This document shows positions 1-64,000 of a stretch of DNA of 64,000 nt, piece by piece. Source of the DNA: Octopus sinensis (Eukaryota); NCBI RefSeq assembly GCF_006345805.1, contig NC_043012.1, positions 37,014,001-37,078,000 on the forward strand, in the 5' to 3' direction. A program made the translations under genes and the position numbers. The notes beneath the pieces are model-generated. The model saw only the letters and a list, made by a program, of their open reading frames with translations. It did no database searches and was not told where the DNA came from. Within the stretch, counting starts at the first letter, position 1. Each line of letters begins with the position of its first letter.

Positions 1-1211
1 GTGTCTTCCTCAAGGACACAGCGTGTCGTCGGGAATTGAATTCATGACCTTACGATTGTGAGCAGGATGCCTTACCCACTAAGCCATGTACCTTCACACA
101 CACACACACATACACACACACATATATTACATATATATACATTATATGTATATATATTAGATATATATATATATATAGTATATATATCATATATATCATA
201 TATATATATATATAATATATATATATTATATATATATATATATATATAATATATATATTATACATATATAATATCTATATATCTAAGAATATATATATAT
301 ATATATAATATATATAATATATATATACATATTATATATATATATACATATATAATATATACACACACACACACCCACATTATATATATACATATATATA
401 TATATATAAAATACATATAGAAATATAGATATATATGTATATATATGTATATTTATATACAGTTCAAATTTACAGAAAACCAAAAGACAAAGATTGGTGA
501 AGGAACCACAAACAGGTGTATTAGTTTGCTGCTTCAGAAGAATGGAAAAGTCTTCGATGTTTTGAGCCTATACTCTTTGACAGAAAGGTTTGATAGGAAT
601 AAAAAATGGAGAGAGAATGAAAAACAAAAAACAGAGAGATTAATGGTTAAGATAACAGGATTAATGGTTCAAGATAATGATATATATATATATATATATA
701 TGCACATACGATGCAGTTCATTCACCTTCTGTCTACCAAATCCACTCCCACTGACCCAAGTACTAGACACTCGCCCAAGGTGTAATACAGTGAGACAGAA
801 CCTAAGACCATGTGGTTGGAACGCAAATATCTTACCATACAACCATGCTTCTGTCTATTAGAGAAAATGGACAAAATTAAATTGCAGAGTCTGGACATAA
901 CTAAAAAGCATAATGTTGCCATGGCAGCAGATTGCCAATGCTAAAACAAAGACTTCAAAAGGTTATGATAATTGATCACACCTGTTCTTCTTAGTGCCGG
1001 AGGCTTTGGGTTCGCTTAATTATTAAAAATATTTGCAGGTTGAACAGTAAATACGTTAGACATATTTATGAATTAAAACAATGACTGTATTCAAATGAAA
1101 CCGTAAATGATGTTTCTAATGAGGTGGCAACACCTGTTCATTTATTTTTGAAGGACTTTGCTTGCTCACCTATTGATTAGTTTTTAAAAAGGTAATTGGT
1201 TCCGCCTCGAA

Positions 1212-1815
1212 ATTTGGCGAATGAAGATAGCTCTATGGTGCAGTGGGAGAGACCACACACCACACTCACTCACACACAAACACACACACAAACACACGCC
1301 TTTTATATTTGTGTGTGCGCATGCACATGTGTTGTGTGTGTCTGTGTGATACACATACATACATACATACATACATACATACATACATACATACATACAT
1401 ACATACACACATACATACATACATGCATGCATACATACATACACACATACATGCATACATACATACATACATACATACATACATACATACATACACACAT
1501 ACATGCATACATACATACATGCATGTATGTGTGTATGTATGTATGTATGTATGTATGTATGTATGTATGTATGCATGTATGTGTGTATGTATGTATGCAT
1601 GCATGTATGTATGTATGTGTGTATGTATGTATGTATGTATGTATGTATGTATGTATGTATGTATGTATGTATGTGTATCACACAGACACACACAACACAT
1701 GTGCATGCGCACACACAAATATAAAAGGCGTGTGTTTGTGTGTGTGTTTGTGTGTGAGTGAGTGTGGTGTGTGGTCTCTCCCACTGCACCATAGAGCTAT
1801 CTTCATTCGCCAAAT
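1212..1815. repeat. 604-bp near-perfect palindrome (297-bp arms, 10-nt spacer)
   Basis: 1212-1508 is the reverse complement of 1519-1815, including unique sequence (ATTTGGCGAATGAAGATAGCTC...). Mirrored ORFs 1243..1761+ and 1266..1784- support this. Confidence 0.9.
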
Positions 1816-3263
1816 GTGTGTATGTATGTATGTATGTATGCATGTATGTATGTATGCATGTATGTATGTATGTATACATACATACATGCATACATACATA
1901 CATACATGCATACATACATACATGCATACATACATACATACATACACACATACATGCATACATACATACATACATACACACACACATACATACATACATA
2001 CACACATACACATACACACATACATACATACATACATGCATACATACATACATACATACACACACATACATACATACATAAATACATACATACATGCATA
2101 CATAAATACATACAAACATACATACATGCATACATACATACATACATACATACATACATGCATACATACATACATACATACACACACATACATACATACA
2201 TAAATCATACATACTGCATACATACAATACATACAACATACATACATGCATACATACATACATACATACATACAACATACACACATACATGCATACATAC
2301 ATACATGCATACATACATACATACATACATACATACCACTACACACATACAGCATACATACATACATACATACACACAACACATACATACATACATACAA
2401 CATACCCACATACACACATACACACATACATACATACACACACCATACATACATACATACATGACATACACACATACACACATACACATACATACATACA
2501 TACATGCTACATACATACATCATACACACACAACATACATACATGCATACATACTACATACATACATACATACATACATACATACACACACACATACATA
2601 CATACATACATACTACACACATACACACATACACACATACATACATACATGCATACATACATACATACATACATACACACACATACATACATAAATCATA
2701 CATACAACACACATACATGCATACATACATACTACATACACACACACATACAGACTACATACATACATACACACTACACACATACATACATACATGCATA
2801 CATACTACAATACATACATACATACACATACATAAATCATACATACATCACATACATACATACATACATACATACATACATACATACACCACACAATGCA
2901 GACATACATACATACATACATCATACATACATACACATACATACATACATGCATACATACACATACAACACATACAACACATACATACATACATACATGC
3001 ATACATACATACATACATACACACACATACATACATAAATACATACATACATACATGCATACATACATACATGCATACATACATACACACACACATACAT
3101 ACATACATACACATATACATACATACACACATACATACATGCATACATACACACATACATACATACATGCATGCATACATACATACATACATACATACAT
3201 ACATACATACATACATGCATACATACATACATACATGCATACATACATACATACATACATACA

Positions 3264-3295
<32 letters not shown>
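1816..3295. repeat. Degenerate (CATA)n/(TATG)n microsatellite expanse
   Basis: About 1.5 kb of CATA/CACA/CATG tetramers; it is the source of the HTYI/MYVC ORFs. Confidence 0.95.
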
Positions 3296-3296
<1 letters not shown>

Positions 3297-3302
3297 TTAG
3301 CC

Positions 3303-3364
3303 ATGTCTGATGATTGCTGGATGTGTCTCCCCATTTTCAGCATGAAACTATTTGGTCATCACAT
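3303..3364 (+). ncRNA. Hammerhead-ribozyme-like motif (type I, minimal)
   Basis: CTGATGA at 3307-3313; stem II TGCTGGA/TTCAGCA; GAAA at 3344-3347; short stem III AC-TA-tt-TG-GT; GTC at 3355-3357. Stem I ATGT/ACAT is offset by 3 nt. Confidence 0.5.
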
Positions 3365-3456
3365 AAATTGTCCTTAGGGGTTGTTCCACACTCCTGAAGA
3401 TGCTGGAACTCTCAAACCATGGCAGCACTACCAGATGTAATTTAAAGCTTCACTCA

Positions 3457-3493
<37 letters not shown>

Positions 3494-3509
3494 ACACACA
3501 CACACGCAC

Positions 3510-3543
<34 letters not shown>

Positions 3544-4145
3544 GAAGCTTGTTTCCTAACCCCATGGTTCCAATTTCAGTCCAACTACACAACACTGTGG
3601 ACAAGTGTCTTCAACTATAGTCTCTGGCCAACTGAAGTTCTGTGAGTGGATTTGGAAGATGGAAACTGAAAGAAGTCTGTTGTGTACGTATGTATATATA
3701 TATATAGATGTCTGTGTGTGTGTGCGTGGCATCCTGCACATACTAGCACTGACCACCTCCCTGCATCTACACCAGCACTGACCAATTCCCAGCACCTACA
3801 CCATCATCCACACACACACATCAATGTCACCAGCCCCCTTCCACATGCACATACATGCTCTCACATACACACGCACATGCACCTTCGTTTTGGGATCACC
3901 ACTACTTTATTATCTCCCTTTCTTCATAGCTCTCCGGCATTCGCGATGATAGATCGCTCTGTTTTCATGCTCTGTCAGGCATTCGACATGATAGACTGCC
4001 AGCCACTAAACCTTTTTCTATTTTCTCTCCCTGTTTATTTCTGCGTTCCTTTCTGTCAAAGAACGTTGGCTTGAAACGTAAAAGACTTTCTCACTTACCG
4101 ACATTAAACTAATACATCTGTTTGTTGTTTATACACCTGTCTTTG

Positions 4146-4230
<85 letters not shown>

Positions 4231-4251
4231 TATTATATATATATATATATA

Positions 4252-4907
4252 TAATATTAGGGAGTATGGCTCCAAACTTATAGGGAAAAATTAGATTTAG
4301 GATTAAATTAAATTTCACAGTATAAATATATAAAATATGAATAAACACTATTAGGCAACTCAAACAGTGATAGACATAAACTAATACATAAATAACAAAT
4401 AATATAAATATAATTAATATAATATATAATATATATATAAAATATAAAATTGAAATTTTTAATTTTTTAATTTTTTTTAACCAAAAAGTATAAAAAGGAT
4501 GATATATTATATTTATCATTCTTTTTATACTTTTTGGTTACAAAAAAATAAAAAATAGAAATAAAATAAAAAAAATTTTAATTTTATATTTTATATATAT
4601 ATTATATATTATATTAATTATATTTATATTATTTGTTATTTATGTATTGGTTTATGTCTATCACTGTTTGAGTTGCCTAATAGTGGTTTTATCTCTAATT
4701 CATATTATATATATATATTTAACAATTAAGGATAACCTCTTAATAAGGAATCTTAACAAGAAATTATCAGGTAGTTAGCGTGAAAACCTCATAAAAGAAA
4801 AGAATTCGAAAATAATTTTTTTCTTTTAGGTATGATTAGTGTAATTTTGGTAGTAATGACTTTGTCCCTCTTAGTGTGAGGCATTTATGTGTAATAATGC
4901 CCTCTAT

Positions 4908-4951
<44 letters not shown>

Positions 4952-5410
4952 GCTATACCCTCCTCATTTTCCCTATTTGTCTCTGATGACGGAATATCCC
5001 ATACATTGGGACATCCTAGAAACAGCTGTAAGAATTTGAATTTTTCCAATAATAATGTACAGAGTGCAGCAAAGGGATCTGACACATTTGTAGGTTTAAT
5101 AAAAGTGAAATTGAATAAACAATGATAAATATGGTTTTATTTTCGAAATGTTCATATTATGCTATTTTGTTTCAATTGGTGTCATTTGGGAAATTTTGTG
5201 AGATTTTGTTCTTTACTCTTTTTTGCTCTTATTAAACCTACAAATATGTCAGATCATTTTGCTGCACCCTTGCCTTAACGTTTTTTGTCCTCTCTAACAC
5301 TTATATATATAAACAACTTCGTTGTTTATAATTTTAACCTTAAAGGCATTTTAATATGCTGCTACATTTTCTGATGAAATTTTTTCTGTAAAAAAGCTTC
5401 ATCCTATATT
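4252..5410 (+). mobile_element. AT-rich non-coding element between (TA)n tracts with internal inverted repeats and a hammerhead motif (putative non-autonomous Penelope-like element)
   Basis: Both ends match, in reverse complement, the ends of 30302-31125 (4252-4320 with ~31054-31125; 5336-5410 with 30302-30370). Contains IRs at 4346-4685 and 5061-5270 and a hammerhead at 4980-5033. Confidence 0.5.
4980..5033 (+). ncRNA. Hammerhead-ribozyme-like motif (type I, minimal, Penelope-style palindromic stem III)
   Basis: tct-CTGATGA (4983-4989); stem II core ATATCCCA/TGGGACAT; GAAA (5019-5022); palindromic ACAGCTGT; GTA triplet at 5028-5030; stem I TCT/AGA. Confidence 0.6.
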
Positions 5411-5420
5411 AGTAGTATAT

Positions 5421-5454
<34 letters not shown>

Positions 5455-6536
5455 GATATAATATAAATAATATATAAATATATGCATATATGTACATACC
5501 TACATCTATATGTATATATACATGCATATATGGGTACAGGACATCAAAAAAACGTTGAACACAGTGAGAAACGAAAACATAAAAACAAAAACATGGAAAT
5601 GAACTTTTTTTCAAACAACGAAAAAAAAAACAGAGTACAAGACATACAACACAAGGAATATTCCCCTTCTTGAGTTATCCTATGACTGCGAGTCCACTGC
5701 CCTAACCACTGAACCATTGAATCTCCACTGTACAAACATATACATACAATGTAATCAAACAAATAAGTGCTTGATAAAGTCAAATAAAGGGAGATAAAAG
5801 TTATTTGTTCCCTATTCTCAGTACTGTCTTGCCTGAAGATCACACACAAGAAACTCCGACACACTCAGACACAGCTTTGAACATTGACTTTATCTATCGT
5901 CATCAACAGAATTCACTTTTCTGTGCTGGAGCATCACCTTGAAGGGCTTTTAGTCGAGCAAGTCAAATCCAGGACTTATCTTTTTTAAGCATAGCCTTTA
6001 TTTCATCAGTTTCTTTCTCAAATTGTTAAGTAACAGGGACGTAAACACACCAACACTGGTTGTCGAGTAATAGTGGTGGTGGGGGGGGGGCAAACACAGA
6101 CTTCTTTCTCAGTTTCCGTTTACCAAATCCACTCTCAAGACTTTAGTCAGCCCACAGTTATAGTAGGAGACAGTGGGACAAGATACAAGGCAGTGGGATT
6201 GAACTCAGAACCATGTGGTTGGTAAGCAAGCTACTTAACACACAGCCACACCTGTGCCTATATTTATTTATGTTTTACCTTTTATTTTATGCTTCGAAGG
6301 GATTTTCTCAAACAAATCAATTTCAGTACTTGATTATTTTTTCTCTTTTCAAGTCCAATACTTGTTCTATCGATATCTTATGCTGAACTGTTAAGTTACA
6401 GGAATGCAAACAAACCAAGGATGGTGGTAGACAAATACAAACAAAGACACACACACACACACACACATACATATGTGTATGTGTGTGTGTGTGTGTAAGC
6501 ATCTATATCTATCTAGCTATATATATATATATATAT

Positions 6537-7030
6537 CATCATCATCATCATCGTTTAACGTCCGTTTTTCCATGCTAGCATGGGTTGGACGGTTCAACTG
6601 GGGTCTGGGAAGCCCGAAGGCTGCACCAGGCCAGTCTGATCTGGCAGTGTTTCTACAGCTGGATGCCCTTCCTAACGCCAACCACTCCGTGAGTGTAGTT
6701 GGTGCTTTTTATGTGCCACCGACACAGGTGCCAGACGAGGCTGGTGAACGGCCACGCTCGGATGGTGCTTTTTACGTGCCACCAGCACGGAGGTCAGTTG
6801 ATGCGGTGCTGGCTACGGCCATGTTTGGATGGTTCTCATGTTCCACCGGCACTGGTACCACAACTACAAAGTCCATTGATGTTGATCGATTTCGATTTTG
6901 ATTTGATTTTTGGATTTAATTTTCACTTGCCTCAACAGGTCTTCACAAGTAGAGTTATGTGTCCCAAGAAGGAAGGTATGCACAGGTGGACTGACTACAT
7001 CCCAGGTAGGGGCCACGGGTTATGGACTCA
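6537..7030 (-). mobile_element. Repeat family C: short retroposon ending in (GAT)n, probably an RTE-mobilised SINE-like element (copies near 9480, 22730, 26745, 33860, 34140, 34560, 38300, 39655)
   Basis: Conserved (CAT)n-CGTTTAACGTCCG...CATGCTAGCATGGGTTGGACGG...GGATGCCCTTCCTAACGCCAACC, followed by a variable number of GGTGCTTTTTACGTGCCACC sub-repeats. Confidence 0.75.
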
Positions 7031-7031
7031 C

Positions 7032-7039
7032 AGACAGAC

Positions 7040-7118
<79 letters not shown>

Positions 7119-7150
7119 GAGATAGATAGAAAGATAGATAGATAGATGTA
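7032..7150. repeat. (GATA)n microsatellite
   Basis: Directly visible GACA/GATA array. Confidence 0.95.
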
Positions 7151-7429
7151 GATATGTATGTATGCCTCTATCTATCTATATGAATATATATATATATGGT
7201 TTAACCAGGGCTAGTAAGTTGGAAGGCTGCACCAGACTCCAGTTTGATTTGGCATAGTTTTCTATGGCTCGATGCCCTTCCTGGTTGGCATTAGGAAGGG
7301 CATCAAGCTGTAGAAAACCATGCCAAATCAGACTGGAGTCTGGTGCAGCCTTCCAACTTACCAGCCCTGGTCAAATCCTGTCCAACCCATGGACAACGGA
7401 CATTAAATGACAATGATGATGAATATATC

Positions 7430-7750
7430 ATGGCTTAGTGGCTTAGTGGTTAGGGCATTTGGCTTACAACTGTAAGGTCATGAGTTCAATTCCCAGCATT
7501 GCATTGTGTCCTTGAGCAAGACACTTTATTTGAAGTTGTTCCAGTCCACTCAGCTGGCAAAAATGAGTTGTAGCTGTATTTCAAAGGGCCAGCCTTGTCA
7601 CACTCTGTGTCAGGCTGAATCTCCCTGAGAACTATGTTAAAGGTACACATGCCTGTGGAGTGCTCAGCCACTTGAATGTTAATTTCAGGAGCAGACTGTT
7701 CCGTTGATTGTATCAGTTGGGACCTTCCTTGTCGTAACTGATGGAGTGCT

Positions 7751-7752
<2 letters not shown>
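7430..7752 (+). mobile_element. tRNA-derived SINE family D (also at ~20005-20280, with a related head at ~15530)
   Basis: TGGCTTAGTGGTTAGG A-box and GAGTTCAATTCC B-box head. The body (CCTTGAGCAAGACACTTTATTT...GTGGAGTGCTCAGCCACTTG) is shared with 20005-20280. Confidence 0.75.
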
Positions 7753-7841
<89 letters not shown>

Positions 7842-8234
7842 GTAATAATAACAATGATCCTTGAATGAAATTTATAAACATCTTAATGCCTGTTTCCACA
7901 CATCAGATGTCTCTTAAGATTACAGTCTGTATTCCTGCGATGGTTACAGTGTAGTCCATAGTATATATATATGATGGGCTTCTTTCAGTTTCCCTCTACA
8001 AAACCCATTCACAATTTCTTTGGTTGGCCTGGCTATAGTGAAGAACAGATGCCCAAGATACCACACAATGAGATAGAACCAGAAACCATATGGTTGGGAA
8101 GCAAAGTTTTTAACCACTCAGCCACTTCTGCATCCATTTATTCTTTTATTTTTAATAGATCAATCTAGAAACAGATCACAACTTGGCAAATTTCTTTATT
8201 TTTTTATGCTAATAATCCCCAGAAAAAAATATTA

Positions 8235-8395
8235 GGCGCAGGAGTGGCTGTGTGGTAAGTAGCTTGCTAACCAACCACATGGTTCTGGGTTCAGTCCCAC
8301 TGCGTGGCATCTTGGGCAATTGTCTTCTGCTATAGCCCCGGGCCGACCAATGCCCTGTGAGTGGATTTGGTAGACGGAAACTGAAAGAAGCCTGT

Positions 8396-8432
<37 letters not shown>

Positions 8433-8654
8433 TTGTGTGTCTGTGTTTGTCCCCCTAGCATTGCTTGACAACCGATGCTGGTGTTTTTACGTCCCCGTCA
8501 CTTAGCGGTTCGGCAAAAAGAGGCCGATAGAATAAGTACTGGGCTTACAAAGAATAAGTCCCGGGGTCGATTTGCTCGACTAAAAGGTGGTGCTCCAGCA
8601 TGGCCGCAGTCAAATGACTGAAACAAGTAAAAGAGTAAAAGAGAGTAAAGAGAG
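8235..8654 (+). mobile_element. tRNA-derived SINE family A, near full-length copy (other copies or fragments include 5919-6258 -, 24310-24686 -, 35465-35610 -, 38931-39075 +)
   Basis: A-box-like TGGCTGTGTGG and B-box-like GGTTCAGTCC head, internal (TA/TG)n, and GTAAAAGA tail repeats. Many interspersed copies occur in the window. Confidence 0.8.
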
Positions 8655-8717
8655 ACCCATTTACTGCAAGATATAATACAATGATTTTACACTGAATCAA
8701 AGGAAACCAGTATTTAT

Positions 8718-8780
<63 letters not shown>

Positions 8781-9169
8781 ATATATATACACATATATAC
8801 ATACACATATATACACATATATATGTGTGTGTGTGTGTGATGATGATATATATATATATGTTTCAGTAAAGCTATATAATCTCCACCTCTATCCACACCT
8901 CGCACCTACTTCTTTCTTTAATATTTTTTCACACTATAAAATATATATATAGGAAAAATATTGACACCCATTCATTGATTGTGTGTGGTTGGGGTGGGGG
9001 TGGGGTATGTGTGTGTATATATATATATATATACCGGAGTAAACACATAAATGTGAAACAAGGTGGAAAAAAGAGTACTCAAATACCAGTGGTAGTGTAA
9101 TATGCTTTATTTAAAGTAAAAGAAAATTCAACAATTGAATTTGTTGAATTTTCTGCTGCTTTAAATAAA

Positions 9170-9220
<51 letters not shown>

Positions 9221-9245
9221 CACATATGAGAATGTCTATCAGTTA

Positions 9246-9276
<31 letters not shown>

Positions 9277-9287
9277 ATCTAACTTTG

Positions 9288-9354
<67 letters not shown>

Positions 9355-10270
9355 GTGTATTTATACAATATATATATATATATATCATCATCATCATCAT
9401 CATCATCAAACCATCCTGTCAAACCATCCAACCCATGCTAGCATGGAAAGCAGACATTAAATAATGATGATGATTTATATATATCTACAGCTGGATGCCC
9501 TTCCTAACGCCAACCACTCTGTGAGTGTAGTGGGTGCTTTTTACGTGCCACCGGCACAGGTGCCAGACGAGGCTTGCAAATGGCTACGATCAGATGGTGC
9601 TTTTTACGTGCCACCGGCACGGAGACCAGTCAGGGCGGCGCTGGCGATGGCCACGTTCGGATGGTTCTCTTACGTGCCACTGGCACTGGTATCACAGCTA
9701 CAAATTCCATTGATGTTGATAGATTACGATTTTGATTTTCACTTGCCTCAACAGGTCTCCACAACAGAAACAGGTACAACAGAAACAGGAAGTAAGAGAA
9801 AGTTGTGGTGAAAGAGTACAGCAGGGATCACCACCATCCCCTGCCGGAGCCTCGTGGAGCTTTAGGTGTTTTCGCTCAATAAACACTCACAACACCCGGT
9901 CTGGGAATCGAAACCGCGATCCTATGACCGCGAGTCCGCTGCCCTAACCACTGGGCCATTGCGCCTCCACTGGTGCTGATAACTGCTCTGATGTCAGTTG
10001 ATGTGTAAAACCTGAGCATGACTGACCTTCTGAAGCAGGAATGGGAAACCTTGAAATGGGCCACATGAGGCACGGTTCATCCTCAGATGGTCCACACTAC
10101 AAACAATCCAAGGTTAACATTCATTGTCTTGCCATTTAGACAGTCCCATGGGTTGTAGTTTACCCATGGACAGTCCCAAAGGATGTTTTGACTCAGGGCC
10201 TCCTTGAGAAATTTTTTAAGGTGAAACAAGACCACTTTTGAGTTCCCGGGAGGCACTTGATTCCCTAGAA

Positions 10271-10471
10271 CAGTGCTTTTCAAACTTTTTACTGGAGCGG
10301 AACCCCAAGAAAACATTCCACTGGCCCGAGGAACTCCTGTGCAATAATTTAATAGTTTTATGCACACATATCTGCACAGGAGAATTAAAAATTATTGCTG
10401 ATTTTAGCAGTTTTGTAACTTCTTGCGGAACCCCTGGACTGTACTGGCGGAACCCTGGTTGAAAACCACTG
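10271..10471. mobile_element. hAT (Charlie-like) MITE, 201 bp
   Basis: TIRs CAGTGcTTTTCAA / TTGAAAAcCACTG, with a perfect 8-bp TSD CCCTAGAA at 10263-10270 and 10472-10479. Confidence 0.88.
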
Positions 10472-10969
10472 CCCTAGAATCATCAGAGACAGGTCATCAC
10501 AAAATTCAAAGTGGAGGAAAAGGGTCTTTCAGATATTTATTGAGCCCTGGATTAATACACAGACAGAGCCCCACTCTTATAGATTCTGTTCAAACTTAAT
10601 TTATTCCCTGGTTTATCCCCACTGGCACCATCACCACTACAGTTACCATCTCTGCCGCCACCACCACCTCCATCACTGCCACCACTGTCGCCACTACCAG
10701 GTCCTTGAATGCTTGTAACAGTGTCCACTCTGTTGCAGCCATTTGAACTTGTCTGAGAATAACTACCTGACTATTTCCAGGGCCCCTGAGAAAGGTCATA
10801 CACACTAACCTTCCTACACTGCTAAACCTGTCAGGAAATATGTAATTGAAATCGAAAATATTAGGAAATTAAAGAATGGTATTTTATTTCCAATAAAAGA
10901 CTGTTCCTGTCACCTTCTTCAGGATGATGGCATCTTCTGATCATATCTAGGAATATTATGGAGACAATT

Positions 10970-11380
10970 AAGGCAGCAAGCTGGCAGAATCATTAGTACT
11001 CTAGTTCAAATTCCACTGGGGTTGGCTCCACCTTTCATCCTTTTGGGGTCGATAAAATAAATACCTGTTGTACACTGGGGTCGATGTAATCGCCTTACAG
11101 TCTCCCCCAAAATTGCTGGCCTTCTGCCAAAATTTGAAACTAGTGTTACAGGGACATTCAAGGCAACGGGCTGGAAGAATTGTTAACATACTGGGCAAAA
11201 TGCGAAGTGGAATTTCATGTATCTTTGCATTCTGAGTTCAAATTCCACTGAAGTCAACTTTGCCTTTCATCCTTTTGAGGGTCAATAATATAAGTACCAG
11301 ATGGGCACTGGGGTTGGTCTGATCAACTTAGAAACTCCTCTGGAATTGCTGGCCTTGTGCCAAAATTTGAAATAAATATT
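10970..11380 (+). mobile_element. Two tandem SINE family B copies
   Basis: Two successive GGC..GCTGG.AGAAT...GTTCAAATTCCACTG...CCAAAATTTGAAA units. Confidence 0.75.
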
Positions 11381-11959
11381 ACTGAAAGATTTCTTTAACT
11401 TCCTTGCTCGCCTTTTAATTTGGAATTTTTGTTTTCTTGAAGCCTGATGTAAAGAAATTCTGTTTCTTCTCTTTCATTTTGTCTGTTAAAACTACAAGAA
11501 AAACAAAACAATATCGTCTGCAAAAATGAAAGCTTCCGTCGTCTGTCTACCAATCTATAAATAGAATTCTGGTGAAAACCCGGCCCTTTTCACCAGGTTA
11601 TTGACCAGTCGCTTCTTTATGGATTAATCTGGGAGCTCACTGAAGGAATTCAGGAATTATCCTGAGAACAATTAACAGACAGACAAACACTTGTTTTCAT
11701 AAGGCTTCCTCATATATTCGGATTGCTATGCTCATTATCTAATAAGCAGCTAATCAAACCGAGCCATCGAATATCTCCCGCACTGGTTATTCCCGTCTGT
11801 GCTTGATATCGCATATATTGCGCAGTGGTTTTTATTATTAACTGATGTAATATTAATTAATTGTGTCGATGTGAATGGCATAAACAGCTGAGAAAGAAGG
11901 GGAGGTAATCGCAAGTGTGTTGTCAAGAGTTGGTTCCCCCTGTTCTGACCATTGTTTAC

Positions 11960-12000
11960 TAGCGCCACTCGGTACTTCCGATCAGAGGCACAAGATGGCG
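11960..12000 (+). promoter_or_regulatory. Candidate TATA-less promoter/5' region with ETS-like (ACTTCCG) and YY1-like (CAAGATGGCG) motifs
   Basis: ACTTCCG at 11974-11980. CAAGATGGCG at 11991-12000 overlaps the start codon. The region is locally CpG-rich against a CpG-poor background. Confidence 0.4.
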
Positions 12001-13657
12001 GACTCCAGCACCAATTCCGATTTGGCTGCACCAACCTCGTCGCATCACGGCGAAACGGCTTCGATCGCCGTGGTGGATCTGGAGGAGGACGTTCAACAAC
12101 CGAACGGCAACGAGATCAACACAAATACAACGGCGACAACAGACAAAAAGAGCTGTGCTGCGTCTTCAACACCCAAACACAGTAACAGTAATAATAATAA
12201 TAATAATCATTCACAACAACAACAACAACAACAACGGCGAGAGGAGGACGAGGTGGAGACTGACGAGGAAAACATGTGTGGTGTTGAAGATGACCACCTG
12301 GAAGAAGAAGAAGAAGAACACGACGACGACCAGAATCAAGCAGAAGATCAAGATATTGATATGCAAAGTCATCTCGATGCTCTGCAAGTTGTTTGTACGG
12401 CTGCGACGAACTCTGCCTCGTCGGAGGGAGAAGACGGCTGCTCGTCCTCCTTTAATTTCCACATGGAGAACAAACACACTCAAAGGAAAACAGACACAGA
12501 CATGAGGACTCTGAGTTCGTATTTGAAATCTTTAAACGAAAGCCGTAACCCGGAGAGGATACCACCGGATGAACTCGACAATTATTTATCAAGTTTTTTC
12601 ATGGTTGTCCGAAAAGCAGATGGAAGCGAATATGAACCAAAAACGTTAAGAGCAATTATGGCCAGCATTGAACGCTATTTAAGATGCAGAAATTACCCAG
12701 CTTCTATCACTAGGGACTATATATTTTCTAAAACCAGAGACTCGCTGAAAGAAAAGCAAAGAATTCTTAAAGAACAGGGAATCGGCAACAAACCCCGCCC
12801 CCCTGCTGATCCCCTCGGTGTTTTAGTGGCACAAAGGGTTAATCAGTTGTACGCTAAACAAAATATGGGTCCCTACAATCCCCTTTCAGTTGTCAGCACT
12901 CTCATTTTTGTTTTCATTGTTCACTTCAGACTTCGTAAAGCAGTCGACCATAAGAACTTATTGTGGGGTGATATACAGCTAAAAGTGGATAAAAACGGCC
13001 GAGAATACCTTGTTTATCGGCCGCAGAGTCTGCCATCACTTCCACCCCATATAGAAAATCACATTCGTCGCACATATAACATTTACGCTCAGCCTGATCA
13101 ACCGGAGCGCGATCCCGTTGCTATTTATCACCTGTATGCAGAGAAACGGCCTGCATCGATGAAATACAGTAACTCACCATTTTACCTTGGCATTTTTAGT
13201 CTAAATCCTTTACCGTTCCAAGACTGGTATCGTGCCTCAGCCATGGGAATCAACAAACTTTGTGATTTAGTTAAACAGATTCGTTCGATAACTGGTTTGC
13301 CCCGGGCTATGTATGCACAAGACTCTCCTTATCTTAGCCCTCAGTTTATCTCCAATGCCTTGATGGGACCGGATCCCTCGAAGGGAGATGTGAAGGGAGC
13401 TGCCGCTGCCGCCGCCGCCGCCTTAGCCAATTCTCAAGACCTGTCCTGTATGGATACCGTTGTTTACAATGTTGATTCGGACAGCGAAAGTATTACGGAA
13501 CAGCAATCAAATATGTCGTTTATTGGAAGCTTGGAGAATCACTCGAGTATGGATGAGAACATTCACGGGGAAGAGGTTGCTTTGCACGAGAAAGATGCTG
13601 CTGATGATGAAGATGATGATGATGATGACGACGAAAATGACCAACATCCACTATCAG
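11995..13657 (+). CDS. Coding exon 1 of a KIAA1958/ZMYM/QRICH1-like DUF3504 (Crypton-derived tyrosine-recombinase fold) protein
   Basis: Lies in long ORF 11917-13674. First ATG is at 11995 in AAGATGGCG context. After an acidic/polyQ N-terminus come the motifs LDNYLSSFFMVVRKADGSEYEPKTL, IERYL, LKEQGIGNKP, FRLRKAVDHKNLLWGDI, DPVAIYHLYAEKRP, PFYL and WY..AMGINKL, typical of DUF3504/Crypton domains. Donor CAG|GTAGTG follows 13657 (phase 1). Confidence 0.88.
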
Positions 13658-16600
13658 GTAGTGTATATATCTAAATGTATATATGTATATATATTGCTGT
13701 TGTTTTTATAACGTAGTTGCTGTTTATGAGACTGTCCCAACCACAGTTTTAATATCTCCCGTCCCACCACCACCACCTTCACCGTCCCCGACTCGCCATA
13801 GTCATTAAGTACATCAATTAGTCACCTGCTATTTCGGTTTGTAATGTTTTAATGATCACAACTAAAGCTAATTCATTGCTAGGATAGATTACTCACCACT
13901 GGCACCAAACACTACAACTTACACCCTTTCTTTCTCTCTCTCTTTCGTCGTTGTTGTTAATGTTTCATATTCCTGATAGATTGCTCATCACTACACCTCA
14001 GAGCTAGCACCGCCACCACTTCACCACGAGTACCAACACTATCACCAGCACCACCGCCACCACTACAACTTATACCTTTTTCTCTTGTTCTTTATATTCC
14101 TGGTGTATTGTTTACCACTAGCACCGCTACACCACGCCAAAAATTCACCACTGCACACACAGCAGCACAATACCAAACACCTCGCCACTAAACCCAAACA
14201 CTGGCAAGACAACACTTGAGTACTACACTAGCACACAAACACCTCACCACTGTCAACACTACCACCACAGCAACGCAACGCTACACACCACAACCACAGC
14301 CCCTACTGCTGTTGTTGTTTGTAACATTATCCACAACTGTTATTGTGTGGCTCTGTAATTCCTGCAGAGAACATCTTATAAACTGTTGACCCTTAAATAT
14401 TATATCCCTAAACTCTGTTTTACCTTGAACTGGTCACTTGCATGTCACACCTTGACCTTGTACCTATGTTGGTGATCAGATTTTACCTTAGTAGAGAGTT
14501 AATTACAAAGTTCCCATCAGAAATTAATACAATGATTTCTTATTTAGACACGAGGTAGATTGTTGAAAGGGAAGGGGAAGAGTTAGTACCTTGTTGCTAA
14601 TATTTATTATAACCGTCTCCTCATCCCAGATTGTTGAATATAGAAACAGGGTTAGCCTTGGCTTGATTTGAACTCTGAACTGATAGGAAACAAGTTCAAT
14701 ACTGTAACGGGTGCAAGAATAGTTATGTGATTTAAGGACTTTGCTTCCCAACCACCTGCCTCTGGATTCGTTCCCACTCTACAGAACCTTGGACGATTGT
14801 CTTTTACTATAACCTCAGACTGACCAAAACCTTATCAGTGTACTTAGGAGACAGGAACTGAAAGAAGGCCATTCTATACCATCATCATCATCATCATCTT
14901 TGTTTAACATTTGTTTTCCATGCTGGCATGGATTAGATGGTTTGACAGGGGATGGCCAGCTGGGGATCTGTCCAGACTCCAATGGTCTGTTGAGGCATTG
15001 TTCTATGGCTGGATGCCTTTCCTAATGCCAACCACTTAGCAGAATGTGCTGGTTGCTTTTTACATGGCACAGGTGCGTTTTCGCATATGTATATGTGTGC
15101 GTGTATAATGTATGTATAGGTGCAGGTGTGACGGTGTGGTACGAAGTTTGTTCCTTAACCACATGGTTCTGGGTTCAGTCCCACTTTGGATGTGTTCTTC
15201 CACAGTTCCAGACTCACAAAAACTCTGTGAGGAAGTGGATTTGGTTCATTACAAACTGAAAGAAGCCCACGCTGTATCTACATATACATGCTGAACCGCT
15301 AAGTCTACAAGTTTTTTCCATCATTCTCTCTGTTTCTTTTCTCTTATTTCTTTCTGTTAAAGAGCGTAGGCTCGAAACATGAAAGACTTTTTCATTTTCC
15401 TGAGCATCAAACTATTACACTTGCTTGTTGTTTATACACCTGTCTCTGTCTTGTTTTTCTATAAATTTCAACTATATATATACATACACACACACACATA
15501 TATGCGCATACATATATATGTGAAGGCATGTGGCTTAGTGTTTAGGTATGTTGCTCTTGCAATCATTAGGTCGGGGTTTCAACTCCCAGACCTGCTGTGT
15601 GTTGTATTCTCAAGCAGAAAACTTCATTTCATGTGGTTCCAGTCCTTACGACTGTAAATAGGTAACCCTGCAATGGATTAGCCTTCCACACAGAAGGGAT
15701 GCTAGTCCGCTCGTATAACCAGTGGGATGGCATCACTCAGAAACTAAAATGATGCAGAGCACATGTGACAAGCAATGTGTAACAACATCTGATAGTTTGT
15801 TTGCTCATGTGATATATATATATATATATATATATACTTGTATGTGTGAGTGTGTTTATGTTGCCTTGTCTTCACAACGTGTGGTAGTTGTAAATGATCA
15901 CCACTGTTATCCAAGTAGTGTCATTCATTTTCAATATCCTGCGAAAGTGTATCCGGCCATGGGGAAATATTCCTTTACCTGGAAGAAGATAAAGGTGAAT
16001 GACAGCCACAGCATCTGGACAAGTGTCTTCTTCTACAAACCGAGGGTCACAAAAGCCTTGTGAGTGGATTTAGTAGATGGAAACTGAAAGAAGCCCATTG
16101 TATATATGTATACATATGTGTGTTTGTGTTTTTGAAATGTCCTCCCTTCTCTATCACAACTGGTGTTGGTGTGTTTACATTCCTGTAAGTTAGTAATTCG
16201 GCAAAAGAGACTGATAGAACAAGCACCAGGCTCAAAAATGTAAGTGCTGGGTTCGATTGGTTTGACTGAAATTCTTCAAGGTGATGCCCTAGCATGGCCA
16301 CAGTTTAATGACTGAAACAAGTGACAGATAAAAGATAGACAAATGAAGCAAAAGCTTCTTTAATGGTTCCTTTCATCGGTTCTTTAGTATGTAGATATTA
16401 GTTCTTTTAGTAAGTCGCAACAGCAACCACCAAACTGGTGCACCCTGTTCAGTGGTGACTATTTCCAAATTCTTGTGGCAAACAATTTATAATGAAATTC
16501 AGTGAGAGAACCACTTAAAATAGTTGATTGATGTCTCCCAGTATACTCTGTAAAATGGTTGGCGTTAGGAAGGGCGTCCAGCTATAGAAATCATGCCAAA

Positions 16601-17291
16601 ACAGACAATGGCACTTGGTGTGGCTCCTGGTCTTGCCAGCTGCTGTCAGACTGTCCAGCCCATGCCACCATGGAAGACGGACATTAAATGATGATGATGG
16701 TGTATTTATCGTGAGACTGGTTTTGTATTTGGAAAGTTCCTCTCCAAGGAGCAGGCATGCATAAGCTCTTTTATGGGTGACCAACAGCTGACTATACATG
16801 TAAGTATTCCCAGTCTTTGCCACCAATGTCGACAAGGACCATATATACTGGTATCAGTGATGCCACCAGCAAAAGACAAAGAACCAAAACCACCTGTCTT
16901 TGGTTCCATCCCATCTCTATTTACCTGCAGTTTATATTAAGGACATTATATGAAACTTTGGCCTTTCCGTATGGCGCTAGTTGCCTACCTTCTTTCCTGC
17001 TGACCAAAACTTTTATATTTTGGTGTTTTTATTCTTGGCTTTGCTTTGATATCTGGAATTTCTTTTCTAATTCTTAAACAGATTTAGCTTTATCAACTAG
17101 ATCATCGGTATACAGAATTTCCTAAGGACATCTGGTTTTAAATCCCTTTATCATGACCTAAAGAGGAGGAGACTATGAACCAAACCCTGGTGGACACCGG
17201 CCTACATACAAAATTCCTCATTGCTGACTTTCACTTTGTTGGTAGCATTTCTGAACAGGGCTTTCATAATTCTTACAATCCATTCATCGAC

Positions 17292-17750
17292 CCCTTTAGC
17301 ATTTAAACTGGCCATTTCCGGCCAAAATATTCTGTCTGTTTTATGTTCAAACTGTCCAGATCTAGCTTCTCACACCTACCTTACAATATCATTCTAAAAA
17401 TTAAGGTGGTCAGCTGGCAGAAATGTTAGCATGCCAGGCGAAATGCTCAGTGGTATTTTAGCTGAGTTCGAATTCCGCCGAGGTCGACTTTGCCTTTTAT
17501 CCTTTCGGGGTCGATTAAATAAGTATCAGTTATGCACTGGGGTCGATGTAATTGACTTAATTCCTTTGTCTGTCCTTGTTTCTTTCCCCTATGTTTAGCC
17601 TCCCTGTGGGCAATAAAGGAATAAATATCATTCTAAAAATTAACAGTTACCACATCAGAATCTCAGAGCTACAAGAAAATGCCCAATTAATTAAAAACAA
17701 TAAACATGAACAAGCCTTGCATTTGACAGAATAATGTAAATGCTAAAGGG
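17292..17750. mobile_element. piggyBac-like MITE interrupted by a SINE (related copy at ~48342-48519)
   Basis: TIRs CCCTTTAGCATT / AATGCTAAAGGG, followed by TTA. The internal segment matches 48342-48519 in reverse complement. Confidence 0.68.
17405..17623 (+). mobile_element. SINE family B copy with a perfect 20-bp target-site duplication
   Basis: GGTGGTCAGCTGGCAGAA...GAGTTCGAATTCC...GGGGTCGAT body. AATATCATTCTAAAAATTAA occurs at both 17385-17404 and 17624-17643. Confidence 0.85.
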
Positions 17751-18689
17751 TTACAGCTAGTTTTGTTTGTTTGTGTTTTAGGGACCACCAGTACTACAGA
17801 GCTTTGTACCCTGTTAAAGGCCCTCTCCAGGTTTACAAATAGGTACAGAAGCTTGTTCTTTCACAAATGGCTTCTCCTTCTAGAATTGTTTAACTAGAAG
17901 CAGGCTTCAGTGACACTTGATACAAACCTAAACCATATTTGATATCAGCTAATTACCTTCCTAATTAGTTACGCTTTAACTATTTCTCTTACCTTCATGA
18001 CTTGCTCCATCAATTTGATACCTTCCGATTCTTTCTAGAGTATTTTCTTCTGCATTTGTAGCAGTTGATGCTGATATTGTTACCCCTGTCAGGGGACATG
18101 ACCCCTCCCTCTTCTTCTACTGGGCTTCGACCATGTGAGACGCTAGCACCTCTCCTACATCACTGGATATTTTCACTATCTCCAACACTGATCCTGGTGG
18201 TCCTGCTGCTTTTCGTCATCATCATCATCATCATCATTTAACACCCATTTCCTAGACTGGCATCTGCTGGATGGTTTGATAGGATCTTGCAAGCCAGAGG
18301 ACTGTGTCAAGTGCTGTTGTTGACATAGTTTCCTTGACTGAATGTCCTTTCCTGCCTTCATATTTATAATTGTCAAAAATTTTGTTTTTTTAGTCTGAGT
18401 ATCTTGTTAGCCATATATTGTTCACAGCTTGTTGTCAGCATCTCTCAAGAATCTTCCTCTTGATGTTGAAACTTGTAATTTATCTTTTCAAAATTCCTCC
18501 TCTCTGTATTTCTGAAGGGAGAAATGTCATTGAAGTATCGTTGTTTAAACATACCTTCTATCATACCTATATAATGAAGTGTATTGGGAGAAAGGGTTGA
18601 GTAATGCCGTAATTATAGAAGAGGGATGGGGGAATGGGTCTTGAAAGATGAATTGCTGGGAAGGTTTGACTGGATCTTGTTTTCTCAAG

Positions 18690-21600
18690 CACAGCGCATC
18701 GCCAATTATCTCAGTCCTTTCTCATCTCCTCTATGAGGCTCAACATCTTGAGTTCAGTTTTCACTACTTTGTCCCACATCTTCTTGCATCTTCCCCTTCT
18801 ACAGGTTCCGTCTACGTCTTGCAATCGGTACATCTTTATGCAGCCGTTCTCATTCACCTGCATCACATGACTAAACCATTGCACACCACATTTGATGCTT
18901 CTTATACCTAATTTTTTTTTTTCAACATATTTGAATTTTGTTGGTTTTGCATGTTCTCTGCATTCACAGTTCATGCTTCACTAACATGTAGCATTATAGT
19001 TCATGCACAAGCCTTTTACAGTCTGCCTTTCACTGTAAGAGAGAGAGAGAGACCTTTTGTTATCAGCTCAGGTAATATGTACCTGAACTTTCTCCAACCG
19101 GTTCTTATTCTAAAATCTACACTTTCAGAACATTCCCCTGCCTCCACTGCTGCTGTTTGCGTCTCCTAGGTAACAGAAACTATCTACTAAGTATCCTTCT
19201 AAACATTCCAGAAAACCTATTTCCCATGTGTTCTTAACCTTTTCAATACCAACCCGGCTGAAACTTCCTCTGGCTCTGTTAGTACAAATGTTTTGTTTTC
19301 AGAAAAAGTTCTGAATTAAAATCTTCCACCAAACACCTTAGTCACAATTTATGTTCCTAACACTAGCTGAATGATAACTAAGTTATCTCACTAAATTCTT
19401 TGTTATATTTAAAATTAATTGAAAGAAACACAGAGCATCTCAACAGAAATATGGTAACAAAAGGGTTAACAAATGATTAATTAAACCCTTTCGTTACCAA
19501 CCCAACTGAAACTGCTTCTGGTTCTGTAGGACAAATGTCTTGTTTTCAAAAGTTCTCAATTAAAATATTCCACCAAACACCCTAGTCACAATTTATGTAC
19601 CTAACACTAGGTTAACAATAACTAAGTTGTTTTACTAAATTCTTTGTTATATTTAAAATTAATTGAAAGAAACACAGAGTATCTCAAAATAAATACAGTA
19701 ACGAAAGGGTTAACAAACCCTTTTTATCTTGGTCCTTTGTCATACAAACCCTTTTCATACCAACCTGGTTGAAACTGCTTCTAGTTCTGTAGTGCAAATG
19801 TCTTGTTTTCAAAAGTTCTGAATTAAAATCTTCCACCAAACCTTAGTCGCAATTTATGCTCCTAACCCTAGCTTAATAATAACCAAGTTATTTTACTAAA
19901 TTCTTTGTTATATTTAAAATTAATTGAAAGAAACACAGAGCATCTCATCAAAAATCTGGCAACGAAATGGGGTTAATGTTTATTGCTCTTGTGACTGAAT
20001 ACACGTGGCTTAGTGGTAAGGCTGTTTGGTTCATGAACCTAAGGTTGTGAGTTTGATTCCCGGCAGCATGTTGTGTCCTTGAGCAAGACACTTTATTTCA
20101 CATTGCTGGCAAAAAGGAGTTATGCCTTTTGTGCTACACTGAATCTCCCTCAGAACTCCATTAAGGGTACACACGTGTCTGTGGAGTGCTCAGCCACTTG
20201 CCTGTTAATTTCATGAGCTGGCTGTTCCATTGATCGGATCAACTGGGACCCACATCTTCATAACTGATGGGGTGCTAGTTGATGCTCCTGTCCATCCTTC
20301 ACACTCAAAGCCTTCTTTCTCTGTTGACTTTCCTGGGATTTCACTGCATTGAGGACACTTTATGGCATTCCTACCAACATCTTCTCCACATATCAAACAA
20401 TGCCATTCAAACTTCAAACCCTTTCATTCCAGCCCTTGCTTTCATACCTTGAATTTTATTCTAATTCTACTGTAATTTCAGAGAAGTTCCCTGGGCAACC
20501 AATCTTAAACTCTTTTGTTATGGCATAGAGCATTGCAATAAACAGGAAAGGTCAAATAACTAAGCCCTGGTGGACTCCTACCTCAGTACTAAATTCATCA
20601 CTGTACTCATTACTAACCCTTGCCTTACTGACCGCACCCTTACCAGCCATTTGTGTACTCCTAGCCTCTATAGTGACCTCCAGATTGTGGAGCAAGGGAA
20701 TCCCATCAGAGGCTTTCTCCATGTCGATGCAGGCCAACTACAATAGCTTACTTTTGGCTAAATACTTGTGCAGTTGCTTTACTATAAGAGTATCGGTTGT
20801 ACTTCTCTCTGGCACAAAACCAAACTGCATCTCATCTCGGCCGACTCTCTTCTTAATTAATTCAGCCATAACTCTTTCAGCAATTTACATAACCTGTTCC
20901 AGCAATTGGATGCCTCTCTAATTACTTCTCTTTAAGACATCTCCTTTACCTTTCTAAACAGTTGGCTATAATGCTGCTGCACCAGTTGTTCGATTTGTTA
21001 CCGTTCTGTGCAATTCGACGAACTATATAAGGGTGTCTGGGCTGTATTCCACTGCACCAAGCACTTTAAACATCTTAGCGGTAATTCCTGATGAACCAGG
21101 GGCTTTTCTTGTTTTCATATCCTTCATTGCCTTGTCTGTAATATTGCCGCCAACTTAAATGGCTGGTTTCTCTGTCAGGTCCAAATTAGGAAAACTTCTT
21201 CGATGCATTTTTCACATTTAGCAGCCTTTCATAATAACACTTCCATGCTTGTTTTTTTTCGCAAGTTTATCATCATTCACCCAAACACACTTCTTTCCTA
21301 CCACACCTTCATCCAAAACACCTCATACCTCTGGTCCTATGTAGAACATTGGCAAACCCCTTCTCCCCTTGCTGGATAGACCTATCACCTAACTTCTTTC
21401 CAAGCTACCTGGGGTAGTTCTCTGCTGCCCCCATTCTTTTGATTCTTCCAAGCCTGTCTCTTTGCTTTTATGGCTCTCTTTCCCTGTTCTGCCCCCATAT
21501 CACCCTTGCTTGGGCTGCAGCTTTGCGCCAGCCACAGATTTGGTCTGTAGCCCTCAGTAAGCTGTCTTGTAAGAACTTGCAACTGTCCTGTATATTATAC

Positions 21601-22480
21601 ATCCCTAACTCTTCTTCCTTCTCATCAGATGCTTCAATTGAAATATCCCTAAATATCTGATTGCTCAATGGGTCTTTGAGTTTCCATACCCTCCTTTTCC
21701 AAACTCGTTTGTATCTCTGAGTCCTTTTGGATCTAAGTCTGAAGTCACTAACAACCAAACTTATGTTAGATTGTACACCTTTCCCTTGGAAAGGAGTTTG
21801 CACTCCCAAGCATCTACCTTCCCCATTTTCTTATAAGAATTCAGTCAATCTGGCTTAAGTGCTCCCCAGGTTGATAGATAATTGAGTATCTGGCAGGTTC
21901 TCTGAAGTTCGTGTTGTGGATCAACAAGCTAATGGCATCAGAGAACTCTAGCAGCCTCGTTCCCTCCTCATTTTTAGAACCAAAGATTTAACCTGCCTGT
22001 ATGATTACAGGTAAGTTCACCACCATCCGTTCACTGCAAGGAATGTTTTCTGAGAACATGTGTCCATAGTATCTCATTATTAGTAGTTAAAAACTTATTT
22101 TATTGAAAGAAAAAACAAAAATGATGAATTGATGACAAGGAAATTTTGTCTGCAGTGAATTGACGATGGTGAACTTACTGGACATGTGAATGTACCTCAT
22201 GACATTCATTGGAGTTCTACCCAACATTTCCATTGAAGTTACCATCCATGATAATAGGGTGATTGTCATCTCTCGTCAGGGTTGTGTGCAGAAGGCCTGC
22301 CCCACAGAAACGGTCCTTCTGTTCATCTGCCAACCCAGCTTGTAAAACCTTATACTGACATAAATGTTATTGTGATGGAACCAAACGACAATTCTCAGCT
22401 CAACAACCATGTTGCAAACACTCTGATTGTCTCAATCACTCAATCCAAGAATATGCCGACACCTGTTGCAATTAGCGGTT
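18690..22480 (-). pseudogene. Decayed RTE-clade LINE (EN-RT-3' region) interrupted by MITEs and a SINE
   Basis: Minus-strand remnants DMEKASD, EVGVHQG, CLICGEDVGRNAIKCPQC, RRVWKLKD and WFSHVMQ are homologous to 40375-41285 and carry many stops and frameshifts. Confidence 0.8.
19234..19976. mobile_element. Three adjacent ~230-bp piggyBac-like MITE copies (same family at ~47953-48157 and ~62086-62332)
   Basis: Units 19234-19469, 19481-19713 and 19749-19976 have CC(C)TTT...AGGG/GGGG ends and mostly TTAA flanks. Confidence 0.8.
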
Positions 22481-23632
22481 TTCTAGTTGCTTAATCAAGA
22501 AGAAAACCACCTGTTATTGAATAGCATTGTAGGTGGTTGAGTACCCCACTGACAATTACACCTTTAATATAACCCTCAGGCAGAATGAATGTGACAAGTC
22601 AACCAGATCCTTGAACTAAGGGCTCTGTCCATTTTGGGAGTTTCCACTTATGTTGTTACTTTTGCAAGGTTTGTATTAATCCATTGAAGTAATTGAAGAC
22701 AAATCAAACTCAGGATTTCATCCTTCATCATTGTTTAACGTCCGCTTTCCATGCTATCATGGGTTGGACGGTTTGACCGGGGTCTGGGAAGCCAGGAGGC
22801 TGCATCAGGCCCAGTCTGATCTGGCAGTGTTTCTACAGCTGGATGCCCTTCCTAATGCCAACCACTCTGTGAGTGTAGTGGGTGCTTTTTACGTGCCACC
22901 GGCACAGGGGCCAGGCCAGGCTGAATTCTTTTCATGCCATCATCGTCATCATCATTGTGTTAACGTCCCCCTTTTCCATGCTGAAACGGCTCAGATGAGG
23001 GCTGTTGAGGCAGATTTTCTATGGCCGGATGCTCTTCCTCTTGCCAACCCTTACCTTTTCCCCCAAACAAAATAACCACTGGTATGAATGGTGAAGCACT
23101 TGTTTACAATGAATGTAGGACCTCCTGCATGTATACACTCTCACACACATACCCATACACACAACAGGCTTCTTTCTGTTTCCATCTACTGAATCCATTG
23201 AAAGGGTTTGCTCAGCTTGGGGCTGCAGGAGAAAACACTTGTTCAAGGTAACCTTGCAATGGGAGTAAACCCAGACCACATGGTTGCAGAGCAAACTTGC
23301 ATATAAAATATGTCTACATGATGGTTGTCTACTCAGCACAGATAAGCACAGGCATTGCTGACCCTTCTGTGCAACTGTTTTCAGTTGAGTATGGCTTGCA
23401 CAACCCCACAACGACTCTCATTAACCCAGGAACCCAGAGATGAGCAAAGTGCAAGATATCCAGCTCCACAGAGCAGTGGGTTTTATATACAAGTTAGCCT
23501 TCTCCTAGAGGGATGTCATGACAAAGACTAGGGGCCCTTCGGACACCAACCCAAGTATTTCTACATCATGGTACTCATACATATATACATAAATACTGTG
23601 ATGCTCTTATAATCCCAGGGTGCAACTGCATG

Positions 23633-24280
23633 TGTAGGCTGTGTCATGTTTCTGTGGAAGACATCACGCATGTGATTAGCAGCTGTCCTAAAATGTCGCC
23701 ACGGTACTACCTCCCTATGAGGCACGATGTTGTTGCTAAAACAATTTACAATGCCATCCGCAAAAAAAGATGGTCCTGAAATAAACTTAGGAAATCCCTC
23801 TCTTATGGAATACATTCATAAACACCAACTCAAGAAGGAATATTGGTGGAATATAATATTCCCATCAAAACTTCTGTCAAATGTAAACATAGCAGGCTGG
23901 GACAGAGGAGCAAAGGTATGTACCATTATAGAGGTCAGCTGCCCTGCAGATATAAATATCTCTTTGAAAATCAAAGAAAAAGCGGATATCTATAGACAAC
24001 TGCTTCGAAACCTCCAGCTTCAATACCCAGACTATGAATTCATATTCAAACCAATAATAATTGGTGCATTAGGTTTTTTTTTGTTAGTAAATGCTTAAAG
24101 GAGAATCTGACCGGCTAATTCATATATTATAAGTGCAATTTGTGAATGGAACAGTAAAAATATGTAAGCCTTTTCTCAAGTTCCAAATGTGAATTTGCCT
24201 GTGTTAACTACATCCCAAAGATGGAGCCTTGTTTCTTTGTTGGAAACTGGGTCCCTCCTCAGTGGAATAGTTATAATAAT
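23633..24280 (+). pseudogene. 3' fragment of an RLE-type (R4/Dong-like) non-LTR retrotransposon
   Basis: CRLC-x8-H-x4-C knuckle, then RHD. After a frameshift come WWN, IIEVSCP.D.NI..K..EK..Y and PIIIGALG. It ends near TAATAAT at ~24273. Confidence 0.78.
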
Positions 24281-25468
24281 TAAAAAATAGAAGGGACATA
24301 CATACATTTTCTCTTTCTCTTTTACTTGTTTCAGTCTTATGACTGTGGCCATGCTGGAGCACCACCTTTAGTCAGGCAAATCGACCCCAGGACTTATTCT
24401 TTGTAAGCCTTGTACTTATTCTATCGGTCTCTTTTGCCGAACCGCTAAGTTACGGGGATGTAAACACACCAGCATCGGTTGTCAAGCAATGCTAGGGGGA
24501 CAAACACAGACACACATATATATACATATATACGACAGGCTTCTTTCAGTTTCCGTCTACCAAATCCATTCACAAGGCTTTGGTTGGCCCGAGGCTATAG
24601 TAACAGACATTTGCCCAAGGTGCCACGCAGTGGGACTGAACCCGGAACCATGTGGTTGGTAAGTAAGCTACTTGCCACACAGCCACAAACGTTAAAAAAT
24701 ATTCGTCTTCATCCTGTTGGGATTGATAAACTAAAAACACCAGTCAAATACTATGGGGGAATAGAATTGGCCAGCACCTTTCTCTCCTAATTGTTGATTC
24801 TGTGCCTTAATCAAAATCCATTATTTTGAAGCTAGTTTACATATAAGAAGGAACCATTTATCGCTGGTGGGGGTGGTTCGGTTATGAGAGTGGACCCAGA
24901 TTTATTGTAAATTCATGTTGGCTGGGACTCAAAAAATTTTATCTGCAAACTCAGCCATACTGGATAAATATGTTGATGGGTGCAAGTGGGGCTGTATGGT
25001 TAAGAAACTTGCTTCAGGTTCGGTGCAGGAGGGACTTGCTGCTATAAAAAACATTACGGCAAATAAATCCATGTGCAACCCATGCTAGCATGGAAAAATG
25101 GATGAATATCATTTTTTTTATAATTCGTTATTGAACTGACAAAGAAGCCTTCATATGATCACTCACTCTGCTAGGAATAGCAGTCAAAGCTCTCTGCCTT
25201 GAGAAGAAAAAGGAAGGACCCATTCATCATAGGTCTGCAGGACTGAGGATGTCCTATAGGTTAAACAACAACAACAAGTACAGTAGTTTATTATTATTAT
25301 TATTATTGTTATCATTATTTTGGCTATTTATTCCAATTGAGGTTAGTTCAAACATGTTTGTGATATTTTTAACTTTTAAAAGCAAAATTGCTGCAGTTTA
25401 CTGTAAAGAAAAACATTCCCACTTATAATAAAAGATGTGAAACCACTTTCTCTGTTCAAGGTCACACT

Positions 25469-25714
25469 CTGGGCTGTGGAGTCAAAACAAAAAACTTCGA
25501 CTCCGACTCCTCTTTATGTAATTAAGTGATTGTGGTCTACATATTATCTCACAAAGCATATGCATACGCTTGTACTTTGAGCAGGCCTATATCTTATAAC
25601 TGCTTTATATTAAAGAGTAGAGATATTGTGAGTCGGAATCAGAGTCAGTATAGATTTACTGACTCTGACTCCAGCTACCCTTTAATTGTTTCCAACTCTG
25701 ACTCCATAGCCCTG
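25469..25714. mobile_element. hAT-like MITE with GACTCC sub-terminal repeats
   Basis: TIRs C(t)GGGCTGTGGAGTC / GACTCCATAGCCCTG, with imperfect 8-bp flanks GTCACACT / GTCACTCC. Confidence 0.6.
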
Positions 25715-27439
25715 GTCACTCCCCTGTTGGACTCCTAGATGTGTTTTAGCCTTCCTCGGTCAGAGATACCAAAGACGGACAAGCCAGAGAGAAGCCATAG
25801 CTCTATAATGCAACAGCCAATATCAATGACTGTCCTAAGGTGGCAAGCGGGCAGAGTCATTAGCATTGCCTGGCAAAACTCTTTGCGGCATTTTGTTCTT
25901 TATGTTGTGAGTTCAAATTCTGCTGAGGTCGATTTTGCCTTTAATCCTTTTTTTGTGGGGGGGGGGGGGTCAATAAAATAAGTACCAGTTGAACACTGGG
26001 GTCAATGTAATCGATTTACTCCCTCCCCCGAAATTGCTGGCCTTGTGCCAAAATTTGAAGCCATTATCATTGACTGATTTGCACTCGCAGACTGCCCAGT
26101 CAAGACTAATGGAGTAGCGACAGCGCTAAGCAATGTTGAAAGAATTTTTTTCTCTATGGTAAAATGCAGAGATTTTTTGCTTTTGGAAATTGAAAACCTG
26201 TCGGAAACCTGTTTGGACTAACCCTAAAGTTTTTAAACCTTCCAACACTGCTTAACACCTCCCCTATTTATATTTGTTCCTTCTAGAAATGTGCCATATA
26301 TCGTTGAGCATAAAGTGCCATAGTTTAGCCCCTGGTCATTCCTGATCAAGCAGGCTTAAGACTAAAAAGAGTCCAACTTTGACCATCACATTTGTTTCAC
26401 ATTCAGTTTTTTTCTTTTTAGTTTTTCCTTGCTTGCATGGGTTGATTGAAGAAATATGTTACCTGAGGCATTGTTTTTATACCAATGGATGCCCCTTCTG
26501 ACGCCAACCGTTATCTACTTTTCACTTAAAGGATTGCTTATTCCATGTATCTTCAAAAGCATGAAACACCTGAACAGTTTTTTGGACTGGAGAAACTGAC
26601 AACAACATTATGTACCATACTTTCATACAAGTAACTACATCTGTAAACACACACACACACACACATTGATATATATATGTCCAACCCATGCTAGCATGGA
26701 AAGCGGACGTTAAACGATGATGATGATATCATCATCATCATCATTAGCATGGGTTGGACGGTTCGACCGGGGTCTGGGAAGCCAGATGGCTGCACCAGGC
26801 TCCAGTCTGATCTGGCAATGTTTCTACAGCTGGATGCCCTTCCTAATGCCAACCACTCCGTGAGTGTAGTGGGTGCTTTTTACGTGCCACCGGCACAGGT
26901 GCCAGGCGAGGCTGGCAACGGCCACGATCGGTTGGTGCTTTTTACGTGCCACCAGCACGGAAGCCAGTCGAGGCAGCGCTGGCATCGGCCACATTCAGAT
27001 ATATGGATGTGTGTGTGTATGTGTATATACACATCTATATATGCATGTGTGTGTGTTTATGTATGTATGAGTAGACAGACAGCCGGCAACAGGCGAAGGG
27101 TCGCTCTTTGTGTTACTTGACTTATTTTCCATTTGTTTCTCTCGTTGTTTGCGTATTGAACTCATTTGCTTTCGTATTTCATGTTGTTTATTGTTAGTGA
27201 CGTCCTGTACCCATATATGCATGTGTGTATATAAATATATATATATATATAACGTACTATTCCGTGATAGAAAATTCAACAAAAATGTATTCCATCTGGT
27301 AAGAGATAGGTATTATTTATTTAAAGGTCACAAAACATGTATTAAAGCGCTACTGAGAGTTTTATATGCTGAGAAAACTCAATCATATTCCTCAGGTACA
27401 AACCACTTACCATTACGAACTAAAAAAATTGAATAATAG

Positions 27440-27474
<35 letters not shown>

Positions 27475-27508
27475 GTTCAATTTTTTTAGTTTGTAATGGT
27501 AAGTGGTT

Positions 27509-27560
27509 TGTACCTGAAGAATATGTTTGAGTTTTCTCAGCATATGAAACTCTCAGTAGC
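27509..27560 (+). ncRNA. Degenerate hammerhead-like motif in one arm of an inverted repeat (partner on - strand at ~27345-27400)
   Basis: CTGAAGA at 27514-27520; stem II ATATGtTTGAG-tttt-CTCAGCATAT; GAAAC at 27546-27550. Stems III and I are imperfect. Confidence 0.42.
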
Positions 27561-30216
27561 GCTTTAATACATGTTTTGTGACCTATACACATACATACAA
27601 TGGTCTTTCCCTTTTTGTTACTGAATCTACATACAAAGCTTAAGGTTATAGTAGAAAACTTGACCAAGGTACCACACAACGAGGCTGAACTTAAAACCAC
27701 ATGGTTGGGAGGTAAACGTGTCAACCACTGAGCCACGTATATCTAGGACTACATTTATTGAAAACTGTTGTTGCACTTACCATCAGCAAAGCATTTGCTT
27801 GTCTGGTACTGCCTACCTATTGGCACCTTCCATACCTTGTCTGTCATTTGCTTGCTTCTATACACCAAGCCATCTACTGACCACCACCTCCAACAACACC
27901 TAGACAGATGATGCCACCCTTTCTTCCTTCCTAACATTTCCACAATCTGCATGCTATTCACATGTAGTATGGGGGGAGGGCCATCCCAACTGCATTATAG
28001 GACCCCCCAGGCAAAGCTATACACTAGGGTCCTTAGTATATATATTTACCGAGAGCAAGTCATGCCATTCACAGATTGAGATGGCACCCATAAGCCTGTG
28101 GGTAGTCTGGGTAACAGGCTGGTGGGAAAGTTTCATAAAGGGTAAGTACCTGTTGGTGAAGAGGGGGCTGAAATATTTCCTGACCCTGGGGAAAACAATC
28201 AGTCTTTGTGATGTGCTTGTTGAGGATATGGGATCACCAGGAGAGATCTTCAGGGTAGGTGGACCCTAGCATGTGTAGAGACCTCTGAAGGTCCTAATTT
28301 TTTGTGCTGTTTATGTTTAACCATTTAGCATTCAACATTGGTCAGTCCACACTATTCTGTAAGGAGCACAGGGCCAGTTTCTTACAGATATTGTAGACTG
28401 CATTCACAAAGAGACTCACCTTTGTCTCACAAATGTGCTGTGTCCTCTCTCTCTCTGTTTTCTACCACTACTCAGTGGCTGTGGCTCATTACAACTTGCA
28501 AGTTTTCTACCCCTTCCACTCAGCACTGTACTCAGCCAAATATCCTCCACTCTCACTAAACAATTACCCAGTCCTTCCAATCCAAAATTCTGGAATTCCT
28601 TCTCGACTGATATTTTCCCTTCAGCCACAAACTTGCAACTTGCAAGAACAACGTTGGTCTCACTTGTCCTTGAAGGCTTGCAAAACCCGTGAAGATCTTA
28701 GTGTCCTTGAAGACCCGTGCAAGTCTCAGTGGTCTTGAAGGCCTGTAGTGGTTTCACTGGTTTTCAAAGTCTTCTAAAGGTCATAGGTGCAGCCCCTTTT
28801 TTCTATACCAATAAAAAAGAAAAAGAAAAGCAACCAGTTGGTTTCAACAGAAATGTTGAAGTAAAGGATGAAGCGTATTAGGGTGTGGAGTCTGAATCTT
28901 TGGGAATCTGAGATCAAATTCCATGCTACCAAATGTACCATTTCTATCCGTGTATGGTTAGTAAAACAAGCACCGTTAATATACTTGTTAGATTCAGTTC
29001 CTCACTACAGAGATTTTGTTTCGTTTTTGACAAGGAAAAGATTCTTTGCATTTTCTCTAAAGAACTCAACTGATTTTGTCCAACTGATCCTTCTCTCCAG
29101 GAATATAAGCAAGCTAAATGAAGTGAATTTGTTGAAACCATTCCACAGTCTAAACCCAGCATGGACAAATAGTTTTGAGAAGTGGGCTGCATGAGACATC
29201 ACTCATCATTGCGAGAGGGCATACTACTAAAATACTGTGGTAATTTTTCGGTAGGCGCCATTCAGAAAGTCTGGGAGGCAGCAATTTGGCCATGGCTACT
29301 CTAGAATCATTTGCTGTTTCCTTAAAAAACTGGACTTGTATCCAACTAAAAAATACAAAAACCTGACATCAAATAATTCCAAAATACTTTTTTTTTTATT
29401 TCTGCCAGATTCTTTGAATGCACATAGAATGTATGCAGACATTGCCAAGACTGATTATTCAGAATGCGGACCAGCAAATGCTACCCTCAGTCTACCCAAT
29501 AACTCACCACTCCAATTAACATATGACAGCCCCAGGTATATGGACAGCCGCGAACAGGGTAAGGGTTTTTTTCTTTCTTTTTTCTTTTCACTTTTTGGAT
29601 TTTGTTTTTCTTGGGTGGCAATCTGCTCCTTGGAATAAATTGTATTCTATTTTTTATAGAAGCATTTCTGAAGCAAATGCTTTCTCTAGCACCAAAACAT
29701 ATTTTTGACCTCTAGGAGAAATTGGTCGAATTGTTTACTTAGTTCAGATTAATTACAATTAAATTAGAATTATTAGATAAACAGTATAAGTATGTGCACA
29801 CACACACAATAGGTGAGACCAAGATATGCACGGAATAGAAAACACATACAAGTGCTCAAATGAATTTGAACTTGACACCATTGCACACAAACGTTCCATG
29901 TGAATAGTTCAGTAATATTTGTGGTTTTAAGCCCTGCAGTGGTGCATCCTCAGACTCGCATCAAAATGTGTGCTCTTAAATTGTGCACCTGCCAAGCATT
30001 GCATTTTGCTTATTTGTTGATGTAAGCCTAATGAAGTGTCACTCTAGTTTATAAAACTGCAAGAATTATGTAACTTTTTACACTGAACTCCTATGTATGT
30101 TGGAGTTAAAGAAAAAGAGTTGGTGCAAAAACAATTGTAACTGGTCATTAAAGATCTGCTAAACTCTGTCTTTTTATTTGGCATTTATATATATATATAT
30201 ATTTATTTATATATAT

Positions 30217-30250
<34 letters not shown>

Positions 30251-30301
30251 AGGTCACTTGCTATGCAAGTACATCTCGTTAATATATATATAAATATTTC
30301 T

Positions 30302-31125
30302 AATATAGGATAAAATTTTTTCAAAAAATTTCATCAATTCGCCAGCATGTTAAAATACCTTTTAAGGTGAATATTATAGACAATTATAAATAAGGGCAAA
30401 AGAAAAAATTTCTAAGCCAATATGCTGAGAAAAAGACTTTAAAGCGTCAATCACCACATACAATATACTTCACTATAAATACGCATCGTGTTGACTCAAG
30501 GAAAGCAAGCAAACAGAATTTTTTTTAAAATTCATTATCTCTATATCAAACGATTTCGGAATTAATCCAACGGATTTTTCTGCTCATCAGCAGAGAATAT
30601 GATAAGAAATAAATGAAATACTTACAAGCACCCATGGAAAAAAGCAGAAACAAAAGTCATGAGTACACATGAGTACTCCAAATATATCTAAATATAAATT
30701 CTGTAGCAAGCTTTCCTAGATTCTGCACGATGCGTATTTATAGTGAAGTATATTGTATGTGGTGATTGACGCTTTAAAGTCTATTTCTCAGCATATTGGC
30801 TTAGAGATTTTTTCTTTTGCCCTTATTTATAATTGTATGTGTGTGTGTATATATATATATATATACACACACACATACAATTATATACATTTTTATTATT
30901 TTTTTGCAATTTACTTAATCATTGGTATTTTATTGTTATTTTAATTTTAATATTTCTATTATATGTAATTTTCTCGATGGTGTAATTTAATTATTCATTT
31001 TGAATTGATAAAAGGTGGTTCTTTCTAATTTTTTATATATATATATTATATTGTGTGAAATTTGATTTAGTATTTCTAAATTGAATTTTTTCCCTGTAAG
31101 TTAGGATTAATATTCCCTCAAATAA
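30302..31125 (-). mobile_element. Second copy of the AT-rich hammerhead/inverted-repeat element family
   Basis: Shares terminal segments with 4252-5410 in the opposite orientation. Has a 110-bp IR (30381-30490 / 30726-30835) enclosing a minus-strand hammerhead and is flanked by TA-rich tracts. Confidence 0.5.
30538..30596 (-). ncRNA. Hammerhead-ribozyme-like motif (type I, minimal)
   Basis: The minus strand reads TCTCTG-CTGATGA-gcagaaaAATCC-gtt-GGATTaattcc-GAAA-TCG-tt-TG-ATA-TAGAGA. This gives a 6-bp stem I, intact core boxes, a short stem III and an AUA triplet. Confidence 0.6.
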
Positions 31126-31199
31126 TTATTATATATTTATATATTTATATAAAATTTAGATTGGTTTTGTCCATTATCAGCCCTGGCCATGACTAACTC

Positions 31200-33720
31200 A
31201 ATAGCACTACCTGGAAAAGTCTTTTAATTAATTATTTCGGGACACCATGGACCACTCAAGCAGAGAGTTGCTGTTAGTTGAGATGTATCCAGGTGTAGGT
31301 GGTTTATCCGGTATCTCCTGGAGAGATTTGTCCAGGTACCCGCTTGAAAGATGTGGGGTCTTTTTCTACTTTAATTTCTTTCAGAATAACATTGAAAAAG
31401 AGCAAGGGCATTTGCAGGGAAGAAACTCTGTTGCAATGTTCTTCTGTGATGTGATCTCGACCTTTGTAGGGGACGCATTGCACAGGAGCCAAGTCTTGGG
31501 TGAATTCGAAACGTAATACCAATATCATTTGGATAATATTGATGGAATATTTCCCACATGGTGCAAATAATGTATCACTCATGGTGGCATTGCAGAGAAT
31601 AGTGTTTCAGCCGTTTAAGTTGAGCCCAATAATCAAGTTCCATTTATTTTTTAGTGATTGATTTTTGTAGAGCTTCGATCCTCATTATGTTTTGTTTTTT
31701 GTAGGGGACCACAATAGGCAACAGTATTCAAGGTGGGGCCTAGCGAATGTGGAGAAGAGAAGGATGATGGTTTCATGATCCCTAGATTAGAAAGTTCTGA
31801 GGATCCATCAGCACTCTCCAACTAAGGTTGCTGTCGACAGTAACACCTAAGACTGATATTATCTGATGGTTCAAGTAGGTCTCCCGGCGGTAGTGTCTAT
31901 GGTTGGTTGAGTGTGCCCTCTCTTCCAAAGGGGATGAACTCAAGCTTTTCTTCATTCAACTGCATGTTGTTTTTTTTTTGTGTGCCCACTGGGTTACTGC
32001 GCACAGGTCCGATTGAAGCATTGTTTGATCATATGCTCCCTTAATGACTTTCTGGAGCTTAGAGTCATCTGCAAATATTTTTAGGGTGCTGTGTTCAAGG
32101 AATCTGCAATGACCTTGATATAGACAATAAAAAGAAGTGGACCCAGCACAGTACCCTGCGGGACTCTGCTGATGACTTTTTCTGGTTTTGAGTGGATGCT
32201 GTCAACCACAATATGCTGGGTCCTGTTTGTTAGGAAATACCCAATCCATTGAAATAGCTTTCCACTGACTCTAGCATTGGATAGTGTCTTTAACAGCATA
32301 TTGGGGTCAACTCTGTCAAAGGCCTGGCTGAAATCAAGGAATATGACATCCGCATTGAAGCCCTCACTTAGTACATTTAAGATGTCATCAAAGTGGTGGA
32401 GGAGCTGTGTTAGACAGTTGCTCCTCCCACCACGAAAGCCATGATGGTTGCAATTTAGGAGATGATTTTGTTCTAGGAAGGCTGTTATTCTTGATCTCAA
32501 CACTCTCTCATATTTTGATATGTGAGGTGAGTGAGATTGGACGGTAGTTTACTGGGAGGGATTTATTCCCTTTTTTAAAGATAGGAATAACTGGCTGGCA
32601 GAGGAGGTTCTGAGGGATAAAACCAGCACCCAGTGATTTTTGCCAGAGATTTGCAAGAGGAGCTGCAAGTTGCTGTCTGCATTGCTTCGGCACTCTAGCA
32701 GGGAACCTGTCAGGACCCACTGCTGAATCGGGTTCGATTTCTTTTATTGCTGCTAGGATGTCAGTGGCGTCGAAGGTTATGTCAGAAAGGACATGCTGGG
32801 GAATCACAGAAGCAAAGCTGCGTGAGTCAACTGAATCAGGGTCATTGGAAACAGAACGGTATTGAATTCGCAGAATCTGAGCGCCATGTCTTTGGCATCA
32901 CTGTGAAGGATGCAGTTTTCGTCAACCAGTGGGCCGATACAGGAAACTGTGGTCCTATGTGTTTTTACAAAGGAGTAAAAAATTTTAGGATTATTCTTGA
33001 TGCTTTTAATAGCTCAGGATTCCTCTGCAGCTTTTTGGGTGTTTTTAAGGGTTCTCATACGGTCCTGCAGTTGTTGCTTCCTTGATTCCAAGGTTGTTAA
33101 TGTTCTCGATTAGGGGTGATGCTCATGGTGGGATTTCAGAGTATTGATTTTTCGGTTTATCCTTTTTATTCTCCTGATGAGTGCTTGTCACTGTTTTGGA
33201 ATCCTGCGTCTACTTTTATCTATGAGTCGTGAGGGCGTGTGTTTTGAGCATATGTGGGTGACTGCGTCCTCAAATAGTTACCATGCGTTTGTGTTTGTTG
33301 TGGTATTGGAGGAAGCAGGGGTGAAGGACCAATCCACCTGTGATACGTTTTGAGTGATTGCACCCCAGTTTGACTTGTGTAAATTCATGTTATCAAATGG
33401 GTGCGCTGGAGTTAGTGATTTATGCCGAATTTTTGGATACTGAAGATTGGCGTTCCAAAGTATTATGTCATGATGAGACAGGAGGGTTCTTTCCACTGTG
33501 ATGTTAGGGATAGTGTTAGCATGATGGCTTAGCACTAGATCCAAGACACTCTGGTTGTTTCTGGTTGGTTCATGGACGAGTTGTGACAGGAACAAATTAT
33601 CCATAAATTTGAAAAGTAACTCCCACTGTTGCTTTGTTTGAGCTTGAGGTGAAGGTTCTTTGGCTAACAATATTAGTGGACACAATCTACAGAGGGCAGG
33701 TTGAAGTTGCCCATCATCAG
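31200..33720 (-). pseudogene. CR1/L2-group LINE ORF2 remnant (EN + RT)
   Basis: LSQLVHEPTR...VLDLVL (EN end), NYRPISLTSH, HHGFR, DVIFLDFSQAFDRVD, VPQGTVLGPLLF and IFADD occur across broken frames. Confidence 0.88.
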
Positions 33721-33763
33721 AATATTTCCTGGGTTACATTGCAACAGGAAAGATTTGTGTGTA

Positions 33764-33811
<48 letters not shown>

Positions 33812-33823
33812 CACACACACACG

Positions 33824-33856
<33 letters not shown>

Positions 33857-34851
33857 TTAAATTACCTGTGTCGGTGACACGTAAAAGCACCAACCGATCG
33901 TGGCTGTTTTCCAGCCTCCTGTGCCCACTGTGCCGGTGGCACGTAAAAAGCACCCACTACAGTCACGGAGTGGTTGGCATTAGGAAGGGCATCAAGCTGT
34001 AGAAACACTGCCAAATCAGACTGGAGCCTGGCGCAGCCTCCTGACTTCCCAGGCTCCGGTCGAACTGTCCAATCCATGCTAGCATGGAAAACGGACGTTA
34101 AACGATGATGATGATGATGATAATATATATATATACATCATCATCATTACTTAATGTCTGCTTTCCATGCTAGCATGGGTTGGATGGTTTGACAGGATCT
34201 GGAGAACTGCACCAGGTTCCAGTCTGGTTTGGCATGGTTTCTATGGCTGGATGTCCTCCCTAACGCCAACCACTCCATGAGTGTAGTGGGTGCTTTTTAC
34301 GTGCCACCGGCACAGGGGCCAGTTATGTGACACCAGCATATATTTATATAATTTTTATTCTTTTATTCGTTTCACTCATTTGACTGTGGCATCGCCTTTA
34401 GTCAAAGAAATTGACCCCAGGACTTATTCTTTGTAAGCTTAGTACTTATTCTATCGGTCTCTTTTGCTGAACCACTAAGTTACGAGGATGTAAACACACC
34501 AGCGTTGGTTGTCAAGCGATGGTGGGGAGACAAACACAGATGCACAAACATATACATGTATCATCATCATCATCATCATCATCGTCGTTTAACGTCCGTT
34601 CTCCATGCTAGCATGGGTTGGACGGTTCGACCGGTTCTGGGAAGCCAGAAGGCTGCACCAGGCTCCAGTCTAATTTGGCAATGTTTCTACAGCTGGATGC
34701 CCTTCTAACGCCAACCACTCCGTGAGTGTAGTGGGTGCTTTTTACGTGCCACCTGCACAGGTGCCAGGCGGGGCTGGCAACGGCCACGGTCATATTGGTG
34801 TATTTTATGTGCCACCGGCACGGAAGCCAGTCGAGGCGGTGCTGGCATCGG

Positions 34852-35290
34852 CCACGAGTCGGATAGTGCTTTTTACGTACCACCAGACCAGGGATCCTGG
34901 CTGTTCAATTCGATTTCGATTTCGCTTGCCCCAACATGTCTTCACAAGCAAAGGGGGTTGGCAGGGTGCCTGTCGTACGGTCGCATTGGAGTATTTTACG
35001 TGCCACGGCCACGAGTCGGATAGTGCTTTTTACGTACCACCAGACCAGGGATCCTGGCTGGTTCAATTCGATTTCGATTTCGCTTGCCCCACATGTCTTC
35101 ACAAGCAAAGGGGGTTGGCATGGGTGCCTGTCGTACGGTCGCATTGGAGTATTTTACGTGCCGCGCCCCGAGTCGGATAGTGCTTTTTACGTACCACCAG
35201 GCCAGGGATCCTGGCTGGTTCAATTCGGTTTCGATTTCGATTTCGATTTCGCTTGCCCCAACATGTCTTCGCAAGCATGGGGGTTGGGAT
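34852..35290. repeat. ~157-bp tandem repeat (about 2.7 copies) inside a family C element
   Basis: CC.CGAGTCGGATAGTGCTTTTTACGTACCACCAG recurs at 34852, 35009 and ~35166. Confidence 0.85.
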
Positions 35291-36172
35291 GGGTGTCTGT
35301 CGTCGGATGAGGTTCTATATCGACTTCGCTTGCCTCAACCGGTCTTTGTGTCCAAGGGAGGAAAGGCATTCATAAGTGGGCTGGGCTCACTTGTCCTGCC
35401 TGGGCTCACTTGTCCTGTCCTGCATGTATATATATGTATATATATATATATATATGTACAACAGGTTTCTGTCTACCAAATTCACTCAAGGCTTTGGTTG
35501 GCACGAGGCTATAGCACAAGACACTTGTCCAAGGTGCCACACAGTGGGACTGAACCCAGAACCATCTGGTTGGTAAGCAAGCTTCTTACCACACAGCCAC
35601 TCCTGCGCCTGTCTATAATATATTTTCAACATGCCATTGATGCTGTGGCTAATTTCGTAAATCATTTTCCCCAGTTTGTTGGCTGAATATTCTTTGCTTC
35701 TGAAAAACTGTTTGTTGCACAACTTTTACATTTAGCATACTACTAATCTGCTGAGTGGTTGGTGTCAGGAAGGGCTTCCTGCTGTAAAAATCCTGCCAAA
35801 ACAGTCACAGAAGTCTGGTGCAGGCTTCTACCTGGCCAGCTCCTGTCAGACCGTTCCACCCATGCCAGCATGGAAGGCAGACGTTAAACGACGATGATGA
35901 TGGTGATGGTTCATATATGACCCACCAGCATCTGTGTTGTCTACTTGTGCTTTGTTGTTCAAATTTCAAATCGCTAATCAAATGGACTGACCCTAACCCA
36001 AGTGTAAACTGTTTCTGGTTCAGTGATGAGATTTCAGCTCATTATGTGGCTTGAATTTTCTTCAGAAAAACTGTTCATTTGTTTCTTTAGAGAACCATTC
36101 ATGGATGGGCGTCCCACCTGTATATTAAACATATGTTATTTTATACTCTTTTTTTTTTGTTTTGTTTTTCAG

Positions 36173-36304
36173 ACGATGTGTTTTTGACCCTGGAACATGC
36201 AAAAGAGCAGTTTTTATCGTTGCTACAAAAAATGGATATTGATGCTCTTGTTGCATTTGATAAATGGTTGAAAATGATGCGGATTAGTCGTAATCCACTT
36301 ACTG
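36173..36304 (+). CDS. Coding exon 2 of the same gene (132 nt, phase 1-1; not in the ORF track)
   Basis: Long poly-T tract and TTTTCAG acceptor (AG 36171-36172). Open frame (G)AC-DVFLTLEHAKEQFLSLLQKMDIDALVAFDKWLKMMRISRNPLT-G. Donor ACTG|GTACGT. Frame is compatible with exons 1 and 3. Confidence 0.75.
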
Positions 36305-36843
36305 GTACGTAATCATTCACTTCTCTCTTTCTTTCTTTTTTTTTCCCGTTTTCTCATCATCATCACCATCATCCTAATGTCTACCTTTCCATATTTTCAT
36401 GGGTTGGATGGAATTTGTTGAGGCACACTTTCCGTGGTTGATGCCCTTCCTGTTTCCCAAGCAAGATAACGTTTTCCCGTGGCCAGACATGTAAATGAGC
36501 ATCATTGTCATACAAGCGAGGTTGTGTGTTTTCAATCTTCCATCATAAACATTTCTGGCCATGGGTTATATTACCTTGCTTCAAAACAAGTGAAGGTTGG
36601 TGACAGGAAAGGCACACAGTCGTAGAAAAATCTGCCTCAACAAATTCCATCCAATGTATGCGAGCATGGTAAAGTGGATGTTAAAAACGATGATGATGAT
36701 GATGTTGTTTTACAACCAGATGCCCTTCCTGTCACTAACCTGTAACTATTTTCTAAAGGAGTTTTCATTCCATTCATGTTTGAAAGTGCAGAGCTCCCAG
36801 TTGATTTGTGTACATGGAAGTGTCAGCAAATGGCATTATTGCT

Positions 36844-36885
<42 letters not shown>

Positions 36886-39800
36886 CAAACACATACGCAT
36901 GCACGCACACACCTACACTCACCCACTCTCATAGATACATGACAGGCTGTTTGGTAAATTTGGACAAGTGCCCCTTCAGTTGAGCTGGGGCTTTTGGCAA
37001 AGACACCCAAGGTGCTGCACAGTGGGACTGAACCTGAAACCTCACAGTTGTGAATTCGACTACTTAACCACACAGCCATGCCTATGTCTTTACAGGTTTA
37101 AAAAATATTTAAAAAAAGCTATGATTATTAGGAAAATTAGACTGACATCAAATAGGGAGGTTTTAGAGGTTAAGCATGAAGATGAAAGGTCAATGGATTG
37201 TCTCATGAGCAGCATTTTACTGTGACCTTGGTAGTGCAAGGAATTCTTAAAGACTCTGTCCTCTCCTTAGCTATAATTAGGTACTGTGTGTGAGGGTGGT
37301 TGGCCACAGAGTTGTGTGTTTAATTAGCATGCAGTCTTGAGTTCAAATTCCATTCAGGGTGCTCATGCAAAATGTAGAAATTAAAACAAACAAAAATAAT
37401 ATATATATGACTAGTGCTCCAAACTCTATGGGCCCCTTTGATTCCTATTTTACTCTCCTGAACCCTACATTCCATCTTTAAAAAAAGCCCCATCATATTT
37501 TCATAATTAAATGTTATTAAGAATTGTATTAAAAAAATTGGTAAAATATTTCGTGTCTTGTAGGAATAAAACCGGTTTTACATAAATTTCAACAACAGAA
37601 TCTTATGTGGATCCCTAAGGATCAATGCCCCCCACCCAGAGTCATATATGAACCCCGGTTGGTAGCCACTGGTCAAACAGGAGCTGACTAGGGGCACGTA
37701 ACCCATGAAGGAAGGGAGATAATTAAGTAAAGCTGGAAATCATTTTTTTTCATATATATTTTAATGGTTTATCAAAGCTCATAGACAACTGCGACCCACA
37801 GGACTTCCTGAATAGGACGCAAAATGCAAATTTCTTTTGAATTTTTGTAGTAGTGCGGTCCTTTTGAGGATGAACCTCATCTCATGCGGCCAAATTCTCG
37901 AAAGAGGTTGCCCCTGCACAGATTACTAGAAATATTTTGCATAGTTATCTGCCCCTCGTCATTGGTTGTCTGCCCCTGGCTATCATTTGTTAATCAAATT
38001 TCATTTATTCAAATGGCTTATCCTTCAGTAGACACCCTTTGACCCTTTTCGGAGCCTCTCTGGCTATTGTGGGAAGGAGGGAGGAAATAATCTTTCGACG
38101 GGGCATCTCACCTGAGCCCTAACAACAGAGTGGAGGGTATTAAAAGTCTCCTCCACGCCTCAAAGGTCATGTGGTGTTGTTAGACCAGGTGAGGAATTAA
38201 TCATACATACGACCTACTAGACTTTGATTAACAACCAATTTATTATTGTAACGTGTGTGTGTTTTATGTATGTTTATATTCATGTATATACATCATGATC
38301 ATCATCATCGTTTAACGTCTGCTTTCCATTCTAGCATGGGTTGGACGGTTTGACTGAGGGCTGGCAAACCAGATGGCTGCACCAGGCTCCAGTCTTGATC
38401 TGGCAGAGTTTCTACAGCTGGATGCCCTTCCTAACGCCAACCACACCGAGAGTGTAGTGGGTGCTTTTACGTGCCACCGACACGGGGGCTAGTCAGGCTG
38501 TACTGGCAACGACCTTGCTTGAATCTTTTTACACATGCCAACGGCACAGGTGCCAGTAAGGCGATGCTAGTAACGATCACGCTTGAATGGTGCCTCTTGC
38601 ATGCCACTGGTATCGAAGCCAGTTGGCCACTCTGGCAACGATCATGCTCGGATGGTGCTCTTAGCACCCTACTAGCACGGTAAGGCGAAGTGCCAGTAAG
38701 GCGAAGCTGGTAACGATCACACTCGAACGGTGCCTTTTATGTATATACTTGAAATTGTTCATAAAATATTTAGTTTTGTACTCTGTGATTTTTCCAACTG
38801 CAGAGGCCAACCAAATGAAACTCTGGCTATAATACAAGGATTCCTTACTGTTTCCATTCGGATATACAATATATGTGGAGTTCAAAATACGAGTCGATTA
38901 GCATGCAATTTGAATTTGAAGAATACCATACAGGCGTGGCTATGTAGTGAGTGGCTTGCTTACCACCCACGAGGTTCTGAGTTCAGTCCTACAGCGTGGC
39001 ACCTTGGGCAAATATCTTCTATTGTAGCCTCGGGCTGACCAAAGCCTTATGAGATGATTTGGAAGTTGGAAACTTCATCATATATATACCTGTGTGACAT
39101 CATCATCATCATCATTTAATATCTGTTTTCCATGCTGGCATAGGTTTTATATATATATATATATATATATCATCATCATCATTTAATGTCCATTGTTCAT
39201 GCTGGCATGGGTTGGACAATTTGACCAAGGCTGGTAAGTTGGAAGGCTGCACCAGACTCCAGTCTGATTTGGCATGGTTTTCCATGGTTGGATGCCCTTC
39301 CTAATGCCAACCACTCAGAGAGCGTGCTATGTCTTTATATCTGTTCATACTCCCCACCACCACCACCATTTGACAGCAACTGGTGTTGATGTGTTTACGT
39401 CCCTATAACTTAGCAGTTTGGCAAAACAACCAATAGAATAAATTCCAGGCTTAAAAAAAAAAAAGGTTGATTCATTCAACTAAAACATTTTCAAGGCAGT
39501 GCTCCAGCATGGCCATAGTCTAATGACTAAAACAAGTAAAAAATAAAAGATATATATATATATATATATATATATACGTACACACACATGTGTATATATA
39601 CACACACACACACACATATTCATACATACATGCATACATATATAACATTGTCATCATCATCATCATCATTTAACATCCGTTTTCCATGCTGAGTATGGGT
39701 TGGACGATGTGACTGAGGTCTGGAGAGCCAGTGGCTGCACCAGGCTCCAATCTGATCTGGTAATGTTTCTACAGCTGGGATGCCCTTCCTAACCCCAACC

Positions 39801-40374
39801 ACTTGAAGAGTGTAGTGGGTGCTTTTCACATACCACCGGCACAAGAGCCAGTCAGGTGGGCCTGGCATTGACCACGTTCAGATGGTGCTTTTTATGTGCC
39901 ATTGACACAGGGAGCCAGTCAGGAGATTCTGGTATCGACCACATTCAGATGATGCCTTTTACATGCCACCAGAACGGGGTGTCAGTCAGGGGGCACTGGC
40001 CACAGCTGTGATTTTGGTTTTACTTGACTCAACAGGTCTTCTCAAGCATATCATATCACCCGATGCATCAAGGGTACTCTTGAATGGGCTGGTCATGCAA
40101 CACTGGCATCAGCCATGGCTGCGATCTCACTTTAATGGCTGGGTATTCTCAATCACAGCATATTTATACACACACACACTTACTCACACGCACACATATA
40201 CCCACACATGCACACATATACATACAGTGGACAAATGAAAAAAAGGGCACTCAGCACATTTTTGGGGAGTTACATTTATTTATTTTTCAGTTTGATTTGG
40301 ATTTTTGCTGCTTCAAGTTTTGAAGCCCCTAACGGAGCTTATCTCCTCAAGCTGGAGACATGTGTGTGTGTGTG

Positions 40375-41285
40375 TAAACCCCTCTACATAGCTTTTGTGG
40401 ACTTGGAGAAAGCCTTTGACAGGGTCCCCCGATCCCTTATCTGGTGGTTGATGCGGAAACTGGAGATTGACGAATGGCTAATAAGGGCTGTTCAGGCCCT
40501 ATACAGAGAGACTCAGCAAGGTTACGATTGGCAATGAGTATAGTGAAGAATTCTGGGTAGAAGTAGGTGTCCACCAAGGTTCAGCCCTCAGTCCCCTTTA
40601 ATTCATCATAGTCCTCCAGGCAATGACAGAGGAATTCAAAACAGGTTGCCCCTGGGAGCTCCTCTATGCTGATGACCTGGCTCTCATAGCAGAATCACTA
40701 CTGGAACTAGAAAAGAAATTTCGGGTGTGGAAGCAAGGGTTAGAATCAAAGGGCCTTAGAGTAAATGTAGCAAAGACCAAAGTTATAGTAAGCAGAAAGG
40801 CGAACTCATCACACACACCCTCGGGCAGGTGGCCCTGCTCGATCTGTAGGAAAGGTGTAGGTCGAAACTCCATAAGATGTACCCAGTGTAAGCTATGGAC
40901 GCATAAGAGGTGCAGCAACATCAAAGGGAAATTAAGTGATAAGAAAGCTTTCATGTGTGGCAGATGCACAGGGACAATAGACACCACAGACACTCAGAAA
41001 AGAGATTCCATCACACTCCAGGGAGAGAAACTAGAAGTAGTTGATAGTTTCCGCTACCTGGGTGACCAAGTTAGTAGTGGGGGTGGATGCTCAGAGAGTG
41101 TCACCACTAGAATACGAATAGCCTGGGCAAAGTTTAGAAAGCTCCTACCCCTACTGGCGACAAAGGGTCTCTCACTCAGAGCGAAAGGTAGATTGTATGA
41201 TGCATGTGTGCGAACTGCCATGCTTCACAGCAGTGAAACATGGGCTGTGACTGCAGAGGACATGCGTAGACTTGAAAGAAATGAA
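40375..41285 (+). mobile_element. RTE-clade LINE fragment (RT domain plus PHD-like finger), frameshifted and truncated
   Basis: Encodes FVDLEKAFDRVPR, GVHQGS.LSP, LLYADD, a C4HC3 finger, FRYLGD and RIRIAWAKF across two frames. Confidence 0.9.
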
Positions 41286-41469
41286 TTGCTATATTCCTTT
41301 GAAAGTGGAATGACATCTCGACATATTTTGCTAACATTGTGACAGATAGACAGATACAATGGTTTCTTTTTTTTTTTCTTTTCTTAAATTCTTTATATTT
41401 AAAAAAGAAAATAATTTCTGAATTTCTCATCATTGTTTCTTTTTTTTTTTTTTCTTTTTCCAAATGCAG

Positions 41470-42479
41470 GTAAAGTGATTTGTCGAGAGAATGCTGTTGT
41501 TCATAGCTCTGTCAACCCCCAGACTGCTGGTGCTGGTAACGAAGACAATCTTTTACCTGAAGACCACAAAGATCACACCGTGCCAACAATTAGTGGAGTT
41601 TATGGTTCCTTCCCCAACACCAATATTACCGTCAACATCACACTGAGTCCGCAGGCCTTGATGGGGCAGGGTCCCATCACAGTAACGGCTAACACTGCCT
41701 CGTCATCTCATGAAGGTGGCGGCGGCAGTGGCACGCACAGGTCATCTGGCGGCAACAATGCTGCAGTCAGTGGGAGCAATTCTTTGCCAAACGGGATTCG
41801 CTGTGCCACTTCATCTTCTGCTACAACCACTACCATTGATCTTAGTCAAGCCGGACCATCGACTTCAAGAAGCAGCACCATTGCTGAAGATAGAATCCAT
41901 GCGTTGGCAATCGGTAGCTTTTCACATTCCAAATCTCATAGTGCCCGTACGTCTCAGCCAGGCGTGAAAGTTGTAGCTACAAACTGTAGTAGTAGTAGTA
42001 GTAATAGTACCAACTACGAGCACCCGAACCAACCTGCATTCCCCATTCATTTGGTTCCGAATAACGCTAGTTACGATGGCAGTGGTAGCAGCAAAAAGAG
42101 TCGTTTGGACATGACGGCCGTGTTGTCCGGACCGACTAACCTATCCAACTCCGGACAAGTTGAACACAATCAAAGTACAGAACGGTCGCGCTTTAAGCGG
42201 ATTCTTCCCAAACCAAGCAGCAATTACCTACGCAACCCTTCATCTGCTTCTCACCACGGCTTGGCAGCGAGTTCCACATCTTCTTCTTCCTCTTCCTCTT
42301 CCTTCAGACACAGTACTGGCAGCAATCAGAACCGGTTGGCCTCAGCACCGTCGTCGCTCAGCACTTCGGCCTTGACCGCAACCTCTTCCACGCAAAACCG
42401 CTACGTGTCCATGCCTTCGAAAGACGGACATTCTTCTTCGGAAAACTCAGTCATTTTCATAAAGCAGGACCCGGATTGA
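41470..42479 (+). CDS. Terminal coding exon 3 of the same gene (Ser/Thr/Gly-rich, probably disordered C-terminus)
   Basis: Poly-pyrimidine tract and TGCAG acceptor (AG 41468-41469). Joins in phase 1 into ORF 41433-42479 (GKVICREN...IKQDPD*), with TGA at 42477-42479. Total CDS is 2805 nt = 934 aa + stop. Confidence 0.78.
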
Positions 42480-42654
42480 CTACAGAATGCAGATGTATCC
42501 TCCAGTGGCTGCTTCTCATCTCACAGTGCCACGACACTAATTTACCATAGTGTCTACCTACAGCAGTCACTTTATCTCTCTATACTAGTCAGTTATTCTA
42601 GAGCACCACATTCTCTTTGCTGGTTGATTTTCTTTCTTCAAGTGGGGGACATCA

Positions 42655-42698
<44 letters not shown>

Positions 42699-42961
42699 TA
42701 TTATTATCATTATCATTACTACAATTACTACTATCTTAATTACTATCATTATCATTATTCATTATCGTTGCTATTGGTTTTCATTATTTTCTTATTCCAA
42801 CAATATTTACAGAGTCTGGTTTCCCCAAATTCTTCACAAGCTTCTCTAATATTCTCACAGTTTTTTTTTTCTTTTCTATTAAACGGAACGGAACATCGAA
42901 GCTTTTCAGTGAAGAACGGAAACTTTGTGAAAGAAATGTGTCTTAGTCACCTTTTTTATTA

Positions 42962-42992
<31 letters not shown>

Positions 42993-44228
42993 TGAAATTT
43001 AATTTTTACACAATCTCTATGATTTTTACATTGTCTACATAAATACCCGAGCACTTCTAAGCTTTATCTTCCTCCAATCAGCAAAAAAAAACAACAAAAA
43101 AGAGTGCTCCACAATTTAATTAAATTTAAATATTTTTTTTTTTCGCAAAACGTTATGATAATAGCAACATGCCTTTTTTTTTTTTTTCCAAAAGAAAAAA
43201 CATCATTCCAAATTGTTTTTGTTTTTTTTTTTTACTTTTTATATTCAAAAATCGAGGAACTTGTTCCAAATCTTGAGTAAATGCCAAAAATTGGGAACAC
43301 TGACAATTCCATTGGTTTGTCTGTTCCGATTTTTTTTTTTTTTTACCAAACAATGTGTACATAGACCAACAACATCTGCCTAGATATTAACACCTCGCCT
43401 ACGTGTATCTCGGCACCTTTCTGTGTTCACCATATTCCTTAAAATTAACTCAATCTCATATAAACTCCGTTCTTCTTTTATTGTCTGTAACAATATTTTC
43501 TTTTTATTTTTGTTCTGGTCTTTTCCTGTTTTCGCCATCTTTTAAATAATTTTGTTCATATTTTTATTTAACTTAAATGTTTCTTTTCCTTTTTTTTCTT
43601 TTAAATTTTTGTTGTTGTTATTGTTGATCAATTTTTAATATTTAAACAACATAGAATAATATATTATTATTATTATCATTACTATTACTATTATTACTAT
43701 TATTATTATTATTAATATCGCAGACACATTCACTCCACTTGTAACTGTTATTCCCAGTGGAATCAGACTCCACTTTGAACCCAGTTCAACTAAAAACTAA
43801 ATGCATGCCATTTTTAAGATGCATATATCTATATACATATATGTATATATAAATATGCATACACATTCGCACAAATATGTATGTATATTTCTATATATGT
43901 ATATATATATATATATATAATATGTATGTCTGTGAAAAACTCTAATGGCAACAGAACCAGTTGTGTAAGAAAGATGAGTCCTAGTTGTGAAAGAGGGCTT
44001 AGAATGGTTGTAATTTATAATCCTTCCTCGTACCTTTATTTTTTTTTTTCAATTCTTTATTCCTTGGTCCGTGCTATTCACTGACCACTTTTCTGACCAC
44101 TGTCACATATCTCTAATCACCGAATAGTAATAATGATAACTACTATGTTTCTCTCACTGCGAACCCATCACTCACCGCAACCAGCAGCTTATACACGCGC
44201 ACACACACACACGTAAATATATATACAT

Positions 44229-44307
<79 letters not shown>

Positions 44308-45104
44308 TACATACATATACATACTCATACATATTTACACAAACACAATATATATGTATATACATATACTCACATGTGTATGCACGTGCGCATGTGTGTG
44401 TGTGTATATATACACTCACATATATATACATATATATATATGATGGTTCTTGCTTTCATAACACTGATGCTGTTTTAAGGGAATTTTAACAACAACAACA
44501 ACAATTAGCCTAAATTAACTAACGAGTGCCTTTTAAATTCACAACGTTGTTATTTCCAGTTGACATGTAGGACGAGTAGGTTTTCTTCTTCAGTCTCCTA
44601 CATGTGTGACTCATCCGCCTACATGTGTCTTTTTTTTTGTCAATTTTTCTACTACGTTTGTAGAACTTTAAACTACTTAAGTACACAATTTTTTTTTATA
44701 TATATACATACATATATATATATATATATCCTCCGTTGTGGATAGTTGTGAATATCAAATAGCTGTCGACTATTTCTCTAGCTACCTTTATCCCATTTAT
44801 ACATACATATATATATATATACATGTATATTGTATCTCTGGTTTTGAAAAAAAAGAAAAAGGAAGAAAAAGACACACACACCCACACAAAATAAAAGATA
44901 AAAAAGAAAAACAACCAACTTTGCTACATTTACTTATATCTTTCTTCCTTCTTATTCTACGAAAACAAAGTAAAAAAAATATATACCAACCAAACAAACA
45001 AAAAAAACAACAAAATTAGCAAACAAACAAAAACTTTTGTATTTACCATCAACTTCACAATTTTTATTCAAATTCACTGCATTATTATTATTATCATTAT
45101 CATT

Positions 45105-45160
<56 letters not shown>

Positions 45161-45700
45161 CTACTCCCTCCTCACCAACTTCGCCTTTTGCTCTGCTATG
45201 GGGTTGTTTTCTTGTTTTTCTTTCAGGTCGGCAAACATCTTCTGCCTTCATTGAATCATAAAACAATTTCTCTCTCTCTCTCTCTTTCTCTCTCAGCATC
45301 ACATTTTGGTTGGTGCTGCTCTCTCTCTCTCTCTCATTTTGTTTACCATTCTCTGGTTGTGATGTACCCCTCACCCACCCATCAAAAATGAAACCACTGC
45401 ATCTTCACTCAAATACCCTTTTTTTTCCTTTTGTTATCATGGATTCCCATCTCCAAGTGATTTTCTATGCCACTCCACTTAGAATATACTTGGATTGTCA
45501 GCCTTCGAGACAATAATAACCATTAATTTGCTTGTTTTCCCCACTTTGTTCTCTCTGCTGGTCTGCTTCACCATTCCATGTCTTCTGTCTGTTTGGACCA
45601 GCAGTTTGTCTTACTAAACACTGCTACCAGTATATATCAACAGATATTAAAATGTTTAACAGGTGTAATTTCTCTTGATTATTATTATTATTATTATTTT

Positions 45701-46140
45701 AGGTGGCAAGCTGGCAGAGTCATTAGCACACCAGGCGAAATGCTTAGTGGTATTTTGTCAGTCGCTATGTTCTGAGTTCAAATTTTGCCGAGGTCGACTT
45801 TGCCTTTCATCCTTTCGGGGGTTGATAAATTAAGTACCAGTTGAACACTGGGGTCGATGTAATCGGCTCATCCCCTCCCGCCCCAAAATTGCTGCCCTTG
45901 TGGCAAAATTTGAAACCATTATCATTATTAAGGTGGCAGGTTGGCGGAACCGTTAGCACACCAGGCAAAATGCTTAACAGTATTTCGTTCTGAGTTCAAA
46001 TTCCACTGAGATCGACCTTTACCTTTCATCTTTTTGGGGTCGATAAATTAAGTACCAAAGAAATACTGGGGTGTTGATGTAATCAACTTGTCCCCCTCCC
46101 CTCAAATTTCAGGCATTGTGCCCATAGTAGAAAGGATTAC
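45701..46140 (+). mobile_element. Two tandem SINE family B copies joined by (TTA)n
   Basis: Same body as 17405-17623, and each copy is preceded by TTA repeats. Confidence 0.78.
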
Positions 46141-48841
46141 TAGTTATTAATACTGTATTGTAGACAGATCTTGTGTTGTTTTAACAACCCAAGGAGTGAG
46201 TTATAACCAAGGATGAAAGGGGTCTTTTGTGATTCTTTCATCAGCTAAGGTTTTTAAGCCTCTTTTTTTTAGGGTCCTTGTAGTTTCTAGTCACATAGTT
46301 TCCTGTCAGAGTTTATTATTATTATTTTTATTATATGGAAGTGTGTGTATGTACCTGTGAGAGTTTCAGGTGAATGTTTTCACCACTCGTTAGAGAAGAG
46401 GTGTTTCTGTTTGTGATTTGTTTGTGAAAAGTCAGGTTTTTACAAACCATTCTTTTGCTAAATTACGTTTTGGAATTTGAATTTATTTGTTAGATTACAT
46501 AATTTGCCAAAAATGACTTCCATCTAGGGGTTTATTTAATGATAAAGCAAAGAGAGCTTTCAGTGAGATTTCAATGATATGATTGAATGACATTGTTGAG
46601 TTGGTGTGAGAGGTCAGTTCTGGCCAATAAAATACCAAATTAATCATTTCTTTTTAAAACTGTTGACCTTTATTTTGGCAGAAGAGAAATTTTCTTCTTA
46701 AATCTCAACTTTTTTGTTTTTTCTAAATGTTTAGACCTGTTGAAATGACAGAATATTCTACAGAATTGGTTAGGATTGCTTCTTGTAGAGTCTCTGATAG
46801 TTGGTAGCTGTTTATACCAGTATCTCTATGTTAAAAGTGGGCCCTGGACTCTTATATAATATATATATATATATATATATATCCCTCTCTCTCTCTCGGA
46901 GAGGCACTGAGCAGCTATACGCACACATACACACACGGCAGTAACTTCCACCTACCGAATTCAATCACAAAGCTTTGGTTGGCTCGGGGCTATAGTGGAA
47001 GACACCTACCCAAAGTGCCATGCAGTGGGACTGAACCCGAAACCATGTAGCTAGGAAGGAAGATATATATATATATATATATATCTGGTGGTGGGGGTAC
47101 TGGGGTGAGGGATTTATTCATTGCAGATTGAGTTAGTAGAGAAGACAACAGTCAGAATGAACTTGTTTAATTACACTGAAATAAATCTCGTTAATTAATT
47201 AGTAGTCAATTTGCTTAAGTGTAGTGTTTTTAATTACCTGACTAAAGATTTAGGTAATTGACACAAGATTGAGCATTTCACTTTAATAAATTAATCCAAT
47301 CATTTCCACTTTTCAATGTCTGTTGAGATCTTGGACCTGTTTGTGGAACATTCTGGTCCAGAACGTAGACTTGGACAAAGATTTTGTTTCCTTTCTTTTA
47401 TTTTTCTTAATGGAAGTCTCATTAATTGTCAGATATTCAAGTCTGCCCTCTACATAATGAATATTGCCCAAGAGAAAGTTGAGAGCATCGTTGCACGCTT
47501 TGCTTATAGAATTCCGAGAACCAGAACAGATGCCAAAGGGCATCTCACCTGATGCTCTGGTAATTATACCAATCCCCTGCACTGGATTTATTCACCCCAG
47601 AAAGGAATAAAAACATAAGTGACCTTTGCTGGAATTGAACTCAGTGTGCAGGGAACTAGAACAAATACCTGCCAGCTGCTGGCTCAAGTGCGAGCCTTGT
47701 TCAGACTGGGTCACTCACCCAAAGTACACAATGAAGGTGGTTAGCCTCTTAGAAATAGCAGCTAAATCTCCCTCTAATCACTACTTACCATCTTCACCTC
47801 CTTATTATCATATTTCTATTCGAATAAATTGTCTTTGATTTAATTAATTTCAGAAAGAGTGAAGAATTTGGTAAAATAACTTTGTTATTAAGCTGGTGTT
47901 TGGAACATCAATTAACATGGAATTTTAATTAAAGCTTTTAATTCAGATCACTTTAACCCTTTTGTTACCCTATTCCTGTTGGAATACACTGCCTTTCTTC
48001 CAGTCAGTTTTGGAATGAAGAATTTAGTAAAATTACATCCTTGTTAAGCTGGCGTTTAGAATATTAACCAACACGAAATTCTAATAGAAGGCTTTAGTTT
48101 AAAACAAGGAGTTTATATCACAAATCCAGGGGCAGTGGTGGGTATAAGAAGGGTTAAACTTACCTAATTACATTTAATTTATCCTCTTTATATATATTTC
48201 TTCTTTTGCCTTGATAAAATGTGATCAACAGGGATTATGTGTAAAAGAGAATTTCTCTCCAGAGTTCATTTAATAGAAGGTAGAGCTTGTGAAAGGCATT
48301 TGCCCCTTTTTTTATAAAATTACTCTTTAGTTCCTCAATAACCCTTTACCATTCAGATTATTCTGTCAAATGGTAATCCTTATTTATTCCACATTGCTTT
48401 GAATTGATCTTGCATTATCTCATAGCTTTGAGATTTTGATGATGTGATTGTCTATCTTTAGAATAACATTGTAGGGTAAGTGTGAGAGGCCAGATATGGT
48501 TAGTTTACATGGTAAAGAGTTAAATTGTTAAAACCCATTTCTGCAACATTAATTAATATCAGAAATAATTACTTAATTGTTCTTATTTTATATTTTAAAT
48601 CTAATAGCAAAAAACTTTTTTATGCCTTGTTTGCACTCTTCTCTGTTTCGAGGTCTTCTCTCTATTTTGCTCTTGAGTGATTGTCTGTCTGTCTGTCTCT
48701 AGGCAGGGGAAAGTTGGTGGATCTTATGATAGTTTGGAAAGTTATCATGTCTTTTATACATAATTGTAAAATATCTGACCAGGATTCTGTAAGATTCTCA
48801 TGTAGAATTCTTCTAGAATGGTGAATAATATACACAAGTGC

Positions 48842-48887
<46 letters not shown>

Positions 48888-49644
48888 GTATGTATGTTGT
48901 ATATTTAAAGATAGGGTGCTTTTATGCAAATTACAATGGGTTTCATTTCACTCTATGGCATAAATGCCTTGTCTTTGGGTGGGGTGAATGTAGGTAGCAA
49001 TGTGAAGTGGAATGGAAACCGTTTCTCAACTTGTCTCATTGAGAGAATTTTTACTTAATACCAAACACCAAAAATTTGGTTTCATTTGTGTGTAGTATCT
49101 ATCTATCTATCTACCTACCTATCTACCTATCTATCTATCTACCTACTTATCTACCTATCTATCTATCTATCTATCAAACCTCCACACTTTGTATATAGAT
49201 TTGTACATATGTGTGTATATATACATATACATATATATATATCTCCATTTGTATACATACACACACATACATGTATTTATACTTTCTACAAACATTCCTT
49301 ATATTCCAATGTTTTTGTTACATGAAACAATTTTAATTCTCAACTTGGAACTATCTTAAAGACAATCTTTCCAAGAATAGATTGCTGAATTCTGTAAGGA
49401 AATAAAAATAGTCGCTCTGCACACGCACGCGTGGATGTGTGCGTGTAAAGAATTGCGTGTTTACTTTATTTACCTAATTAACAGGAAGAAAATAAATGAG
49501 AAAATTCTATGGGTAAAATTTTTTATCAAGTCAGGATGGTTGTTAAAATTGCAAACATTGGGCCTTTGAACCTATTATGGTATGTGTGTATGTATGTATG
49601 TATGTATGTATATATGTGTGTGTGTGTATATATATATATATACA

Positions 49645-49845
49645 CAGGGTGTTCAAAAAGTCTCTCCACAGTAAGTATTTAATAGAATTCGGGTGATTCT
49701 TGTACCTTGATCCTTTACTTGCTCCACAGAAAAAAAAAAGTCTGGTGGTGTTAAATCAGGTGATCTCGGTGACCAAAGTCCCTTCGAAATAACCTGTTCA
49801 CATGGTGAAAAAAAATCACTGCTGAGAAACTTTTTGAACACCCTG
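49645..49845 (-). mobile_element. Internally deleted Tc1/mariner element (201 bp)
   Basis: 17-bp TIRs CAGGGTGTTCAAAAAGT / ACTTTTTGAACACCCTG within a TA tract. The interior encodes LWSPRSPDLTPPDFF, the conserved SPDL.P.D transposase motif. Confidence 0.85.
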
Positions 49846-52582
49846 TATATATATATGTGTATACATATATATACACACACATACACACTTTATTTGTGGG
49901 TTAACAAGGCAACCAATGGTTTCACGTGAAGAGGTCTTCACAATTGTTTAAGCATGCCACATGGAAGTGTTGGTATTCCTTTCCGTTTTGGCTGGGAATA
50001 CCATTGATAGCCCTGTTAATCCACAAATACAGAATATTTAATCCACCAATTTCAGTGTTAAGCACTCATTCTCGGTATTGAATATTAGCATATATTCACA
50101 CATACGTATGTATGTATCTACTAGGATTTATCAAATGCCATTATGTGTCTGCCCATATTCTCTACATGGACTACAATTATTCCAATTATTGTTGTTAATA
50201 ATATTGTACATACTTGAAACTGAGCCGGGTTGTTATTACAAATCCTGACTCAAATTTGAACACATTCTAAAAAAAAATTTGTTTTTTGTAAATCTTTTTT
50301 TTTCTGCTCTTATGCCACAATGGTTTGGTATGGTATGTCTTTGAAGCAACCAGTTCCTCATAACACTGGCAGGTCTTACTGGAAAAAAAAAAGTGCCAAC
50401 TTTATTTTCTCATCACAACATCTCAAAGAACTTTGGTCTTCAATGTCTCACCCCACTCCCTATTTTTTTGCGATAAATTTTTATTCTTTTTCTCTTCTTT
50501 TTCCTCCACCTCTGCAAAAGTAAATCCGATTCTTTATTTCTCATAATCTCACTCGTTTCCTACCTTCTCTGTCTCTTCGATTTTCTTATAGTGATCCTCT
50601 ACTCCAATTCCTCCACATCTTTAGATATATGGTTCACAGGTTCTCATAGAATTTCTAGCTACCGTTCTGTAGCAGAAGATATCAACTTTGTTCTTCTGCT
50701 TTCAATATTTACCAACAAAAACTGTTTTAAATATAAAAGGAATTTTTTTTTCTGTTTTCTTTTTGAGAATATTTACAATTTTCTCTCACTAACCTAAGAA
50801 TTTAATTTGCCATTAGTGCATTTACTCACAGGAACCTGGTTCTATATTTAGTTGATGTTATTCAAGAACTGGTTCCTGTGTAGTGGTCGTTGCTGATCAC
50901 GTGACACTGGTTACTTCCTCCATCAATTGTCACTGCTACGGTTGTGCTTAAACACACAAAAAAAAAAAAAAATGAACAACTTTCAGTTTAAATCATAGTT
51001 TGTTGTTTCTGGAAAAAAAACACTGAATATTTTCCAAATTACGTGGTTATGTTAATATTAAAAGAAAAAAGAAAATTATATATATGTATAGTATATATAT
51101 ATATACGTGCCTTATTTTTTTAACAATAACCCCCACCCCTTTCCTTCCTATTCTTCTCATCGTCTTGGGAATACAAAGTAAATGTTGAAACATTTCTTTC
51201 TTCAACTTTCCCCAATCTTTGACTCTTATTTAAAATCACAGTTTGGAAACTTTTAAAAATCCTCAAGGACTTGAAAAAAAAAAAAACCTGTTGAATAATT
51301 CCTCCTCATCTTTGATTAAACCTTCTCTCTTTGTCTCTCTCCCTCTATTATCTTTTTTTTTTTTTTCTTTGTTTAGCAGTTTGGATAACTCTTTCTCTCT
51401 GTCTTTCTCTTTCACCAAACATTTCTCTCCTCTTTCACAGCCTCCTTCCTGGCTCATACTTTCTTCTGTAATTTTAATGTGTTTACTTACCTAGATTTTG
51501 AACTCACTACCTTTTAGTTTATATAACTGCTGTACTATCAACTCTTCTTGTACAAACACTCTATTTCCTTGCATTTTTTTTTTGCGTTCTTAATTTTGTT
51601 TTCTTTTTTTTCTTCCTCTTTTTGAAATTCCCAAAATTTTTGATTTCCTACTGAAATTTTAAAACCAGTGAAAAAAAACTTTGAAATTCTTTAAATGAAA
51701 AAAAAAAAAAAAACCACATTTGACAGAAAGACAAAATTCTGCTAAAAACTGGACCCATTTTCCCCCTAAGTTTTTTACTTTTATTTTTTCCCTTTTTCCA
51801 TCCCCACCCTTCATACATTTGCATCATCATCTTTTATGCTAGTAAGAATGAGAAAATATCATCAAATATGTGTTGTTCTCCCCCCCCCCCCCCCACTTTT
51901 TTTATTTATTTATCAAACATGGCAAGTGTGATGTTTATATTAATATACTTTTGCAATTTTCATGTCTACACGTCTCTGCCAAACGGTGAAGACCATTTTT
52001 TCGAGAGCCATTCCTAGTCTTTAAGACTAATTGCTTTTAACACTTAATTTATTGTAAACAGGGACTTCTATTTTTCTCTTTATTAAGGGGTCACTTTACC
52101 TTTCAACCCATCCCAGGGTTGGTAAAAACAAAGTACCAGTCATATACTGGAGTCAAGAATGTTTGACTACCCTCCTACCCTCAATTTTACTGGCCTTGTA
52201 TCTAAATCAGAAACAATTATTATTAATATTATTATTATTATTATTTTGGTAGGCGAGTGTATAATAATTTGTTGCCTTGTTTAATCCAAAGAATTTATTT
52301 GGTAAGTTATTACCAAACAGTGATTTTTTTTAAAGTACTCTAGTGATTCTTCCCCTCTTGAAACCAAACTCTCTCTCTCTCTCTCTCCTGCCCTGTCTTG
52401 TTATCCCAGAGCATTGTGAGTTTGAATTCAGAAAGACAATCTGTTAGTCACCATTTTACAATCTTTCATTTTATGTATTTATCATTGTTCTCTTAGCAAA
52501 ACATTTAATTGCTTTATTTCTTTCATTTTTTTAAAAGGTATTATTATTATTTTTATTATTATTATTATTATTATTATAATAA

Positions 52583-52979
52583 AGGTGGTGGCCCTGGCAG
52601 AATTGTTAGCGAAATGCTTAGTGACATTCCATCTGTCTTTACATTCTAAATTCAAATTCTGCCAAGGTCTCGTCTTGGGGGGTCAATAAATTAAGTACCA
52701 GTTGCATACTGGTGTCGATCTAATCAACCGGTCCCCTCCTCCAAAATTTCAGGCCTTGTGCCTATAGTAGAAAGGATTATTGTTGTTATTATTATTATTA
52801 TTATTAAGAGAATGAGCTGGCAGAATCGTTTGCATTCTGGACCAAATGCTTAGCAGCTCATCTTTACATTCTGAGTTCAAATCCCGCTGAGGTCAACTTT
52901 CATCGTTTTAAGGTGAATGTGACTGACGATCCCCAACTCACCCAAAAATTGCTGGCCCTGTGCCAAAATTAGAACAAAT

Positions 52980-53010
<31 letters not shown>

Positions 53011-53370
53011 GGGTTGTGATTTGTTAGAATTGTTGGAGCATTGGACAAAATATTTTTTGGTATTTATTCCAGTTCTGTCTGTTCTGATTAAAGGCAGTGA
53101 GCTGGCAGAACTGTTGGCACATTGGAGGAAATACCTTGTAGTATTTCTTCCAACCCCCTTAATGTTTTGAATTCATCCCACTGGGGTCCACTTTGCCTTT
53201 CATCCTTTCTGGGTCGACAAAATTAAGTATAAGTTTGGGGTGGGGGTTAATGTAATGAACTAAACCCCACTCTCTATAATTGCTGGCCCTGTGCCAAAAT
53301 TAGAAAGCTTTATTATTATTATTATTATTATTATTCCCAGATTTTCAGGCCTTGTGCCTATAGAAGAAAC
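52583..53370 (+). mobile_element. Cluster of three or more SINE family B copies separated by (TTA)n
   Basis: Repeated GCTGGCAGAA...TTCAAAT...GTGCCAAAATTAGAA units between ATT tracts. Confidence 0.72.
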
Positions 53371-53414
53371 TATTATGAGTATGGAACTTTATCTATAGAA
53401 ATATAACAGAAGCT

Positions 53415-53456
<42 letters not shown>

Positions 53457-54470
53457 GTGGTGATGATGATGTTTGTGGTAAAATAAAAACGGACATCATT
53501 AATGTTAATTTCTCTAGACTGTATTTTCTTTATGACAATATGGTTCATTAACTAATTAGTTTTGTTAACTAGTCTACAATTAGTAACTTACATTTAGTAA
53601 CTTACATTTAGTAACATTTATCCAGGTTTTCAATCAAATGTTATATTTTAACAGCTCACCCCTCCCACCCTCCTTTCTATCGATATTTAACAGTTGTAAT
53701 TATATCAAGTGATTGGGACATCATTAAAAAAATTCCTCAATATCAGAGGTCTTTTGTTGTCCTTTTCTTGTGAGGATTTGAGCTCCGGCGCCTTCCACTC
53801 ATAGCTGCGAACTGTCCCCACTGAAGTTCATATTCAGTATAACTCTGGTAACAAGGGTCAAGCCTTCAAACTGGTGGTCCCTGTCGACTTGGGTTGCCTA
53901 ACATTTTACCCTTTTAGAAGTGTAACACAATTGGTAATAATTACTAATGGAACCAGCCATTTTGTTCTTTCTCTGTCTGTGATTCTAATGACATCAAGGG
54001 AACCATTCCTCTGCAGTCTGAGTGATATCTCTTACAAAATGCCATAAAAATTCAATGATTTCTTTTTAAACATTGTGAGTTTTATATCTACTTAAAACCC
54101 CATTTGTTAGCCCCTCCCCCTCTACCTTCTCTCAACCAATAGTTTGCTATTAACTTCCAAACCACAATGTTTGTGAATGTGTGTGTATATATATATATAT
54201 ATATATACATACATGTCTGTATAAATATCTAAGTCTATATATATATATTTAAATATATATATATGTCTATATATAGATGTATATATATATAAATATAAAT
54301 ATATATATATATATGTCTATATATACATGTGTGTATATATATATATATTATATATGCATGTATATGTATTTATACACACAATTATATTAAGTGTAAAAAT
54401 TTTTGTTTTTACAAAGAGAATGTTAATGTTGATTTTGAAGGTTTGGCTCGTTAGCTCACAACTAATTTAC

Positions 54471-54514
54471 ATAGTCTGATGACGGCTAGAGAGCCAAAAC
54501 TTTGAAGTCACTGT
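54471..54514 (+). ncRNA. Hammerhead-ribozyme-like motif with G12A change
   Basis: ATAGT-CTGATGA-c-GGCT-agag-AGCC-AAAA-C-TTTGAA-GTC-ACTGT. It has a 5-bp stem I, 4-bp stem II, near-palindromic stem III and GUC triplet, but GAAA reads AAAA. Confidence 0.55.
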
Positions 54515-55799
54515 CAGCTTTTCTTGTAAATATAAAATAAATATGGTACTATACCGAAAGGAATTACGTGATCTTTCGATTTAATGTTTGAGTAAGCATG
54601 TATGTGTGTTTGTGTGTGTGTGTGTATATTCATATACGCACATTGGATTTTATGTATAAAAGAGGTTTTGGTCAGCAGGCACATTTTTCAATGTAGTTAC
54701 GTACGCACAACATTTTGAATTTAATTAATTTTTTTCTCACTGCAGTTTTTCATCAGTAGATACTTACTGAAGGACATCACACCATTATCACTACATGCAA
54801 CCAGAGATTATTGTCAGTCTCCAGGACAAAAAAAAAAACAACCAATAGAGAAATATATGTAAAAACGAAACAAAAAAAAAACTGGAGAAAATTAAAAATA
54901 AAACATTAAGATTATATATATATATATACACACATATACACCCACCGTTTAACTTGTTAATGTAGAGTGAGATTGTCATTGTTTAAAACAAGATGGAAAG
55001 TTTTTTTTTTACAAAGTGAAGAATCATCATATTTGGTGGCATTAAAGATGCATGGGGTGGCGGGTATTAGATGCACCCCAATTTCAGCAGAGCTCATTTT
55101 CCAAAATAATGATAATGGGGGAAGGGAGGGTGGGGGGCAAAAAAAAAAGGAAAGCAAAGGTTTTTAGTATCATTAAAAATTTATGGTAGGTCCATTTTCA
55201 CATAAAGGATGTTGGGTGGGTTTTTTTTTTTCTTTTTTCCTTTTGAGACATTATTTTGAAAAATGTGCCACCAAATACGATAATTGCATAGTTAATAATA
55301 ATAATAATAATTAACTATGAAGATGAAATTTGAGTCATTAATAGGTAATTATCTTTCACATTTTTAACATCCTTTTTACTACATATTTTGGTTTTATTAT
55401 TATTATTATACCAAAGAATGCTAAACTATGCAAAAGCTGCTACAATTTCATGGTATTTTCTGAGTTGTTTTTTTTGCAATCCCCAAAATTTCTTCAAACC
55501 AAATAACACTATTTTTTATCATTCAACTTGTAAATTTTTTTCTCTTTCTCTCTCTCTCTGTCTCTTTCTAAAAGACAAGAGAAAGACCATTATTTATATT
55601 TATTTATTTATTTATTTCTAATTATTATTCCATAAAATTTCAAGTAAAGAGAGATACTTCTGTGATTCTATATTTGTTTTTATTTTTTTAATTTTTCCCT
55701 TTTTGTTTTACACAGATTTCATTTTGAAAGAAAAAACAATTGTCTTCTAACATCTTTCTTTAACCATTCATTAAACACACACACACACACATGTATATG

Positions 55800-55842
<43 letters not shown>

Positions 55843-55860
55843 TGCATATATGTATGTATG

Positions 55861-55904
<44 letters not shown>

Positions 55905-56189
55905 GCATATATGTATGTATGTATATCTTTTGATATATTCTCAGTTTATTGCTGGCAAGGGCAGCAGTATTTGGTATTGTAACCACTTTATTCTACCAAG
56001 CATATTATCAGATCATAAATCGTTCCTGTCATGCTGTGTTAGCATTGCTATAATCTAAATTTAAGGTTGCCTCTATAGATTTCCTATAGGATTCACAGCC
56101 AGCAGTGTAAATTAAGATGTTCAGAGCATGCATGTTTATGTGTGTGTATATATATATATATATATTGTATTTATACGTATGTGTGTATG

Positions 56190-56500
56190 TCTTCTTCAGT
56201 TGTCTGTCGTAGGTCAACATTGGTTGTTCCTATTCTGTGATCCATTCTGGCCGGTCTGCATCTGGGTTACAATGCCTGCCCTTCATCTGCTGCAGACAAA
56301 GCTACTTGACGCAATGGAGAAGTGACGCCTCTCATGTGCTCTTTTTCTATTTTCCCTCTTGTTTCTCCTCAATGGCTGGGATTATGTGCTTCAGCAATTG
56401 GTGCCGTTCATCGCGCCACAGGACCTTCTCCTCCAACATGTCTGGGGAGATGTTGAAGTTCATTATTTGTCTCTTTAGCACATCCCTGTATCGCAACCTC
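56190..56500 (-). pseudogene. RTE/BovB-like LINE 3' fragment
   Basis: The minus strand encodes RLRYRDVLKRQIMNFNISPDMLEEKVLWRD, resembling the post-RT R(Y/W)KD.LK segment of RTE elements. Confidence 0.45.
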
Positions 56501-56503
56501 TAG

Positions 56504-56525
56504 CCATAATATGTATGTATATGTG

Positions 56526-56572
<47 letters not shown>

Positions 56573-56983
56573 TACATGGATAGAATCTTGCCCCATCATC
56601 ATCAACAAATAACCTTTACTAATTTCCTTCATAAACCCTTTGTTTTTCTCATGGAATTTTCATGGCACTCTCCAAAGACTGGTTTTCTGTTAGCTTTCTT
56701 TTGGTATTTTGGACAAGATATCAATATCTGGTCAGTTGGATAGAGACAGGTTCACCACCCATGCATGGCAGTTTGGAATGTAATGGGAAGAATGAATACC
56801 ACAAGGTATTTTGTCCAGTGTTTGAAAAATTATGTTGGTTCAGATTCTGAATTTGTACTTTATTCCATTTGCCCTGGGAAGATGAACGGACATGTTGACC
56901 TCGGCAGGATTCCAACTTGAAATCTCAAGTCAGAAGAAATAATACAAAACATTTTGTCTGGCATTTTGCTAGATTTATATACT

Positions 56984-57023
<40 letters not shown>

Positions 57024-57589
57024 AACACATATGTACAGATGTATAAACATATATATATATATATATATGTTTTTCCACCCATGCTAGCATGGAACACGGA
57101 TGTTAAATGATGATGATGATATATATGTATATATATGTGTGTGTGTGTGTATATGTATATATATGTGTGTGTGTGTGTGTATATGTATATATATGTGTGT
57201 GTGTGTGTGTAAATATCTATATATGTGTGTGTGTATATATGTGTATGTGTGTGTATATATGTATATATGTGTGTGTATGTATACATATATGTGTGTGTGT
57301 ATATATGTATATATACGTGTATATATGTATATGTGTATATATGTATATGTGTATATATATATATGTATGTATATATATATATATACATATATGTATATAT
57401 ATATATGTGTGTATATATGTATGTGTGTATATATGTATATGTGTATATATGTATATATATATACATATATGTATATATATATATGTGTGTGTGTGTGTAT
57501 ATATGTATATATATATGATTGATTGATTCTAGTTTCAGCTTATGAGCTGTGGCCATGCTGGGGCACCGCCATATATATATGTATATATA

Positions 57590-57645
<56 letters not shown>

Positions 57646-58056
57646 TACATGGATAGAATCTTGCCCCATCATCATCAACAAATAACCTTTACTAATTTCC
57701 TTCATAAACCCTTTGTTTTTCTCATGGAATTTTCATGGCACTCTCCAAAGACTGGTTTTCTGTTAGCTTTCTTTTGGTATTTTGGACAAGATATCAATAT
57801 CTGGTCAGTTGGATAGAGACAGGTTCACCACCCATGCATGGCAGTTTGGAATGTAATGGGAAGAATGAATACCACAAGGTATTTTGTCCAGTGTTTGAAA
57901 AATTATGTTGGTTCAGATTCTGAATTTGTACTTTATTCCATTTGCCCTGGGAAGATGAACGGACATGTTGACCTCGGCAGGATTCCAACTTGAAATCTCA
58001 AGTCAGAAGAAATAATACAAAACATTTTGTCTGGCATTTTGCTAGATTTATATACT

Positions 58057-58096
<40 letters not shown>

Positions 58097-58670
58097 AACA
58101 CATATGTACAGATGTATAAACATATATATATATATATATGTTTTTCCACCCATGCTAGCATGGAACACGGATGTTAAATGATGATGATGATATATATGTA
58201 TATATATGTGTGTGTGTGTGTATATGTATATATATGTGTGTGTGTGTGTGTATATGTATATATATGTGTGTGTGTGTGTGTAAATATCTATATATGTGTG
58301 TGTGTATATATGTGTATGTGTGTGTATATATGTATATATGTGTGTGTATGTATACATATATGTGTGTGTGTATATATGTATATATACGTGTATATATGTA
58401 TATGTGTATATATGTATATGTGTATATATATATATGTATGTATATATATATATATACATATATGTATATATATATATGTGTGTATATATGTATGTGTGTA
58501 TATATGTATATGTGTATATATGTATATATATATACATATATGTATATATATATATGTGTGTGTGTGTGTATATATGTATATATATATGATTGATTGATTC
58601 TAGTTTCAGCTTATGAGCTGTGGCCATGCTGGGGCACCGCCATATATATATGTATATATATGTGTGTGTG
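56504..58670. repeat. ~1.07-kb direct tandem duplication
   Basis: Identical ORF pairs are offset by 1071-1073 nt (56662/57735, 56721/57794, 57100/58171). Confidence 0.9.
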
Positions 58671-58699
58671 TGTGTGTATATATGTATATATATATGTAT

Positions 58700-58731
<32 letters not shown>

Positions 58732-58797
58732 GTATATGTATATATATATATGTATATATATATATGTATATATATATGTATGTATATGTATATATAT

Positions 58798-58829
<32 letters not shown>

Positions 58830-61800
58830 GTATATGTATATATATATATGTATACATATATATATATGTATATATATATATATGTATACATATATATATA
58901 TATGTATATGTATGTATATGTATATATATGTATGTATATGTATATATATATATGTATATATATATATGTATGTGTATATATATATGTATATATATATGTA
59001 TATGTACATATATATGTATATATATATATATACACACACATACACAGACACATAAATATATATATATATATATATATAAAGTATATATGAACCCATATAT
59101 ATATATCATTTAATATAATCAATAACAAAAGAGCCACTCATAGTTTCATGCTTTACGATACATTAAATTGGCAGGTGTATATAACATGCCAAGTATCTCC
59201 AACTGAAATTTTGTGAAAATCTTCAAAAGATATTTTCTTCCTTCTTCTCCAAATTATTTATGAATATTTATTATGATATTTCTCACCCCCCCCCCTTTTT
59301 TTAAATCAAATATTGTTAATCAAAATAATTTAGTTTTAAATACGATTTTTAATTCACCTGAATGTGAAGCTAATTGGTGAATTATTTTCCATTTTTTCTT
59401 TGTTTTACTTAATTAATTAATTATTTTTTTCCTCAAAAAGTGATGATCTATCTGTGAAATCGTGACAGGGTTGTGCCTGGAAACCTGAAACAGTATCGTG
59501 CAAGAGGGGGATATTAAGATTTTGAGTGACAGTTTTAGAAAAACAAAAACCAAAAAGAAAAAAAAGAATCTTTAAACAAAATAAAAAATTAATAATAATG
59601 ATGATAATAATACTAATGCTAATAATAATGATAATAATAATAATAATAATCACTTTCATTAAAAAAAAACAATAAAAAACAATATTTAAAATTTTTGTAT
59701 GTTATTTGAAAATATCACCTTGCTTAATTTATAAATTTTAAAACAAATTTTACAAGAAAAAAATATGTTAAAAATTAAACATTTCCAATATTTTCAGAAA
59801 AGAATAAAAACATGCAAAAAAAAATAATTGAAAATAAAAAAAATATATAATAAAAATGGTTGAAATTGGAATTTGAACTGAAGTGAAAATGGCTATCAGT
59901 TTGAACTTAGGTCCCCAATGACTGCCAGTTTCACTGGAGACATTTTCCTATTGTTTCTTTGATAACTGTGCTGCCTTTAATCTCCTTCCAACCAAACTTT
60001 TTATGGGGGAGGGAATTACACAAAACTTATTGTAAAATAACCTTTTTTTTTTTATTATTATTTGTTATTTTCATTTCAGACCTATTATTTATAAGAACCA
60101 CTATTTCTTGTCACTCAAAACAAGTTTTCTATTCTTCAGTTTACTTTTAGAGCTAAATTAAATATTTAAAAACTATTTCGAACCCTTAACTCTTGTTATT
60201 TCTCACACACTCCGTACTTTAGAGAAATGCTATCTTTTAGATATTTTACACAGAAATTCTTGTATTTCATAAATAAATATAAAAAAAAGACAACTTTTAT
60301 TCTTTTCTTCATGCATGAATGCCTATGATGTTTATGTAGATTAAAAAAACAAAAAACAAAACAAAACTGTATGCCAGTATTGAAACTGCGACCAGCTGGC
60401 TTCCACTGTTAATTTATACACAATCTAAATCCCTATAATGATGGTTATAGTAACTGTAGGATTAATTAGTAAGTAACATAGATACACATCTTCAAACGGA
60501 AGAAAATTTCCTCTAAAAATACTCACATTTTCCCACATTTATGGAATTTTCAATGCAATTATTAATTATTTAATCACCAATTAATTTTTTTTTTCTAGAA
60601 TCCAACATTTTTTTTATCAAAGGAAAAAAAAATCACTTTTGACATCTTAAGATTTCTTAAACAAGCCAAAATATTGAAAGCACTTTTTAATGAAACACTT
60701 CACAATTTAATTAAAAAACAACAGAAAAACCAAAAAAAAAATTGTCTAACCATAATTACTGAAATTGGTTTTTTTTTTTGTTTTATAAATCATTATTCAG
60801 TTTTTCTTTTTATAAATAACAAACCTGTTCCTAACTATAATTAGATGCGTTAGAATGTCCTAATTGATGTGACATATCTGGGCTAAAGATGTGGCTTACA
60901 TTTAATTATATCAACTACTAGACAGAAAAATGCAGGGAAATCCTGTTGTGTTCAATGAAGCAAGCCTTTTCATTCATTGCTGACATTTGACCCTTTTTTT
61001 TTTTATAGAAACTTCACAAACCTTTATTATGTGATGGACTAACTCGAAAGAGAAAAAAAAAAAAATTTTAAAAACAAACAGGGTGGGTTTTTTTTTATTA
61101 CAAAAAATGTCTTATTTAACAGCAGAACGTGAAAAGAAAAAAAAAAAAAACATCTGCTGTACAAATAAAAATAATTCTTTTAACTTTTAAAACAGATTTA
61201 AAAAAAAAAAAAGAAAAAAGAAAAGAAAGCATTGATTTGCAATGTTGACCAAGATGAAGACGTCAATGTTGTAGACAAATTTGTCATGATTGTGATGATG
61301 ATGATGATGATGATGATGTGCGTTGGATTAACAACCTTCAGTGCCTGTAAGTACACAAGGGAGTGATCGACCCTTTATATTTTGAGAGCCTTTCTTTCCT
61401 GTTCACCTCACATTTTACTTAAAAATAATAATATTAAAAAAAAAAAATACCAAAACAATAAACAAACAAACAAACAAACCCCTTTTCAATCGATTTAGAA
61501 TGGAATCAGTCTTTTTTTTTTTATTTGTAAAAGTGATTTTAGCATTTTTTTTTTCCAGTTTTTTCTAAACTTAAGATTTATAATTTATACTTTAAAAAAA
61601 ACAGAAAAACATCTGAAAATATTTCTTCAGCTTGTAAAACATAATGACAACAGTTGTATTAATGTTGTTATGTTATTGTTTTTTTCTCTCTCATTTTTAT
61701 AACTGATATAATATATATGTATATATCTATATATATATATATAATGTATATATGAAGTTTTTCATTCTTTTGAAACCTTGTACACCTGGTTGCAGCTTGT

Positions 61801-63456
61801 GAATTGTACAATTAATTAATTAAAAAAAAAAACTGATAATAGTAAATCGAAAATAGGCTACACCTTGCCAGCCCCTCTGAATACTAGCAGAACATGTCAA
61901 CCAGCCCTCTTGAGTTCTTAACTACCCTTTTTTTTTTCTTGCCAGATTTCTGTTGAAAAAATATATGGCCTTTTTTTGTTTCAAGTAATTGTGAAAATGA
62001 TGAAGAATTTAGTAAAATAGCCTTGTCGTGTTTGGAACATAAAATGAACTTGAAAATCCGATGAAAGGTTTTAATTTAGATCACTTTAACCCTTTTGTTA
62101 CCATATTCCTGTTGGAATACACTGCCTTTGTTCCGGTCAGTTTTGAAAATGGTGAAGAATTTAATGAAATAATTTTGTCATTATTAAGTTAGTGTTTGGA
62201 ACATAAATGGACAAGAAATTTTCATGAAAGGTTTTAATTTAGACCCCTTTTTAAGCATAGTTTTTATCTTTATCACAGAACCAGTGGGGAGGGAGGGGGG
62301 GTCTCGGGTGTGTCAGAACCAAAAAAGGTTAAGACTGAAATCTGTTAATATTTTAAGTGTCTAATTAAGTTTGTGAAATGTGTTTTTTTTTAAAATTAGC
62401 CAAAGGCAATATGTGACAGTCGATGCCTAAATCTGTCAGACACGTCCCCTGTGTTTGGTGATAATCCTAAATCCCATTTTCTAAACATCAAAACACTAAA
62501 ACCATGAAACACTAAATCTATGATCGAAAAATATTCATCCCCCCCCCACTTTCATGTTCTTGAAAAATCTTCGTTAAAATGAGAGACAGCAACACTTTTT
62601 GTGTGTATGTGTGTGTGTGATCCAGTGATCAATTATTTCAACAACCAATATCACTGATCTAAGATCATTAAGTGCCACAAGATCAGTTACCATTTTCTCG
62701 ATCATTCTCATAATTTGCCCCGACAACAAAAGTACAGATTTCATATTCTCCAAACTCCACCAAAATTACATTTATTTCAATTAATCCAATTATATCATGT
62801 TATTTAATTATCAATTATCTCATATTAATTAATGTACACAGCAGGCATGGTTTCGTGGTGAAGTTCACTTTTGCAACCATGGTTTCAGGTTCAAATCCTA
62901 ATATGTGGCACCTTGGGCAAAGGTCTTTTACCATAGATTTCAGGTCAACCAAAGCCTTGTGAACAAAAAAATTTGGTAGACAATAAGAAACTGTGTGGAA
63001 GCCTGTTGAAGGATCTGTCCTCATCTGAGAGTGGCAGACTGAATTTCCTGTCTGGTTTAATGCCAACGTTTGACCCTTCAATACCCTTAGCAGAACCTAT
63101 TCCCTTACAAGCATACAAGCTAGGTAAGGGGTATGGCCTGGGGCTCACTCGGTCCCTTCTTCCCCATGGTTTGGGAAACCCTGAAAAATGTTATGAGGTA
63201 GAGGAGGGTGGAGTCTACCTTTCCACCTCTGGCGAAAGAATTTAACCTGACAGACCTTTACAGAAGCTGGAAGCAATGTCACACCTTGGAGCTGATGTTG
63301 CTAAATTCTAGGCATTCAGCTTCGTACCTTTTAGTTGAAATAATTAATTTGTAAGCCCGATTCTGTTGCTCTTGCCCCTCTCTCTCTCTCAGACCTTTCC
63401 CATGTTACCATTCTACAAATGCCTTCACTATTTAATCAGGTTGTCATCAAAACTAT

Positions 63457-63494
<38 letters not shown>

Positions 63495-64000
63495 TGATAT
63501 TGGCAGTTTTTTTCCTTTTTTTTACATGTTTAACAAATAGCAACTACAAAAATAGTTGTCGGACATCTTTTGAAAAAAAAGAAACCCCAAAATTTCATTA
63601 GTCTGGTTGTCCATTGTTCCGCTGCACCGATTGATGCAGAAGAATATTTTGTAGTAAGCGTCCTGACAGTTAAACCAAAATTCACAGAGTGTATAACATA
63701 ATACAAGAAACACATGACCACTTTGAAACGCTGGGCTTTACATCGCAAAAACAACAACAACCCCCCACCCCCCAACTTCCAGTGTTTTGTTTCTGACCCC
63801 ACCCCCACCCCACGACCACACTCACACATTCACCTACCCAACCACAGTAACTAGTTATTACTGGTTCCAATACCATTACTGATCTCTTTGGTTTCTCTGT
63901 TCTCCCTAATTCTAAAATGCATCAGGAAAAAACAAAAACAAACAAAAAAAAAACAAGAAAAGAAAAAAAAATAAACCAAGTTAAAGAAACAATAAAGTCA

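Follow-up and report, generated by a model that had tools for sequence, protein, structure and literature searches.

Two units in the 64-kb window of Octopus sinensis DNA analyzed here, E1 and E2, lie in or near (TA)n repeats, resemble each other at both ends and carry a hammerhead motif. A protein encoded in the window shares 99% identity with one from O. vulgaris, which puts the host at that species or very near it. We asked what kind of element E1 and E2 represent and by which machinery such an element could be copied. The two units, their ends and the neighboring repeat arrays are as follows.

About 4252-5412, plus strand: element E1, about 1159 bp, single copy.
4252-4322, plus strand: E1 5′ terminal segment, common to E2, containing an AT-rich hairpin.
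5338-5412, plus strand: E1 3′ terminal segment, common to E2, with an AT-rich hairpin that stops ~10 nt short of the end.
About 31125-30300, minus strand: element E2, about 824 bp, single copy.
31051-31125, minus strand: E2 5′ terminal segment, from the alignment with E1.
30300-30368, minus strand: E2 3′ terminal segment, from the alignment with E1, hairpin present.
4148-4257, no strand: (TA)n array upstream of E1, its likely target site (TRF, 57 copies).
5416-5531, no strand: (TA)n array downstream of E1 (repeat scan).
30186-30250, no strand: (TA)33 array, ~50 nt past the E2 3′ end (repeat scan).

The sharing of terminal segments, which the initial annotation had proposed, was confirmed by alignment: the 5′ ends (E1 4256-4322 and E2 31125-31051) agree in 49 of 75 aligned columns and the 3′ ends (E1 5339-5412 and E2 30368-30300) in 54 of 77, and neither score was equalled in any of 2000 dinucleotide shuffles. 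At the 5′ side the resemblance extends weakly to ~4420 in E1 and ~30950 in E2 (0 and 1 per 1000 shuffles). The middle of E1 gave no alignment to E2 above shuffles, the stretch 5259-5340 being borderline (11 of 1000), and no third copy of either end was found in the 64-kb window. The terminal hairpins were no stabler than those of shuffled sequences (z of -1.1 for the E1 5′ end, -1.2 for the E1 3′ end, and about -1 overall). The description of both elements as sitting in TA-rich tracts holds for E1, which lies between long (TA)n arrays, and only partly for E2, whose 5′ flank is 93% AT and whose 3′ side has a brief TA stretch, then ~30 bases of different sequence, and only then (TA)33; insertion into (TA)n is judged here from 2 sites within a microsatellite-rich window.

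Neither element has the capacity to encode a protein, in agreement with the earlier claim: the longest stop-free frames (95 aa in E1 and 65 aa in E2) are of low complexity, and a 142-aa frame across the E1 5′ end had no Pfam match. The single ORF that joins a reverse transcriptase (RT) to a C-terminal GIY-YIG domain is absent from both, so E1 and E2 are not autonomous members of the Hydra clade of Penelope-like elements (PLEs). Near position 54476, no remnants of a PLE ORF were evident by eye among 47 frames of at least 45 aa, and the surroundings of a third hammerhead showed no likeness to E1 or E2 above shuffles.

The hammerheads themselves were located with structural descriptors.

4979-5034, plus strand: E1 type-I hammerhead (descriptor search).
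30538-30596, minus strand: E2 type-I hammerhead (relaxed descriptor).

Both motifs have stems I-III and the type-I succession of CUGANGA, GAAA and UH, and both lie on the strand of their element, as had been claimed, with cores starting at 4983 (plus) and 30590 (minus). In E1, the core (4983-4989) is followed by a C.A mismatch at 4990/5018, a stem II of 10 positions (4991-5000 with 5008-5017), GAAA at 5019-5022 and a palindromic stem III (5022-5029), while stem I pairs 4979-4982 with 5031-5034 and the predicted cut falls after A5030 (GUA). In E2, G12 lies at 30557 and the predicted cut after A30544 (AUA); stem I has 6 bp, stem III is near-palindromic (4 bp and a 2-nt loop) and stem II is bulged. 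The stem sequences differ between the two copies, which bears out another of the earlier claims, and the regions directly upstream and downstream of the hammerheads align no better than shuffled sequence (97 and 241 of 1000). Stem II is long in E1, so the term “minimal” does not hold for that stem.

Could these motifs be chance matches in AT-rich repeats? Focused Rfam scans of E1 and E2 gave no hammerhead at E≤10, and in the whole window none appeared among the best 150 of 279 matches, nearly all of which were microsatellite-driven miRNA families. The minimum-energy fold is not the hammerhead in either element, the hammerhead fold lying ~6-7 kcal/mol higher. Moreover, the descriptor that retrieved E2 was the third, relaxed after two stricter ones had found E1 and missed E2, because stem II of E2 requires bulges. 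Against this, the third descriptor matched only two intact-core type-I motifs on both strands of the 64 kb, each inside one of the elements, where 200 block-shuffled windows yielded a mean of 0.005-0.05 matches; the lack of such an excess over shuffled sequence was one of the outcomes that the initial annotation had named as refuting. Together with the stem repair described below, these counts make chance origin extremely improbable, and for the E1 hammerhead we consider it largely refuted.

To look beyond the window, contigs from public sequencing runs were aligned to E1 4948-5415 only, at 80% likeness, in 4 runs (X1, X2, X14 and X15). Matches were found in 1081 and 1361 contigs of X1 and X2, and summed depth, which is not to be equated with copy number, reached 44,000-90,000 across the E1-type hammerhead and 23,000-90,000 across the 3′ end (5332-5411); by comparison, the sole contig spanning the insert junction of E1 itself without differences had a depth of 42. 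Joints connect the hammerhead with the 3′ part in all 4 runs, and the contigs of X14 and X15, which we guess to be RNA, contain both. The E1-type hammerhead and 3′ end are thus highly repeated and linked in these contigs. An A.C and a G.U of E1 become Watson-Crick pairs when the majority letters are read at 5012 (107 and 104 contigs, ~97% of depth) and 5017 (108 and 106 contigs, ~96%), and the fourth pair of stem I (5034) is restored in the loose-end consensuses of X1, X2 and X14. For these 3 pairs the repair reflects conservation rather than two-sided covariation. Since the majority letters mend the damaged stems I and II of E1, the hammerhead is a feature of the family. At the same time, a C replaces U4 of the core in the two DNA-type runs, at 20% and 25% of their depth. 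E1 and E2 are non-coding members of an abundant, hammerhead-bearing repeat family that is probably copied into TA repeats by PLEs. Of the family originally postulated, the multi-copy, non-coding character and the Penelope-like type of hammerhead stand; a strict need for self-cleavage is weakened by the U4C variants.

Loose ends before 4953 occur in 39 and 40 records of X1 and X2, so the commonest copies are unlike E1 upstream of this point and E1 may be atypical. This bears on whether an independent non-autonomous family exists at all, as E1 and E2 might each have arisen once, by deletion or truncation of autonomous PLEs that are abundant, with the depth contributed by truncated tails. The multi-copy evidence covers the hammerhead-to-3′ half, and dispersed PLE hammerheads usually do stem from truncated tails (PMC4209133). 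One-off products are nevertheless difficult to reconcile with the lack of any ORF remnant in E1 or E2 and with a 5′ end held in common over ~70-170 nt by elements that are otherwise far diverged, and we consider this origin improbable.

In the contigs, at least 2 interiors are found next to one and the same 3′ end. This, together with fixed ends, variable interiors, subterminal hairpins and a 9-10 nt AT-rich inverted likeness at the ends of E1, would also fit an element that moves at the DNA level (Helitron/Helentron-like or similar) and has no clear inverted repeats at its termini, having captured PLE tails and the hammerhead as cargo. The search for terminal inverted repeats of such an outer element gave nothing beyond this short likeness, which E2 lacks. 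Helitrons have a 5′ TC, a GC-rich 3′ hairpin and a CTRR end; the end shared by E1 and E2 is instead TTAG, and its hairpin is AT-rich. Furthermore, the hammerhead has the same orientation and a similar distance to the 3′ end in both subfamilies, which two captures would not readily yield. A DNA-level element is thus distinctly unlikely to be the source of the ends.

Besides their hammerheads, the elements contain a number of fold-backs and internal repeats.

4322-4718, no strand: long palindrome IR1 in E1, best arms 4343-4478 and 4553-4688, 93%.
4911-4947, no strand: internal (TA)18 of E1, just after which, at 4953, likeness to the commonest family members stops.
5060-5272, no strand: nested MITE-like insert in E1, following TA, with 62-nt inverted arms (82%) and a clipped right end.
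30828-30885, no strand: perfect 58-nt palindrome (GT)n(AT)n(AC)n in E2 (inverted-repeat search).
30689-30836, no strand: E2 upstream arm, an inverted copy of the stretch from hammerhead to 3′ segment.
30380-30527, minus strand: E2 downstream arm, of a sequence type that adjoins the 3′ end in other copies.

The initial annotation had regarded copy-specific fold-backs as a trait of the family, a view that the contigs do not sustain. In all 4 runs, contigs jump from 5003-5059 to 5268-5270, showing other family copies without the insert, which has its own depth profile and whose related ends are followed by TA in contigs; the inverted repeat at 5061-5270 is this nested insert, which may be of Tc1/mariner type, a group marked by inverted ends starting CAG, a TA target and multiple copies. 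The E2 upstream arm (148 nt) is 89% complementary to 30380-30527, and this downstream arm is common family sequence: loose ends before 5321-5322 resemble it by eye in 15, 18 and 4 records of X1, X2 and X15. IR1 has the appearance of a duplicated and inverted 5′ interior of E1. The arms show no consistent excess of G-U pairs that would point to selection on RNA (3 G-U against 0 A-C in IR1; 0 against 4 in E2), and of the 15 inverted-repeat rows obtained for the window, 11 belong to neither element. Fold-back RNA intermediates are weakened by the nested insert, the lack of consistent G-U excess and the commonness of palindromes in the window.

Among the PLEs compared, the Hydra clade is the closest match. 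Members of this clade target (TA)n and are known from octopus (Craig et al. 2021, PMC8557442). They likewise have a single type-I hammerhead toward the 3′ end, in which stem III is short and palindromic and the base of stem II is often mismatched. Judged by eye in File S2 of that study, this mismatch is present in 15 of 25 Hydra families and a short near-palindromic stem III in 25 of 25; 4 families carry the stem III arms of E1, and the C.A mismatch of E1 recurs in one other PLE, PLE-X1_cBra (PMC8557442). Hydra-1_Obim from Octopus bimaculoides lacks a pseudo-LTR (pLTR) and has a fixed end (PMC8557442). Unlike the Hydra clade, E1 and E2 have no RT/EN ORF and a longer stem II, and no significant match to the ends of Hydra-1_Obim was found: the weak resemblance between the 5′ ends of E1 and Hydra-1_Obim scores 15, among 6396 windows 132 score at least 14 and 25 at least 16, and E2 does not show it. 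The hammerheads lie ~190-245 nt before the 3′ end; at the distances used in the Hydra comparison, 263 (E1 without its insert) and 316 (E2), both exceed 23 of 24 families (range 87-425). The hammerheads in metazoan PLE pLTRs (Cervera & de la Pena 2014, PMC4209133) share a long helix II, a short helix I, an extra base after A9, a palindromic helix III and a predicted dimer dependence; they usually have G10.1-C11.1 where the E1 family has C.A, and their location is a pLTR, whereas in E1 and E2 the motif is internal to a unit that lacks ORFs and keeps its 5′ end. Mobilization of ORF-less or foreign sequence by PLEs in trans is known from non-autonomous Chlamys such as MRC1 (PMC8557442) and from pLTR-flanked cargo in Adineta vaga (PMC3846280), including inverted duplications and palindromes at the insertions. 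These differ from E1 and E2 in having pLTRs or head-to-tail copies and belong to other lineages, and most Chlamys are without canonical hammerheads (PMC8557442).

Animal non-LTR retrozymes (Cervera & de la Pena 2020, PMC7229834; Li, Clavereau & Pollet 2026) are likewise non-coding, AT-rich and of high copy number, with a type-I hammerhead and a proposed PLE origin. A retrozyme-type route would begin with the transcription of tandem arrays; the transcripts would be cleaved at one hammerhead after another and the pieces closed by ligation into circles of ~0.6-0.9 kb. As PLE reverse transcription would open these at the fixed junction of 3′ and 5′ segments, genomic monomers would be circular permutations of the RNA. 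The self-complementary stem III suits dimer cleavage (PMC4209133), the internal position of the hammerhead is compatible with a permuted monomer, circle formation is known for animal retrozymes, those of mussel among them (PMC7229834), and dispersed retrozyme monomers exist (preprint 10.64898/2026.07.22.740005). However, retrozymes are described as tandem repeats of 150-450 bp, whereas E1 and E2 are ~0.8-1.2 kb single copies with fixed ends in or near (TA)n, and no tandem unit was found at either. With the pairing of the arms and the U4C variants also against it, we regard a retrozyme-type circle as unlikely.

We therefore favor, as likely though by no means secure, the reading that E1 and E2 belong to a non-autonomous passenger carried along by a PLE that targets (TA)n. 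They would represent two subfamilies of it that have diverged; their ends are fixed, and they have neither tandem nor pseudo-LTR structure. A source copy would be transcribed from, or close to, the conserved 5′ segment, and the RT/GIY-YIG protein of an autonomous PLE would bind the 3′ region and nick a (TA)n tract. Reverse transcription beginning at the 3′ hairpin would fix the 3′ end, and full-length copying the 5′ end. For a PLE from a lizard, the start of reverse transcription was located within a stem-loop that lies downstream of the hammerhead, on AT-rich DNA that had been nicked, and insertion in vitro continued when the hammerhead was mutated (PMC11167929). The hammerhead may have been inherited from the PLE tail; with its self-complementary stem III, poor cutting would be expected unless two copies pair or a protein assists, and considering that it should cut poorly alone, it is probably not needed for each insertion. 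The long palindromes would be by-products (of template switching, or of later inserts such as the MITE) rather than a selected RNA rod. One point against a PLE passenger is that the 5′ ends of E1 and E2 match each other, in these 2 copies, while PLE insertions are typically 5′-truncated or tandem. A more specific form of the passenger reading, which is tentative and which we think rather unlikely, is that of SINE-like monomers that keep a 5′ promoter segment and a 3′ hairpin for RT start across subfamilies while the interior and whole hammerhead stems turn over. Such monomers might go through circles that the hammerhead cuts and that are then opened where a fixed (UA)n junction lies.

A comparison with the Naiad, Chlamys and Hydra consensuses of one published study gave no autonomous partner: of 9 short motifs taken from the ends and hammerhead, 8 were without a match there, and the single match of the ninth sits within unrelated sequence. 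A metagenome scan with the 3′-end pattern gave 4 matches, judged by eye to be chance (three in bacterial coding-like DNA, none element-like). We found no published description of the family; Repbase, Dfam and the supplements of the 2026 preprint lay outside this search, so it may already be catalogued.

On present evidence, E1 and E2 reveal no new kind of ribozyme or mobile element, and their fixed ends are the only unusual trait relative to known PLE-type parasites. They bear on how PLEs choose the ends of their templates and on the role of PLE hammerheads. If the SINE-like form is true, such passengers would show the smallest set of signals needed by a PLE that targets (TA)n, in a form unlike tandem retrozymes or truncated tails. 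The family probably makes up an unclassified share of the octopus repeat content. Fixed ends in an ORF-less passenger of such high copy number would lead straight to the cis signals of PLEs, and its natural core variants (U4C) seem to have spread nonetheless.

E1 and E2, two elements of the window, belong to a real, abundant octopus repeat family that bears a hammerhead of the Penelope-like element (PLE) type.

4252-5412 (+): E1, with palindrome IR1 (4322-4718), internal (TA)18 (4911-4947), hammerhead (4979-5034) and nested insert (5060-5272)
31125-30300 (-): E2, with hammerhead (30538-30596) and inverted arms (30689-30836 upstream, 30380-30527 downstream)

As the initial annotation had proposed, the two elements have both terminal segments in common (identical columns, 49/75 at the 5' end and 54/77 at the 3' end; 0/2000 shuffles reached the score in each case), and neither has coding capacity. 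The 5' likeness extends weakly for ~100 nt further (0 and 1 of 1000 shuffles), the remaining interiors align no better than chance in a shuffle test, and no third copy of either terminal segment was found in the window. AT-rich hairpins are possible at both ends of the elements, but with z about -1 they are no more stable than those of shuffled sequence. The surroundings are microsatellite-rich animal DNA (104 TRF rows across the window), and the proposed TA-rich setting holds fully for E1, which is flanked on both sides by long (TA)n arrays, and partly for E2, whose 5' flank is 93% AT and which has (TA)33 only ~50 nt past its 3' end.

To gauge the family, 4948-5415 of E1 was compared with the contigs of 4 of 24 listed sequencing runs. 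Contigs matching at least at 80% numbered 1081 and 1361 in two DNA-type runs (X1 and X2), with summed depths of 44,000-90,000 over 4964-5043 and 23,000-90,000 over 5332-5411; a contig spanning the E1 locus's own insert junction with zero differences had a depth of 42. Single hammerhead positions were covered by >100 distinct contigs, and together these values point to hundreds of copies or more, summed depth itself not being a copy number. All 4 runs contain contigs that leave E1 in the hammerhead region and resume at 5268-5270, across 35-40 other letters where these are given, which links hammerhead and 3' end in other copies, and loose ends before 5321 look like E2 interior, so that the 3' end is common to at least two subfamilies. 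The suggested multi-copy family is thereby supported for 4948-5415, and we consider it quite unlikely that E1 and E2 are one-off truncations of autonomous PLEs. Upstream of 4953, most copies diverge from E1. Within 4862-4960, CTATAC stands on each side of the internal (TA)n, and 4862-4895 may, judging by eye, be a divergent version of what most commonly lies upstream in other copies.

Both hammerheads lie on the element strand, as initially described, and comprise CUGAUGA, stem II, GAAA, a self-complementary stem III and a predicted cut triplet of the UA type, closed by stem I. Two stricter descriptors found E1 and missed E2; a third, post hoc descriptor, in which stem II is scored by folding energy, matched exactly these two hammerheads across the 64 kb, whereas 200 block-shuffled windows gave 0.005 matches on average (0.05 without a real energy limit) and 0-2 of 3000 shuffles matched for each element. 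There was no Rfam hammerhead match (E<=10) for E1 or E2, and in both the minimum-energy structure is ~6-7 kcal/mol more stable than the hammerhead fold; given the shuffles, a chance origin of the motifs nevertheless seems very remote. The stem defects of the E1 hammerhead are private to E1, since at 5012 and 5017 the letters that prevail in the family (96-97% of depth) form Watson-Crick pairs in stem II and the loose-end consensuses of 3 runs have the fourth stem I pair; CpG-type decay is seen at 4990/4991. Core position U4 (4984) is read as C in 20% of X1 depth, 25% of X2 and 64% of X14 (a run guessed to be RNA), with no matching change at 4985 among the 40 of 59 variant rows listed. These copies may represent a subfamily whose core has changed, and their 20-25% share of DNA depth counts against cleavage being strictly needed. 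At 54471-54514 (+), ~100 nt downstream of a TA-rich array, lies a third, Hydra-type hammerhead-like motif with a 5-bp stem I, a palindromic stem III and no similarity to E1 or E2; its G12 reads A, consistent with CpG decay, and it is probably a decayed PLE tail.

In a by-eye count over the 25 Hydra families of File S2 of PMC8557442, stem II is mismatched at its base in 15/25, a short near-palindromic stem III occurs in 25/25, and E1's stem III arms recur in 4/25; the same source gives a plant-lineage PLE with the C.A mismatch of E1, and a natural U.U mismatch at positions 10.1/11.1 is described in PMC3088659. (TA)n targets are given for every Hydra family but one (PMC8557442). The form of the hammerhead fits the proposed PLE kinship, but no sequence link was found to the consensuses published for Naiad, Chlamys and Hydra elements, including Hydra-1_Obim, an octopus member of the Hydra clade with a fixed end and no pLTR (PMC8557442), and the hammerhead-to-3'-end distance (263 in E1, insert excluded; 316 in E2) is longer than in 23/24 Hydra families (87-425), a comparison that omits one family with a listed motif at position 49 and one antisense row. 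Octopus Naiads likewise have (TA)n targets, but without canonical hammerheads (PMC8557442). A permuted retrozyme circle would fit the internal position of the hammerhead; non-LTR retrozymes, however, are described in PMC7229834 as tandem 150-450 bp repeats that give circles, whereas E1 and E2 have no tandem structure, and we regard this origin as unlikely. A DNA element with captured PLE tails seems rather improbable too. A search of papers gave no description of the family.

A TA precedes the repeat at 5060-5272, which is an insert in its own right, with a distinct depth profile and ends that look Tc1/mariner-like. It is MITE-like; an X1 contig without differences over 5082-5258 (depth 162) suggests that a few recent identical copies exist, and the arms of the insert greatly outnumber its middle. 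The upstream arm of E2 repeats, in inverted orientation, the family sequence that separates hammerhead from 3' segment, and IR1 seems to be E1's 5' interior duplicated in inverse orientation, as both its arms resemble E2's 5' interior. The fold-backs initially described as copy-specific are present as inverted repeats but are not confirmed as a family trait. One is the nested insert, 11/15 inverted-repeat rows of the window lie outside E1 and E2, and arm mismatches show no consistent G-U bias (G-U vs A-C: IR1 3 vs 0, E2 0 vs 4, insert 8 vs 4 of 30). PLE insertions are themselves known to carry inverted truncated copies and palindromes (PMC8557442 and PMC3846280). Six further long palindromes of 160-600 nt (1212-1815, which is 99% perfect, 7200-7375, 7962-8407, 27322-27587, 33922-34321 and 58072-58235), several of them centred on microsatellites, could be MITEs or reflect template switching or assembly effects.

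Other features of the window are:

11884-13674 (+): DUF3504/QRICH1 (ZMYM2-like) exon, frame 11995-13671, conserved across molluscs
41415-42479: further long frame, entered with the DUF3504/QRICH1 exon
23721-24098 (+): decayed LINE piece, by eye with a restriction-like endonuclease-like frame, no Pfam match
32081-33733 (-): decayed LINE piece with RVT_1 at 32081-32545, upstream of E2 and co-oriented with it
40136-41342 (+): decayed LINE piece, RVT_1 and PHD finger

Frame 11995-13671 encodes a protein with 99% identity to one from Octopus vulgaris and 77% to one from a cuttlefish, which places the host in O. vulgaris or a near relation; E2 may lie within an intron of this gene. The near-identical duplicates at 57088-57640 and 58159-58710, offset by ~1070 nt amid many microsatellites, could have arisen in assembly, and a 157-bp tandem repeat (34849-35239; 2.5 copies, 96% matches) lies within a GC-richer dispersed repeat.

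The best reading, which we consider probable while inferring its every step, is that the family is a passenger of a (TA)n-targeting PLE, mobilised in trans. PLE protein would bind the 3' region of the element transcript and nick (TA)n, copying would begin at the 3' hairpin, and full-length copying would preserve the 5' end. For a lizard PLE, PMC11167929 reports that copying begins within a stem-loop lying 3' of the hammerhead and that insertion in vitro persists in hammerhead mutants, behaviour that fits the fixed 3' end and the U4-to-C copies alike. Matching 5' ends without tandem structure, seen here in two copies, could set the family apart as distinct.
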